Below, one piece after another: positions 1-64,000 of a DNA stretch of 64,000 nt (its first letter is position 1; each line of letters starts with the position of its first letter). The stretch is taken from the NCBI GenBank assembly GCA_963841735.1, contig CAWJDT010000001.1, positions 1-64,000 on the forward strand. The letters are read 5' to 3'. The notes below the pieces were generated by a model. The model saw only the letters and a program-made list of their open reading frames with translations, was not told where the DNA came from and ran no database searches. This DNA comes from an uncultured Actinomycetes bacterium (GTDB lineage: Bacteria > Actinomycetota > Thermoleophilia > RBG-16-64-13). The translations under genes were made by a program, and so were the position numbers.

Positions 1-1110
1 TATCCCATCACTCCGCAGACCGAAGTGGTGCAGCTCTACGCTCAGATAGTGGCCGATGGCAAGGTGGACAGCGAGTTCGTCACGGTGGAGTCGGAGCACT
101 CGGCCATGAGCGCCGTGATCGGCTCGGCGGCCGCGGGCGCCCGCACCATGACGGCGACCTCCTCCCAGGGTTACGCCCTGATGTGGGAGCTCCTCTTCGT
201 AGCCTCGAGCTACCGCCTGCCCATAGTGATGACCACAGTGAACCGTGCGCTTTCGGGCCCCATCAACATCCACTGCGACCACAGTGACACCATGGGCGGC
301 CGGGACACCGGCTGGATCCAGCTTTATGGCGAGGATCATCAGCAGGCTTACGACAACTGCATCCAGTCCATCCGCATCGCGGAACACATGGACATCCGTA
401 CGCCTACCATGCATATGTACGACGGCTACGTGATCAGTGGGGCCATCGGACCTCTGGTCATGCTTCCGGACGACAAGGTCAAGGAATTCGTCGGACCCTA
501 CAAGGCCATCAACCCTCTGCTCGATGTCGAGCACCCGGTCACGGTGGGCCCCTTTGACGGCCTGCACGGCTGGTACTTCGAGCACAAGGTCTCGCAGAAC
601 CGGGCCATGGACCGGGCGTTCAAAGTGATCCAAGACGTCGCCGACGAGTACGCGGAGTTGAGTGGCCGCCATTACGGGCTGCTGGACCCCTACCGCCTCG
701 AAGACGCCGAGATCGCCATCGTGGTCATCGGTTCGACCGCCGGTACCACGCGCATGATCGTGGACAAGCTCCGCGCAAGAGGAGTCAAAGCCGGCATGGT
801 GCGGGTGCGGGTCTTCCGCCCCTTCCCCGCGGCGGCCTTCGCCAAAGCGCTTGAGCACGTGAAGGTAGTGGGAGTGATGGATCGCGCCGACTCCTTCGGC
901 GCCCAAGGCGGACCGGTGTTCTTGGAGATCCGGGCGGCCCTCTACGACAGTGAAGCCCGGCCCCAGGTCTTGCCGTTCATCTACGGCCTGGGCGGACGGG
1001 ACATCTATCCCGACAACATCGAGCAGGCCTTCGCCGTGCTCGAGCAGGCAGCGCAGAGCAAGAAGCGGACCTCCACCGAGCGCCGCTATCTCAACCTGCG
1101 GGAGGACTGA
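1..1110 (+). CDS. porA: Pyruvate/2-oxoacid:ferredoxin oxidoreductase alpha subunit (5' partial)
   Basis: Frame from base 1 reads YPITPQTE...ESEHSAMS...TATSSQG...GLGGRD, the PorA signature motifs. Confidence 0.92.
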   Translation, partial: YPITPQTEVVQLYAQIVADGKVDSEFVTVESEHSAMSAVIGSAAAGARTMTATSSQGYALMWELLFVASSYRLPIVMTTVNRALSGPINIHCDHSDTMGGRDTGWIQLYGEDHQQAYDNCIQSIRIAEHMDIRTPTMHMYDGYVISGAIGPLVMLPDDKVKEFVGPYKAINPLLDVEHPVTVGPFDGLHGWYFEHKVSQNRAMDRAFKVIQDVADEYAELSGRHYGLLDPYRLEDAEIAIVVIGSTAGTTRMIVDKLRARGVKAGMVRVRVFRPFPAAAFAKALEHVKVVGVMDRADSFGAQGGPVFLEIRAALYDSEARPQVLPFIYGLGGRDIYPDNIEQAFAVLEQAAQSKKRTSTERRYLNLRED

Positions 1111-1120
1111 GGTGGCCGCG

Positions 1121-1957
1121 ATGACTAACGGGAGCAACGGTAACGACAAAGGATCCCGCGGCGCGGAGCCCAAGGGCTCCGCTCTCTACGAAGTCCTCAA
1201 GGGCATCGACTTCGAGCGCAGGCAACTGGTGGGCAAAGCTCCTCGAGAGGGGCACTTCGACCTCGTTTGGGACAAGGACGGCGGCTATCGCTGCTATTCG
1301 TGCACCCTCTGCGAGCGTACCTGCCCGACCAACTGTATCGAGTTGGAGTACTGCCCCGATTTCCCGGAGGAGCCCTTTGATATCAAAGCGGCTCGCGCCG
1401 CCGCCCTGGCCACCCTGCCGGGAGAGAGTTGCGGAGCCGCCTCGGCCTGCGTAATGGGCGAGAATCCGGCCCAGTTCGTACCAGAGATCGACATGAAGCT
1501 GTTCGACCCGGTGGTCGCCGGCATCCGCTCGGGATCAGGGCTGGTGGAAGCGTTGCACGCTACCCAAGAGGCCTATGGCTACCTGCCCCGGGTGGCGCTG
1601 GAGAACATCGCCGAGGAGATGCGCCTGCCGTTCTCCAGGATCTACGGAGTGGCCAGCTTCTATTCCCAGTTCCGTCTGCGGCCGGTGGGCAAGCATGTCA
1701 TCGACGTTTGCATGGGCACGGCCTGCCACGTGGCCGGCGCGCCCCTGGTTGTGGAAGCGTTCAGCCAAGAACTTGAGATCCCCATCGGAGGGACCACCCC
1801 CGACGGGCTCTTTACGCTCCAAACGGTCAACTGCGTAGGTGCCTGCGCCCTCGCGCCGGTGGTGCGCATAGGCAACGACGAGACCTTCGGCCGCATGGGT
1901 CCCACTGAGGCCCGCAGACTGGTGCGAAAGCTGCGCAAGCAGGAGGTGGCCTCATGA
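1121..1957 (+). CDS. NuoE/HydC (BfuC)-like 2Fe-2S subunit with an N-terminal 4Fe-4S ferredoxin-like extension
   Basis: ATG at 1121 after GAGGTGG; N-terminal CYSCTLCERTCP; C-terminal CMGTAC...CVGAC thioredoxin-like 2Fe-2S motif. Confidence 0.88.
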   Translation: MTNGSNGNDKGSRGAEPKGSALYEVLKGIDFERRQLVGKAPREGHFDLVWDKDGGYRCYSCTLCERTCPTNCIELEYCPDFPEEPFDIKAARAAALATLPGESCGAASACVMGENPAQFVPEIDMKLFDPVVAGIRSGSGLVEALHATQEAYGYLPRVALENIAEEMRLPFSRIYGVASFYSQFRLRPVGKHVIDVCMGTACHVAGAPLVVEAFSQELEIPIGGTTPDGLFTLQTVNCVGACALAPVVRIGNDETFGRMGPTEARRLVRKLRKQEVAS

Positions 1958-3900
1958 GTGCCGCCGTCAACGCAGCCGACCGCGCCGCCAAGATCGACGC
2001 GGCACTCCAAGCCGCGGCCGGCAAGGACGCCTATCTGGCCGACGACGCCAAGACCGAGATACGCCTATGTGCAGGCACCGCCTGCCACGCCTCCGGCCGG
2101 TTAGCTCTCCGCAAGGCGGTGGAGAAGTCGCTGGCCGAGCGGGGGCTTGCCGACAAGGTCAAGATCGTCGAAACGGGCTGTCACGGCTTCTGCGAGCAGG
2201 GCCCCATCATCGTGCTCCGTCCACAAGGCCTCTTCTACCCCCGGCTCAAGCCCGGTGACATCGACGAGATCGTCGAGACAAGCGTCATCGGCGATGGCAT
2301 CGTCGATCGCCTGCTGTACAAGCATCCGGGCACCGGCGAGCCGCTGGCCCACGAGAAAGACATCCCCTTCTACGCGCTGCAGAAGCGCGTAGTGCTCAGC
2401 CTCAACGGCAAGATCGACCCGTTCTCATTGGACGACTATCTGGCCCACGACGGGTATTCGGCGCTGGCCAAGGTGCTCAAGGCCGCCGACCCCGAAGCGG
2501 TGATCGCCGAGATCGAGCGGAGCGGTCTGCGCGGACGGGGCGGCGCCGGCTTCCCCACGGCCAAGAAGTGGCGCTCGTGCCGGACCAACCCGGGCGAGAA
2601 GCACTACATCATCTGCAATGCCGACGAGGGCGACCCCGGGGCCTTCATGGACCGGTCGGTACTCGAAGGCAACCCTCACTCTGTGGTTGAAGGTATGATT
2701 ATCGCCGCCTACGCCATCGGCGGCGGGTCCTCGCAGGCATGCGCAGGCAACGGTCCGGTGGAAGGCTACGTGTACGTACGCCACGAGTACCCCTTCGCCG
2801 TCGAACGGCTGCGTCATGCGCTCACTCAGGCCCGCGAACACAACCTGCTGGGCGAGGACATCTTGGGATCGGGTTTTGGCTTCGACATCCGCATCAACCA
2901 AGGCGCCGGTGCGTTTGTGTGCGGCGAGTCCACGGCTCTCACCCTCTCCATCGAGGGACAGCGGGGCATGCCTCGAGGCAAGCACATCCGCACGGTGGCT
3001 TCGGGCCTCTGGGGCCAACCCACCAACCTCAACAACGTGGAGACCTACGCCAACGTGCCGTGGATCGTCAACCACGGCGCCGAGGAGTTCGCCTCGGTGG
3101 GCACCGCCACCAGCAAGGGCACCAAGATCTTCTCGCTCACCGGCAAAGTGGTGAACGGCGGCCTAATCGAGGTGCCAATGGGCGCCACTCTGCGAGAGGT
3201 CATCTTCGACATCGGCGGCGGGATGCTGCCGGGCCGCGAGTTCAAGGCCGTGCAACTGGGAGGTCCCTCTGGGGGCTGCCTGCCGGCTTCGCTTCTCGAT
3301 CAACCGATCGATTTCGAGAGCTTGGTGGCAGCCGGCTCCATGATGGGGTCGGGCGGAATGGTCGTGGTAGACGACACCACTTGCATGGTGGACTTCGCCA
3401 AGTTCTTTCTCAAGTTCACCGCCGAGGAGAGTTGCGGCAAGTGTGTGCCCTGCCGGGTAGGCACTACCCGCATGCTCGAGATCCTCGAGCGCATCTCAGC
3501 CGGTACGGCAACCCTGGATGACATGGAACTGCTGCAGCAGTTGGCCGCCGATGTTGCGGAGGGCTCCCTCTGCGCCCTGGGAGGCAGCGCCCCCAATCCG
3601 GTGCTGTCGACCCTGCGCTACTTCCGAGATGAAGTCATGGCTCACGTGGTGGAACACCGCTGCCCGGCGAAGGTCTGCCGGCCGCTCATCCGGTACACCA
3701 TCGACGAAGAAGCCTGCACGGGTTGCCGTGCCTGCTTCACCGCCTGCCCATCCAACGCGGTCAGCGGCGAACGCAAAGAGCCACATCGCATCGATCAGAA
3801 GCTCTGTATCAAATGTGACGCCTGCCGGCAGGCCTGTCGCTTCGACGCGGTCCGCGTCGAGACGGGCATACTCACGCCGGCCGGAGGGAGGCCCCGATGA
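1954..3900 (+). CDS. NuoF/HydB (BfuB)-like FMN/NAD(H)-binding subunit
   Basis: N-terminal 2Fe-2S domain, GRGGAGF, CNADEGDPGAFMDR, GGPSGG, ESCGKCVPCR and two C-terminal 4Fe-4S motifs. Confidence 0.93.
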   Translation: MSAAVNAADRAAKIDAALQAAAGKDAYLADDAKTEIRLCAGTACHASGRLALRKAVEKSLAERGLADKVKIVETGCHGFCEQGPIIVLRPQGLFYPRLKPGDIDEIVETSVIGDGIVDRLLYKHPGTGEPLAHEKDIPFYALQKRVVLSLNGKIDPFSLDDYLAHDGYSALAKVLKAADPEAVIAEIERSGLRGRGGAGFPTAKKWRSCRTNPGEKHYIICNADEGDPGAFMDRSVLEGNPHSVVEGMIIAAYAIGGGSSQACAGNGPVEGYVYVRHEYPFAVERLRHALTQAREHNLLGEDILGSGFGFDIRINQGAGAFVCGESTALTLSIEGQRGMPRGKHIRTVASGLWGQPTNLNNVETYANVPWIVNHGAEEFASVGTATSKGTKIFSLTGKVVNGGLIEVPMGATLREVIFDIGGGMLPGREFKAVQLGGPSGGCLPASLLDQPIDFESLVAAGSMMGSGGMVVVDDTTCMVDFAKFFLKFTAEESCGKCVPCRVGTTRMLEILERISAGTATLDDMELLQQLAADVAEGSLCALGGSAPNPVLSTLRYFRDEVMAHVVEHRCPAKVCRPLIRYTIDEEACTGCRACFTACPSNAVSGERKEPHRIDQKLCIKCDACRQACRFDAVRVETGILTPAGGRPR

Positions 3901-6900
3901 GCGCGCCGAAAGCAAGCCCGGCCGGAAAGACCGGCGCGACGACCGGCGTGAAGCTCACGATCGACGGTATGACAGTAGCCGCCCATAGCGGCGAAACCGT
4001 CCTCGAAATCGCCCGCCGCGAAGGTATCAACATCCCCGCTCTGTGCCACATCGCCGAGACGGCGGCCTGGGGAGCCTGCCGCCTGTGCATGGTGGAGGTA
4101 GCGGGAGTGGACAAACTCCAAGCCGCCTGCACTACCTGGGCCAGCGACGGCCTGGTGGTCAAGACCGACACCCCGCACATCCGCGCCCGTCGAGAGAGCT
4201 ACCTCAAAATGTACCTCTCCGACCACAACGCCTACTGTGAGGCACCGTGCTCGCACGCCTGCCCCACTCACATCGACATCCCCGCCTACATGGCGGCGCT
4301 GGCCGCCGGCGACGCCGCCGGCGCGGCCGCTATCGTGCGGGCCGAGTTGCCCTTCCCCGGCATCCTGGGGCGCATCTGCCCCCGCTACTGCGAGCCGGTA
4401 TGCCGTCGGGGCGACGTTGACGAACCCATCGCCATCTGCGCCCTGCACCGTGCCTTGGCAGACCATCCGGCCGGAACCGCGGCGGGACTCCACCTGGGAA
4501 CCGACAGCGGCAAGCGAGTGGCCATCGTGGGAGCCGGCCCGGCCGGCCTCGCGGCCGCATGGTTCCTCACCCAGCACGGGCATCAGGTCACCATATACGA
4601 CACCGAGCCGAAGGCTGGTGGCTCGCTGCGCTATACGATCCCCGAGTTCAGACTGCCCGAGAAGGCGCTCGACGCTGAGCTGCAGCCGTTGTGGGACGCC
4701 GGAGTACGCTTCGTGGGCGAATCTGAGTTCGCAGGCGCGGGCGACCATGCCAACCTTCTGAACGCCGGGTTTGACGCGGTGGTCGTATCTACCGGGAGTG
4801 GCGCCCCAGATGCAGCCGTCACGGCAGCGGGCACAGCCCAACCGGCCGACAACGGCGCACTTTCCGCGCTCGCCTTCCTCAGAAGCGCGCGGACAGGCAC
4901 GGCTTCGAAGTTGACCGGCAAGGTGGTAGTCGTCGGCGGAAGCCAGACGGGCCTGGACGCCGCCCGCACCGCTCTGCGCCTGGGAGCCACCGACGTGACT
5001 GTCGTCACCAAGCACGATGCCGCCACCCTACCCGCCGGCAGCCACGAGCTTACCGCCGCCACGGACGATGGCGTGAAGTTCGAGTTCCGCGACCAGGGGA
5101 GCACCGACGCAAGTGTACCCGAAGGTACGACGCTCATCATTGCCAAAGAGCATCTGGCGGGCGCGGCTAGGCTCGCCGACGCCAACAAGTACACCGGCCG
5201 GACGGCCCGGAAGGGCCTGTTTGCCGCGGGTGACGCCGTGACCGGGGCGCAGTCGGCCATCCACGCCGTGGCGGGCGGCAAGCGCACCGCGCTGGCCGTC
5301 GATGCCTGGCTGCGGGGTTTGGACCTGGTCGCTCTGGAGAAGCAGCTGGATGCCTTCGCCGCTCTCCCCTATCTCGATCAGATCGAAAAGACCGCTGAAC
5401 TCGGCGCGGCCGGGCAGCGCCTCGCCGAGCGCGCGCCGGTGTGGCTCAAGATGGGCGCCACGGCCGAGCCCGCCGCCCGCGCTTCCATGCCCGTGGCGGC
5501 CAAGGCTTCTCGGCTTGCCGGCGTCGACATCGAGGTGGAAACAGGCCTAAGTCTCGCCACCGCGCAGGAGGAAGCCAAGCGCTGCCTGCAATGCGTGTGC
5601 CCCAGCCTCGGCACCTGCGAGTTGCAGAAGCTGGGAGTGCAGTACGGCCTGACCACCAACGAGCTGGTCACTCCGGCCGCCCGGGTGCGACTGGTCGAGC
5701 CCCAGTACGAGCATCCGTTCATCAGGCGCGCCATGGAGCGCTGTATCTCCTGCGGCCGCTGCGTACGCACCTGCCGGGACGTAGCCGGCCCTGCCTGCTA
5801 CGACTTCACCGGACGCGGCTTCACCATGAACGTCGATACCCCGTACGGCGAAGCTCTGCAGTTGGCCGACTGCATCACCTGCGGCCGCTGCGTGACCGTC
5901 TGCCCAACCGGAGCGCTGACCTTCAACGAGCGCGCTTTGCGCTCCTTCAAGGTGGACGAGAGCCGCTGCATCATGTGCAAGGAGTGCGTCGATGTGTGCC
6001 CGGTGGACGCCCTCAAGGAGACCGACCACTTCGAGCAAGCGCGGCAGAGATGGCTCGAGTTGGTCGCGCAGGGCAGCCAACTGGCCGGTGGCCACCGCAT
6101 GTGTGCCGGTTGCGGCGCCCCCATCGTGGTGCGCCAGATACTCATGGGCACCAGCGACCCCGTGGTAGTCAGCTCCGCCACAGGCTGCCTCGAAGTGAGC
6201 ACCACCATCTACCCCTACACCTCCTGGAAGGGTAGCTTCATACACACCGCCTTCGAGAACTCCGCCGCCACTTTGAGCGGAGTCGAGACCGCCTATAGGG
6301 CCCTCAAGAAGAAAGGCGCCATAGAGGAGAACGTCAAGTTCATCGCCTTTGGCGGTGACGGCGGCACCTACGACATCGGGCTGCAGTCGCTCTCGGGCGC
6401 AATGGAGCGCGGTCACCGCATGCTCTACGTGTGCTACGACAACGGCGCCTATATGAATACCGGCTTCCAGCGTTCGGGTGCCACTCCCACGGGAGCCTGG
6501 ACCACCACCAGCCCGGTGGGTAAGGAAGAAGCCGGCAAATCCCAGAATCGCAAGAACCTCACCGAGATCATGATCGCCCACGGCCTCAAGTATGTCGCCC
6601 AGGCGTCTCCCCACGATCCGCGGGACCTGGTGCGTAAGGCCTCCAAGGCGCTCAGCGTTGACGGACCGACTTTCCTCAACGTGCTCTCTCCCTGCCCGCG
6701 TGGCTGGCGCTCCGACGGTGCCGAAAGCATCGACCTCGCTCGGGAGGCGATCAACACCTGCTACTGGCCGCTTTTTGAATACGAGGAGGGTGAGTACCAC
6801 CTCACTTACCGGCCGCATCACAAGCTGCCCCTAGTGCCCTGGCTGAAGCGGCAGGGTCGCTTTGCCCACCTGTTCCAACCGGGCTTCGAGGACTCCCTGA

Positions 6901-7016
6901 AGCGCATCGAAGAATATGTGGACGAAGAATGGGAGAAGCTCCTGCGCAAGTGCGGCGAGCCCACTGAGGCGGACTGGCAGGCACACCTGCAGGCGGACGG
7001 CTGCCTGCTGCGTTGA
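3897..7016 (+). CDS. Fusion: NuoG/HydA-like Fe-S N-terminus + GltD/NfnB-like flavin domain + polyferredoxin + PorB (TPP-binding)
   Basis: GACRLCMVE; CEAPCSHACP...GRICP..CE; GAGPAG; CISCGRCVRTC and two further CxxCxxCxxxCP; GHRMCAGCG, GGDGGTYDIG, YDNGAYMNTG, SPCPRGW. Confidence 0.9.
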   Translation: MSAPKASPAGKTGATTGVKLTIDGMTVAAHSGETVLEIARREGINIPALCHIAETAAWGACRLCMVEVAGVDKLQAACTTWASDGLVVKTDTPHIRARRESYLKMYLSDHNAYCEAPCSHACPTHIDIPAYMAALAAGDAAGAAAIVRAELPFPGILGRICPRYCEPVCRRGDVDEPIAICALHRALADHPAGTAAGLHLGTDSGKRVAIVGAGPAGLAAAWFLTQHGHQVTIYDTEPKAGGSLRYTIPEFRLPEKALDAELQPLWDAGVRFVGESEFAGAGDHANLLNAGFDAVVVSTGSGAPDAAVTAAGTAQPADNGALSALAFLRSARTGTASKLTGKVVVVGGSQTGLDAARTALRLGATDVTVVTKHDAATLPAGSHELTAATDDGVKFEFRDQGSTDASVPEGTTLIIAKEHLAGAARLADANKYTGRTARKGLFAAGDAVTGAQSAIHAVAGGKRTALAVDAWLRGLDLVALEKQLDAFAALPYLDQIEKTAELGAAGQRLAERAPVWLKMGATAEPAARASMPVAAKASRLAGVDIEVETGLSLATAQEEAKRCLQCVCPSLGTCELQKLGVQYGLTTNELVTPAARVRLVEPQYEHPFIRRAMERCISCGRCVRTCRDVAGPACYDFTGRGFTMNVDTPYGEALQLADCITCGRCVTVCPTGALTFNERALRSFKVDESRCIMCKECVDVCPVDALKETDHFEQARQRWLELVAQGSQLAGGHRMCAGCGAPIVVRQILMGTSDPVVVSSATGCLEVSTTIYPYTSWKGSFIHTAFENSAATLSGVETAYRALKKKGAIEENVKFIAFGGDGGTYDIGLQSLSGAMERGHRMLYVCYDNGAYMNTGFQRSGATPTGAWTTTSPVGKEEAGKSQNRKNLTEIMIAHGLKYVAQASPHDPRDLVRKASKALSVDGPTFLNVLSPCPRGWRSDGAESIDLAREAINTCYWPLFEYEEGEYHLTYRPHHKLPLVPWLKRQGRFAHLFQPGFEDSLKRIEEYVDEEWEKLLRKCGEPTEADWQAHLQADGCLLR

Positions 7017-7029
7017 GCAGAGGTCGATC

Positions 7030-7737
7030 ATGAGCGTCGCCCACAGCCACACTCACAGCGAGCACCACGACGGTCGCATACGGCCCGACCAGGGCCACCG
7101 CCTGGACGACCCGCGGCGCCTGGAGACGCAGGTGAGCGAGCCCGACCTGGCCCGCCTCCTCGCCCTGCGCGGCGACGAGGACGTGCTGGACCTCGGCAGC
7201 GGGACCGGCTTCTACACCAGCCGCATCGCAGCGCTCACCACCGGGACGGTCTACGCCGCGGAACTCCAGCCCGAGATGAACAACCACTACCGCCGCCGAG
7301 GCGTGCCGGCCAACGTCCGCTTGGTCTTGGCCGACATGACCGCACTGCCGGTCGAGCCCGCGGGCGCGGACCCCGGCGCGAGCCCCGGAGCGGGCCCCGG
7401 CGCGGACCCCGCAACTGCAGCCGGCGAGGCCGACGGCGCCGCGCTCCTCCCCGCCAGTGTGGATGTCGTTTGCACCATCGCCACCTGGCACGAAGTGGAC
7501 GGCAAGGTCGACCTGCCCGGCTTGGCCAGGGTCCTGAGGCCCGGCGGCAGGTTGCTGGTCATCGACTGGCGCAAGGATCCTGAGTCTTGGCAGAACGGCC
7601 CACCAGAGCAGGTGCGCTTCAGCAAAGAAGAGGTCGCGGCAACCCTCAAGTCCCACTTCACTGTGACCTCGACCGAAAACCTCGGTCGCTTCATGTTCGC
7701 AGTGACTGCACGACGCGTGAACCCTCCCGCGCTATGA
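7030..7737 (+). CDS. Class I SAM-dependent methyltransferase
   Basis: VLDLGSGTGFY motif I; RVLRPGGRLLVIDW; ATG at 7030. Confidence 0.85.
   Translation: MSVAHSHTHSEHHDGRIRPDQGHRLDDPRRLETQVSEPDLARLLALRGDEDVLDLGSGTGFYTSRIAALTTGTVYAAELQPEMNNHYRRRGVPANVRLVLADMTALPVEPAGADPGASPGAGPGADPATAAGEADGAALLPASVDVVCTIATWHEVDGKVDLPGLARVLRPGGRLLVIDWRKDPESWQNGPPEQVRFSKEEVAATLKSHFTVTSTENLGRFMFAVTARRVNPPAL
7363..7410 (+). repeat. 4 x 12-bp in-frame tandem repeat (GGCGCGGACCCC-like) encoding GADP-GASP-GAGP-GADP
   Basis: Read directly from the sequence. Confidence 0.85.
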
Positions 7738-7781
7738 TGGAGCGCAGATAGCGCCAGCACAGATTGGGGGGACTTCCTCGC

Positions 7782-8536
7782 GTGAACGCCAAACCCATCT
7801 TTGCCCAGTACTTCAAGGACCTTCACGGCGTAGCCCGGCAGGGAGATGCTCGGGAAGAGAGCTTCTATTCCCCGCTCTCAGTGATGCTCAAGGCCGTCGC
7901 CCAAGAGACAGGGCACCGAGATGTGAGCGTCACCACGTTGCCCAAGTCCACCGACGCCGGTAACCCCGACTTTCGCATCTGGAACGGCACCGACCGCATC
8001 GTCGGCTACATCGAGGCCAAGAAGCCCACTGAGGAGCGGCTCGACGCCATCGAGGAGTCCAAGCAACTCAAGCGTTATCGTGCCACCTTCCCCAACCTGA
8101 TACTCACCAACTTCCTCGAGTTCAGGCTCTACCGTAACGGCCAACGCGTGGACGAGGTGCTGGCAGCCCAGCCATTCGTGCTCAACCGTATGCAGACGGC
8201 GCCGCCGGTGCAGCGGGCCGACGAACTGGCCCAGCTGCTCGACAAGTTCTTGGATTTCTCCCTGCCCAAGACCTTCACCGCCGAGTCGCTGGCCGTCGAG
8301 CTGGCCAAGCGCACCCGCTTCATGCGTGGACCTATCAGGCGGGCGGCTACCAGGTGTGCGAGAAGTGGCTCAAGGACCGCCGCGAGCGCCATCTGGAGAT
8401 AGACGACATACGCACCTACTGCCGCATAGTCACCGCGCTGGCGCGCACCATCGATCTGCAGCGCGACATCGATGCCCTCTACCCCCAGGTGGAGGCCAAG
8501 GTGGTCGAGATCACCGCAGGCGGCGCGGAGAGTTAG
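7782..8536 (+). pseudogene. Type IIG/ISP-like restriction-modification gene collapsed by a large internal deletion (N-terminal nuclease part joined out of frame to the C-terminal tail)
   Basis: N-part REESFY...GNPDFRIW...GYIEAK (PD-(D/E)xK) ends LAKRTRFMR at ~8326; then WTYQAGGYQVCEKWLKDR...(8327-8536), which matches the C-terminus of the 38789-42292 gene; methyltransferase and TRD absent. Confidence 0.8.
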
Positions 8537-8637
8537 GCCGCCAGAGTCGGTCCAAGGTCGCAGCCCCTCCGCCGACCGTCGGGGGTAGGGTTCTTTGTAC
8601 CCTTGCCTCTCGGGACTTCTTCCAAAAAGGGAATAAG

Positions 8638-8659
8638 GTACACTATGGCCATAGTGTAC
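8638..8659. promoter_or_regulatory. Perfect 22-bp palindrome GTACACTATGGCCATAGTGTAC, likely antitoxin operator
   Basis: Immediately upstream of the Phd-like antitoxin RBS. Confidence 0.7.
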
Positions 8660-8675
8660 TTATGAAGGAGGGCGG

Positions 8676-8930
8676 ATGACCTCTGTGACTGCCAAACAAC
8701 TGAAAGATAGTCCTAGCACCGTCTTGAGTCGGGTCCAGTATGGCAATGAGCGAGTGCTTGTTACTCGGCATGGCAAAGAAGTCGCGGTCGTTGTCTCGGT
8801 TGAAGACGCTCGTCTTCTTGCGCAACTGGAGGATCTACTTGACGCTCACGATGCTCTGGCTGCCATCGAAGAAGCCGAGCGCGACGGAACCATCAGCCTT
8901 GATGAGCTGCGCGCGAAGCTTGGCCACTGA
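8676..8930 (+). CDS. Phd/YefM family antitoxin
   Basis: 84 aa, ERVLVTRHGKEVAVVVS motif, acidic C-terminus. Confidence 0.88.
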   Translation: MTSVTAKQLKDSPSTVLSRVQYGNERVLVTRHGKEVAVVVSVEDARLLAQLEDLLDAHDALAAIEEAERDGTISLDELRAKLGH

Positions 8931-8936
8931 GGCCCA

Positions 8937-9233
8937 GTGGGCTATGAAGTCCGCATAGCTCCCGCCGCTGAGAAGGCTATCAGCAAGCTGTCCAAGTCTA
9001 TGCAGGTCTCTGTCTTGGACAAGATGCAGGAGTTGGGCGCTGTTCCGCGTCCGGCCGGCTGTGAGAAGGTCAGAGGTCTAGCTCACCACGAGGTGTTCCG
9101 AGCTAGGGCGACCGAGAACTATCGCATCATCTACCAGGTGAGGGACGCCGTTGCGGTGGTCCTGGTCGTGCGGGTGGCCGACCGTAAGGAGGTCTATCGG
9201 CGGATCGAGGATCTCAAGCGATTGCTTGGATAG
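8937..9233 (+). CDS. RelE/ParE family toxin
   Basis: YEVRIAPAAEK...PRPAGCEKVRG...YRIIY...VADRKEVYR. Confidence 0.88.
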   Translation: MGYEVRIAPAAEKAISKLSKSMQVSVLDKMQELGAVPRPAGCEKVRGLAHHEVFRARATENYRIIYQVRDAVAVVLVVRVADRKEVYRRIEDLKRLLG

Positions 9234-9251
9234 GCGACGTGGTGTCAACAC

Positions 9252-9555
9252 ATGGCGGACAAAGTGGGGCCGCGTGTCTGCCGGCGCAAGGAAGACTTGA
9301 ACATCACCATCAAGACGACCGTCGTCCCATTCGGGCGTATGCAGCTGAGCATCGATGAACAGGTGGCCCAGCAGCTGAAGTTGCCGGTGATAGATGTGGT
9401 CACAATCGCCTCTGCGTCGCACGCGAAGGCGGAGCAGAACGTCTATCCAATTCAGATCGAAGTCGTCGGCCTCCCGGTCACGGTCAACGCTTCTCGCTCC
9501 ATCGGTGCGCCACTCAAGCCCCAGGGTATCTGCGTGCTCATCGGCCGAGCCGCTA
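9252..9555 (+). pseudogene. Probable retropepsin-like aspartyl protease remnant lacking the catalytic DTGA and truncated at arfB
   Basis: SIDEQVAQQLKLP...YPIQIEV...VLIGR resembles the C-terminal half of clan AA proteases. Confidence 0.45.
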
Positions 9556-9978
9556 GTCCTCGTCGCTCAGATCGACTGCACGCTCCTGCTTGAGACGCCC
9601 GCGACGGCGCTTCTCTTCCAGCCGCTTGCGATCGAGTGATTGCGGCACGTTCACCGGCACCCGCTCCGGCGACTCAGTGAGGGCTTCGCGCATCAGCCGA
9701 GCAAACCGCTCGATCGCAGCCTCGCGATTCGCCAGTTGCGAGCGATGGCGCTGTGAGACCACGCGCATCACGCCTTCCCGGTTGACCCTCCCGGCGAGCC
9801 GCTCGCGCACGAGCGCCTTCTGGCGTTCAGACAGACTGGGCGTGCCCGCCACGTCGAACAGCAGAGTCACGCGGGTACTCACCTTGTTGACGTTCTGTCC
9901 ACCCGGCCCACCGCTTCGCGAAGTGGTGTATGTCAGTTCCCCCTCGGGGATCTCCAAGCCTGGCATGATTTGGATCAT
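9553..9978 (-). CDS. arfB: Alternative ribosome rescue peptidyl-tRNA hydrolase ArfB
   Basis: SRSGGPGGQNVNKVST, RSQLANRE, basic C-terminal tail; ATG at 9978. Confidence 0.93.
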   Translation of the reverse strand: MIQIMPGLEIPEGELTYTTSRSGGPGGQNVNKVSTRVTLLFDVAGTPSLSERQKALVRERLAGRVNREGVMRVVSQRHRSQLANREAAIERFARLMREALTESPERVPVNVPQSLDRKRLEEKRRRGRLKQERAVDLSDED

Positions 9979-9992
9979 CGCAAAGCCGCCGC

Positions 9993-10388
9993 TCAGTCCT
10001 GCTCGGGTGTCCTTAGGATGCAGTGACCGGCGATGGCTTCCATGCCCTGAGCTTCGCAGTAGGCAAGAGCTTCGTCGGACTCGGCTCCGGGCTGGAACCA
10101 CACGTACTTGATCCCGGCGGCAGCCGCCTCCTTGACCACATTCTCCCCTTGTTTGGGAGGCACCACGATCAATACCCGCTCCACCCCCTCCGGCAACGAG
10201 CCCAGGTTCGCATAGCAGGTCTCCCCCTCTACTTCGCCGGCCTTCGGGTTCACCGGATACACCTGCTTGCCCCGCCGCTTGAGCTCGCGGAAGGTGATAT
10301 TGCCAAACTTGTCGCGGTCCTCCGACGCGCCCACCACCGCCCAACACTGCCCACGGACGAAGGCGTCGAGACGTTCCTTACTGACCAT
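9993..10388 (-). CDS. CoA-binding protein
   Basis: AVVGASEDRDKFG...VYPVNPK...WFQPGAE...GHC. Confidence 0.9.
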   Translation of the reverse strand: MVSKERLDAFVRGQCWAVVGASEDRDKFGNITFRELKRRGKQVYPVNPKAGEVEGETCYANLGSLPEGVERVLIVVPPKQGENVVKEAAAAGIKYVWFQPGAESDEALAYCEAQGMEAIAGHCILRTPEQD

Positions 10389-11064
10389 CCGCCACCTCCC
10401 CGCTCTCGCTCCTGAGCGAAGCCACAAGCGCGCCGTCCAACTCGCTGATCGATCCAAGCACCACGTCCGCCCGGCCGAGAGCACCTGTTGACGGCGGGAA
10501 CTCGGTATTGGGGATGGCGATGACCGCCAGACCCGCCGCGTAAGCGGCTTGGATGCCATTGGCGGAGTCTTCCACCGCCGCCGCGCTCCGCGGAGACGCG
10601 CCTAGGCGCACACAGGCCTCCAGGTAGACGTCGGGCGACGGCTTCCCTCTCCCCACGTCGTCCGAGGAGAGAACGCACTCGAACAACTCCCGCAATCCGG
10701 CCAGTTCGAGCGCATACTCGATCAACTCAAGGGGCGACGACGAGGCCACTCCCATACGGTACGCCGCCGCCAAACCAGTAACGGCCTCCACCGCTCCGGG
10801 AATGAGCGGCAGCCCGCGAGCGTACTCTTCCCGCAAGGCCCCGATGATGCCGTCGTAGATCTCCTGGTCGGACAGCTGCACCCCATTGTTCTCGCGCATG
10901 GAGACCGCCCACTCCCTGGAGTTCGACCCCATCACCCCACGCTGATCGTGTTCGCCCCAGTGGCCCCCGTGGGTCGCGGCGAAGTCACGGCGCACTCGGT
11001 TCCACAGCTGCTCCGTCTCGATGATGATGCCGTCTAGATCGAAGATGATCGTGTCGATGCTCAT
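10378..11064 (-). CDS. HAD-family phosphatase
   Basis: IIFDLDG, GKPSPDVY, VEDSANG. Confidence 0.92.
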   Translation of the reverse strand: MSIDTIIFDLDGIIIETEQLWNRVRRDFAATHGGHWGEHDQRGVMGSNSREWAVSMRENNGVQLSDQEIYDGIIGALREEYARGLPLIPGAVEAVTGLAAAYRMGVASSSPLELIEYALELAGLRELFECVLSSDDVGRGKPSPDVYLEACVRLGASPRSAAAVEDSANGIQAAYAAGLAVIAIPNTEFPPSTGALGRADVVLGSISELDGALVASLRSESGEVADGQ

Positions 11065-11108
11065 AGCCCGGTAGGTTAGCAGAGTCGAACGAGATACCGA
11101 GGGAGCCG

Positions 11109-14100
11109 CTAGGGCACGAAGAAGCGCGCGGAACTGCCCCCAGGCCCGCCTCGCACCTCCAGTCGCGCCGGGATGACCAGTTTCAGCTCGGGAACGTGCG
11201 AGATGACACCCACCAAGCGACCACTCATCTGCAGTTCCATGAGCGCATCCACGGCGAGTTCGAGAGCGTCGGCGTCGAGAGCTCCAAAGCCTTCATCCAC
11301 GAAGATCGTCTCCAGAGGAACGCCGGCGGAATGCTCTTGCACCGTCTCCGCGAGGCCGAGAGCCAAGGCCAGTGCAGCCAGGAAGCTCTCGCCTCCCGAC
11401 AAGGTCACGGCCGGCCGCGATGTACCCGAAAACTCATCAAAGACCGCAAGGTCCAAGCCGGAGGCACGACCGCGGCTCGCCACCTCACGCAGTCGCTCAA
11501 GCTGATAGCGCCCCTTGCTCATTGCGTACAACTTCCGACTTGCGGCCAGCAGGACTTCGTCTAAGTACACTCCCAGCACCCACCTCTGAAACGAGACCCG
11601 GCTTGGGTTCTGCCCACCGGCGACCTCAGCGAGCACGCCCACCGTTTCGTAGGTGCGGCGCGCGTCGTCCGACGTGTTGTCGATCTCGGTCAGCCTCTCC
11701 TTTATGCCCTCAAGCTTACCGATGAGGTTCTTGGCGTCGGCGTGCCTGGATATGGCCAGCCTCTCCCCCAGCCTCGCCTGCTCGGCGGCGGCGCGGACTT
11801 CCGCAATGTCACCCGGTTCGGGCTGACCCTCCAAGGCAAGTTCGGCCTGCTGCAGCCTCCCTTTCGCCTGATGAAGCGCGTCCCGATAGGTTTCGAGAGA
11901 CTGCTGGAGCGTGATCCGCTCGCTTTCGGGCACCAGACAGCGCCGCCACTCATCCACGTCGGAGAAGCCGTGTTCCCGGAGGGCCGCCAGGTAGTCCTCT
12001 TGGCAGGAGCGCTCGTGCTCGGCCGCCTTGCTTTGCCCGGCGACCGCACTCTCGGCGGCCGCTGCGAGCGCGATCCTGTCCTTCTCAGTCGCCGCCGCCT
12101 GCTCTTGCGCGTCAACAAACGCAGCTTCCAGCCCTCTGCTGTTCTCGCGCCACCGCTCGAGTGCATGCTCCAACGCCCCCGGGGCCCTCAGATCTTCCGG
12201 GATACCGGCGGCCCGTTCATTCAGTCGGGCTTCCGCCCCGGCTAGAGTCTTCTCGGCGATCGCCAGGTTGTCTGCAGCCACCTGCGCGGCGTCGACGGTC
12301 TCAGCCACGGCAGACTTCGCTCCCGCGATCTCCACCTCCAACGAGCTCACGTCCGCCCGACCGGCCAACTGCTCCAACTCGGCCAAAACCGCTGCCACCG
12401 ACCTCTCGGCATCTGCGAGAGAGAGGTCAGCGGACATGCCTGGTTCCTGCAGAATGGCATGCTCCCGCGCGCGGGCCGTCGACAGGACGATCCCCGAACC
12501 ACCACTCGCCTCATGCGCCTGGTCATATACCTCCCGTGCGGAGGCGGCCGCCGACCTGCGTGCTTCCAGCGCGTCGTCCGACACATCGGCGGCAGTGACG
12601 GCCGCAGGCGCAGGGTGCTCCGTGGAACCACAAACCGGACATGGTTCGCCTGTCTTCAAAGCGGCGGCCAAGGCGGCGGCCCGCCCCGACTTCCATCGTG
12701 CCTCGATGTCGGCGAGCTCGGCTTGAGACTCTCGATGCCTGTTCAGCGCCACGGTCTCCACGGTCGCCAGATCTGCCTGGCGGCGCTCCGCCTCCACTAC
12801 GGCTGTGCGGGCCCCGAGTAGGCGCCGGCAACGCTCCGCGCTCTGTTTCGCTCCCTCCAGCCGACCCCTCGCCGTCTCTGCCTGAGCGGCGTCCGCCTTT
12901 CCCGCAACAAGGTCGGTCTCGCGGGCAGCAAGCGCTTCACGAGCCTTCGTCAGGGCCTGCGTCGCCTCGTCGTGTGCGACCTGAGCCGACTGCGCTCGAC
13001 CTGTCGCTTCGTCGTACTCCCCCTTTGCCGAGCGCCACGCCTCGATGACGCCGGCCAAGCCCTCCAAATAGCGCACCCTATCCGAGGCCGCTCGGCGCTC
13101 AACCAGGCGTTCTTGCTCCGCGGCAAGGGCGACGGCCGCGGCCTGCTCGGCATTTCGAGCCTGCAGCAGCCCCTGCTCGCAGGTCGCCAAGGCGACGCGC
13201 GCCTCAGACAAACGCATACCCGCTTCTGAATGCCTGTTTGCGGCAGGTTGAACCTTGTCCGCGCGTCCACCGGTCTTGAGTCTCCGGTCCGCGGCGGCCA
13301 TCTCTTCACCGCGTTGCTCAAAAGTCTCAACCTCAGCACGAGCCTCCCGCACCGCCTGGCGGGCTTGGTCGCCGGCTTCGGCAGCAGCCAGCGCCTCAGA
13401 TGTTCGAGCCGCGGCCATTCCCGACTTATTCACGGCTTCAGCTGCCGCCTCCAACTCCAGTCCAGCTTCCGCGACACGAGCCGCCAGTTCAGCATCGTCG
13501 GCCGCCGCCGCCAGGCCGAGTTGCGCCTCGCGACGCAACTTCAGTTGCTCCATCCGGCTGCGTACCGACTTGGCTCGCTCGCCGAGCAAGACCTCCAACT
13601 CCCTGAACCGCTCGGTCCGAAAGAGCTGGCGAAGGATCTCCTCCCGCTTGTCGGAGCCCGACGACAGCAGTTCGCGGAACCTCCCCTGTGGCAAGACAAC
13701 GACCTGGCGGAACTGCTCACAAGAGAAACCAAGAAGGTCCTTGATCTGGGTCTCTACCTCCCTGATCTTCGTGCTCAGCGGCCTTCCTTCTTCAGCCGCG
13801 GCACAGCCCGTGCGCTCCCAGAGCACCACCTCCGCCGGCTTTGAGACAAGCGCCGCTCCCCGCACGCCCTGGAGCTCTTGAGCCGGACGGCGTTTGATGC
13901 GAAACCTCCTCTCCCCCAGCGAGAAGTCAAAGACTACCTCTGTCGGGAGGCCGGGCGCGGCCTGGTCGGAGCGCATCTGGTCCGCCTGGCGCTCGCCACC
14001 GCTCGTCTCACCGTAGAGCGCGAAGACCATGGCATCGAGGATGGTGGTCTTGCCCGCACCGGTATCCCCATGGATCAGGAACACCCGGTTGGTCCCAAGT

Positions 14101-14171
14101 TCCGCGAAATCCACCACCTCCGGCTCGCGATAGGGCCCGAAGGCCTGCATGACAAGTGTGACCGGCCTCAT
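11109..14171 (-). CDS. sbcC: SbcC (SMC/Rad50-like) nuclease subunit
   Basis: GDTGAGKT, zinc hook CPVCGS, LSGGE, IFVDEGFG. Confidence 0.93.
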   Translation of the reverse strand: MRPVTLVMQAFGPYREPEVVDFAELGTNRVFLIHGDTGAGKTTILDAMVFALYGETSGGERQADQMRSDQAAPGLPTEVVFDFSLGERRFRIKRRPAQELQGVRGAALVSKPAEVVLWERTGCAAAEEGRPLSTKIREVETQIKDLLGFSCEQFRQVVVLPQGRFRELLSSGSDKREEILRQLFRTERFRELEVLLGERAKSVRSRMEQLKLRREAQLGLAAAADDAELAARVAEAGLELEAAAEAVNKSGMAAARTSEALAAAEAGDQARQAVREARAEVETFEQRGEEMAAADRRLKTGGRADKVQPAANRHSEAGMRLSEARVALATCEQGLLQARNAEQAAAVALAAEQERLVERRAASDRVRYLEGLAGVIEAWRSAKGEYDEATGRAQSAQVAHDEATQALTKAREALAARETDLVAGKADAAQAETARGRLEGAKQSAERCRRLLGARTAVVEAERRQADLATVETVALNRHRESQAELADIEARWKSGRAAALAAALKTGEPCPVCGSTEHPAPAAVTAADVSDDALEARRSAAASAREVYDQAHEASGGSGIVLSTARAREHAILQEPGMSADLSLADAERSVAAVLAELEQLAGRADVSSLEVEIAGAKSAVAETVDAAQVAADNLAIAEKTLAGAEARLNERAAGIPEDLRAPGALEHALERWRENSRGLEAAFVDAQEQAAATEKDRIALAAAAESAVAGQSKAAEHERSCQEDYLAALREHGFSDVDEWRRCLVPESERITLQQSLETYRDALHQAKGRLQQAELALEGQPEPGDIAEVRAAAEQARLGERLAISRHADAKNLIGKLEGIKERLTEIDNTSDDARRTYETVGVLAEVAGGQNPSRVSFQRWVLGVYLDEVLLAASRKLYAMSKGRYQLERLREVASRGRASGLDLAVFDEFSGTSRPAVTLSGGESFLAALALALGLAETVQEHSAGVPLETIFVDEGFGALDADALELAVDALMELQMSGRLVGVISHVPELKLVIPARLEVRGGPGGSSARFFVP

Positions 14172-15331
14172 GCCGGCGCCGCCTCGCGCCGCACCCGCTC
14201 GAGTTCGTCGATAGCCGCCGCAAGCTCCGCCGTCTGCGGATCGTTCATGCCCGACCCCTTGACGTCTTCGAAGAATTCTCCGAACAGATCGGCCACTCCA
14301 CGAGTCCGCATGGCGGCGCTGGTGGGGCGCGGGCCGAAGACAGTACCCTCGGAGACCTCCCTCCTGATGGAGAGGATGTTGGGGAACACGGGTCTCAGTT
14401 TGTCCAATGGGCTCAGAACAGGCTCGGAGTCGGTCAGCACGACCTCGATGTAGGCCTCGGCGAAGACCGGATCGACGTGCTCGGCAAGAATCTCCGCGAA
14501 CTTGCCCCGAAGCTGCACCACGTCCCGTCTTATCGGCAGCCGGACTTCTTCGACCGTAGCGGCGCCCGTTTGCCCAAGCTCCACCAGAGTGACCGACTTC
14601 TCGTGAGCCGCCTCGTTGAACGAGTACTTGAGGAGCGATCCCGCGTAGCGTGCGCGACCCGCCGCCACCACCTGCGGCTGGTGCAGATGCCCCAGCGCGA
14701 CGTAGTCAAACTGGTCGAATAGCGAGGCGGACACAGCCCCCGAGCCTCCCACAGTAAGCGGCCGCTCGGACTCGCTCTCGCGGCAACCCGCGACAAATGC
14801 GTGCGCAACCAAGACGTCGCGGGCCCCGCCAGACAGTGAGGGACACAGCACCTCCAACTGAGCCTTGATCACCGCCTCATGCGAGTGGATGTCGTCCCGC
14901 CCCAGTTCGAAGCGGGCGGTCTCCGGATCGGTATAGGCGAGTGGCCAGAAGCGCACGCTTGTCCCGTCGGCCCCCACCACCTCGGCGGCCCGCGGCTGGG
15001 CGCCCACGCGCCCCACTACGTGAACCCCTGCCCGGCGGGCCAGCCCGCTGAAGTATTCCAGCCGGGCCGCACTGTCGTGGTTCCCGGCGATTATCACCAC
15101 GGGGATCTTGAGGTCCAAGGCCAGGGTGGCGACCGTCTCGTCCAGCAGATCCACTGCATCCGTCGGCGGCACGGCCCGATCGAAGATGTCGCCCGCGACA
15201 ACGACAGCGTCGACCTGCCGCTCCTCCGCCATCCGCACAAGACCCTGGAGGGTGAAGCGCTGGTCGTCTGTGAGGTGGATGTTGTGGAATAGGCGGCCAA
15301 GATGCCAGTCGGCCGTGTGAATGAACCGCAT
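14168..15331 (-). CDS. sbcD: SbcD (Mre11-like) nuclease subunit
   Basis: HTADWHLG, AGDIFD, AGNHDS, ALGHLH. Confidence 0.94.
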   Translation of the reverse strand: MRFIHTADWHLGRLFHNIHLTDDQRFTLQGLVRMAEERQVDAVVVAGDIFDRAVPPTDAVDLLDETVATLALDLKIPVVIIAGNHDSAARLEYFSGLARRAGVHVVGRVGAQPRAAEVVGADGTSVRFWPLAYTDPETARFELGRDDIHSHEAVIKAQLEVLCPSLSGGARDVLVAHAFVAGCRESESERPLTVGGSGAVSASLFDQFDYVALGHLHQPQVVAAGRARYAGSLLKYSFNEAAHEKSVTLVELGQTGAATVEEVRLPIRRDVVQLRGKFAEILAEHVDPVFAEAYIEVVLTDSEPVLSPLDKLRPVFPNILSIRREVSEGTVFGPRPTSAAMRTRGVADLFGEFFEDVKGSGMNDPQTAELAAAIDELERVRREAAPA

Positions 15332-15518
15332 GGGCCTCCAGTCGGGCTGTTACCGAACTCAACCAGTATAGAGGCGCATCCGGACAGGAGCGCGACGCGC
15401 ACGGTTTGTACGCGCGCGGAGCGGATGGATGCCGGGTCGGGCGATCGCTTCAGGTAGAGACGCGGGCGCCGCGGCACACCGCGCGCCGGGGCATGCCGCG
15501 CGGTGTTAGAATCACTAG

Positions 15519-17015
<1,497 letters not shown>

Positions 17016-17093
17016 CGACGAGAGGTTCGCGCGCCGGCCATTTCTGCAGGCCAGACCGGCGCGCGAAACGGAAGAAGCGAGAGAAAGGCGACT

Positions 17094-17690
17094 GTGAGGC
17101 AGCAAGGCCGGTGCGACCCCTGCGACACCCCGCTCCCTGACCCTTGGGATGCCGCCATACCCCTATGGCGAAGCTCCCTGGTGGTCCGCCAGGTGTTCGT
17201 GGTGTTGACCATAGCCATCGGGATGGTGTGGCTCTTCATGATCATCCTTACAGCTGCCGAGGGTGACCTCGATGCTGCCACTCTTTGGTCGATCAGCAGG
17301 ATCTTCCTGATCATTTTGGGTGGTCTGCTGCTGGGCGCGTTCCTCGTTATGGCGGTGCTCTATCGACGCTACGAATACCGCTTCACCCTCGACGAGCAGG
17401 GCGTCTTGGCCTCCACCACCGGCCGAACCAGGAAGAAGAATGCGCTGATCAACGCCCTCCTTGTTTTGAGCGGGCGCCCGTCGGCCATGGGAGCGGGGAT
17501 GCTGGCCGGGTCCCGGCAGGACCAGCGCGTGCGCTGGAAGGACGCCACTGCATTCCGGGTAGACACAAGGCGCCGCCAGATCACCCTCAGAAGGGGGCGA
17601 CGCACCCTCATGCTGATCCAGTGCACGGACGAGAACTTGGAGACCGTCCGCCGTGTCTTCGACGAACGGGTGGCGGCTGGGACGCGATAG
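17094..17690 (+). CDS. Hypothetical membrane protein
   Basis: Two N-terminal hydrophobic helices plus a PH-like C-terminus; start uncertain. Confidence 0.65.
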   Translation: MRQQGRCDPCDTPLPDPWDAAIPLWRSSLVVRQVFVVLTIAIGMVWLFMIILTAAEGDLDAATLWSISRIFLIILGGLLLGAFLVMAVLYRRYEYRFTLDEQGVLASTTGRTRKKNALINALLVLSGRPSAMGAGMLAGSRQDQRVRWKDATAFRVDTRRRQITLRRGRRTLMLIQCTDENLETVRRVFDERVAAGTR

Positions 17691-17711
17691 GGGACACCGG
17701 CGCGCCCCACT

Positions 17712-18401
17712 CTAAGACCTAGTCGGGGGCCCTCCCCCGGCAGAACCAACATCACACAGAACGCCGTCCCTCATCTGAAGGATCCTGTGTGTGTCCGCCG
17801 CGATCTCCCGATTGTGCGTTGCGATCAACATGGTCACGCCTTGGGAGTCGCACAAATGAATCAAATAGTCGAGGATCGCCTTCCCCGTCTCGGTATCAAC
17901 ACTTCCCGTGGGCTCATCGGCCAGAATGATCGAGGGGTCATTAACCAGTGCCCTTGCTATTGCCGCCCTCTGTCGCTCCCCACCTGAGACTTTGGTTGGA
18001 AGGAAGTTCATTCGATCGGCGAGCCCCACTTTCACAAGCGTTTCCATCGCCTTCTTGCGCATCGCCGTCTTGGAAATCCCCAGGGAGTACATCGGGAGCT
18101 CCGTGTTTTCCAGGAGGCTCAAGCCGGGGATCAGGTGGTGGAATTGGAAAATGAATCCTACCGTTTTCGCTCTGAATCGGTTGAGAGGCGTGTAGGTACT
18201 GACGCTCCTGCCATCGATCAGAATCTCTCCCGATGTGGGAGTGTCGAGTGTTCCCACTAGATTGAGCAAGGTACTCTTCCCGCACCCGGAAGGACCCATG
18301 ATGGCAATGACTTCTCCCCTCTCGACCTCGAAGGAGACGCCGTTCAATGCCTTCACCAGGCCGCCGTCGTAATGCTTGATCAGATCCCTAACGACGATCA
18401 T
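17712..18401 (-). CDS. ABC transporter ATP-binding protein (LolD/MacB-like)
   Basis: GPSGCGKST, VSGGERQR, ILADEPTG; ATG overlaps the sulfatase stop. Confidence 0.92.
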   Translation of the reverse strand: MIVVRDLIKHYDGGLVKALNGVSFEVERGEVIAIMGPSGCGKSTLLNLVGTLDTPTSGEILIDGRSVSTYTPLNRFRAKTVGFIFQFHHLIPGLSLLENTELPMYSLGISKTAMRKKAMETLVKVGLADRMNFLPTKVSGGERQRAAIARALVNDPSIILADEPTGSVDTETGKAILDYLIHLCDSQGVTMLIATHNREIAADTHRILQMRDGVLCDVGSAGGGPPTRS

Positions 18402-19675
18402 GGCAAACCCGGCAACAGGCATGAGCTGGTCGCAAACCTTTCGAGGATCATCCCTTTCAACTCCCGGCCCATGTCCGGCTCTCCCGTCGCTATGTCGGTG
18501 TCTTCGCCAGGATCTCGGACAAGGTCATACAGCTCACAGCTGCCGGACGGTAGATTAAGAATGAGCTTGTGCCCATTGAGGACCACAGCCATCGACCTCC
18601 CATAAGAGTCGCGGTCGGCGCCGCGAAAAACTGTGCTGACGGCGAACTTGGGTTTGGCCTTTCCGCGCTCACCCAGCATGGCTCCCACCAGGGATTCACC
18701 GTGCATGTGCCGCGGGATCTCGAATCCAAGAAGGTCGAGTATGGTGGGCGCAATATCCACCTGCTCGGCGCTGGTCTTGATCCGTGTTCCCCGCTGACCG
18801 TTTGGCAACCGCACTATGAAAGGGATATGCAGCAGCGGGTTGTACAAGAGAGGTCCGTTGTGGCCTTGATATCCCTTTTCGAACATCTCCCCATGGTCGG
18901 ATGTAACGATGATCATCGAGGTGTCAAAAAGGCCTCTCTCCCTTACCGATTCGAGAAAGCTGCCGAACTTGTGATCGATCTCCAGGATATGCTCGTCATA
19001 GCGACCTCTGAGCATATCGACCGCATGCTGTGAAGCCTCCGGATAGAACCGGTTGCAGTTGGGTCTTTGGCTGCTGATTCCGGCAAAGGCCTTCTTCTCT
19101 TTCACGAAGGCACCCCTGAAGGAATTGGAGGGAACATAGGGCTCGTGGGGCGGATAGACGTGAAGCCACAGAAAAAATGGTTCGCAGGCTGAATCCAGGA
19201 CTTCCAGTGTCTTCCTGAATGTGGAATCAAGGGATGTGGTCACTTTGGATATGCTCCTCGCCCTAAAGCGACCTGCAGTCATCTTGTTCATCCATCCGTG
19301 ACTGACCGTCCCAAGGGAATTGATCCACAGATATCCGGCGCTGAAGCCGATGACCGCCGCGGTCTTGTAACCCTTGCTTATTAGGACGTCATCCAGGTCT
19401 TCGGCTCTACTCCCACTGGTCAGCAGAGCGCTCAGCCTGTCATAGCCGTGCTTCAACGGGTATCTGCCGGTCAGGATGCTGGCAATGCTTGGCAGGCTGG
19501 AGTTGGAATTGGCATGCATATTGTCGAATACGTAGCTCTCATCCGCGAATCTATCGATGAACGGGGTGGTCATCCTCCGGTATCCGTATAGGGACATGTC
19601 CCTTGCCGACAGCGAATCAAAGGTGACAAAGATGATATTGGGCGTGTGGGGCTGCTGAAGACGGGCATCATTCAT
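18398..19675 (-). CDS. Sulfatase/alkaline-phosphatase-superfamily protein (Ser-type)
   Basis: PNIIFVTFDSL, SSLPSIASILTG, PHEPY, TSDHGE, LYDL..DPGE. Confidence 0.88.
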   Translation of the reverse strand: MNDARLQQPHTPNIIFVTFDSLSARDMSLYGYRRMTTPFIDRFADESYVFDNMHANSNSSLPSIASILTGRYPLKHGYDRLSALLTSGSRAEDLDDVLISKGYKTAAVIGFSAGYLWINSLGTVSHGWMNKMTAGRFRARSISKVTTSLDSTFRKTLEVLDSACEPFFLWLHVYPPHEPYVPSNSFRGAFVKEKKAFAGISSQRPNCNRFYPEASQHAVDMLRGRYDEHILEIDHKFGSFLESVRERGLFDTSMIIVTSDHGEMFEKGYQGHNGPLLYNPLLHIPFIVRLPNGQRGTRIKTSAEQVDIAPTILDLLGFEIPRHMHGESLVGAMLGERGKAKPKFAVSTVFRGADRDSYGRSMAVVLNGHKLILNLPSGSCELYDLVRDPGEDTDIATGEPDMGRELKGMILERFATSSCLLPGLP

Positions 19676-20774
19676 GGCGCAACGCCTCCGCCGGCAGGAG
19701 CCTCGTGGATAGAAAGGCGGGGTACAGGGAGCTCAGCACCCCCAAAAGCACGGAAATTCCCATTGAAACAAGAATGATCCGGGATATCCCCGAGACAGAC
19801 GCCCACAGCCAGATGCCCGCGGGATGCACGAATTGAAGGCCCCAGACAAGGGTCAAGCCCATAGCGTTGCCCAAGAGGCCCCCTATGAAGCAGATGATGA
19901 CCGATTCCCACATGATCGTTCGCAGAATCCTGAATCGACTCCAGCCGATCGCCATCAGAATGCCTATCTCTTTTGTCCTCTCCGAGACCGCCATCAGAAG
20001 GGTGTTCATCACAACAACACAACTGCCGATGAGCGCGATGAGAGAAATGGCCCAAGCTGAAGTGTCCACGATCTGTATCAAGGAGATCTGGCCTACAAAG
20101 TCCTCGCTGCGCATTACCGATAGCCCCGGGAAAGCGGCCTCGATTCGATCCGCGGCGTCTTCAACGGATACGCCGGGCTTCAGGCTCACAAACGCCAGGT
20201 TGATGAAACCATCTCTCTTGAGGATGATTTGGGCATCCCCGAGGTCTAGGATGGCAGCGTTATCGAGCATCTTGCTGCCACTCGTGTAGAGCCCCGTGAC
20301 GACATACTCCCCCTTCTCAGACAGAGAGAGTCGGTCGCCCACACGAAACTGAGCCGCCTTGGCAGCGATCTGGCCCAGCAGGATCTCATGCTTTTCTACT
20401 TCCAGCATTCTTCCGTCAAGAACGCCGACCCTCCCCGCAAACGCTTCAACCGGCGCGATACCCATGATCACGAAGTAGGAATTCCAGGGGGTCTTGATCG
20501 CACCGATGACCAATGAGGAAATGCTTTCTATTCCCTCGATATCGGCTAGAGCTTCGTAGTCGGCATACGAGATCTTCGAGCCGAACGGGCTTGAAGCGCC
20601 CTGGGACTGCACCGTAAGGTCTATCTGGTAGCCTTCTATCGTTTGCTGTATCTGGCTACTGAGACCTTCGCTCACAGCGGTCAGCGAAGAAAGAATCATG
20701 ATCCCGACCGCGGCGCCCAAAGCGGTCAAGAGACTCCTCGTCTTTCTGCGGGCGATGTTCCGAAGGGCGATCAT
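19668..20774 (-). CDS. ABC transporter permease (MacB/FtsX family)
   Basis: RKTRSLLT, ERTKEIGILMAIG, PAEALRHE; 4 TM segments. Confidence 0.92.
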   Translation of the reverse strand: MIALRNIARRKTRSLLTALGAAVGIMILSSLTAVSEGLSSQIQQTIEGYQIDLTVQSQGASSPFGSKISYADYEALADIEGIESISSLVIGAIKTPWNSYFVIMGIAPVEAFAGRVGVLDGRMLEVEKHEILLGQIAAKAAQFRVGDRLSLSEKGEYVVTGLYTSGSKMLDNAAILDLGDAQIILKRDGFINLAFVSLKPGVSVEDAADRIEAAFPGLSVMRSEDFVGQISLIQIVDTSAWAISLIALIGSCVVVMNTLLMAVSERTKEIGILMAIGWSRFRILRTIMWESVIICFIGGLLGNAMGLTLVWGLQFVHPAGIWLWASVSGISRIILVSMGISVLLGVLSSLYPAFLSTRLLPAEALRHE

Positions 20775-21028
20775 CCGCGCGTAGCCCCGTAGACCGTCAT
20801 GCGCGCGCCCCCCACTCCCAATCGGTCGTCTTGGACCCGATACAAGATGCGGTAGCCCCCCTGACGCACGCGGTACCGTTCCTCTCCCGTCAACTTCTCA
20901 CAGCCTGCCGGTCGTGGGTCCCCGGATAGCGCTGAGATGCGCTCGAGTATCCGCGCCAGGTCTCCCTTCGGGATCGCACGAAGATCCTTGTGAACTGTCT
21001 CACTGAAGAATATGCTATATGCGGCCAT
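20771..21028 (-). pseudogene. RelE/ParE toxin with its normal C-terminus replaced at a junction (~20821)
   Basis: DPRPAGCEKLTG..YRVRQGGYRILY, then aberrant tail with no VGHR...VYR. Confidence 0.75.
20797..20820 (-). repeat. Minimal stub of the R-M gene 3' end (WEWGARA*)
   Basis: 16-bp identity CGCCCCCCACTCCCAA with 38798-38813; stop codon at the same relative position as in WEWGANR*. Confidence 0.65.
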
Positions 21029-21248
21029 CGGCCTTCAGCCGCTTGACCATCTCCTCGTAGCTGATGAGCGGGTCACTTGCACGAGCCTCGAAGGCCTCGA
21101 GGTCGTCCGCGTCCTCAGCCAGAGAACCGCGGAGCGCATCATTCACCAAGTCCGAGATCGACCGAGTCGTTTCGGCCGACTTGAGCCGAAGAGCACGATG
21201 GATATCGGGGTCGAAGTACACCGTTGCTCTCTTCGTTAGCGTAGCCAT
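21015..21248 (-). CDS. CopG/RHH family antitoxin
   Basis: KRATVYFDPDIHRALRLKS...ISYEEMVKRLKADG. Confidence 0.88.
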   Translation of the reverse strand: MATLTKRATVYFDPDIHRALRLKSAETTRSISDLVNDALRGSLAEDADDLEAFEARASDPLISYEEMVKRLKADGRI

Positions 21249-21278
21249 GGCACACACCTCCTTTTCCGCAGCACCATA

Positions 21279-21306
21279 GCGTCTTGACGTTATGACGTCA
21301 AGACGC
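21279..21306. promoter_or_regulatory. Palindrome GCGTCTTGACGT-N4-ACGTCAAGACGC, likely RHH operator
   Basis: Directly upstream of the CopG antitoxin. Confidence 0.7.
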
Positions 21307-21336
21307 CGCGATCCTGACAACGGCCGCGAGGCCAAA

Positions 21337-21916
21337 CTACCTGACGCTGATCACACCCCGGCCCACGAGCTCGAAGAAGCAGCGCGCGCACGCGGCCACG
21401 TCCACGCCCGCATCGTGCGCACCGCCGAACAGCGTGCCGAATAGGAACATATGCAATTCGTCGAGCTTGGGCCACTTGTTGCCGTACGGCCCCGAGAGCC
21501 CGCAGTAGTCGGTGCTCTGGATCATGGTGCAGATCATGGACCTCGGAATGAACGGCGGCTGGAGCCCAAGGCGTATGTATTCGGCCGCGATCACACTGCC
21601 ATCGAACCCGGCGTTGTGTGCGACGACTACCTTGGCGTCGCCGGCCACCTGAGACAGCTCGGCGAGCACATCCGCAACCGGACTGCCCCTCGTTGAGCGC
21701 GCGCTCCATCGATATACCGTGGACGCGAAAGGCATCGGGCGGAATCCGAAATCCCTCGGGACGGATGATGCGAGTAGCAGACGAGCAGAGCTGATGTGAC
21801 TCGTCGTGGAAGGCCCAGGCGATCTGGATCGCGCGAGGCCAGTTTGCCAGGTCAGTGACCGGAGCCCGATAGTTGCGCGGAAGCCCATTGGTCTCGCAGT
21901 CGACGATGAGAAACAT
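21337..21916 (-). CDS. DEDDh (DnaQ-like) 3'-5' exonuclease, copy 1, with +1 frameshift near 21687
   Basis: IVDCETNG, VAHNAGFD, WPKLDELH, AHDAGVDV split over two frames. Confidence 0.85.
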
Positions 21917-22023
21917 GGCCCCCTCCCAACCTTAGTGTGCCTAGCGCTTCCGGTGCCGCCAGCGCTTGACGATCGTGGCCGCGCGCGGCTTACCGCGCGG
22001 CCGTGCGGCGCTTTGTTCTTAGC

Positions 22024-22521
22024 TCATGAGTATTTCATGTTGGACCTGTTGTCTCGCTGTTCCCTCAAAGCCTCGAGGTCTCTGCACATCGTTTCAAACT
22101 CGCTGTAGAGCCTCGGATTACCCCTTTTTGTTCGCACATACTTCACGTACGGCATGAACTTGTCTCTCATGTTCAGGAAATAGCTCCCTGACATCCGCTC
22201 GATGATGACCAAATCAAAAATGCCGATATTCACGCCCGCTGCTAGATGCTCAACAAGTGACAGGAACTCCTTGATATCACCTATGTCGTCAGGCTTGATT
22301 TCGTCGACGTTGATGACCTTCCCCTCTCCGAACTTGGCCACGATCTTGTTGGAGATAGGTCGATAGAGCGCACGTACACGATTGACATACTCAACGGTGG
22401 CCTGTTTCTCACGCCGTTCATGATCCGCTTTGAAGGTTCGATAGATCAGAAAGAGCTGCACCCACAGGGCGGATAATGTTGCAAGGGCGATAACGAGGGA
22501 TAGTGCTTGAAATGTTGTCAT
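22024..22521 (-). CDS. DUF4760-like membrane-anchored protein
   Basis: N-terminal TM; DHERREKQAT...EHLAAGVNIGIFD...LYSEFE; RBS AAGGAG. Confidence 0.7.
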   Translation of the reverse strand: MTTFQALSLVIALATLSALWVQLFLIYRTFKADHERREKQATVEYVNRVRALYRPISNKIVAKFGEGKVINVDEIKPDDIGDIKEFLSLVEHLAAGVNIGIFDLVIIERMSGSYFLNMRDKFMPYVKYVRTKRGNPRLYSEFETMCRDLEALREQRDNRSNMKYS

Positions 22522-22620
22522 CTGTCTCCTTCTCAGTGCGAACAGCGACCATGCAGTTTGCATGAGTCCATTACCCAACGCCACGACGTCTTCAGCTCAC
22601 CGGTTTCGAGCGCCATCATG

Positions 22621-22924
22621 CCCCCCTTCACCGCCAGACAGTTCGCATCAAGCTCAGGCTCCAAGAGCAGACTAGCCGCAATCCTCCGCGCCATCCGCGT
22701 GACCCCGCGCCAGTAGGCGACGCCGTTCAGATAGACGTCCACCGCCTGATCGCCCAGTTGAGCCAGAGCCTCCTCCGCGCTGAGGCCCAGGGCCTCAGCT
22801 CCTTGCCCGATGGCCGCCAGCTCTTCGGATGTCCAAGGTCTTGTATTTGCTTTTCCTTTGCCCGGCATGGTGATGCCCCCCTGGCCGGCATGACCCCAAC
22901 CGGCGGTGACGGCCAGATCGCCGG
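22621..22924 (-). repeat. R-M 3'-end copy D, with in-frame internal deletion
   Basis: GDLAVTAGWGHAGQGG...YWRG|VTRMARRI...LAVKG, near-identical to 38820-39238. Confidence 0.92.
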
Positions 22925-22954
22925 CCGGTGCAGATGAACAAGAAGTGATGGTCG

Positions 22955-23382
22955 TCATCGCCAGCCTTCAAACCGAACCCAAGTGTTACCGGATTGGCCT
23001 TCTGCGCTGCGAGACACCACCGGCATGATAAACATGATGATCACTTCCACCGCTTCAGAGAGCTTTGCCGGCACTCGTATGTTCGAGGCCCCTCTCGGCT
23101 ACTGCCGTCGCGGGGTGATAGGTGAGGATCCTGGGGCAGGGCCCGCCTAACAGGGTCGGGTAATCGGCCCATTCTGGCTCGGGGACTGTGGCGTCGTCAA
23201 CGCCGACGTCCAACCGCAACACGAACTTGGCTCCGTCCAGATGACCGCCCGCTCGCGAACTCTGTCCTGGAGAGCCTCGCCAGGAACCCCTCGATGGCGT
23301 AGTACGGGAGCGCCTGCTGGAACTCCAGGCCCAGCTCGTGCGCCCGCCGTAGGAGACGACTCCTGACGCCGGCAGCGCTCAG
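22955..23382 (-). pseudogene. AbiEii nucleotidyltransferase toxin remnant with two internal deletions
   Basis: VRSRLL...YAIEGFLARLS / LDVGVDDATVPEPEWADYPTLL...TAVAE / C-terminal piece; NTase core missing. Confidence 0.75.
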
Positions 23383-23993
23383 AGCAGCGCCTCGAGGTAT
23401 GGACGTACGACGTCCGCCACTCGGTCTACCTTGGCGTATTGCATGATCTCAGCCGGAGTGGTCCGCTTCTCGCGGATCACCTCCTGCAGGGCCTCAAGGG
23501 CCACGTCCGTACCGATGCGGTTGCGGAACTTGAAGCAGTCGGCCACGGTCTTGGCGATACCGAAGACCTTCACAGGCGTGCCTCCCATCTCCCGGGACTC
23601 CACACCCGCTTCGAACGAGGCCGCACTCATATGGAAGACCCCCACCCGTGGTCGATCGATCTGGGGGGTCTTTGTCCCAAACGCCAGGGCGATCTGGACA
23701 TCAAAGGGTATCTGCGTACCTACTTCATGGAGGTCGAGCGCGCTGATGAGGCAAAGTGTCGCGTTGGGCACCCGGCGCATCACGGCTGCCACATCCGGCC
23801 GAGCCGGTAGTGGATGCGACGTCAGGTGGTAGACACCGCGGCTCAGCCACTCAAGGAGCCCTTGGTCGCGCATCCAGTACATCGTTCTCGCCTGCACGCC
23901 AAGTCTCAACGCCTCGGACGTGCGCATGATACCTCCATTGCGCTCGAAGGCCGCTGCTGCTTGCGATAGTGCTGTCTCAGTGGGTTGTCTCAT
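23379..23993 (-). CDS. Type IV TA antitoxin AbiEi
   Basis: GGIMRTSEALRLG...LSRGVY...CLISAL...AKTVADCFKFRNRIG. Confidence 0.9.
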   Translation of the reverse strand: MRQPTETALSQAAAAFERNGGIMRTSEALRLGVQARTMYWMRDQGLLEWLSRGVYHLTSHPLPARPDVAAVMRRVPNATLCLISALDLHEVGTQIPFDVQIALAFGTKTPQIDRPRVGVFHMSAASFEAGVESREMGGTPVKVFGIAKTVADCFKFRNRIGTDVALEALQEVIREKRTTPAEIMQYAKVDRVADVVRPYLEALL

Positions 23994-24067
23994 GAATAGC
24001 AGTTACCATACTTGTCGCTAATCATAGTAAGTTGTATGGCACATGCACTGGTTTCTACCTTCCTGCG

Positions 24068-24216
24068 TGTCTCTGCGCACTCTAGCGCCTGTGCAGTCCC
24101 CGCGCCGTCCAACCAAGGTCGCAGGATGGCGAAGAGGTTGGGTATTCGGTCCGAGTCCGTATGCTAGAGACAGAACACGGGCGTCGGCTGGGCCGATGAG
24201 CTCGTGTTCTTGCTTT
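24068..24216 (+). ncRNA. Candidate small RNA ending in the shared terminator-like hairpin (copy 2)
   Basis: TCTAGCG/TGCTAGA closing stem, CGCCGTCC/GGATGGCG inner stem, hairpin 24172-24210 followed by T-rich run. Confidence 0.4.
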
Positions 24217-24601
24217 CCTCTGGCGCATACCCGCCCCGCGCGCCCTTGACTTTGGGAATCGGGCAGCCTACGCTTCTGTCGGAGGTTCGGCCCAGAGGCG
24301 GCTTTCGGGTGGCTTTGACGGCATTACCTCCTCTTCTATGCCCCACCCCGGTCAAGACTCGCCAGCTGGGCGTGCGCCGGTGTTCGGAGTGTAGGGCTTC
24401 CTGCGTCGGTCCATGCTCTTGCTTCTACGCAGGCTTGCTCCACGCTGCCGGTTTGTCGCCCGCTGATAAACATCGATAAACATGCTAAACCGGCAACAAT
24501 CCAACTGTCCACCACGGTGACGGCCACCTCGCTTTGATTCGCAGGCCGCCACAGTTGAGCGCGATCGGAGGACCAAGGCCTCGACGACCACATGGTGTGG
24601 C

Positions 24602-24707
24602 CCTTGCAACCCGTAGCCAGTAGGGGTACAGTGAAATTGAATCTGACCCCGAGCTAGACTCGGCAGTAGGATTCACCGGGCCCCCGACAAGGGGCCCTTC
24701 CTGTTGC
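24602..24707 (-). ncRNA. Structured element downstream of the DUF3800 gene (copy 1)
   Basis: GGGCCCC/GGGGCCC hairpin, TGAATC/GATTCA stem enclosing CCGAG/CTCGG; conserved second copy at 33936-34040. Confidence 0.6.
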
Positions 24708-25469
24708 CTAGAGACGAACAATTCCCTGCACATCCGATGTGCTGGCCACTTTGCACAAGACCGGGTCCAGACGGTCGAAGTAGTGTCGAGCGCCTTTTCT
24801 ATGGATATAGCCCGCTGCCTCGTGCTTCTGATAGAGGAAGTACGCGTTCACATCGGAGAGCTGGATGAAATAGGAATGCATTGAGTTTCTATGCACGGCA
24901 TCCTCGACCACCGTCTTGATGGGAAGCTGCCGATACCCACTGCCATCCATGTTCGGCACAGGGTTGTAGACGCGCAGCTGTCGCGTGAGCGTCCTGAGCT
25001 TGACCTCGTCAGTCTGATCCACGATCAAGACCCCGAAGTCATCGGCATTGCGGGGACCGGGGAAGTTCCCGTGGGAGTTCGTGTTTTCGAACCGTTGGAT
25101 AAGGGACCGCCACGCTGCCAGAAACACGTCGTAGTCCGCCGGTTTGCCCTGTTTGTCCACAATAACGTTCAGAATACTGACATCAGGCAGCGTGGCCTGC
25201 AGGTCGATCACGTCGCGGAGGAGCCTCAAGCGCATCGACTTGGCTATCCTCGCCAGATCCCCCGGCCTGTGGATGAAGTGACTGGCATGAATCTCGTCGC
25301 GCAGCTTCAAGCCGTAAGTCACCCGCGCGCCTCGCCGGAAGTCGATGATCCGCTGCAGTGTGTCGTGCCAGCGCAACTCATGGACTACAAACCCGCTAAG
25401 GGCGAAATAGCGACTCGATCCTGGCTTCGAGCCCACGTCGCCGCTCTCATCCACGTACAGCAGGTACAC
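24708..25469 (-). CDS. DUF3800 domain protein (RNase H-like)
   Basis: YLLYVDESGD, EIHA, IQLSDVNAY; GTG start after AGAGGTGG. Confidence 0.88.
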   Translation of the reverse strand: MYLLYVDESGDVGSKPGSSRYFALSGFVVHELRWHDTLQRIIDFRRGARVTYGLKLRDEIHASHFIHRPGDLARIAKSMRLRLLRDVIDLQATLPDVSILNVIVDKQGKPADYDVFLAAWRSLIQRFENTNSHGNFPGPRNADDFGVLIVDQTDEVKLRTLTRQLRVYNPVPNMDGSGYRQLPIKTVVEDAVHRNSMHSYFIQLSDVNAYFLYQKHEAAGYIHRKGARHYFDRLDPVLCKVASTSDVQGIVRL

Positions 25470-25573
25470 GGCGCCACCTCTCGACACTCGCGCGGTATTG
25501 CGCCCAATGATGGTTGCCGAGTTCGCTGCGCCCGACAATAGAACTTTGGGCCGACGTCGGCCGCGAGGCCACG

Positions 25574-26153
25574 CTACCTGACTCTGATCACGCCCCGGCG
25601 TTCAAGCTCGAAGAAGCAGCGCGCGCACGCGGCCACGTCCACGCCCGCATCGTGCGCACCGCCGAACAGCGTGCCGAATAGGAACATATGCAACTCGTCG
25701 AGCTTGGGCCACTTATTGCCATACGGCCCCGATAGCCTGCAGTAGTCGGTGCTCTGAGTCATGGTGCAGATCATCGAGCCCGGGACGAAAGGCGGTTTGA
25801 GCCCAAGGCGCAGGTATTCGGCCGCGATCACACTGCCATCGAAGTTGGCGTTGTGCGCGACGACCACCTCGGCGTTGTCGGCCACCTGAGAGAGCTCGGC
25901 GAGCACATCGGCAATCGGGCTGACCCTCGTTCAGCGCACGCTCCATGGATATCCCGTGCACGCGGACGGCGTCGGGCGGAATCCGAAATCCCTCGGGACG
26001 GATGATGCGAGTAGCCGATGAACAGAGCTGATGTGACTCGTCGTGGAAGGCCCAGGCGATCTGGATGGCGCGAGGCCAGTTTGCCAGGTCAGTGACCGGA
26101 GCCCGATAGTTGCGCGGAAGCCCGTTGGTCTCGCAATCGACGATGAGAAACAT
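25574..26153 (-). CDS. DEDDh (DnaQ-like) 3'-5' exonuclease, copy 2, with +1 frameshift near 25920
   Basis: Same 580-bp length and motifs as copy 1; many synonymous differences. Confidence 0.85.
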
Positions 26154-26211
26154 GACCCCCTCCCAGCCCTGGACACGTCGTGACACTCCCACCGGCACTC
26201 CGCGCCATGAA

Positions 26212-26934
26212 CTAGGCCACGCGCCTGGCTTCACGTGGCATCTGCTCCCAGATGTGGCCTTCCAGCGTCCGGCCGGCTGCCCTCTTGCGCACACCGCCCC
26301 AGTGCTTGAAGAAGAACGGCACACCTGCCCTAATGCACGCGTCGCGTACGGAACAAACCCACTCTTGCTGCAGCGGCCGCGCATGAGGGCCCGACTCGCC
26401 ACCGACTATCACCCAGCCGATCCCGTCCAGGCTCAAGTCCGGTAGTGGTCCGAGCAGTGGCTCAATCGACAGGAACTTCACCACCGAAGGGATCTCGCGG
26501 AGTCGTTCCACGCGGCTCAGGCGCTCATTGTCCTCTACGGTGACTCCCATCCAGACGTTTTCGGGCCACGGAAGCAGGGTGGCGACCTCCGCAAGCCGGT
26601 CTGCGCGCTTCGTCAGCAGTTGGTATGTGTGCCGGGGGGTGCGCTCCATCACCTCAAACACGCGCTTGATGAAGTCAACGGGCACCTCCTCATGGAACAG
26701 GTCGCCCATAGAGTTCACGAAGACCATCCGTGGCCTGGCCCATGAGAGCGGCACCTCGACCATATGCTCGTGCGTGCGCACGGCGAAGCCACCGCGATAG
26801 TTGGGCTGCCCCATTGCCTGGAGCCGTTTTGCCATTCGCTCCGCATAGCAGTTGAGGCAGCCTGGAGATACCTTGGAGCACCCCGTGACAGGGTTCCAAG
26901 TCGCCTCGGTCCACTCTATGGTCGTGGTGCTCAC
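26212..26934 (-). CDS. DUF5131 / phage Gp37-Gp68 family radical-SAM-like protein
   Basis: IEWTEATWNPVTGCSKVSPGCLNCYA, FVNSMGDLFH, WVIVGGESG. Confidence 0.92.
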   Translation of the reverse strand: MSTTTIEWTEATWNPVTGCSKVSPGCLNCYAERMAKRLQAMGQPNYRGGFAVRTHEHMVEVPLSWARPRMVFVNSMGDLFHEEVPVDFIKRVFEVMERTPRHTYQLLTKRADRLAEVATLLPWPENVWMGVTVEDNERLSRVERLREIPSVVKFLSIEPLLGPLPDLSLDGIGWVIVGGESGPHARPLQQEWVCSVRDACIRAGVPFFFKHWGGVRKRAAGRTLEGHIWEQMPREARRVA

Positions 26935-27152
26935 TACTGCCCCAAACCCTTCACCATGTGGTTTGCGATCCTGAGTGCGGTCTTCTGTGCTGCCCTCGCT
27001 CTGGCTGGAGACACCCACCAAGCCCTTGCTGCCGACGTCCAGTTTCTCGCCGCGTGGCAAACCTTTATGAACATGATAAACCTGTCGTGTTGCGAACAGC
27101 CCAGCGCGGAAATGCGAAGGCTGTGCGCTGAATACCTTTGGGGGCCACCTCC

Positions 27153-27181
27153 TTGACCGTGGCGGCGCGAGTGGCGATAAT
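27153..27181 (+). promoter_or_regulatory. Sigma70-like promoter TTGACC-N17-GATAAT
   Basis: Canonical spacing, with no plus-strand ORF of substance downstream. Confidence 0.55.
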
Positions 27182-27185
27182 CCCA

Positions 27186-27302
27186 TAAGCGACTAGAGAT
27201 GGAGACGCGTTGCGACTCCAACGGAGCCTCTGGGTTCCGCTCTAGACGCTGACACAGAACACGGGCGTCGGCTGGGCCGATGTGCTCGTGTTCTTTGTTT
27301 TG
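27186..27302 (+). ncRNA. Candidate small RNA (three-way junction + terminator), convergent with the PIN gene
   Basis: CTAGAG/CTCTAG closing stem, TGGAG/CTCCA and CGGAGCC/GGTTCCG hairpins, hairpin 27256-27294 + TTGTTTT. Confidence 0.5.
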
Positions 27303-27315
27303 GGCGGCGAAAGCG

Positions 27316-27990
27316 CTACGTGTTCCTCCGGGTCCAAAGCACCAGGTCGTCGAATCCTCTTGTGGCAAGGATCTCCGGCCAGTGCAGGTTGCCCCGTTTC
27401 TCGCTGACTCGAGTGAAGTGTTCGATGCAGTTCATAAACACCGGCCTATGGCAGTCGTTCGCAGTCAGCACGGCGCGCCTTCGCTCCTGCTCGATGGAAC
27501 AATGCAGCTTCCAGGCGTCGCCTGGTGTGATCAGTCCGCAACTCGCCGCGGCGAGCATGGACGTGAGCATGTACACGAGGGACACTCCATGCTCCTTCGC
27601 CGCCTCGCGGCCCACATCATCGTCCATGACGGCCGTCCAACCGTATCGTCGGCATAGGGCGACCACTTCCGCCTCACCGCGATCCTTATCGTCCTTGCTG
27701 CCCCAACGTCTCCGAAGAGAGGCCACGAGCTGGATGTCCTCGATGTCGTCGACCGGGACCGAGAGCAGCCAGTCTGACTCTAGAATCGCTCTGTTCTCAG
27801 GGTGCCGTGGCAGGGCCGCCCGAAGCTCTTGCTCCATGATCACATTGGCTGTGAATACCCGCGGCCCGAACCAGTCTCCAAGTACCTCGAGGCGTCCCAC
27901 CCTGTTGAAATGAATGGGTACCATGGCGTCCAGGCAAACAAAGCCGGGCCCAGTGGAAAGCGCGACTATGTCTTTGCCTGAGCCCTCCAC
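27316..27990 (-). CDS. PIN-domain (DUF3368-like) toxin
   Basis: CLDAMV, GEAEVVAL, AVMDD acidic PIN motifs. Confidence 0.75.
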   Translation of the reverse strand: MEGSGKDIVALSTGPGFVCLDAMVPIHFNRVGRLEVLGDWFGPRVFTANVIMEQELRAALPRHPENRAILESDWLLSVPVDDIEDIQLVASLRRRWGSKDDKDRGEAEVVALCRRYGWTAVMDDDVGREAAKEHGVSLVYMLTSMLAAASCGLITPGDAWKLHCSIEQERRRAVLTANDCHRPVFMNCIEHFTRVSEKRGNLHWPEILATRGFDDLVLWTRRNT

Positions 27991-28799
27991 TATCCAAGCA
28001 GCTCCTTGACCGCCTCCGCATCGAAATCGGGGTCTTCCGGTCTCTCCATCCCCGCGTCGCTGACAGCGGCAAGCGCCTGCCTCACAGTCATGCCGAGCAG
28101 CTCAGCAAGACGTGCTTCGGATATGACACGCTCCTTGAAGAGTGTCATGGCTCCTCGAGCCAGCATCTCGGGCACCCCCGTGGGCGCCGGGAAGGCGGAG
28201 TCCTCGGCATAGCCCTGACTCCTCATCAGCCGCGCGATCTGCCCCTCCCCGTCCGCCAGGAGAGAGTCGAGAGTCTTCTGGTTGATCAGATCGGTATTGC
28301 GCAGACGGTACGCCAGAGCCTGGTACGACAGGCCGTATCGCCTCATGAGGCCCACGAGTCCCGTCGGAGTAGTCGGACCGCCGAGGGCCTTGACCGACTC
28401 GCGAAGGTCCTCCGTCGGAGCCAGCAGATAGGCAGCAAACGCGTTGGCGGCAACCTCACGCTCGTCGCCGTCGGCCATCACTTCCTCATCTGCGATCAGA
28501 ACATCAGCGGCCTCGAAACGATGCAGCTCGTGGTGTCCAAGTTCATGGGCCGCCGTGAAACGCTGGCGCGACGGACGCTTCGCGGAGTTGACCACAATGA
28601 GTGGAACCCCTGCGGCCTCGCTCCCCCTCCGCATGTACAGCCCGTCGCCGCCCGCCTCGCCGAAGTTGTGCAACGCGACGTGCACACCGCGTCTGCGAAG
28701 CACGTCCCAAACGTCGACCGGCGCGACGCCCAGGCCCAGCTCATGCCTAAGAGCGCGGGCCGCCCTCTCGCCCTGCATCCAAGGAGGCTCACCTTGCAT
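27990..28799 (-). CDS. ImmA/IrrE family metallopeptidase
   Basis: RQRFTAAHELGH, EVAANAFAA. Confidence 0.9.
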   Translation of the reverse strand: MQGEPPWMQGERAARALRHELGLGVAPVDVWDVLRRRGVHVALHNFGEAGGDGLYMRRGSEAAGVPLIVVNSAKRPSRQRFTAAHELGHHELHRFEAADVLIADEEVMADGDEREVAANAFAAYLLAPTEDLRESVKALGGPTTPTGLVGLMRRYGLSYQALAYRLRNTDLINQKTLDSLLADGEGQIARLMRSQGYAEDSAFPAPTGVPEMLARGAMTLFKERVISEARLAELLGMTVRQALAAVSDAGMERPEDPDFDAEAVKELLG

Positions 28800-28800
28800 G

Positions 28801-29133
28801 TCATCTGCCCTCGCGTAAGACGAAGTCTAGGTCGTCCTGAATCCGGCGACCCCATTCGATCATCGGCTTCATGGCCGCCACCGACCCATCACCAGCACGA
28901 GCATGCAGACTCTCGAAGCTGGCCGGCGCGAAGAACCGATCCATAGACACCTGCAGTTCCGTCGCTACCTTCCTCAGTACAAGGCTGTCGAGACCCCGTT
29001 CGCCGCGCTCGATGCGCGACAAGTACGATCCGCTGACTCCGATCGCCCCCGCAACATCCTCGAGCTTCTTCCCCAAGCGTTCGCGCTCCTCGCGTATGCG
29101 CCGACCAACTTGGACACCCCCTGCCTCCTCCAT
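28801..29133 (-). CDS. XRE-family HTH regulator
   Basis: VGRRIREER...LEDVAGAIGVSGSYLSRIERGER. Confidence 0.9.
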   Translation of the reverse strand: MEEAGGVQVGRRIREERERLGKKLEDVAGAIGVSGSYLSRIERGERGLDSLVLRKVATELQVSMDRFFAPASFESLHARAGDGSVAAMKPMIEWGRRIQDDLDFVLREGR

Positions 29134-29160
29134 GCCGTTGACCTCCGCTAGATTGGCAAC

Positions 29161-29189
29161 CAGTATAGCTACTTCTTGTCATCTTGGCA
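29161..29189 (-). promoter_or_regulatory. Promoter TTGCCA-N17-TATACT for the xre-immA-PIN operon
   Basis: Near-consensus boxes about 30 bp upstream of ATG 29133. Confidence 0.6.
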
Positions 29190-29283
29190 AGTGCAACGCA
29201 TCCTCAATCCCTGGAGTATCCAACCAAATGCGATACGCCGGCGCGACCACGGCATTGAGGTGCTGGCTCATCATCATGCCTGC

Positions 29284-29832
29284 CTACCTCATGAAGAACG
29301 GCTGCATATCGGCAAGACTGAGCTCCTTGACAACATCGGAGACTTGGACAAGCTCATATGCCCGGCCGACCGGCAGCGCGGCCAACTCAACGTGTTTGCC
29401 CAGTTCCTTGACGGCCCTCACGGCTTCTGCCAGATCGGCGTCGCCCGAGACGAGCACGGCAACGTCAATCAAACTCTTCGAGGCCAACGACAGCATGTCC
29501 ACGCCTATCCTCATATCGACGCCCTTCTCCACGTATCGCTGAATGGGCTTGCCGCAATTCGGGCACATGCTTTGCTTGTGAGACAACCGGCCGAGGCGCA
29601 CTTCAAGATAGGGGACACGCGCCAGAGCACCGAGGAACTTCTGTTGCTTCTTGCGCTCCTCTTCGGGATGGTCAGGCGACAAGGGGCAGTTGTAGTAGTA
29701 GGTTCTCACCAGGTGGCGCGAGGGCCCCACCAACCAGTCGGCGAACTTCCCCAAGTCCACGTCGGAACGTCCGAAGCTGTCCTTGCAGCAATGGTAGAAG
29801 TTGCTGCCGTCAATGAAGACTGCCACCCGCAT
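29284..29832 (-). CDS. NYN (LabA/DUF88) domain ribonuclease with CxxC insert
   Basis: VFIDGSNFY, EKGVDM, LVSGDADL; MCPNCG. Confidence 0.9.
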   Translation of the reverse strand: MRVAVFIDGSNFYHCCKDSFGRSDVDLGKFADWLVGPSRHLVRTYYYNCPLSPDHPEEERKKQQKFLGALARVPYLEVRLGRLSHKQSMCPNCGKPIQRYVEKGVDMRIGVDMLSLASKSLIDVAVLVSGDADLAEAVRAVKELGKHVELAALPVGRAYELVQVSDVVKELSLADMQPFFMR

Positions 29833-29859
29833 TGGATCCCCCCAATCCGACGATATTGG

Positions 29860-29950
29860 CCTTGAAACGAGTTCAGGGGACCTTGCGGTCCCCTGGAGCT
29901 TCATTTCCTGCTCGGCGTCAAAAGGTGTGACCGAACAGGGATCTGATATG
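29860..29950 (-). ncRNA. Structured two-hairpin leader RNA upstream of the NYN gene
   Basis: CCTGTTCGG..CCGAGCAGG hairpin and CAGGGGACC-GCAA-GGTCCCCTG hairpin with GAAATGA/TCGTTTC base. Confidence 0.6.
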
Positions 29951-29955
29951 CCGGG

Positions 29956-29985
29956 AGTATAGTCCTCGCATACTGACCCCGTCAA
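29956..29985 (-). promoter_or_regulatory. Promoter TTGACG-N18-TATACT driving the leader RNA + NYN
   Basis: Near-consensus boxes. Confidence 0.7.
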
Positions 29986-30089
29986 TCAGACTTAGGACCT
30001 AGACGTTGGCTCACAGCCCGTTGGGCGCGTGCGCCTGTCAGCAGCGCTGGGCACAACCAACTGAAGAGCCGCGTCCTCGAAGGCCTTCA

Positions 30090-30398
30090 CATGGGCGTCA
30101 CCGCCCGAAGCTGGCTGGTATCGGGCATGTTGGCTGATGCGACCGGCCCAGGCAAATAGTGAAGGACCTGTCCGACCACGCCCAGACAATGTCGGACGCC
30201 CGGCATTTCTCTATGGAGATGGCAGCGCAGCTCGGGCCGAAGGTCGAAGCCCTTGAAGAGGATGACGAGCTCCAAGATGCGCTGCTCTCAGTGCATCACT
30301 CATGCATCCTCACGCTGTCGTCGACCACGGCGGCCAAGATCATTCAGAACAGCATCGGCAACGCGTTCATTCAGAAAGTCGTCCAGCAGCCGAAGTGA
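30090..30398 (+). pseudogene. C-terminal remnant of an SDH-family Clp-fold serine protease
   Basis: WLVSGML...KDLSDH...ARHFS...LEEDDELQDALLSVHHS...KIIQNSIG. Confidence 0.6.
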
Positions 30399-30423
30399 GG
30401 GACGCCCGACTGGGACGGGCCTG

Positions 30424-31494
30424 CTATCCGGGGGACTCCCACCCCTCGAATTCCCTCTGGGCTCGCGTCTGCTCTACATGCCACTGCTTCCACATTTGTG
30501 ACTCGTCTTCATAGGCCCTGCGGTCCACCACCCGAGGACGCATCTTCTCGATGTGAGGGCTAGGTTGCTTGGCGATGATGAGCCGATGCGCGCGCTTGGC
30601 GAGAACTTCTGACAGAAGTTGTGTCTGGTGTTGCGTAAGCTGCATCCGCAGTGGAAGCGTCTTACCGACCTCGGCAAGGAGAAGATGGCGTGGAGACAGT
30701 GGCATGACTATGTTGCCATTCGGGCGACCCCAGCCGCCATTGAGGTCCCAACCCTGTTCGCTGTAGCTCAGTAGAGCTACGGGCTGATCAGAGGTGAACC
30801 AGACGGCGTCACCGGCTGGCTCGGCAATTGACCAACTGTGCCTTGCGCACTGAGAACCAACTCGACCTTTCAGCAAGTGACGCTGCTCTTTCAGCCAAAG
30901 CTCCCTGCCAACGAGGACTCTAACCCCAATCGCCCCCTCGGATTCGTCCGGTTGGGGGCGATGAATCTCCAACTTGAACATGCCGTCAAGGTGCTCAGCG
31001 CCGGGGGCAACGGCAGGTCTTGGCAAGCTTGCGCCTTCACGCCGCAGCTGCTCGAGTCGCTGGATTGAGCGACCAAGCGTGCCCTCAAGCAAACCGGGGA
31101 GTCTCTCGCTCCACCTGTGCATACTCTCCATCAAGTACTGCGGCGTTCTCAGCTGTTGGCATAGCGCGTAGCGGCCAAGTGGTTGCAGATGATGGGGATA
31201 CAGATGAAGGCCGCCAAGCACTCTACTCATCGCAGCTTGTGCCGGTGCCTCGAATTCCCGTTCAAGCCAATGCTCGAACTCGTCTGACTCACGCTCGTCA
31301 TCCACGCTGGTGTAGAGGTCTCTCTCGAAAGCGACGCCACGCGGCACTCGCTGCTGCCACGCTTTCACATGGATATCGGGGACAAGAAGGCGATATGTCC
31401 AGACCTTCCCGGACCCGTCGGCCCAGTTCTTCAAGTACCACTGCGGTACGAAGTGATTGTCGTGCGTAATCTCAGGCACTTGTGCCTGGCCCAC
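30424..31494 (-). CDS. DUF4238 domain protein
   Basis: HDNHFVPQWYL N-terminal motif, WFTSDQPV, MPLSPR. Confidence 0.88.
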   Translation of the reverse strand: MGQAQVPEITHDNHFVPQWYLKNWADGSGKVWTYRLLVPDIHVKAWQQRVPRGVAFERDLYTSVDDERESDEFEHWLEREFEAPAQAAMSRVLGGLHLYPHHLQPLGRYALCQQLRTPQYLMESMHRWSERLPGLLEGTLGRSIQRLEQLRREGASLPRPAVAPGAEHLDGMFKLEIHRPQPDESEGAIGVRVLVGRELWLKEQRHLLKGRVGSQCARHSWSIAEPAGDAVWFTSDQPVALLSYSEQGWDLNGGWGRPNGNIVMPLSPRHLLLAEVGKTLPLRMQLTQHQTQLLSEVLAKRAHRLIIAKQPSPHIEKMRPRVVDRRAYEDESQMWKQWHVEQTRAQREFEGWESPG

Positions 31495-31932
31495 CTGACT
31501 TCCACTCCCAGATCCGCCCCTTCACCGCCATATAATTCGCATCCAGCGAGGGCTGCAGCAGCAAAATCGCCCCAATCCGCCGCGCCATCCGCGTGACCTC
31601 GCGCACCTCGTCGGTCTTGAGGTCCCGGCCCAGGAGCGCCTTCTCCCGATAGCTCAGCCATTTCTTCATCACCTAATATCCGCCGATGGTGTAGCTCCAC
31701 ACCCCCGCCGGCACCCCGCGCCAGTAGGCGACGCCGTTTAGATAGACGTCCACCGCCTCGTCCCCCAGTTGAGCCAGAGCCTCCTGTGCGCTGAGGCCCA
31801 GGGCCTCAGCTCCTTGCCCGATGGCCGCCAGCTCTTCGGATGTCCAAGGTCTGGTACTCGTCTTTCCTTTGCCCGGCATGGTGACGCCCCCCTGACCGGC
31901 ATGACCCCAACCGGCGGTGACGGCCAGATCGC
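31472..31932 (-). repeat. R-M 3'-end copy C (CAG>TAG nonsense change), overlapping the DUF4238 start
   Basis: DLAVTAGWG...YTIGGY*VMKKWLSYRE...WEW. Confidence 0.92.
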
Positions 31933-32030
31933 AGACCTGTCCGACTCATTCGCTAGAATAGTCCTGACGAATGCTAGTGGAAACTGTGGGGAGGCGGTCC
32001 CATCTGCAGGATTCCTCATATTGCGCTATT

Positions 32031-32047
32031 GGTAGCATGGTGCTACC
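32031..32047. promoter_or_regulatory. Palindrome GGTAGCA-N3-TGCTACC, likely MqsA operator
   Basis: Upstream of the mqsR-like start. Confidence 0.6.
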
Positions 32048-32072
32048 CTAGGCACGCTGCGGTCACGGTTTC

Positions 32073-32390
32073 GTGAGCCGGGAAGGTCCTCGATACGATC
32101 CGAAGGAGGTCGCGCGCCTCGCACGCGAAGGGCGTGTTGTCACTACCAAGCGCGTCCAGTCATGGCTCCTTAATCACAACTATGACGCCGCCGATACGGT
32201 CATCGAAGTGTTGACCTCCATCGAAACGCTAGGAAAATGGTTGAGTTCGTGCGTCTTGGGCAACTCCGAGATCGCCGATGAGTATGTCGTCACGGTCGAC
32301 GAAGAAGAATGGTATGTGAAGTTCTACGTAGACAATGAGCAAGTGGTGGTAAACGTGTGGTCGTGCTGGTGGCAGGGAGTGGCTCACTAG
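32073..32390 (+). CDS. MqsR-like toxin
   Basis: PRYD..EV N-terminus, ADEY...WYVKF; upstream of MqsA. Confidence 0.65.
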   Translation: MSREGPRYDPKEVARLAREGRVVTTKRVQSWLLNHNYDAADTVIEVLTSIETLGKWLSSCVLGNSEIADEYVVTVDEEEWYVKFYVDNEQVVVNVWSCWWQGVAH

Positions 32391-32415
32391 CCACGGTCGC
32401 GTCAGGGAGGATGTC

Positions 32416-32955
32416 GTGTCGATGTATCCGAAGACTTGTGGCGAATGCGGTGGCGCCGTTTCGCTGTCTTGCGCCGAGGTTCCTGTGGCCTTGCGCGGAG
32501 AAACGATCATGGTGCCGAATCTAGAGCACGGCCTCTGCGAAGGATGCGGCGAGGTCTTCCTCGACCTACGCGGAATGGAACAGCTGCAGAAGGAAGCCGT
32601 CAAGTGCTCGAAGCAGGCCAAGGGGCTGCTTACGCCGGATGAGGTTCGAGCCCTTAGGCATTCTCTCGGTCGTTCTCAGACTGCCTTTGAACAGCTGCTT
32701 GGAACGGGTCCGAAGACCGTCACCCGCTGGGAGAAGGGCACGGTATTTCAGAGTGCTACCGCCGATCGCCTCATGCGCCTGATTCGCGCCATGCCTGAGG
32801 TGGTCGAGGTACTCGAAGGCGAGGACAACTGCGTGAGCTCCGTGACGCAGTTGTCTAGGCGCAATGCAGGTCTCTTCACCCCGAGTTGGCGTGAACGTAT
32901 AGTGACCTCGCGCAACCTAAAGGTGGTGGTCGGTGACAACGCCGCTGCAGCTTGA
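32416..32955 (+). CDS. MqsA-family antitoxin with C-terminal extension (putative chaperone-addiction tail)
   Basis: CGECG...CEGCGE zinc finger, XRE HTH (TVTRWEKG), ~45-aa tail. Confidence 0.88.
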   Translation: MSMYPKTCGECGGAVSLSCAEVPVALRGETIMVPNLEHGLCEGCGEVFLDLRGMEQLQKEAVKCSKQAKGLLTPDEVRALRHSLGRSQTAFEQLLGTGPKTVTRWEKGTVFQSATADRLMRLIRAMPEVVEVLEGEDNCVSSVTQLSRRNAGLFTPSWRERIVTSRNLKVVVGDNAAAA

Positions 32956-33355
32956 CGCCTACGTCATAGACAGATTGCAGGTCGATACGCTGGAGAACTT
33001 CGACGACGGTGCCACCACAATGTCAGTGCATACCGACGTTGACCCCACACACCTTCTCTGCAACGAAGACCCGGCGGCGCACCAGCTTCGACTGAAGGTC
33101 GTATTTGGCCCCTCACAACCAGGGTCTGCCCCGTACTCAGGTGAGATAGTTGGCAGAGCCTTCTTCCATGTCTCTGATGACTTGAACGCGGAGGACACAG
33201 CCAGGTACATCCTCTTGAACGGCTCAGCCATTCTCTTCGGCCTGCTCCGGGCTCAGGTCGCACAGGTCTGCGCCCTTGGCCGATGGGGCGCGTTCCTGCT
33301 TCCTCCCGTGAACTTCGTAGAAGCGCTCGAGCAGAAGGCCGAAGCGGGGACCTAG
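32933..33355 (+). CDS. SecB-like chaperone
   Basis: PLQLDAY...NGSAILFGLLRAQV...FLLPPVNF. Confidence 0.8.
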   Translation: MTTPLQLDAYVIDRLQVDTLENFDDGATTMSVHTDVDPTHLLCNEDPAAHQLRLKVVFGPSQPGSAPYSGEIVGRAFFHVSDDLNAEDTARYILLNGSAILFGLLRAQVAQVCALGRWGAFLLPPVNFVEALEQKAEAGT

Positions 33356-33419
33356 AAGAAGTATCGCCTCCGGCCTGGGGAGGCGGGCGGTCAACCGGGC
33401 GCGTCGCGGCGCGATCTGC

Positions 33420-33915
33420 TCATGACCTTCCCCACTCGTAGGTGGCCCCCTTCACCGCCAGATAATTGCGGTCCAGCGCCGGCTGCAGCAGCAGAATCGC
33501 CCCAATCCGCCGCGCCATCCGCGTCACCTCACGCACCTCGTCGGTCTTCAGATCCCGGCCCAGGAGCGCCTTCTCCCGATAGCTCAGCCACTTCTTCATC
33601 ACCTGATATCCGCCGATGGTGTAGCTCCACACCCCCTCCGGCACCCCGCGCCAGTAAGCGACGCCGTTCAGATACACGTCCACCGCCTCATCCCCCAGTT
33701 GAGCCAGTGCCTCCTCTGCGCTGAGGCCGAGAGCCTCAGCTCCTTGCCCGATGGCCGCCAGCTCTTCGGATGTCCAAGGTCTTGCACTCGCTTTTCCTTT
33801 GCCCGGCATGGTGACGCCCCCCTGGCCGGCATGACCCCAACCGGCGGTGACGGCCAGATCACCGGTGCCCTCGTTCAGATTGCCCCCGCCCATCCGCGAG
33901 GCCACGCCCATCACC
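33420..33915 (-). repeat. R-M 3'-end copy B (open frame)
   Basis: GVASRMGGGNLNEGTGDLAV...YEWGRS*. Confidence 0.93.
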
Positions 33916-33935
33916 CCCCCACCCACGAATGTTGT

Positions 33936-34105
33936 CCTTGCAACCTGCAGCCACTGGGGGTACAGTGAACTTGAATCTGACCCTGGGCTAGACTCGGCAG
34001 TAGGATTCACCGGGCCCCCGAGAAGGGGCCCTTCCTTCGCCTAGAGACGAACAATCCCCTGTGCGTCCGCGGCGCTGGCCACTTTGCACAAGACCGGATC
34101 AAGAC
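33936..34105 (-). repeat. Second copy of the DUF3800 3' end (LDPVLCKVASAADAQGIVRL*) plus its downstream structured element
   Basis: Aligns with 24602-24772. Confidence 0.85.
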
Positions 34106-34124
34106 CGACGATGTATCCGGTGCC

Positions 34125-34200
34125 TTCACCCCAGGGGTGAACGACCACTTGACAAACTCCTCACATCAGGATACCCTTCACCTGAAGGGTGAAGGGTATC
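34125..34200 (+). promoter_or_regulatory. higBA promoter TTGACA-N17-TACCCT flanked by two TTCACC-N5-GGTGAA operators
   Basis: Operators at 34125-34141 and 34177-34193. Confidence 0.75.
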
Positions 34201-34221
34201 CTCAAAGTGCGGGAGACCCGG

Positions 34222-34515
34222 TTGCTTATCGAGTTCAAGACCAACAAGCTCAAGAAGTGCTTTGAGGACTCAAAGATGGGTCAACGCACCCTCGGCCCAG
34301 AAGTAGCCCGGAAGTACATCCAACGGATCCAACTTATCCAGCAGACCCATGACATCGACGAACTAGTGTCCCTACCAGGCCTGCGCTGCCACCCACTTGC
34401 CGGTGACCGCGAGGGCCAGCATGCAATCACACTGACCGGGTTCTATCGACTGATAGTCACAATCGAAGATGGAGTGGTCACGATACAGGAGGTCAGCAAG
34501 CACTATGGCGACTAG
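34222..34515 (+). CDS. higB: HigB (RelE-like) toxin
   Basis: IEFKTNKLKK...PGLRCHPLAGDREGQHAI...YRLI...SKHYGD. Confidence 0.85.
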   Translation: MLIEFKTNKLKKCFEDSKMGQRTLGPEVARKYIQRIQLIQQTHDIDELVSLPGLRCHPLAGDREGQHAITLTGFYRLIVTIEDGVVTIQEVSKHYGD

Positions 34516-35608
34516 GGAGGAGATCCATTCCGATCTGGCCGTTCCGCCCGGGGAATACCTCTCCGAGGTGTTGGATGACCTTGACATGTCCCAGGCCGAT
34601 CTGGCTCGACGTATGGGCAGACCCGCTCAGGCCATCAACGAAATAGTCAAGGGCACCAAGGCGCTCACCCCCGAGACGGCTCTGCAGCTAGAGCACGTGG
34701 TCGGTGTGCCCGCTCACATTTGGCTGGGGCTGGAGGCTGAGTATCGCCTCACTCTTGCGCGGCAAACAGAGTCGGCGGAGGTCGACAAGGAGACCCAGCT
34801 GCTCGAGGCCTTTCCATACAAACAGATGGCGGAACTGGCGTGCGTGGCCCCGGTCCGCAAAGCTCAGGACAAGGTGCGAGAGCTGCGGCGGTTCTTCGGC
34901 GTCGCCTCGCTGGCGCAGCTCGGACAACAGCCTGCCTACGCTCCAGCCTTTCGAGTCGGCGGCGGTGCTCGTCAACCTTCGGAGTACGGACTGGCCGCTT
35001 GGCTGCACTGCGGACACGTGCAGGCCCAAGCGACAGAGGTCGCGTCGTTCAGCGAGACGGCTCTTCGGGCTTCCATTCCTGAACTGAGAAGACTGACCAT
35101 GGCCCCGGCAGCGGAGGTGGCCTCCGCGCTACGCGTCCGCCTTGCTGATTGCGGGATCGTCTTCGCGCTATTCCCGCACTTCCCGAAGACCTACGCGCAG
35201 GGTGCGACGTTCTGGGTTACGCCGCGACAGAAGGCGGTGGTCCTGTCGAGCATCAGGGGCAAGTGGGCCGACATCTTCTGGTTCTCGCTGTTCCACGAGC
35301 TGGGTCACCTGCTCCTGCATGGCAACGCGACCTTCGTCGAAGTCGAAGGCGGGCAAGGCACGCGCGATTCCGCCGAGGAAGAAGCCGACTCCTTCGCCCG
35401 CGATGCCCTCATCCCAGCGGCTGATTTTGCAGCATTCGCCGGGACACTGGACTTCGGCCCCGGCGCCATCACCAATTTCGCGTCAGCGATGGAGATACAT
35501 CCCGGAGTGGTGGTCGGACGCCTGCAGCACGAGCAGCTGCTGCCGGTCAACCAGGGCATCCAACTCCGGGAGCGCTACGAGTTTGGGGCGGGTGCGGCGG
35601 CGGCGTAG
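34505..35608 (+). CDS. higA: HigA antitoxin fused to an ImmA/IrrE peptidase domain
   Basis: PPGEYL...MSQADLA...W(L)GLE; FWFSLFHELGH, EEEADSFA. Confidence 0.88.
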   Translation: MATREEIHSDLAVPPGEYLSEVLDDLDMSQADLARRMGRPAQAINEIVKGTKALTPETALQLEHVVGVPAHIWLGLEAEYRLTLARQTESAEVDKETQLLEAFPYKQMAELACVAPVRKAQDKVRELRRFFGVASLAQLGQQPAYAPAFRVGGGARQPSEYGLAAWLHCGHVQAQATEVASFSETALRASIPELRRLTMAPAAEVASALRVRLADCGIVFALFPHFPKTYAQGATFWVTPRQKAVVLSSIRGKWADIFWFSLFHELGHLLLHGNATFVEVEGGQGTRDSAEEEADSFARDALIPAADFAAFAGTLDFGPGAITNFASAMEIHPGVVVGRLQHEQLLPVNQGIQLRERYEFGAGAAAA

Positions 35609-35661
35609 ATCGGTGTACCGGATGGGCTGATGCTCAGACCCGTAGCCATAGGCGCTGCAGG

Positions 35662-37830
35662 TCAGGTCTTCGACATCTCCCTGTAGTGATCTAGGTAACC
35701 AGTCTTCTCGAACACCAAGCGCAGGCCCTCGCGAAACGTGTCGTAGTCGAACTCCTTCATGTCCAGGATGTTCTGCCCGAGAGAGTGAGACTCCCGGTTC
35801 ACGTAGCGACAAAACGCTTGGTACTTCGTGGCCTGCAATTCGGGCATCTGAAACACGTTGTTGAGGTCCTTTCTCCTCACGAAGTTGAAGAAGTACTCGA
35901 CTACGTTTCTCATGCAATTGGCGAGCAAGGCTGGCGGTTGGCAGGGGTCATTGATGATGGCCCAGTAAGCCTGATAGTCGTTCTGGATGTCTTCGTAAGC
36001 CATTCCAACGATTTGGCTGCCCGCGGAGTTCTTCGTCATCCGAAACAGCTTCTGATCTCTGCTTCGTCTATCGCGATTCGCGTCCGTCAACTCGTAGAAG
36101 AAGTACAAGCTGTGCGTCAGCACAAAGACTTGAGAAAAACGGTCCGACGAGAAGAAGGAACGCCGCAACAGTTGACCCACGTTGAAGACATAGACATGCG
36201 ACAGACTCGAAATCGGGTCATCAATGACCGCCACGCGACGAAGCCCCGTGTCCTCAACGCTTTGCCGCCCCTTACACAGCTCGCAGAAATACAGGAAGCT
36301 GATGATCATCTTCTCGCCCTCGCTCAGACTCCGGAAAGAAACGTCAGAATCATCCTGACGTGCTATCCGGTAAAGGGTCTCGGAGTGCTTGGTGATCGCG
36401 AAATCCTCAATACCCAAGTCGAGCAACGCAGCGTTGATGTTGCCCACGGCCTGGTCAGTATTTACCGTTTCCCGCTGAGCTGACGCGATAATCCGTCTCT
36501 GCTCCTCAACCTGCTCCTCAAACCGGGTCTTCTTATCTTCAAGCGCCTTTGTCTTGTCGTCCGACTCTTCCCGGTCCTGCAAATATCGGGAAACGGTTTG
36601 GTCGTACTGCCATCTCATCAGTTCCCAGAATTGGGCCTTTACGACATTGAGGGCGTCATCTCTGTGTCGAATCTTCTCCTGGTGCTGCCTGATTTGTTCG
36701 TTGGCACGGCTCAAGGCCTCACTAAGAGCATGAATGCTGGGCTTTGTGTTCTCAAGCTCCACCACCATGCTGGGGGTCGCCACCTTTGCCTGAAGCTTCC
36801 GAAGGTTCGCCTCCAGCTGTCGGGCACATTCGAGATGAAGCTTCGCGATCTCCGCAGAACAATCGAGCACGAGAGAGTATTCGCCGAGTTCTGGCGCGCC
36901 TCCCATGTTCGTGATGGCAGTTCGATAGGACTCTTCCAGCCCGCTGAGCGTCGATACGTCTTCCATGTATGAGTCGTCGAAGTACTGAGCGATGCTCTGC
37001 AACAGAGCGGGGGTTATTGTCTTCTCCTGGCAGAAGGGGCATGGGCTCCCCGCTTCGCCCGCGTCCTCGGGAACGTAACGTAGCCCCTCCCTCACCCAAT
37101 CCGAGTTCTCAAGCTTCTTGATTAGACCGGATACCGCACTGTCGTCGCTACCGACGATCGCCTTGGCAAGCAAAGGGTTGGATTCAACCGCGTGTTCGCA
37201 AAAAGCGAACTCCGTCAATTCGGCCAAGTCTTGCGCGGACACATCCTTGAGTGCTTCAACGTCCTTCTTGAGTTGTTCAATTGTTGTCTCAGGCTTCTCT
37301 GCCGGCTTCGTGAGCGACAAGACATGTGAAAGCAGCTTGTCCTTCTGAGCCTTGAACCCTTCGAGGCAGAACTCAAGCACGCGGTCGCCACCGCAGTGGT
37401 TCGTCTTGATCTCCCAGGTCTGCTCCATAGCCAGGGTTATCTTCTTGCCGAAGGCGGCCTTGGCCTCGTTTGTCTCCTGCGCGTTGGCGGCAAGAGCCTC
37501 TTGCAGAGCCCTAAGTTCCTGCTCAGCTCTGGATATCTTCTCCTCTGCCGCCTTGTTCTCTCTCGAAAGGCTGAATATCCCCTTGAGACTGTCAGACTCG
37601 TAGAAGTGATCTTGGACAAATCTCTGGTTGTACACCATCACAGCATCTGTCGTGTCTTGGGTCATTCGGCAATCTGCGAATCTCGCGTCACCACACCTGT
37701 AGAGGAAATCAGAGACTGTGGACTTCCCGGTGCCGTTCAGACCGTAGATTAGATTGACCTTCTTGTCAGTCACGAGGGAGGCCGTCGCACGGAAGCTGGC
37801 AACATTCGACATGTGTATCTCAGTAATCAC
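35662..37830 (-). CDS. RloC-like ABC ATPase / HEPN anticodon nuclease (AAA_13)
   Basis: GLNGTGKS, zinc hook CPFCQ, LSEGE, IDDPISSL, NCMRNVVEYF...NRESH. Confidence 0.85.
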   Translation of the reverse strand: MITEIHMSNVASFRATASLVTDKKVNLIYGLNGTGKSTVSDFLYRCGDARFADCRMTQDTTDAVMVYNQRFVQDHFYESDSLKGIFSLSRENKAAEEKISRAEQELRALQEALAANAQETNEAKAAFGKKITLAMEQTWEIKTNHCGGDRVLEFCLEGFKAQKDKLLSHVLSLTKPAEKPETTIEQLKKDVEALKDVSAQDLAELTEFAFCEHAVESNPLLAKAIVGSDDSAVSGLIKKLENSDWVREGLRYVPEDAGEAGSPCPFCQEKTITPALLQSIAQYFDDSYMEDVSTLSGLEESYRTAITNMGGAPELGEYSLVLDCSAEIAKLHLECARQLEANLRKLQAKVATPSMVVELENTKPSIHALSEALSRANEQIRQHQEKIRHRDDALNVVKAQFWELMRWQYDQTVSRYLQDREESDDKTKALEDKKTRFEEQVEEQRRIIASAQRETVNTDQAVGNINAALLDLGIEDFAITKHSETLYRIARQDDSDVSFRSLSEGEKMIISFLYFCELCKGRQSVEDTGLRRVAVIDDPISSLSHVYVFNVGQLLRRSFFSSDRFSQVFVLTHSLYFFYELTDANRDRRSRDQKLFRMTKNSAGSQIVGMAYEDIQNDYQAYWAIINDPCQPPALLANCMRNVVEYFFNFVRRKDLNNVFQMPELQATKYQAFCRYVNRESHSLGQNILDMKEFDYDTFREGLRLVFEKTGYLDHYREMSKT

Positions 37831-37867
37831 AAGGGCTCACTCATCGATATTTACACGCGTCCGCATG

Positions 37868-38713
37868 TTACCTGAGTACCGCGGCGAGGTCATTCACCGC
37901 GGCTTGGACCACCAGCCAGCCGATACCGCACGTGTCCGCATCAGGGAAGGTCTTCAGAGTCCACTGCTGATAGGGGTGGATGAGGTTGCGGAACTCCCGC
38001 AGCGCGTGTGAGAACTTTTTGACGTCGAGTCCGATCCACCCGCACTCATGCGCGACGTTGATCATGTCTGAGAGCGACCAATCAGCGAAGTGCTTAACCT
38101 TGCAGGAACCATGATCTGTGGGAGCAGAAGGGCAGATATTGGCCTGCTGCGGATGCTTCTGAAACACGGCGAGCAGGAGCCCCTCAAGGAGCGACCCCAT
38201 CAGTATCGTTGCCGCAAGAAACGATCCGGAGTTCACACATGTCTGCGTCTCGGTCCACCGGTTCGCAAGTACTGCACCAAGACTAGGCTCGAGCGACAAT
38301 GCCAAGAAGTCCGGAGGCGGAAGTGGCACGAGTTCCGGCTCTCTCTCAGGCTCTTCCTGAAACGAAGGGGTCACTTTGACGAGTGCTGGTTGGACGCCGT
38401 CGAGCTTCACTCCCAGACCCTCTAGCAGAAGAATCTGGTTGAGCCTGGCAACCGCCTGAAGCGTAAGGTGCTTGTCGCCTTGGTATTCGTGAGGGTCCGC
38501 CAGGCGGCAGATAACCGCTTTGAGGTTGTTCTCAGTCAGCTGATCAAGAACACCTAGGGTCCACCACTTCCTGGTTGAGCCGTCATGGGCGAAGTTCGAG
38601 AACCCGACATTGTGGAAGAACTCCGTGAGTTCGTGACCTTTGCGGTACTTCGGGTGGTCCGGAGAATCCCCACAGATCAGGCCAGCAAGTGATACTAGTG
38701 TCTGATGATCCAT
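37868..38713 (-). CDS. Hypothetical protein, AbiJ-N-like domain + HEPN-like C-terminus
   Basis: LICGD...YRKGHELTEFF...HDGSTRKWW; GSLLEGLL, FRNLIHP (RxxxxH-like). Confidence 0.65.
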   Translation of the reverse strand: MDHQTLVSLAGLICGDSPDHPKYRKGHELTEFFHNVGFSNFAHDGSTRKWWTLGVLDQLTENNLKAVICRLADPHEYQGDKHLTLQAVARLNQILLLEGLGVKLDGVQPALVKVTPSFQEEPEREPELVPLPPPDFLALSLEPSLGAVLANRWTETQTCVNSGSFLAATILMGSLLEGLLLAVFQKHPQQANICPSAPTDHGSCKVKHFADWSLSDMINVAHECGWIGLDVKKFSHALREFRNLIHPYQQWTLKTFPDADTCGIGWLVVQAAVNDLAAVLR

Positions 38714-38788
38714 CCCACCCCCGGTCGACGACAACAAGCGCCGCACGCCCGGCACTGCTCTCTTTCGCGACGCCCAGATGCCTTCATG

Positions 38789-41700
38789 TCACCGATTCGC
38801 CCCCCACTCCCAAGTCGCCCCCTTCGCCGCCAGATAATTCGCATCCAGCTCCGGCTGCAGCAAGAGAATAGCCGCGATCCTCCGGGCCATGCGCGTGACC
38901 TCGCGCGCCTCCTCCGCCTTGAGGTCCCGCCCCAGCAGCGCCTTCTCCCGATAGCTCAGCCACTTCTTCATCACCTGATATCCGCCGATGGTGTAGTTCC
39001 ACACCCCCGCCGGCACCCCGCGCCAGTAGGCGACGCCGTTCAGATAGACGTCCACCGCCTCATCCCCCAGTTGAGCCAGCGCCTCCTCTGCGCTGAGGCC
39101 CAGAGCCTCAGCTCCTTGCCCGATGGCCGCCAGCTCTTCGGATGTCCAAGGTCTTGTATTCGCTCTTTCCTTTGCCCGGCATGGTGACGCCCCCCTGGCC
39201 GGCATGACCCCAACCGGCGGTGACGGCCAGATCGCCGGTGCCCTCGTTCAGATTGCCCCCGCCCACCCGCGAGGCCACGCCGATCACCTTGAGCTCCGGA
39301 CGCAGGCTGCCGGTGGTGACCCCGTCGACCTCGGTCTCGGGATCGAGCAGGTCGGCCACCTTGCGGCCCAGCTCGGCCGAGGCGAGGAGCAGCTCCTTGC
39401 TGTCGGGGAGCGGGATGCGGGGCCAGTCGAGACGAAGACCGTCGGCGTTCTCGGATAAATATGCCGGCGAGTAGCCAATTGAAAGCGAGTGAAGCCAGAC
39501 GATGTTGGGTTCATCTTCCCCGCCGCCCACAGCGCAACCTAGTCTCTTGAGATAGCCCCGGGCCCCCGGCGACGCGTTCGGACCGTTCTGAGCCTCTGCG
39601 TTGTCAGCCAGACCAAAGAGGTCGATTGGTCCATGCTCGGCGCGACGCACAGCAGGAAAGCACATGCTCGCCGACCTTATGAGGTGCATGTCTGGCAGGC
39701 ATCGGGTCACGTAGAAGGGTGTGCCTTCCCAATGACGCTCGGCCTTCTGTCGAGATGTAAGGAAGAGATTGCCCGGAGCATACTCAGCGAACAAATCTGA
39801 ACGCTTCTCATCAAGAAGCTTTGTCTCCGCGTGCCAGTAGACATACCGGTCGTCAAAGGGACGGTAGGCCGTCCTCGCGAAAGTGCCGCTCTCAACACCG
39901 CGGCCTTGCAGGTAGTGGCGAGTCTGTACTGGATCGAACCGGGCGACAGGCGTCATCAGCGCAGACAGCTGACCGGCAACCTCCTGGTCGCTGACCCCAG
40001 GGTCGAAGTAGTGCGACATCCGCTTCGTCAGGGTTTCGAGTTCGATGTCCACCAGATCAGAGTCTCTGCTCGTCTTCACTCCGGGCGAAAAGACAGGCAT
40101 CAGTTCGGTCAAGAGGGGCCACAAGAAGTACTCAGTTGATGAGGACGAAGGAAAGAACGGGATTCCCAGTTCTGGAGCAGGCGTGACTGATTGATAAGAG
40201 GCCTGGTCCGCAGCGGCAGACAAGAGTTCGTCTTTCTTGTTCACGCCCCAAAAATGTCGGAAGGACACTGAGTCGCCCCCGCCAGCACGACCTGTGCGCG
40301 TCAAGAGAGAAACCGCCGTGCCGACCTGGATTCCCTCGCGGTTGTGCGGGGTGGAGAACACGCTGGGGTCGGGCTTCCCCTCGGGCGTCAGCTTTCCCGT
40401 CTTGAAGGCGTCACCGTTCAGACAATCGATCCAAATCTTGTCGAACACCTCTAAATAGTGCTCGCGCATGCCGGTGAACGATAGACCGTCGAGCCAAGAG
40501 TAATTGGAGATGAAGCAGACGATGCCCCGTTTCGTTCCCTCAACGATCTTGCGCTCGGCCATGCGAAGGAACCGCACGTATAGGTCGTTCAGTCCTCGGC
40601 CAACAGGCGCCGGCGCCTTCTTCGTCGTGCGGTAGGCGTCGGTCAGGCCCCGCTCTTCGGCGGTCGCCATCCCTGCGTAGCCGTTATAGGGCGGATTACC
40701 CAGCACCACCAAGATGGGCAGGTCCTGTTTCACATGTTCCGCGGCGTCGCGCTCCTGCTCCAGCTCCGGCAGGCCCAGCACCTGTTGGTGGCCGTGGGGC
40801 GATTCCCAGCCGGTGAGGGCGTTGGTCAGAAACACTCCCACCCGTTCGTTCTCCTCCAGGGGCAGGTGCATATTCTGGAGCAGCAGACCCAACTGCATGT
40901 GCGCTATGACAAAAGGAGCGGGCAAGATTTCAAAGCCAAAGACGCGTTTCATGGCCGCCTTCTTGACCTCGCCCGCCACCAGGGCGTCGGCCCCCTTCTC
41001 GTCCAGGGTCTGGCTGATGCGCTCCAGCACCTCCACCAGATAGGCGCCGGTGCCGCAGCAGGGGTCCAGCACGTACACGTTGGGGTCGGCCAGGCCGTCG
41101 GGCACGCCCAACTCCTCGCGCAGCACCGTGTCCACGCGGGCCACCATGTACTCCACGATCTCCGGCGGCGTGTACCACACCCCCAGCTCCTTGCGCAGCT
41201 CGGGGTCGAACGCCTCCAGGAAGGGCTCGTAGAAATACTGGACGGCGTGATGCTTCTCGAATTTGCTGAAGAATGCTCGTCTATCTACCCGGTTGAGCGC
41301 CGCGGCCGCCAGATTCAGAACCGGCACCAGCCCCAGCGAGCCCAACCGGCTGGGAGTGGCGATCTGCTCGAAGAGGGCTTTGACCACGGGCACGCGCAGC
41401 GTCCAGGCGGCTTGGCGCCACTCGAAATGGGCGCCGTCGGTGTCGCGCCGCGGGCCGTGCCGGTGCCGCTGGGCTCGTGCTCGTGACTCCACAAGACCCA
41501 GGAGGCGAACAGGCCGTAGAAGAGGGTCTGCACCAGAGTCGAACGGAAAAAGTGCTCTCCCTTTGCCCCCTCGAACTTGACACCCAGAGTCTCTTCCATA
41601 GACCTGCGCACCGCGTCCAGCGCCGGCAGCTCGGCCGACTCGACCAGGAAGCGGGCCTCCCGCGCGTAGGAAGCCAGGAACCAGGCCAGATCTTGCGGGG

Positions 41701-42292
41701 TCGCGAGCGTGGCTCCGGAGAGCAGCACCCGCTTGAGAAACTCCAGGAAGCGGGCGCCCTGCTCCTTCTCGGCGTTGCGGGGATGGTTGGCCAGGGTCCA
41801 GAACTCGGCTTCGGTGGGCGCTAGCGTGTAGCTCTCGAGGGTGACCGGCTTGCCGTGCTCGTCGAGGCCCAGCAGCAGAAACTCGCGTAGGGTGGTGACC
41901 AGCACCTGCCGGTAGGCGTCCAGGTAGCCGAGCACCTGAGGCGACGCCGCCACGGTGGCGGCGTCGTGGCTGGGTGGCTTGACCTCGATGGCGCCGCGCG
42001 CGGGCTTCTGGCCGCCGAGGGCATCCAGACCCGGTGGCACGCCGGCGACCGCGCCGCCCGCGCCTTTGGCCCCTCGCGACCCGCGCAGCTGATCGGCAGT
42101 GAACAGCCCGCCGTCGGGCAGACCGGCGCCGTGGTTCTTGAGGTTCATGAGGCAGCGGACCTTGGGCTTCAGCCCTCCGCCGACTTCCTCCAGCAGTTGC
42201 CGCAGCGCAGGGTAGTACGAAAGCTCCGAGACGCCCTCACCCGCAAGCCGTATATCGCGCACATCGCTTAGGAAGTTCTCAAGGATCCCCAA
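38789..42292 (-). CDS. Type IIG/ISP-like single-polypeptide restriction-modification enzyme (N6-adenine MTase); frameshifts near 41445 and 39165, probably assembly errors
   Basis: PDGG...AIEVK nuclease, YTPPEIV, VLDPCCGTG (motif I), GNPPY (motif IV), WPRIPL, IGGYQVMKKWL; no helicase motifs seen. Confidence 0.9.
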
Positions 42293-42528
42293 CTGCCACC
42301 CCTCATTGAGCCTGGACTTCCGTCCATGATAGTACGAAAGGCGGACGGCAACGGTGCGGAGCCAGGCTGCAACCAACGACGGACGGGCAAAAGCGCGGAA
42401 GCCAGCGAAACTGAGACCTCGGCCAGGCCGTCACGGGGCGCGACCGGGCCGGTTTGGGAGTCTCGACTCGGAAGGACAGTGGTGCTAGAATGACGCCAGT
42501 ACAGAACCCATTCCGAACTGAGGCTGTC

Positions 42529-42774
42529 ATGTCGGTGAGCCTGTCCATCAAGGATGTGCCCGAAGAGACCCTCCACCGGCTCCGCACACGAGCAGAGCGG
42601 AATCACCGGTCGCTTCAGAAGGAGCTTCTAGCCATCGTCGAAGCGGCCGCGTTCGGCGACGAGGAATCGCCACTGACGGTGGACGAGCTGGCCGAGTACG
42701 CCAAGACCCTCGGTCTCTCACCATCAGTCGATTCCACGACGTTGATCAGGGAAATGCGCGATGGACGCTACTAA
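42529..42774 (+). CDS. FitA/Arc-like RHH antitoxin
   Basis: LSIKDVPEE...LRTRAERNHRSLQKEL. Confidence 0.88.
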   Translation: MSVSLSIKDVPEETLHRLRTRAERNHRSLQKELLAIVEAAAFGDEESPLTVDELAEYAKTLGLSPSVDSTTLIREMRDGRY

Positions 42775-43171
42775 GGCGGTTGTCTGCGACGCCTCGGTGC
42801 TCGCCGCGATCGCGTTTGAGGAGCACAACTCGACCGAGGCACGAGCGCTGACACGCTCGAGGCGACTATTGGCCCCCTCGCTTTTGAAGTACGAGATGGC
42901 GCAGGTGGCAGTCACCAAGTGCACGCTGAACCCGCATGATGCTTCCGGCATCATGCGGGCCTTCGCCTCAAGCCTCAGAGTGCCGGTGAGGCTCCTCATG
43001 CCCTCCTGGCCCGCGGTAGTCGAACTCGCCCGCGCTCACGGACTCTCTGCCTACGACGCTTGCTACCTGCAGCTCGCCTTGGAATTGCGCCTCCGCCTGG
43101 CCACACTCGACGCGCGCCTCGGTCGGGTGGCCGAAACTCTTGGGTTCAAGGCGGTGCCGCGCGCCGACTGA
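42761..43171 (+). CDS. VapC PIN toxin
   Basis: VCDAS, YE, SAYDACYL, LATLD. Confidence 0.88.
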   Translation: MDATKAVVCDASVLAAIAFEEHNSTEARALTRSRRLLAPSLLKYEMAQVAVTKCTLNPHDASGIMRAFASSLRVPVRLLMPSWPAVVELARAHGLSAYDACYLQLALELRLRLATLDARLGRVAETLGFKAVPRAD

Positions 43172-43365
43172 GGTCGCCCCCCCACTGTGGGCGCCCGCAC
43201 CGCGCTGCCGAACGGCCCTTTCCTGGGGCTTCAGCCTCTTGGTAAAAGCCCTTTACTAAGTGCGGTTCTATTGACTATTCTCATCGTAGTCAAGCGCACT
43301 GCGCCGCGACTTCGGCCGCCGATGCCTACGGGCCGGAGGTCGGTGCTTGTTGAGAGGAGAGGGTG

Positions 43366-44790
43366 ATGGCAGAACCGCTGTCGACCGGGTGGCACTACGT
43401 CAAGAGCGGCGCGGCGACAAACCAGCAAGTGGGCCCGCTGACCTGGGAGCAGCTCCACGATCTGCGCTCGTCCGGCCAGTTGCAGCCTGCCGACCTGGTC
43501 TGGCATCCAACCATGCCCCAATGGCTACCCGCCATCCAGGTGACCGGGCTCTATCCGCCCGCGCCGCCATCCCCCGTCTATCAGCAGACGCCTTACCCAC
43601 AGGCCTGGCAACCCCCACAACAGGGCTACGGCGGCTATCCCCCGGCCGCGCAGAAACGCGCGAGCATCGCGCCCTGGCTGATTCCGCTCATCGCACTCAT
43701 ACTTGTCGGAGGCGGCCTGGGAGCGTACTTCGGGGTTTGGTACCACAAGGGCGGCCCCGTAAGCGCCTCTGAACTCGCGGGCATCTGGGAGGGCACCCTC
43801 AAATACGAGTCGCTCGACCTCAAGGACGCGTCCCAAGAAGACCTGGCCCTCCGCGACGCGACGCTGGGCAAGGAGATTCCCGCGACTCTAACCCTGAACT
43901 TGGACGGGTACTCCAACGGCACCGCCGCCACCGAGTTGGCCCAGCGCATGACGGTGGGCGAGAAGAAGGGCAGCGGCACCGCGGAACTAGTGGGGTCCGT
44001 GGCCGAGGATCAAGAGATCAGCGGCACCGCTGTGCTGACCATGGATCTAACGGTCGTCGACGAGAGCTACGGGGAAGTCAGCGACAACATGTCTTTCACC
44101 TACTCCGGGAACAAGCTCACCTTCCAGTCCGAGGACCTGGAGAGCGGCAGAGAAACAGTGACTGCCACAGTCTCCCGCAACGGCGACCTGCTCTCCATGA
44201 AGGGCACCATGACTTTTGAAGACGAGACCGGCTCGGGCAGAGCTGGTTGGACGGTCTCAAAGGAGAGCCCGGCCACCGATTCGAGCGATCCGACCGATTG
44301 GCCCGACACCACCGACAGCGGCGGTGGGGGCGACGACACCGGCGGCGGGACCGCGGCCACCGACGCCGACGACACCGGCACGATCGCGCCTACCGACCTG
44401 AATGGCACCTGGAACGGCACCCTGACAGTCACGTCGTTCACCGGCGATCCGTGGGCAGCTAGAGGACTCACCGCGGCGCTTCTCGGTACGCTCACCGGCC
44501 TGCCTATCCCCGTGACCATGAACATAACCGCGGATGAGAGCGGCAGCGGCAATGGTCAGATGGTCGTGTCCGCGACCGCCCTCGGCGCGGCCTTCGACAT
44601 CGGCACGGCCGACATGCCCCTCACCACCTCGGGAACAACCCTGACCTTCCAGCCCGAATCCTGGCCGTGGGGGGTTCCGACGATGACCGGCGAAGTCACC
44701 CAGGCGGGCGGCGCTCTCATGATCGAAGGGACCTTCTCCTACGAATCCGCGGCCAGTACCTTCGACGCCGTCTTCAACCTGACCAAGTAG
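43366..44790 (+). CDS. GYF_2 (DUF4339) domain single-pass membrane protein with duplicated extracellular beta domain
   Basis: WHY...QQVGPLT...LVWHPTMPQWLP; Pro/Gln linker; TM; two G(I/T)W(E/N)GTL repeats. Confidence 0.8.
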   Translation: MAEPLSTGWHYVKSGAATNQQVGPLTWEQLHDLRSSGQLQPADLVWHPTMPQWLPAIQVTGLYPPAPPSPVYQQTPYPQAWQPPQQGYGGYPPAAQKRASIAPWLIPLIALILVGGGLGAYFGVWYHKGGPVSASELAGIWEGTLKYESLDLKDASQEDLALRDATLGKEIPATLTLNLDGYSNGTAATELAQRMTVGEKKGSGTAELVGSVAEDQEISGTAVLTMDLTVVDESYGEVSDNMSFTYSGNKLTFQSEDLESGRETVTATVSRNGDLLSMKGTMTFEDETGSGRAGWTVSKESPATDSSDPTDWPDTTDSGGGGDDTGGGTAATDADDTGTIAPTDLNGTWNGTLTVTSFTGDPWAARGLTAALLGTLTGLPIPVTMNITADESGSGNGQMVVSATALGAAFDIGTADMPLTTSGTTLTFQPESWPWGVPTMTGEVTQAGGALMIEGTFSYESAASTFDAVFNLTK

Positions 44791-44814
44791 GCGCCTGCTC
44801 GACACCAGGGGCCG

Positions 44815-44845
44815 CTAGTGCCCGTGATATCTAGTGCCCGTGATA
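44815..44845. repeat. Tandem duplication of the recO 3' end (CTAGTGCCCGTGATA x2)
   Basis: 44815-44829 identical to 44831-44845. Confidence 0.9.
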
Positions 44846-45595
44846 GGCCAGGGTCTGCGTCAGCACCTGCTCGACCTCTGCGGCCGCCCGATCGTCGATA
44901 TCCATACGCTCAAGCTCAGCTAGAGGGTTGGCAAGGAGTACCCGGAGCGTCGCCACGGCGCCCGCGCTAAGGGGGAAGCATGAGAAGGCTCCTGATTGCC
45001 CATCTCGGGATGAATCGGCGCCGCTCGACCCACCACCCCCGTTCGCGCACGAATCGCACACCATCCCGCCCAGACTGGGTGAATAGCCGTAGAGCGACTC
45101 TTCATCGCCACAACCCGCGCAGTGCGACACCTCCGGCGCGTAGCCGAGCAGGGTGAGTAGCTTGAGCCGAGTCGCCAGCACCACACCGGCCGCCGTGACC
45201 GCATCGGGGCTGTCGGCCACACAGGCGATGCCCCGCACCAGCAGGTTGAAAGCGGGAGCGCTCCCCTCCTCGGCCGGGAAAAGGTGGCGGATAGCCGCGA
45301 ACAGCCGCGCGCCCTCCTCCATGCGGAAGAGCTGGTCGCGTACGCCCTGGAAGGTGCGGAGAGTGTCTACCCCCACCACCGTGTAGAGGGTGCCCCGTCC
45401 GGAATGGAGACTGGCCCGCACCAGACTGAACGGCTCCAGCCGTCCCCCGGTCTTGGACTTGGTGCGTCGCACCCCTTTGGCGATCGCGCCGAGGCGGCCG
45501 CGATCGCGCGTATACAGGGTGACGATGCGGTCGGCCTCCTTGTAGCGCATGGAGCCGATCACCAAGGCCTCAGTGGTGAAGAAACGGGAGCTCAT
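44831..45595 (-). CDS. recO: DNA repair protein RecO
   Basis: YKEADRIVTLYT, AKGVRR, CAGC...CDSC zinc finger. Confidence 0.93.
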   Translation of the reverse strand: MSSRFFTTEALVIGSMRYKEADRIVTLYTRDRGRLGAIAKGVRRTKSKTGGRLEPFSLVRASLHSGRGTLYTVVGVDTLRTFQGVRDQLFRMEEGARLFAAIRHLFPAEEGSAPAFNLLVRGIACVADSPDAVTAAGVVLATRLKLLTLLGYAPEVSHCAGCGDEESLYGYSPSLGGMVCDSCANGGGGSSGADSSRDGQSGAFSCFPLSAGAVATLRVLLANPLAELERMDIDDRAAAEVEQVLTQTLAYHGH

Positions 45596-45654
45596 GTCAG
45601 CGCCTCACCAGTCTCTTCGCCGTTGGCCTAGCCGTCGGCTCCGCCGGCCACCCG

Positions 45655-46350
45655 TCAGACCCTGTCGGAGGAGAACTCCTTGATGATATCCACCGCGTGG
45701 GACGTACCTATGCGGGCGGCCCCGGCGTTGATCATCAGCTCGGCGTCCTCGGCGGTGTTGATGCCTCCCGACGCGTCCACCCCCACGCTCTCCGGAAGGA
45801 GATCGCGGAACAACTCCACATCTTTGGCCGTGGCGCCGCCGGGAGCAAAGCCGGTTGACGTCTTGATGAAGTCGGCTCCCGAGTCTTCCACGATCTTGCA
45901 CACCAGGCGCTTGAGCTTATCGTCGAGGTAGTAGGCCTCCACGTTGGCCTTCACCAGCACCAAGCCCCGCCCGGTGTTGACGCTGGTCATGCGCACGGTA
46001 CGCACCACTCCGCGCAACTCGTCGCGCACGTAGCGGAAGTCGCCCGAGAGCATGGCCGCGGTGTTCAGAATCACGTCGATCTCATCGGCTCCCAATGCCA
46101 CCGCCTGCTCCGCACCGGTGATCTTGGTGCGTTGCGAGTCGGCCCCCAGGGGATATGAGACGACGGTGCCCACCTTGACGTCGTAGCCCTGAAGCAGCTG
46201 CCGGGCCACCGGCACACTGTAGGGCAAGACACAGACCGATGCGAAATGATATGAGATAGCATCGCGGCACAGAGCCTCGACGGCCGTCGTCGTACTGGCG
46301 GCTTCGAGAAGCGTGCTATCGATGGTCTTGGCTAGTTCTTCTACCCTCAC
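45655..46350 (-). CDS. deoC: Deoxyribose-phosphate aldolase
   Basis: IDSTLL, GADEID, ADFIKTSTGF, ASGGI, ARIGTS. Confidence 0.9.
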   Translation of the reverse strand: MRVEELAKTIDSTLLEAASTTTAVEALCRDAISYHFASVCVLPYSVPVARQLLQGYDVKVGTVVSYPLGADSQRTKITGAEQAVALGADEIDVILNTAAMLSGDFRYVRDELRGVVRTVRMTSVNTGRGLVLVKANVEAYYLDDKLKRLVCKIVEDSGADFIKTSTGFAPGGATAKDVELFRDLLPESVGVDASGGINTAEDAELMINAGAARIGTSHAVDIIKEFSSDRV

Positions 46351-46378
46351 GGCCTACTGGACCTCCTTCGTAGGCTTT

Positions 46379-46897
46379 CTATAATACACTGCCCTGCAAG
46401 CCCTCCCCGCCAAAGCGCCAACGAAGGATATGCCGGTCTTCGCCCTGGCCGTAGAAAGCATGGACAAACGTCTCTTCCACAAACCCCGTACTCCGATAAA
46501 GCTGCAGCGCTCGTTGGTTGGTGGGAGCTACCGTCAACACGAAACCCGAGCCGCCCATCAGCCTGATCTCCTCTGCCAGAGCCAACAAGAACGCCCTGCC
46601 CAGCCCGCGACCCTGCCAGCTCGGCCTGATGTAGATGCCCACCACGTAGAAGAACCCAGGCTCATCGAACATCCGCAGCAATTGACAGCCGCCCACGAGC
46701 TCGCCGTACACGTGTGCCAGGTATACGCCCCCGGCCTGAGCCATCACAGCCAAATCGTAGGTCCTCAGGCCGGACGATCCGAAAGCCTCGAGATCGTACT
46801 TCTCCAGCGTCACCAGCAGGTCATGGTCAGGACGTGACACCCTAGCGATGGTGAATCCCTCATCCGAGACAGACGGTTCGGCCTGGTGCGGCCTCAC
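46379..46897 (-). CDS. GNAT acetyltransferase
   Basis: QGRGLGR, VAPTNQRALQLY..GF. Confidence 0.88.
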   Translation of the reverse strand: MRPHQAEPSVSDEGFTIARVSRPDHDLLVTLEKYDLEAFGSSGLRTYDLAVMAQAGGVYLAHVYGELVGGCQLLRMFDEPGFFYVVGIYIRPSWQGRGLGRAFLLALAEEIRLMGGSGFVLTVAPTNQRALQLYRSTGFVEETFVHAFYGQGEDRHILRWRFGGEGLQGSVL

Positions 46898-46907
46898 TCC
46901 GATGCCC

Positions 46908-47291
46908 TCACTCGACCGCTGCGATCTCGGACAAGGGGAGCATTACCCAGCGTCCCCTTTGCTTGAACACTATCTGCAGATCGGGGTCCACCCCGGCCAG
47001 GATGCAGCATGACTCCGCGCTGGGCAAAACAGTGCCGGCGGGGTCGGCCGGGACAGTCACCGCGGCAGCCAGGATCTCTTCGCCGCCCGCCTCTTGTGCC
47101 GCGGCCAGCGCCATCTCGGCCGCCGCCACGCTGCACGAGCCCGACTCTGAATGCCCCACGTACACAGAGTCGGCGGCGGTCAACAGCGCCACGCCTTCGG
47201 CCCGCTCTACCTCCGGCCCCGCGCGCCGCGCGGCGGCCTTGGCCTCATCGATCAACCGGCCGAGCCGGGGAGAAAGCCTGTCTACGTCCAC
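46908..47291 (-). CDS. Cytidine deaminase-like protein with degenerate zinc site
   Basis: Cdd position in the ybeY-dgkA-cdd block; GVALLT...YVG..E..AAEMAL...PSAESC. Confidence 0.65.
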   Translation of the reverse strand: MDVDRLSPRLGRLIDEAKAAARRAGPEVERAEGVALLTAADSVYVGHSESGSCSVAAAEMALAAAQEAGGEEILAAAVTVPADPAGTVLPSAESCCILAGVDPDLQIVFKQRGRWVMLPLSEIAAVE

Positions 47292-47314
47292 GCCTGCCTC
47301 CTACTCCGCATCCA

Positions 47315-48067
47315 CTAGAACGCCAGCTGAAAGATCAGCGTGGTGACCAGGATCCCCAGCAAGGCCCCGAGCAGAACCTCCAACCACGAATGGATGCCGG
47401 TCTCCACCCGGCTCTGGGCCACCAGAGCCGCCATCCCCAGCACGATAAGACTCACAAGGAGGCCCTCCCGGGTCTTTCCGACAACAAAAGTCACCACCGT
47501 CCAACCAGCGAAGGCAAGAGCGGCATGACCGGAGGGGAGACCGCCGGATAGGGGCGTGCCCTTCTTGCGGGTGGCCTTGATGGCTATGACCGCCGCCAAG
47601 ACCACGGCCAGGGTGGCGAGCGTCAGATGGATAGGCGAGTGGCGGATGGCGGATAGCACACGCAGCGACCTGTTTGTCAGACGGTCGGCCAGCACAAGAT
47701 ATGCCACCGCCATGGCGTTAACGGCAGCCACCAGCACGGCGCCGGCCGCCAGATCCTTGGCCGCCTTCGCCCGTGGGTCGAAGCGATCGGTGAGCAGATC
47801 CACCACTGCCTCCACCGCACTGTTGACCAACTCCATCACCAGGACGAACGTGATGGCCACCAGAATGGCGACCATCTCAAGCCGGGTCACGTTCAGAAGA
47901 ATGCTGGCGAGCAGAACCCCCACGGCGACCGCCAGGTGGATGCGCATGTTGCGCTGGTGCCTCACGCAGTGGACCAGACCCACAAAGGCATGGTTGAAGC
48001 TCTGCATCAGGGAGGTCCGGCCCACGATCCTTTCGTCCGGCTCGGCCGCTTCATCCGTATTGGCCAA
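47315..48067 (-). CDS. dgkA: Diacylglycerol/undecaprenol kinase fused to PAP2 domain
   Basis: ELVNSAVEAVVD, AKDLAAGAV, PSGH, SRVETGIH. Confidence 0.88.
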   Translation of the reverse strand: MANTDEAAEPDERIVGRTSLMQSFNHAFVGLVHCVRHQRNMRIHLAVAVGVLLASILLNVTRLEMVAILVAITFVLVMELVNSAVEAVVDLLTDRFDPRAKAAKDLAAGAVLVAAVNAMAVAYLVLADRLTNRSLRVLSAIRHSPIHLTLATLAVVLAAVIAIKATRKKGTPLSGGLPSGHAALAFAGWTVVTFVVGKTREGLLVSLIVLGMAALVAQSRVETGIHSWLEVLLGALLGILVTTLIFQLAF

Positions 48068-48104
48068 GTGCTTGGGCTTCCTCTTAGGCCACCAGCGCAC
48101 TGAG

Positions 48105-48591
48105 TCAGCCCCCCATCGCCGCGGCAACCACCAGCACTGACTCTTCCAGCTCAAGCAGAAGCTCCTGCTCGCGCAGGCGCATCTCTCCGTCGTCGGCCTC
48201 ATGGTCATAGCCCACCAGATGGAGGACACCGTGCACTACTGTCCAGGCAAACCGGCGACCGGCATCGTCGCCCTCCTGTTCCGAGTAGCGGCGCACCACG
48301 ACCGGGCACACGGCTATCTCTCCCACCTGGCCCCCCTCTTCCTCGCCGGGCCATGTGGAAAAGCCAGGCCTGGCCGCCTCGCCGGCATAACGGAAAGAGA
48401 GCACGTCGGTCGGCCCGCTATGCCCCCGGTAGCGCCTATTCAGACTGGGCGATCGTCTCCTCGTCGACGAACGCGACGACCACAGACCCCCCCACCTTCT
48501 CAGCCGCCATGGCAGCCCTCACGAGACCGGCGACCGGAGCCTCGAGTGCCGCGAGTCCGGGGAGAGCAACCACCTCCACCTCAGGGTCCAC
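48105..48591 (-). CDS. ybeY: rRNA maturation RNase YbeY (frameshift near 48445)
   Basis: LNRRYRG..GPTDVLSF, HGVLHLVGYDH. Confidence 0.88.
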
Positions 48592-50706
48592 TACTCTTCA
48601 CCCTGCGTGTCTTTCGGCCCGGGATAGCGCACCCGGTGCCCCAGCAGCCCCAGCAGACTCGCGTCGAACGACTCGCTGAGGGTGTGAAGATCGCTCTGGG
48701 TGAGGGCCGATTCGTCCAACTGCCCGTCCTGGACCCTCTGCGTGATGACCTCCTGGATGACCCCCTGGATCTTGCGCCGGGTAGGAGTCTCAAGGGCGCG
48801 CACAGCCGCCTCCACGCCGTCGGCGAGCATGACGATGGCCGCCTCTTTCGATCTGGGCCTCTCGCTCTCGTACCGGTAGCTCTCCTCGTAGACCAGCTCC
48901 TTCGAGTTCTCCCGAGCCTTGTGATAGAAGAAGCTGAGCAGGGAGGTGCCGTGGTGCTGCTTGATGATGTCCACCACAGGTTGTGGCAGACCGTAGAGCC
49001 TGCCCAGATCCTCTCCGTCGCGCACGTGCGCAGTGATCGCCAGCTTGGATAGATTGGGACTCAGGTTGTCGTGCGGGTTGCCCACATAGATCTGGTTCTC
49101 GATGAAGTACTCCGGGCGCACTGTCTTACCGATGTCGTGGTAGTAGGCGCCCACTCGCGCCAGTGAGGAGTTCGCCCCGACCGCCTGGGCGGCGGCTTCG
49201 GCCAGGTTGCCCATCATGATGCTGTGATTGTAGGTGCCCGGAGCGACCTGCAAGAGCTTCTTGAGCAGCGGGTGGGCGGGATCTGCAAGTTCGAGCAGCC
49301 GCAGCGGAGTCGTCAGATTGAGGACCCCCTCCAGCAGTAGCAGCAGGAGGATGGTTAGGACGCCCACCAGGAAGCCGTTGCCGAACCCCCAAACAGACGC
49401 GCGTAGAGCCTCCCCCACGGTGGCCTCGGTGAAGATCTCAACGGTGAAGATCGTATACGCCGACGCGACCATCGCCACAAGGGCGGCCCCCAGCAGAGCC
49501 GCGCGCTTGGTGACCTTCGACACCAGGTACAACGACAAAGCCCCCGCCAGCAGAGCCGTGAGCGTGTAGCGCATGTCGAAATCGGTGAGCAACCCGATGT
49601 TGAGCGATGCCAGCACCACCATCAGGAGTGCGCTACGCGCGTTCAGGATGACAGTCACCACCATGCCCATCGCGGCAACAGGGAAGAGGTACGCCGAGAG
49701 CGGGTGGATCATCAACAGCCGGGCGATGACGGTGCCACCCAACAACAGAAACACCAGGGCCAGGAGCATGATATTCCCGTATTCCGGTGTCTTCGTGACC
49801 ATGTTGAAGCGGTAGAGCAGGCGCGAGAACACCGCCACCTCGAGCAGAACGACTAGGAAGACGCCAAGCCATACCTTCCAACCATGTCGCGTGCTGGTGA
49901 GGCCCAGCGCCCCGAGCGCCAGCATTTGCTGAGCAGTCACCGATTCCGCTTCCCGCACAACGATCTCGCCCTTATCGATCGAGAGCAAGATCGGGACCAC
50001 CTGCCGCATGACCTCTTCCCGGCGGGCCTGCGTCTGTCCCTCGTCCACCACCTGGTTGGGCCGCAGGTAGCCCGCCACAACCTCGTATACGGCGTCCGCG
50101 GCGACCTCCGACGTGGCCAGACCGTCGACGATGGAGCGCAGCCGGATCTTCGCGCCGTCGAGTGAGCCCGCGGTGAGACGGTAGGCGAAGAGCGTTGTGA
50201 GAGCTCCCGAGATCTGCCCTTGCACCAGGTCGTACGAACCGGCCTCCGCTGAAAGTAGGAATTGCAGCGTAGCGACCGAGACAGTAGCGGGCGCCACCTC
50301 AGCCAGCTGGGCTAGAGCGCTGTGAACATCCGGTGCGCCCGAAACCGTCTGCCTTAGACGCTCCGCCTCCTGCATGAAGATATCCAGCTCCGCGGACGCG
50401 GCGGGGAGCGCTCCGGAGTCGGGCAGGTAGACCGGCTCCACCAGTTCTGCCACCCGAGCCTTCGCCTCGTTGGTAGCCTCGACATCGACAACGGTGACGG
50501 GCTGGTCGGCCGTGACCGACCGAGGCGCCGGGACACCTTCGGAGAAGCCCCCCAGCGCGGGGACATAGACTGACCAGATGACGGCTGTGAGCCCAACGAC
50601 CAAACAGGACAGCAGCACCAGTTCGACTTTGCGAGGACTGCGGCTGTTCAACCCACTCCCGAAAGTCGGCAAGACGGCTACGTAGTTGGAAACTGCCCCG
50701 GTTCAT
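48591..50706 (-). CDS. 7TM-HD (HDIG) phosphodiesterase, PgpH-like (probable frameshift near 50653)
   Basis: APGTYNHS, YYHDIGK, QHHGT, MLADGVEA. Confidence 0.9.
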
Positions 50707-50723
50707 GAGTCATCGACCTGCCG

Positions 50724-51770
50724 TCACTCGCCCGGCACGGCAACGCCACGACCCCGGCGTTGCCGGTCGGCTGCGCCGTGGGGGTTGGAGCGCTTGACCG
50801 GCTGATGCTGCTCCGAGTACAGCTTGTACGCGGAGACGATGTCCTGCACCAGCTTGTGACGCACTACATCCTGGCTGTCGAAATATACAAAGGCGATGTC
50901 GGGGATGCCGACCAGAACCTCGCGCACGTTCACCAGCCCCGAATGCTGACCGCGAGGCAGGTCGATCTGGGTGATATCGCCGGTGACGATCATCTTGGCG
51001 CCGAAGCCCAGCCGAGTGAGAAACATCTTCATCTGCTCGGGACTGGTGTTCTGAGCTTCATCCAGGATTATCAGCGAGTCGTTCAAGGTGCGACCGCGCA
51101 TGTAGGCCAAAGGGGCGACTTCGATCGTGCCCCGCTGCAGGTGGTCGGTGAGACGCTCGGTGTCCATCATGTCGTACAGGGCATCGAAGAGAGGACGCAG
51201 ATAGGGGTCGACCTTCTCCATCAACCCTCCGGGAAGAAAACCGAGCTTCTCGCCCGCCTCCACGGCCGGCCGGGTGAGGATGATACGGGCCACCTCGCCC
51301 GAAAGCAGAGCCGCCGTCGCCATGGCCATAGCCAGGTAGGTCTTGCCGGTCCCGGCGGGCCCGATGCCGAATGTGATGGTGTTGGCCCTGATGGCATCCA
51401 CGTAGGCCTTCTGGTTGACGGTCTTGGGCCGGATGCGCCGGCCCCGGTGCTCCAGGATGACGTCGCTGACGATGCCACTCAGATCCCGAGTCCAGTCGTT
51501 GCCACCGCCGCTCAGGGACGCGGCCAATTCAAGAGTCGAGCGGTCTAGCCCCTGCCCCGACCCCAGAAGGGCCAGAAGCTCGTCCACCAAGGCTTCTCCC
51601 CGTTCCACCTCAACGGCCGGACCCTCCAGCGTCAACTGATTGCCCCGCAGGCTGATGTCGCAACCAAGCAGGCCCTCCAGGGTCCGCAGGTGCGCGTCGT
51701 GCTCCCCCACCAAGAGCGCCGCCACCCGGTTGTCTAGATCGATCCGCTTGGTGCGCTCAGCAGAGCTCAG
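50724..51770 (-). CDS. PhoH family ATPase
   Basis: GPAGTGKTYLA, YMRGRTL, LDEAQN, VVRHKLV; start uncertain (CTG 51770 or GTG 51725). Confidence 0.93.
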   Translation of the reverse strand: MSSAERTKRIDLDNRVAALLVGEHDAHLRTLEGLLGCDISLRGNQLTLEGPAVEVERGEALVDELLALLGSGQGLDRSTLELAASLSGGGNDWTRDLSGIVSDVILEHRGRRIRPKTVNQKAYVDAIRANTITFGIGPAGTGKTYLAMAMATAALLSGEVARIILTRPAVEAGEKLGFLPGGLMEKVDPYLRPLFDALYDMMDTERLTDHLQRGTIEVAPLAYMRGRTLNDSLIILDEAQNTSPEQMKMFLTRLGFGAKMIVTGDITQIDLPRGQHSGLVNVREVLVGIPDIAFVYFDSQDVVRHKLVQDIVSAYKLYSEQHQPVKRSNPHGAADRQRRGRGVAVPGE

Positions 51771-52210
51771 GACAAACGCTCCTTGACCAAGCGTGCTGCA
51801 AGCTTGCCGTCCACCCGCACACCGCCCTCAGCCATTACGACCGCCATGACCTTTCCCATCTCCTTGATGGACGATGCTCCGGTCTCGCCCACCACCCGGT
51901 CGATCAGCACCGATAGCTCTGCCTCTTCCATCTGTTTTGGCAGCAGCTCCTGGATGATACCCGCGGCGACTTCCTCGTGCACCACAAGATCCTCGCGACC
52001 TCCGGCCCGGAAGGCCTCGATCGACTCCTCCCGCTTCTTCAGCTCCCGGCGCAACACGGCCATCTCGGCGCTCTGATCCAACTCCTGCCGCGCCTGCTTC
52101 GCCTCTTTCTGCAGTTCGCACACCACCATGCGCAGCGCGACCACCCGCTCCTTGTCCCCGGCCTTCAGCGCCGCTTTGACCGATTCCTGCAATTCAGAGA
52201 GGATGCTCAC
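51767..52210 (-). CDS. GatB/YqeY domain protein
   Basis: KKREESIEAF..GGREDL, LPKQM, EMGKVM. Confidence 0.92.
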   Translation of the reverse strand: MSILSELQESVKAALKAGDKERVVALRMVVCELQKEAKQARQELDQSAEMAVLRRELKKREESIEAFRAGGREDLVVHEEVAAGIIQELLPKQMEEAELSVLIDRVVGETGASSIKEMGKVMAVVMAEGGVRVDGKLAARLVKERLS

Positions 52211-52548
52211 CGGAAGTCTCCTAGATCTTGGCCACCGAGTAGGTGGAAATGAAGGTGCATGACCTCCTGGCCGCCATCGGAACCCACGTTGGTCAATGTC
52301 CTATAGCCGCTTTCTTTGATGCCCACTTGCTGGGCGACACGCACGATGAATTGCAGGAGGGCGTGGCCCCGGCATCCGTCCTCGCCTTCCAGATCGTTTA
52401 GCGACGTCACGTGCTCTCTTGGCACCACCAGGATATGCTGGGGAGCTTTGGGGTGCAGGTCGCGAAAGGCGACGAAATCAGCGTCTTCCATGACCACAAC
52501 ACTGGGGATGTCCCCCTTGGCGATCCTACAGAATATGCAGTCGTCCAT
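52207..52548 (-). CDS. HIT family nucleotide-binding protein
   Basis: CIFCRI, GQEVMHLHFHLLGG. Confidence 0.93.
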   Translation of the reverse strand: MDDCIFCRIAKGDIPSVVVMEDADFVAFRDLHPKAPQHILVVPREHVTSLNDLEGEDGCRGHALLQFIVRVAQQVGIKESGYRTLTNVGSDGGQEVMHLHFHLLGGQDLGDFR

Positions 52549-52562
52549 GGCGGCTGATTATA

Positions 52563-53405
52563 CTACCAATCCCGCAGCAACAGACGCGCCGCGGCTACCG
52601 CGACCGGCCCCGCGGTCTCCGTTCTCAGTATGCTCCTGCCCAGCCGGACCGCCTCCACTCCGGCGGCGGCGAACTGGTCGAGTTCGGCCGCACTCCAGCC
52701 GCCCTGTGGCCCCACCCAAAGAGCGACTCCTTGGTCTTCCTGGCGCCGCCGCCCCCCTACGGCACCCCCCCGGGGGCCGTCGGGCCCGAGCCACTCCCAC
52801 AGGTCGGCCGAAGCGCTGGGTTCCAGCACAAGTGAAAACATACCTCTACCGGCAAGCGTCCCGAGAGCCTGACCGATGGAATCCGCCATCTCGACTTGCG
52901 GCACCTCCACCTGCTTACTCTGTTTGGCCGCCTCCAGGATGATACGGCGCCGGCGCTCCAGGCGGTCGGGCCGGGACTGCTCCGGCCGGTGAGGTGAGCC
53001 CGCGGTCTGCACCAGGATGAAGAAGCCGGCCCCCACCTCCGTCGCCTTCTCGAGAACATGATCGATCAGGGCGGGACGAGCCATCGCCTGGATCACGCCC
53101 ACCCGGATGCGATAGCCGCCTCCGGCAGAGTCCCCCTCCAGTAGCGACGTCAGTCTGACCTTCACGGGGTCCTGGTCGGAACTCACCGTGGCCGCGTAAA
53201 CGGCGGCCCCCACGGCCATCTCACACCGGTCTCCCAACGTCAGACGCAGCACCCGCAGAGCGTGGTGAGAATCCTTTTCATCCAAAGCCCATTCGGTGCC
53301 GGAAAGATCGGTGCCAGAAAGGTCCGTCCCCGGTCCGCCCGAGACGCCCCCCGGTGACGAGGCCCCCGACGGGCAGACGAAGAAGCGGGGACAGAAACCG
53401 GACAT
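52563..53405 (-). CDS. rsmE: 16S rRNA m3U1498 methyltransferase
   Basis: HALRVLRL, EKATEVG, VGPQGG, LGRSILRTETA. Confidence 0.92.
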   Translation of the reverse strand: MSGFCPRFFVCPSGASSPGGVSGGPGTDLSGTDLSGTEWALDEKDSHHALRVLRLTLGDRCEMAVGAAVYAATVSSDQDPVKVRLTSLLEGDSAGGGYRIRVGVIQAMARPALIDHVLEKATEVGAGFFILVQTAGSPHRPEQSRPDRLERRRRIILEAAKQSKQVEVPQVEMADSIGQALGTLAGRGMFSLVLEPSASADLWEWLGPDGPRGGAVGGRRRQEDQGVALWVGPQGGWSAAELDQFAAAGVEAVRLGRSILRTETAGPVAVAAARLLLRDW

Positions 53406-53414
53406 CCGGCAGTC

Positions 53415-54740
53415 CTACCTCGGACCGGAAGCGCCGGCTATAAGATCCAGCACGGCCTCTAGCCCCTCATCCACGTCGGCGGTCTGCGGATCGTCGGGCG
53501 CGACTACATCGGGCGTGATGCCCGTGGCGTTGATGTCGCGGCCATTGGGGGTCAGATATATTTGAGTGGTGACCTTGATGGCTCCGCCGTTACTCAGCGA
53601 CTCCAGAGTCTGCACCAAGCCCTTGCCGAAAGTCGTCTCGCCCACCAGGGTAGCCCGCCGGTGGTCCTGCAACGCTCCCGACACGATCTCAGAGGCGCTG
53701 GCGGAGTATTCGTCCACCAACACGTAGAGAGGCACGTCGACAAAGGCGTCTCCAGTCGCGCTGAGGACCTCCTTGGCGTAGTGCAGACCTTGCGTGCTGA
53801 CGATCACCCCGGTATCGATGAAAATGCTGGCCACGTCGATGGCCGACGTCAGCAGCCCCCCGGGGTTGCTCCGCAGGTCGAGAATGATCGCAGCTACCTT
53901 ATCGATCTGCACGGCGGCCGTCACCTCGGCCCTCAGATCGTCGGCAGAGGCCTGGGCAAACTGGTACAGAGAGATCAACGCCACCTTCTTACCAGCGACA
54001 GTGCGGGTCTCGCTATCGGTGCTGGGGATGGTGATCTCTTTTCGCGTGAGGGTGTAATCCTTGCTCTCTCCGCCGTCGGTCAGGCCGGACAGATCAACGG
54101 TGGGGTCGCCCTCATCCTCGGTGGCCCGCGCGTCCGTAGTGGTCGTGGTACTGCTGCTTGTGGCGGTCGTAGTCGTGGGGGGAGTGACCGCCGGACGCCA
54201 CATCTTGAGAACCACCGTGGTATCGGCTGGGCCTTTTATATCCCCCACCACTTGGTCCAGGGTGCGGCCCTCCGAGGACACTCCGTCCACAGCCAAGACC
54301 ACGTCGCCTTGCTCAATACCCGCCGCCGCGGCCGGAGACTCTTCGAACACGGCGGCCGCGGTGACCAGGTGGTCCTTCATCGCCACCACGATGCCCACCC
54401 CGCTGTACGATCCGGAAGTCTGCTCTTTCCACGAGGTGTACTCCTCAGGGTCCATGTAGACGGTGTAGGGATCGTCCAGCCCGGCCAACATGCCGTCTAT
54501 GGCGCCCACTTGCAGCACCTCAGGATCGATCTCCTTGTAGTACGACTGCTCCAGCTTGTCTATGACCTCCTGCTGAAGTGCGTGGTCGCCTACCGACGAA
54601 CCCACGCCGAAGACGTCGTGCACCGCGCCCCCTATCTGGGGGTCCATGCCCAGGAGAAAACCGGTGAACACCAAGAGGACGGCGATCAGGAGCGACCACG
54701 CCGTCAAGAAGGTCCTCCTACCGCTATGCATGTCCGGCAA
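53415..54740 (-). CDS. S41 family C-terminal processing peptidase (PDZ)
   Basis: DPYTVY, DLRSNPGG, SASASE, TFGKG. Confidence 0.93.
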   Translation of the reverse strand: MPDMHSGRRTFLTAWSLLIAVLLVFTGFLLGMDPQIGGAVHDVFGVGSSVGDHALQQEVIDKLEQSYYKEIDPEVLQVGAIDGMLAGLDDPYTVYMDPEEYTSWKEQTSGSYSGVGIVVAMKDHLVTAAAVFEESPAAAAGIEQGDVVLAVDGVSSEGRTLDQVVGDIKGPADTTVVLKMWRPAVTPPTTTTATSSSTTTTTDARATEDEGDPTVDLSGLTDGGESKDYTLTRKEITIPSTDSETRTVAGKKVALISLYQFAQASADDLRAEVTAAVQIDKVAAIILDLRSNPGGLLTSAIDVASIFIDTGVIVSTQGLHYAKEVLSATGDAFVDVPLYVLVDEYSASASEIVSGALQDHRRATLVGETTFGKGLVQTLESLSNGGAIKVTTQIYLTPNGRDINATGITPDVVAPDDPQTADVDEGLEAVLDLIAGASGPR

Positions 54741-54750
54741 CGGTCAGACC

Positions 54751-55647
54751 CTAGATCTTGAGGAAGCGTCGTAGTCCCAGAGCCGAACCGATGGCGCCTA
54801 TGACCACTCCCACACCCAGCAGGACCAGCGTGACCGAGACAGAGGGCACCGCGTCCAGTGGGATGGTCAAGAACAGGATGCTCGCCTTCAGCTTGCCCGC
54901 AAGATAGCCGTTGAGCACCAGAAGAGTGGCCGCCGCCATCAGAGCACCAAAGAACCCAACCGTGACTCCTTCGATCAAGAAAGGCCATCGGATGAACCAG
55001 TTGGTCGCCCCCACCAGCTTCATGATCTCGACCTCCCGCTTGCGCGCAAAGATGGAGAGCCGGATGGTGTTGGAGATGAGCAAGATGGCCACCACTCCCA
55101 AGAGCACAATGAAGATGAGCATGAAGTTACGGGCACCCGACGTGAAGGTGAAGAGCTTGTCGGCGATGTCCTTGCCAAACTTGACTTCATCGATGATCTC
55201 GTTGCCGGGGTCTTCGGCCTCGATCTGCCGTTTCACCTGATCGGCCGCCTGTGGGTCGATGAGGCTGACCTCAAGAGACGCAGGCAGTGGGTTGGAGGAC
55301 AGGTTCTCCCAGATCTCCGGCTTGTCTGGCCACCACTCCTTCATCCGCTCGAGAGCCTCGGCTTTGCTTATGAATTCACAGGACCTGACCTCGGGCCAGC
55401 TGCGGATCTCGGTCTGCAGGGCGGTGATCTGCTCTGTGTCCGGATCGGGCTTGGTCTTGAAGTAGACCGTGATCTCCACCTTCTGCTCCACCTCCACCAG
55501 CAGGGCGTCGGTGGTGAAGACGAAGACCAGCACTCCCCCCAGCACAAGCATGGAGAGAAAGACAGTGACCAGGGCTGCGACGGTCATGAAGTAGTTGCGC
55601 TTGAGAGACCCGAAAGCCTCCTTGAGGAAGAAGCTAATCTTCCCCAT
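54751..55647 (-). CDS. ftsX: Cell division permease FtsX
   Basis: NPLPAS, NTIRLSIFARKREVEIMKLVGAT. Confidence 0.94.
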   Translation of the reverse strand: MGKISFFLKEAFGSLKRNYFMTVAALVTVFLSMLVLGGVLVFVFTTDALLVEVEQKVEITVYFKTKPDPDTEQITALQTEIRSWPEVRSCEFISKAEALERMKEWWPDKPEIWENLSSNPLPASLEVSLIDPQAADQVKRQIEAEDPGNEIIDEVKFGKDIADKLFTFTSGARNFMLIFIVLLGVVAILLISNTIRLSIFARKREVEIMKLVGATNWFIRWPFLIEGVTVGFFGALMAAATLLVLNGYLAGKLKASILFLTIPLDAVPSVSVTLVLLGVGVVIGAIGSALGLRRFLKI

Positions 55648-56317
55648 AACCGCCTCGTTTCTGGTCGCGCACTACCCGTCCCCCGTCGAGCGCTATCACG
55701 CGTCGGCGCATACGGTCCACCATTTCTCGGTCGTGCGTGGCCATGACCACGGTCGTCCCGGTCTTGTTGATGCGGTAAAGCAACTGCATGATACCCAGAG
55801 AAGTCTCGGGGTCGAGGTTCCCAGTGGGCTCGTCGGCTATCAGTAGGGGCGGATGGTTCACGAACGCCCGGGCGATGGACACCCTCTGCTGCTCGCCACC
55901 CGACAGCTCGGTCGGAAGGCTGCCCGCCTTGTGACCAAGGCCCACTAGCGAAAGCATCTCGGCCGCCTTCTTCTTGGAGGCGCTGGTGGCATTGCCGGTG
56001 ACAACCAGAGCGTACATGACGTTCTCGAAGGCAGTCTTGTTGGTTAGAAGCTTAAAGTCCTGGAACACACAGCCGATGTTGCGCCGCAAGTAGGGCACCT
56101 TCCACCTCCGCAGGGAGGCCAGATCGCGCCCGCCCACGCTGATACGTCCCCTGTCGGGCTCTATCTCGCGGATAAGCAGGCGGATGAAGGTGGACTTTCC
56201 CGAGCCGGACGGCCCGACAAGAAAGACGAACTCACCCTTCTCGATATGAAGACTGACCCTCTCCAGGCCGACTGTGCTCGGGGGGTAGACCTTGGTTACG
56301 TCTTCGAAAATGATCAC
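55634..56317 (-). CDS. ftsE: Cell division ATPase FtsE
   Basis: [25 protein letters not shown]. Confidence 0.95.
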
Positions 56318-56414
56318 GGGCTACCTACAACCTCCGTCTTAGGACTTCTAGCCAGTATTCTGCGAGGCTCTGGAAAAGCCTGCCATCTTCCGAGGAACAT
56401 CGCGCACCGACCGA

Positions 56415-57585
56415 CTAGGTCGCACGTACGCCCCATTTCCCCGTCGACCTTTGCCAGACATACTCCCTAATGAATTCGTCTATGGCGCCGTCGAGAACAG
56501 CCTCGACATTGCCCTTTTCGTAGTTGGTGCGATGGTCTTTGACCAGGGTGTACGGAGCCAGAACATAAGAGCGGATCTGGCTGCCCCAGGCGATCTCTTT
56601 GTGCTCCCCCTTCTCCCGAGCCATCTCCTGCTCCCGCTTTTCGTGCTCAAGTAGCAGCAGTTTGCCGCGCAACATGCGCATGGCCGTTTCCTTGTTCTGG
56701 AGCTGCGAGCGCTCGTTCTGGCACTGGACGACCGTCTTGCTGGGGATATGCGTGATCCTGACAGCCGAGTCGGTCTTGTTGACGTGTTGGCCTCCAGCTC
56801 CCTGGGAGCGATACGTCTCGATCCGCAGTTCCTTGTCGTCGATCTCCAACTCCACCGCGCCGTCGATCAGCGGGGTGACGTCGACCGACGCAAAAGAGGT
56901 GTGTCGCCGCGCGGCCGAATCGAACGGGGACATGCGCACCAGCCGGTGCACCCCTCGTTCGGTGGAGAGCAGACCGTAGGCGTTCTCGCCGTGCACGGTG
57001 AAGGTGGCACTCTTGATACCGGCCTCGTCGCCCTCGCTGGCCTCGTTCATCTCCACCGAGAATCCTCTCCTCTGGGTCCAACGCAGATACATGCGCAACA
57101 GCATCTCCGCCCAGTCTTGGCTCTCCGTGCCCCCGGCCCCCGGGTGGATGCTGACAATGGCGTCACCTGCGTCAAACTCCCCGGTAAACAGACGCTGCTC
57201 TTCCAGGAGCTCAAGAATGCTGCCCACGTCAGCGCTCAGCCGCCCGACCTCGTCCTCAATCTCCGGCGGCAGCTGTTCGCCGTCGCCCTCCTCCGCGGCC
57301 ATCTCCAACGCCACTTCCAGGTCGCCCATCTGCGCGGCCAGGTGATCGTAGTCCTCCAGGCGGCCTTTGAGGCGACTGTAGCGGGTGCCCACCTCCTGAG
57401 CATGACTCTGGTCGTCCCAGTAGTCAGGGGCGCGCATCGCCTCCTCGAGAGCGGCGATATCGGCTTTCAGTAAGGCGGGGTCAAAGATAGTCCCTTGCCC
57501 ACGAGAACTTATCGCGGAAAACCGCCATGAGATCACGATATTCGGCAAGGGACGGTGCGGTCTGCTTATCTGTCTTCTCAGCCAT
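56415..57585 (-). CDS. prfB: Peptide chain release factor 2 with programmed +1 frameshift at CTT TGA C (57486-57480)
   Basis: ATG 57585 MAEKTD...ARDYL*, AGGGAC TAT CTT TGA C shift site; SPF and GGQ motifs. Confidence 0.95.
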
Positions 57586-57685
57586 GTGACGGAGGATTAT
57601 ACAGCGGTGCGGGCCAGGGGCCAAGTCACCACAAGACGAGCGCAGACGCGGCGGCCAAGCCGTCCAGGATGGGCGCCGCCGGCGC

Positions 57686-57849
57686 TAGTCGCTCGCCGGG
57701 CAGGGATGACGCGCCGCCAGGCTGCGCCGGGTACGCGTGAGGCAAGAACGCAGGGAGCTCCCGTAGCAGCGCTACGGGAGCGACTGAGGACGAAGTATCA
57801 CGCCGCCCGGTGCAGACTCGGCGGCCAAGCATCCTTGCCCGGCGAGCGA

Positions 57850-57852
<3 letters not shown>
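57686..57852. repeat. 167-bp nested palindromic (MITE/REP-like) element
   Basis: 23-bp terminal IR (1 mismatch) with nested stems ending in GCTCCCGTAGC-AGC-GCTACGGGAGC. Confidence 0.75.
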
Positions 57853-60477
<2,625 letters not shown>

Positions 60478-60556
60478 TGATCGCGCCTACCACGCGGGGG
60501 CAGCCCACGATACCGGCAGCCGGCACCGCGAACCGGCCCGTTTGTTTGCCGGCCTT

Positions 60557-61123
60557 CTAGCGCTCAGCCTCTATGAGGCCGTAGTTGCCGTCGCGACGCC
60601 GATAGACCACCGCGGTCTCATTGGTCTCGGAGCTGGTGAAGACATAGAAATCATGCCCCACCAACTCCAACTGAAGCGCCGCTTCTTCGGGGGTCATGGG
60701 CTTGATCATGAAGTGCTTCGTCTTGACGATGAGAGGAAGGGCAGACTCCTCTTCGACCTCCTCATGGTCTTCGAGAAGCATGAAGCCCTCAGAAGCCAAG
60801 GCCTCTTTCGGTGCTCCCTGATGGTGCGAGGCGATCTTGCCCCGGTACTTCTTCACCTGGCGCTCGAGCTTGGCGAATACCAGGTCGATGGAGGCATGCA
60901 TGTCGGGTGAGGCTTCCTTCGCCCGTATCACCGGACCCTTGGTGAAGATGGTGGCTTCGACCACCTGGTTGTCGGAGATGCTGGGATTCTTCTCGGTCCA
61001 CAATTCGACTTCACAGCGAGAGCCGTCGGCTAGGTACTTGCCCAGCTTCCCCATCTTCTCCTCGGCATAGGCGCTGATCGCATCGGTTAGAACTAGGTTT
61101 CTGCCTTTGACCGTGAGATTCAC
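60557..61123 (-). CDS. hpf: Ribosome hibernation promoting factor (long HPF)
   Basis: VKGRNLVLT, DMHASID, KPMTPEEA, VYRRRDGNYGLIE. Confidence 0.93.
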   Translation of the reverse strand: MNLTVKGRNLVLTDAISAYAEEKMGKLGKYLADGSRCEVELWTEKNPSISDNQVVEATIFTKGPVIRAKEASPDMHASIDLVFAKLERQVKKYRGKIASHHQGAPKEALASEGFMLLEDHEEVEEESALPLIVKTKHFMIKPMTPEEAALQLELVGHDFYVFTSSETNETAVVYRRRDGNYGLIEAER

Positions 61124-61227
61124 GCTTGCACCGCTCCTTGACTAGTCATGCCACCTGGATAGAACAATCGCCGGGCGCACCCGGCGCCGTCGCACTCGGA
61201 CGATAAGAGATACAGATAATACCCCCT

Positions 61228-62025
61228 TCAGTCATGTCTTTCAGTCGCACCGGACACGGCCCGAGAGAAAGTGAACACGTGTACTGGTATCCCGATACCC
61301 GAGACCAGCACTGAAGACACTTCCCGGGCAGTCGCTCCTGTGGTGTAGACGTCGTCGACCAGCACGACGGCCTCGGTTTTCCGAGGTAGCTGCGACACGG
61401 CGACTTCGTCCAACGCGAACACCCCACCGAGGTTCGCCTGCCGGCCGACCTTGCCCAGACCCTTCTGATGCTTGGTCGTCCTGGTCTTGCGCACTAAGGC
61501 CGTCCGCCGCAGTGGCCGCGGGCCCGCGGCCAAGGCCCGGGCCAGCAGTTCCGCTTGGTTGTACCCTCGCTGCCGTTGAAGAGCGCGATGACACGGCACC
61601 CAGGTGACCACCAACCCATCGCGGCAGCCGGCGGAGCCGACGAAATCGGTGAACATGGGCCTAGCCAGATCGGCCATCACCCGACCCAAGACAGGCTGGC
61701 CGCCGAACTTGAACTCAGCCACCAAACGGCGAGCCGTTCCCACATGTCGAAACGCCGCCCGAGCGCGGGAATACGAGAACTCCGCGGCCATGCAGCGGGC
61801 ACAGCGGCCGGCCACCAGTGGAACCGGGCCCGGTTCGCCACAACGGGGACAGCAGTCGGGTCCTATCGCGTCCAGACTGCTCCGGCAGGCCGCGCAGAGA
61901 TGAGATTCGAAGTCTCCGCAGCCGACACATCGGGGCGGAAAGAGCACCGAGAGCACAGGCTCGGCGATGGCGCTGCACCAAGTGCGCGCCGCTTCGACCA
62001 GATCGTGCGCACGGGCGTCGTTCAC
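61228..62025 (-). CDS. comF: ComF family phosphoribosyltransferase with double zinc ribbon
   Basis: FPPRCVGC, RGYNQAELLA, VLVDDVYTTGAT. Confidence 0.9.
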   Translation of the reverse strand: MNDARAHDLVEAARTWCSAIAEPVLSVLFPPRCVGCGDFESHLCAACRSSLDAIGPDCCPRCGEPGPVPLVAGRCARCMAAEFSYSRARAAFRHVGTARRLVAEFKFGGQPVLGRVMADLARPMFTDFVGSAGCRDGLVVTWVPCHRALQRQRGYNQAELLARALAAGPRPLRRTALVRKTRTTKHQKGLGKVGRQANLGGVFALDEVAVSQLPRKTEAVVLVDDVYTTGATAREVSSVLVSGIGIPVHVFTFSRAVSGATERHD

Positions 62026-62032
62026 GCCAGTG

Positions 62033-63046
62033 TCAGCCCGGTCCGTCGGCTTGTGGCGCCGCGCCGACCGCTCTTTGTCCAATGATTCCGTCGACCACCA
62101 GCGACCCTGGGAGCAACCGGGAATGCGAGAGAACGAGGGCCCGCGCGAGATGCGCGCCCGCGCCCACCAAGCACCCATCGCCGATGACGGTCGGGCCCAC
62201 TATCACCACATCCTCACCGACCTCGCAGTTGGCCCCGATGACCACCGGGGGCTCGATCCGCGCCGATGGCGCCAGCCGGGTACCGTCGTCCACCCACACT
62301 CCCGGACGGATCTCGGTGCCGGGGATCTCGACTTCCACCCGCCTGGCCATAGCGTCCGCGTTGCCTCGGATGAACTCCCTGAGATTGCCCACGTCGCTCC
62401 AGTAGCCATCGACCGCGTGAGCATGGAAGCGGACACCCTGCGCTCAGCAGGTCGGGAAAGAGCCTCTTGCCGAAGTCGTCGAACCGACCCGGGGGGATAT
62501 GCGACAGGATCTCGGGCTCAAGGACATATATGCCGCAGTTGCACAGGCGAGAGCGGGCTTCTTCGCGGGTGGGCTTCTCCTGGAAACCCACGACCCTGCC
62601 CGTGTCGTCGGCCACCACCACGCCGTAGAGGCTGGGATCGGCTCACCTCTTTGACCGCCATGGTGGCGATGGACCCCGTGCGCCGGTGCGCGAACGATCA
62701 GCCCGGTGAGGTCGATGTCGGTGAGGGAGTCGCCGCTCATCACCAGGAACGTGCCGCCGCCCAAGAAGTCGGCGTTGTTCTTCACTCCGCCGGCCGTGCC
62801 CAGCAGTTCTGGCTCGAAGGAGTAGCTGATATCCATGCCCATCCGGCTACCGTCGCCGAAGTAGTCGGTGATCGACATCGGGAAGATGGTGCAGGTTGAT
62901 CACCACTTCCCGCAGGCCGTGGCGCTGCAGGAGGCGCAGGATGTGGTAGAGCGCAGGCCTGTTGACTATGGGAGCCATCGGCTTCGGTATGACGTCGGTG
63001 ACGGGACGCAGCCTCGTCCCGATCCCGGCGGCCATGATCATGACCC

Positions 63047-63050
<4 letters not shown>
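62033..63050 (-). CDS. Sugar-phosphate nucleotidyltransferase (mannose-1-P guanylyltransferase-like), several frameshifts
   Basis: [33 protein letters not shown], hexapeptide tail across frames. Confidence 0.85.

Positions 63051-64000
<950 letters not shown>

Follow-up and report, generated by a model that had tools for sequence, protein, structure and literature searches.

The type IIG gene and its flanks

The window analysed here is a 64,000-nt stretch of DNA from an uncultured Actinomycetes bacterium (genome G000; relatives are numbered likewise). It contains a full-length type IIG restriction–modification (R-M) gene on the minus strand (38789..42292; Pfam, PADLOC, tblastn), which combines nuclease, methyltransferase and specificity parts. 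Pfam assigns the domains N6_Mtase, Eco57I and Type_ISP_C, and the translation shows DPCCGTG and NPPY. With the intact G005 orthologue as tblastn query, the gene is read in frames 3/2/3; the first frameshift lies within 41432-41471, and the second is one extra base within 39159-39170, which copies B, C and D lack. PADLOC REase_MTase_IIG matches all three pieces. The initial annotation described one full, intact gene; it is full length, but in this assembly two frameshifts spread it over three frames. The variable target-recognition part (39450..40300, minus strand; joint 39428->40794) has no DNA similarity to relatives. The R-M gene is often inactivated in these genomes, being split in G000, G012 and G017, and a relic of another type IIG gene with an internal deletion is located at 7752-8536.

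The conserved 3′ region of the parent gene is repeated in the window (copy A, 38802..39288, minus strand; blastn self-comparison). Its "block" covers ~q460-775 and its "tail" ~q775-900, where q1 is window position 39700 and the parent stop occupies q910-912.

At the proximal side, the island is flanked by a FitA-like RHH/PIN pair, a GYF_2 protein and RecO (42454..45595), which are common to G005 and G011. At the distal side, an ABC/sulfatase/FtsX operon (17712-20774, minus strand; 55-58% G+C), unique to the window genome, is followed by IMPDH (15534-17015, plus strand). IMPDH also adjoins the island in G005, G006 and G011, all of the same genus.

A polar row of orphan 3′ ends

Self-comparison of the window by blastn reveals three further copies of the R-M 3′ end, all in direct orientation with the parent copy on the minus strand; in the whole 2.82-Mb genome the repeat occurs at these four places only. 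Orphan B (33430..33915) starts at q413 and is 91.8% identical to the parent over 487 nt. It lies in an open 196-aa frame (ORF 33420-34010), the stop of which overlaps an ATG (ATGA). Orphan C (31502..31932) starts at q466, is 91.7% identical to the parent and 93.2% to B, and carries a TAG at 31675-31673; its end overlaps the GTG start of a DUF4238 gene (31494). Orphan D (22619..22924) starts at q463, following the 3′ end of a degraded AbiEii gene. Its segment 22702-22924 is 96.4% identical to the parent over 224 nt and its segment 22619-22710 is 78-82% identical, and it has a 117-nt in-frame deletion between GGCGCG..GGT microhomologies. The fourth proposed direct-repeat copy, E (20797..20821, minus strand), is a stub, in which the final 16 nt of the R-M frame are followed by a TGA. 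Its exact match (20806-20821) is 16 nt, or 25 nt including the stop, rather than the 24 bp initially given; no such match is expected by chance (0 in 100 shuffles). The TGA has the same offset as the parent stop, a ParE frame is cut there, and the stop overlaps the ATG of an FtsX-like permease gene.

Decay grows with distance from the parent as originally described, B being open, C interrupted by the TAG, D shortened by its deletion and E reduced to 16 nt. Orphan length drops distally in the window (487, 432, ~313 and 16 nt) and also in G006 (450, 345, 234 and 107 nt), in agreement with a polarised array.

Cargo of the island

Each copy is followed by distinct defence or toxin-antitoxin genes, in line with the earlier observation. 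Behind A lie a 295-aa protein and a 722-aa AAA_13 ATPase (35662..38755, minus strand; Pfam, PADLOC, Atlas). The ATPase matches PADLOC PDC-S06 (E 1e-250) and weakly PrrC, which backs its earlier label RloC in part. The 295-aa protein has no Pfam, NCBIfam or PADLOC match, and its label AbiJ/HEPN goes no further than a single lead, the Atlas DUF4145/AbiJ_NTD5 clusters. A HigB-like toxin with a HigA-type HTH/M78 peptidase protein (PD-Lambda-2_B-like) follows on the plus strand (34189..35608). Directly upstream of B is a copy of a second repeat family, R2 (33930..34115, minus strand), a relic of a DUF3800 gene 3′ end plus ~110 nt, with 87% identity to 24596-24782.

The cargo behind B (32073..33355, plus strand) comprises a putative toxin, an MqsA antitoxin and a SecB-like chaperone (PD-T4-9_C match). 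Of the earlier label MqsRA-SecB, MqsA and SecB are thus backed, whereas the toxin called MqsR has no family match. This cassette runs opposite to the R-M gene in the window and in the same direction in G035; some cassettes are found in either orientation relative to the gene, depending on the genome. Behind C are DUF4238, NYN (HEC-09), HTH, M78 peptidase and PDC-S70-like genes (27316..31494, minus strand), the last three of which are common to G011, where they lie behind a single full-length gene (77% over 1.9 kb). PADLOC PDC models matched by the cargo include PDC-S06, PDC-S70 and PDC-M41B/M30B.

Between the cargo of C and orphan D, further minus-strand units are arranged in the order R3, DUF5131, DEDDh (R1), DUF3800, R2, flank and R3 (24167..27300). 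The two copies of hairpin R3 (27251-27295 and 24167-24211) are 96% identical, and those of R1 (21321-21931 and 25558-26168) 91%; the R1 copy at 25558-26168 is a frameshifted DEDDh gene, and the one behind D is intact. Families R1-R3 are confined to this island according to the blastn self-comparison and a genome search. In G012 and in a metagenome contig, the flank at 24265-24344 is followed by an orphan; in the window, an orphan was probably lost between 24265 and 24211. Next come AbiEi and degraded AbiEii (23091..23993, minus strand), whose junction with the orphan is common to the window, G006, G015 and G026. The cargo behind D (20771..22584, minus strand) contains DUF4760, a DEDDh exonuclease-like gene, an RHH antitoxin and the C-terminally truncated ParE.

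No ORF in the window matches an integrase or transposase family, which bears out the earlier remark that none is visible; the window also contains no tRNA and no Rfam match.

Recurrence in related genomes

We searched 61 genomes of the family and 60 relatives (E<=1e-14 for the gene family). The gene family is present in ~19 related Actinomycetota genomes, and orphan 3′ fragments in at least 12 of them, counts that are not independent because the relatives, mostly metagenome-assembled genomes (MAGs), are kin. Three orphans each are found in G000, G005, G035 and G075, four in G006 and one each in G012, G015, G017 and G071; G026, G073 and G032 each have an orphan only. Five gene-bearing genomes have no orphans (G011, G019, G022, G024 and G034), and two, G008 and G079, were ambiguous. 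In seven fetched arrays, all 15 orphans have the orientation of the gene or of each other.

Between the flanks, the island measures 6.5 kb with no orphans in G011, 11.4 kb with three in G005 and 21.8 kb in G000; the FitA/PIN pair and RecO are proximal in all three. The distance between the last orphan and IMPDH is 226 nt in G005 and 12 nt in G006. Copy number (0-4 orphans) and cargo therefore vary between conserved flanks, as anticipated, and single-copy R-M ends with invariant neighbours were not seen. We found no near-identical genome pair with and without one unit.

The same genes can follow either a full gene or an orphan. Fic lies behind the full gene in G012 and behind an orphan in G015. 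The R3 hairpin and AbiE follow the full gene in G024, and an AbiEi remnant follows that of G017; in the window they follow the copy that was probably lost. The first 140-220 nt downstream of the G022 and G035 full genes match those of orphan G035_2. In an independent metagenome run, one contig passes from the DUF3800 flank into the R-M block at q308; G012 has a junction of this type.

This recurrence bears on whether the window merely joins strain haplotypes through the assembler. The genome is a MAG of 8 contigs and 89.7% completeness, which speaks for such a fault. However, the architecture is present in many independent assemblies, including the two-contig genome G038 of another family, and a similar junction appears in the unrelated metagenome run. 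Short-read contigs break at the repeat: in G006, G015 and G079 they stop within the R-M 3′ end. The window copies differ by 4-9%, each with unique flanks. An assembly artefact is hence barely credible.

The 5′ boundaries of 17 orphans were compared. None of the orphans extends into the variable specificity region or keeps methyltransferase sequence, all share one orientation, and 11 boundaries bunch within q413-513. These features argue against the orphans being remnants of whole paralogous R-M genes, each brought by its own tandem island and then reduced by large deletions. The split genes of G000, G012 and G017 and the internally deleted relic at 7752-8536 would suit such an origin, which nevertheless appears highly improbable.

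Four of the 17 boundaries fall within 5 nt (q462-466) although their upstream flanks are unrelated, hinting at a preferred breakpoint. C and D, with starts at q466 and q463, begin inside the left arm of an ACCGGCG-N13-CGCCGGT inverted repeat, near the same codons, as the initial annotation noticed. The clustering could reflect integrase-less islands accreted in tandem by a recombinase encoded elsewhere that acts at a core site within the 3′ end of the R-M gene; each island would then supply a new 3′ end, in the manner of islands stacked at tRNA or ssrA genes. The order of gene, new end with cargo and old end is that of stacked islands, and eight tyrosine-recombinase matches exist elsewhere in the genome. 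Yet the nearest of these on contig C1 is ~750 kb away, and no integrase or transposase match lies in the window or between copies in five ORF-scanned arrays (G005, G006, G012, G017 and G038; single-orphan loci are excluded from the tally) or in the 7.8-kb two-orphan contig of G035. The other 13 boundaries scatter from q306 to q763, and the boundary of D can be read as later nibbling of the shared AbiEii-orphan junction. The repeats span 100-600 nt with switch points varying over q775-840, without a short shared core. Across genomes, the inverted repeat is not conserved, nor are there compensatory changes in it. Overall, site-specific accretion seems distinctly unlikely.

Mosaic structure of the copies

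The window copies form a nested mosaic, in which A equals B to ~q775 and B equals C to ~q840. Within q780-839, B and C agree at 56/60 positions, A and B at 45/60, and A and C at 47/60. The gene and orphan of G012 likewise agree to ~q820. The block clusters by genome (support 86/85 for A-D of G000 and 98/96 for the G012 pair), whereas the tails of these genomes do not. Tail dN/dS is 0.13-0.45 and pS 0.27-0.51; the third-position share of tail differences is 0.43-0.62, compared with 0.47-0.70 in full-gene pairs. Orphan-orphan pairs of the window give dN/dS of 0.36-0.45, and the third-position excess persists. Judged by these substitution patterns, the tails of the window genome differ as alleles that diverged under selection.

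The earlier proposal of distinct donor alleles thus applies to the window, but not to G005 and G038, where orphan tails group with the resident gene; in G035 they group within a wider clade. The pattern in G005 is star-like, each orphan tail sharing 91% identity with the gene but 83% with the other orphan. In G038, orphan identity is 95.6% over 158 nt, and the differences show no preference for a codon position (third-position share 0.36). The tail grouping in G005, G038 and G035 and the evenness in G038 accord better with the resident end having simply been duplicated than with the capture of a tail from elsewhere. Under plain insertion with long target duplication, cargo would arrive alone and the resident 3′ end be doubled on both sides, tail differences appearing later through orphan decay and allelic replacement of the live gene's tail. 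Insertions without mobility genes whose repeats often cross a stop codon are described by Furuta et al. (2010, PMC2853133). In the window, the orphan-orphan dN/dS and third-position excess conflict with this explanation, and the nested pattern of B and C against A requires a tail replacement at each step. We consider it doubtful as a general origin, though conceivable.

Probable serial insertion at the R-M gene 3′ end

We favour serial insertion at the 3′ end of the R-M gene through homologous exchange in the ~300-nt conserved block as the probable origin of the island. The tail copies are each still joined to their former downstream genes, suggesting repeated insertion at one spot, and the polar array together with the nested mosaic supports the idea that the R-M 3′ end acts as a recombination anchor. 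The divergence of the tails under selection, the cargo that follows an orphan in one genome and the full gene in another, and the absence of specificity-region sequence from all 17 orphans also favour serial insertion. The target would be the conserved last ~500 nt of the gene. Incoming DNA carrying an R-M tail and new cargo would exchange with the resident gene inside the block by ordinary (RecA-type) homologous recombination. The resident gene would keep a complete frame, now with the newcomer tail followed by the newcomer cargo, and the old 3′ end would be left behind the insert as a 5′-truncated orphan with its former downstream genes. Each event would push the old end and its neighbours distally, so that repetition yields a polar row with the oldest orphan farthest from the gene. 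Nonsense mutation, deletion at microhomologies and nibbling from the 5′ junction would then degrade the orphans. The likeness of the block within a genome may stem from the duplication itself or from gene conversion.

For the step that duplicates the block, we infer three candidate routes: a circularised fragment could integrate by a single crossover, a donor that already has an orphan could exchange by a double crossover, or one end could join by homology and the other illegitimately. Cassettes in either orientation are unexpected under simple homology-driven transfer of whole units.

Comparison with known arrays

Defence-island hotspots hold variable defence cargo between core genes, and defence systems are known embedded in R-M loci (the PADLOC "PDC" candidates). 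The present island likewise has variable defence cargo between conserved flanks, with several genes matching PDC models. It differs in its footprint, a series of orphaned anchor-gene ends, of which the hotspot descriptions we found, the basis of this comparison, make no mention in the parts available.

The array also resembles the orphan arrays of cdiA, rhs and maf loci, in which a full gene is followed by same-strand, 5′-truncated fragments that diverge. Poole et al. (2011, PMC3150448) describe cdiA/rhs fragments of variable conserved length, orphan modules that in another genome form part of the full gene, and gene-orphan recombination that can delete intervening DNA; such arrays have been termed "C-terminal displacement". 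In those loci, what varies is the toxic tip of the protein along with the immunity gene. Here, it is whole downstream genes of unrelated kinds (toxin-antitoxin pairs, Abi, nucleases, an ABC operon), and the repeat comes from the conserved end of a DNA-modifying enzyme, the last ~45 codons of which are homologous in every copy.

Insertion with long target duplication places an insert without mobility genes between long direct target repeats (>30 bp), is linked to R-M loci and leaves the target gene alive because the repeats often span its stop codon (Furuta, Abe and Kobayashi 2010, PMC2853133). There, R-M genes are the insert in single events; here, the R-M gene is the target, hit serially at one site, with repeats of 100-600 nt, and the tails of the two repeats in this genome differ as alleles. 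Islands stacked at tRNA or ssrA genes by site-specific integrases, such as those at Dehalococcoides ssrA (PMC3146451), similarly show a row of gene 3′ ends with different cargo between them, but their repeats are short and of constant extent and an integrase gene is present; neither feature was found here.

Nothing in our data points to a dedicated system or to reversible cargo switching, both of which had been suggested. Instead, an island with an R-M gene at its edge seems to have grown without a visible mobile-element enzyme.

Truncated copies of the R-M gene end

The window covers the opening 64 kb of contig C1 of the genome G000. A blastn self-comparison and a repeat search of the window both confirm the direct repeats claimed in the initial annotation, with a minus-strand sequence of ~490 nt occurring four times in the same orientation (A-D). 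Copy A (38802-39288, -) is the 3' end of the full-length type IIG restriction-modification (R-M) gene, termed here the parent (38789-42292, -). The other three are 5'-truncated orphans, namely B (33430-33915, -; 91.8% identity to A), C (31502-31932, -; 91.7% to A and 93.2% to B) and D (22702-22924 plus 22619-22710, -; the first segment 96.4% to A). No additional copy of the repeated 3' end was found in the whole G000 genome (2.82 Mb in 8 contigs, 89.7% complete). The proposed gradient of decay is borne out: the reading frame of B is open, C carries a TAG nonsense codon at 31675-31673, and D has lost 117 nt in frame between GGCGCG..GGT microhomologies.

The shortest stub, E, is an exact match of 16 nt (20806-20821; 0 expected in 100 shuffles) and thus smaller than the 24 bp first assigned to it. 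It is followed by a TGA at the parental stop offset, a ParE frame lacks its usual C-terminus from exactly this point onward, and the stop of the stub overlaps the ATG of the next gene. These features argue that E is a genuine relic.

In addition, three further repeat families (R1, R2, and R3) are confined to the island. R3 is a 45-nt hairpin followed by a T-rich run, located at 24167-24211 and 27251-27295 (96% alike), with no other copy in the G000 genome. In the related genome G024, the R3 sequence is positioned 76 nt behind the R-M stop codon, so each R3 copy may mark a former R-M end.

The parent R-M gene

By Pfam and PADLOC, the parent encodes a single-chain type IIG enzyme in which a putative N-terminal nuclease part is joined to a gamma-type N6-adenine methyltransferase and to a Type_ISP_C specificity domain. 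The nuclease part matches the PADLOC REase_MTase_IIG profile at positions 67-223 with an E value of only 1e-4, and the translation contains 'PDGGLF...IEVKPP', which may be the PD-(D/E)xK-type nuclease motif. The methyltransferase in the same chain is recognized by Pfam N6_Mtase, Eco57I and MmeI_Mtase and by PADLOC REase_MTase_IIG (E 5e-72), and the translation harbors DPCCGTG and NPPY. Among solved chains, 7lo5_A comes closest (E 4e-29), ahead of LlaGI and LlaBIII.

The parent, earlier described as intact, is full length but not one open frame, since in this assembly two frameshifts divide it into three frames. The first frameshift lies within 41432-41471, and the second is one extra base within 39159-39170 that is absent from B, C, and D. 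Type_ISP_C extends over two frames in the window. Both this domain and the gene are intact in G005, G019, G024, and G038, and G012 and G017 likewise have a split gene.

Compared with relatives at the DNA level, the gene falls into three parts: the conserved N-terminal and methyltransferase region (42292-40300), the variable specificity region (40300-39450) and a conserved end of ~660 nt (39450-38790). The read runs found share 0.05-0.06 of the sampled words and, aligned to the window, are contigs of relatives at 90-99% identity, with none of those listed covering 39159-39170. Contigs from two sediment runs skip ~1365 nt at window 39428-40794 and keep both sides, hence these relatives carry another specificity region between the same conserved parts. 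This indicates swapping of the recognition domain.

Contig C5 of G000 carries a second gene (102435-103075) that matches the N-terminal 640 nt of the parent at 77% DNA identity and has no match to the parental C-terminal end. Moreover, window 7752-9233 contains the relic of another, more distant type IIG gene, with toxin-antitoxin frames behind it. Its ~210 N-terminal residues (…PDFRI…GYIEAKKP…), read in one frame, are joined directly to a C-terminal tail of ~50 residues (…YQAGGYQVCEKWLKDR…) in another frame, and the methyltransferase and specificity parts are missing. Behind this relic are a Phd antitoxin (8655-8930) and a RelE/ParE-like frame (8931-9233).

Cargo genes of the island

Family searches including PADLOC agree with the annotation that each copy has different genes behind it. 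A is followed by a 295-aa protein, an AAA_13/PDC-S06 ATPase and a HigB/HigA-M78 pair. For the 295-aa protein, the Atlas gave a lead to DUF4145/AbiJ_NTD5 clusters only. Kinship with the orphan-following Abi_C (G012) and HEPN_AbiV (G035) proteins was considered and rejected, as the comparison found no similarity. B is followed by a trio of MqsA, a SecB-like protein and a presumed toxin, the last having no family match. The cargo of C comprises DUF4238, NYN (HEC-09), HTH, M78, PDC-S70-like, DUF5131, frameshifted DEDDh and DUF3800 genes, after which AbiEi and a degraded AbiEii are found. D is followed by DUF4760, an intact DEDDh, RHH and a truncated ParE, and E by an FtsX/sulfatase/ABC operon of low G+C. 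Behind A, C, D, and E, the first cargo gene begins 0-35 nt from the stop. The DEDDh exonuclease-like gene is present twice (21290-21916 and 25558-26168, 91% identity); a frameshift disrupts the proximal copy, and the distal copy is intact. It weakly matches the PADLOC 'cas-associated DEDDh' profile and has a homologue of 85-86% in G012.

As the annotation had remarked, the ORF family searches found no integrase or transposase family in the window. No tRNA or Rfam family was found anywhere in it either. Inserts are free of mobility genes both in the window and in the arrays of those relatives whose ORFs were scanned. Between a PIN gene and RecO, window 43363-44790 encodes a 475-aa protein with an N-terminal GYF_2 domain and no other family match.

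Recurrence in related genomes

Using the C-terminal 164 residues as the query, we searched 60 relatives and all 61 genomes of the family. About 19 genomes carry the gene family, at least 12 with orphan 3' fragments, five without and two undecided. All 15 orphans in the seven arrays fetched are oriented like the gene or like each other. The island locus is common to four same-genus genomes (G000, G005, G006, and G011), with IMPDH as the distal flank in all four and FitA/PIN plus RecO as the proximal flank in G000, G005, and G011. Between conserved flanks, copy number and cargo vary among same-genus genomes as the initial annotation led us to expect, with 0-4 orphans and an island of 6.5 to >21 kb. 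The last orphan abuts IMPDH in G005 and G006. Orphan length shrinks with distance in the window (487, 432, ~313, and 16 nt) and in G006 (450, 345, 234, and 107 nt), and shows no monotonic fall in G005 (197, ~290, and 140 nt). At this locus G011 has one 3'-end copy, but the genome belongs to another species, carries other cargo and offers no true empty site.

This recurrence in relatives argues against the array being an assembly artefact. In addition, short-read assemblies break at the repeat, and the junction between the DUF3800 flank and the block (~q460-775, in positions q of the parental conserved end, with q1 at window 39700 and the stop at q910-912) is present in an unrelated run.

Outside the family, the pattern is rare in the sample taken. 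Among the best 80 genome-contig loci, 52 have at least 5 kb downstream, and four of these 52, one being G005, contain an extra fragment. Two of the best 80 metagenome loci, many of them on short contigs, contain one. An exact 35-nt block word had no match in metagenome contigs, and a protein-guided metagenome scan found a second copy in none of three loci at ≥80% identity, all ≤4.1 kb.

In G006 (contig C3, locus L018 9095-19892), ~11 kb of ordinary-looking genes lie between two orphans, including two UPF0261 genes, an M24 peptidase, an epimerase and a branched-chain amino-acid ABC transporter. This content implies that the insertion process, or later rearrangement, can enclose non-defence genes.

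Orphan boundaries

The 17 orphan 5' boundaries are located at q306, 318, 379, 413, 423, 427, 435, 462, 463, 464, 466, 490, 503, 513, 659, 701, and 763, and none of the 17 orphans reaches the variable specificity region. Eleven boundaries fall in q413-513, four of them at q462-466, where the sequences upstream are unrelated. The inverted repeat at q462-466 was rejected as a conserved structure, because its arms are not kept in G005, G006, G011, G017, and G034; the arms have no compensatory changes among genomes. Upstream of D is the 3' end of AbiEii, and the same AbiEii-to-orphan adjacency is found in G006, G015, and G026, where the boundaries are q427, 435, and 503. Since relatives have this junction in common at differing boundaries, at least the D boundary looks like later erosion of an inherited junction.

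Unlike site-specific tandem islands, the window has no integrase or recombinase gene, and its repeats lack a fixed extent with one core, the boundaries ranging from q306 to q763 with only four of 17 at one site. A recombinase could act in trans, as eight PF00589 matches are present elsewhere in the G000 genome, but the scattered boundaries, the length of the repeats and the variable switch points stand against it.

Mosaic structure of the copies

In the window copies, the first ~300 nt are 94-98% alike and the last ~130 nt, which contain the tail (~q775-900), are 75-84% alike. The switch points differ and are nested, A equalling B to about q775 and B equalling C to about q840; within q780-839, identity is 56/60 for B-C, 45/60 for A-B and 47/60 for A-C. 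Such nesting is as predicted by serial tail replacements at different crossovers. G012 has the same mosaic pattern, with a switch near q820.

Trees were built without copies covering less than 70-75% of the segment, leaving 21 of 29 copies for the block and 23 of 29, D not among them, for the tail. The block tree groups copies by genome (support 86/85 for G000 A-D and 98/96 for the G012 pair). In the tail tree, the tails of G000 and G012 interleave, G005 and G038 each have tails that cluster within their own genome, and the G035 tails join a clade with G022.

The suggestion that the copies differ allelically holds for the window tails (dN/dS 0.13-0.45) but not for G038 (95.6% identity over 158 nt, third-position share 0.36). 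The third-position share is 0.43-0.62 for window tail differences, similar to the 0.47-0.70 of full-gene pairs. From these substitution patterns, the window differences probably arose mostly in working genes, and the G038 orphan looks like a recent neutral copy of the resident end.

Former neighbours and probable serial insertion

In three cases, cargo found behind an orphan in one genome is found behind the full gene in another. In G024 the R3 hairpin and AbiE are located behind the full gene, and in G017 the gene has an AbiEi remnant behind it. In the window, the flank ahead of R3 and AbiE is one that stands before an orphan in G012 and in run X1, implying that the window has lost a copy. 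Fic is located behind the full gene in G012 and behind an orphan in G015. Moreover, the first 140-220 nt downstream match between the full genes of G022 and G035 and the orphan G035_2.

Serial insertion at the conserved end of the gene, with displacement of the former end and its neighbours, is the best-supported account. Newcomers would insert at this end one after another, each time displacing the former 3' end together with its neighbour genes. Two variants appear to coexist: in the window and G012, tail and cargo seem to come in together, and in G005 and G038 the resident end seems to be simply duplicated. The block-duplicating step could proceed through single-crossover entry of a circularised fragment, through double crossover with a donor already carrying an orphan, or through one homologous and one illegitimate end. 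Ku had no match in G000 (89.7% complete) and ComEC is present but common, neither of which decides the route.

Directly behind the intact R-M gene of G005, and in this genome only, is a gene with a T5orf172/MUG113 domain (L017 6839-7519), presumably GIY-YIG-like; such a nuclease could promote break-induced insertion. The idea that recombination between copies switches the cargo is not upheld: there is no sign of a regulated switch. Direct-repeat recombination would delete cargo irreversibly.

Relation to known systems and implications

The proposed likeness to Rhs/CDI arrays holds in part. As in these arrays, 5'-truncated copies on the same strand stand behind a full gene and retain part of its conserved region. 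In cdiA/rhs loci, as described in PMC3150448, the extent of conserved sequence left in an orphan varies, modules that are orphans in one genome are found joined to full genes in another, and an orphan can be loaded onto the gene by a deletion. Unlike Rhs/CDI orphans, which possess a distinct toxic C-terminal domain and an immunity gene, the R-M orphans have tails homologous up to the stop codon, and the variable part consists of unrelated downstream genes instead of toxin tips. Insertion with long target duplication, as described in PMC2853133, involves no mobility genes and often leaves repeats spanning a stop codon. Its direct repeats exceed 30 bp, and their target is expected to be single where a related genome has the site empty. 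The inserts here likewise lack mobility genes, whereas the window tails differ allelically and are not copies of one resident sequence, a feature seen instead in G038 and G005. By analogy, serial insertion would combine the displacement logic of cdiA/rhs with the footprint of insertion with long target duplication. In the portions available, the searched literature does not describe orphan R-M gene ends standing in a row as marks of cargo insertion.

A bolder and rather improbable reading is that cassettes dock at the block through homology, which would make it an integron-like platform that works with no integrase. If so, recombination could loop out any unit flanked by two copies of the block, the unit could move between strains and insert again wherever the gene is present, and the R-M gene would be both a defence gene and a shared address for trading defence and toxin-antitoxin cassettes within the lineage.

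If serial insertion holds, orphan ends of anchor genes could help to locate the limits of cargo and candidate new defence genes in MAGs. The island addresses the question of how defence islands gain and shuffle genes without visible mobile-element machinery, and offers a legible record in which each orphan would represent one past insertion, the order relative age and the mosaic the crossover points. If serial insertion is the true reading, a defence gene can offer, in a conserved stretch of its own sequence, an address for cargo capture, and the displacement logic of polymorphic toxin loci would extend to whole neighbouring genes.
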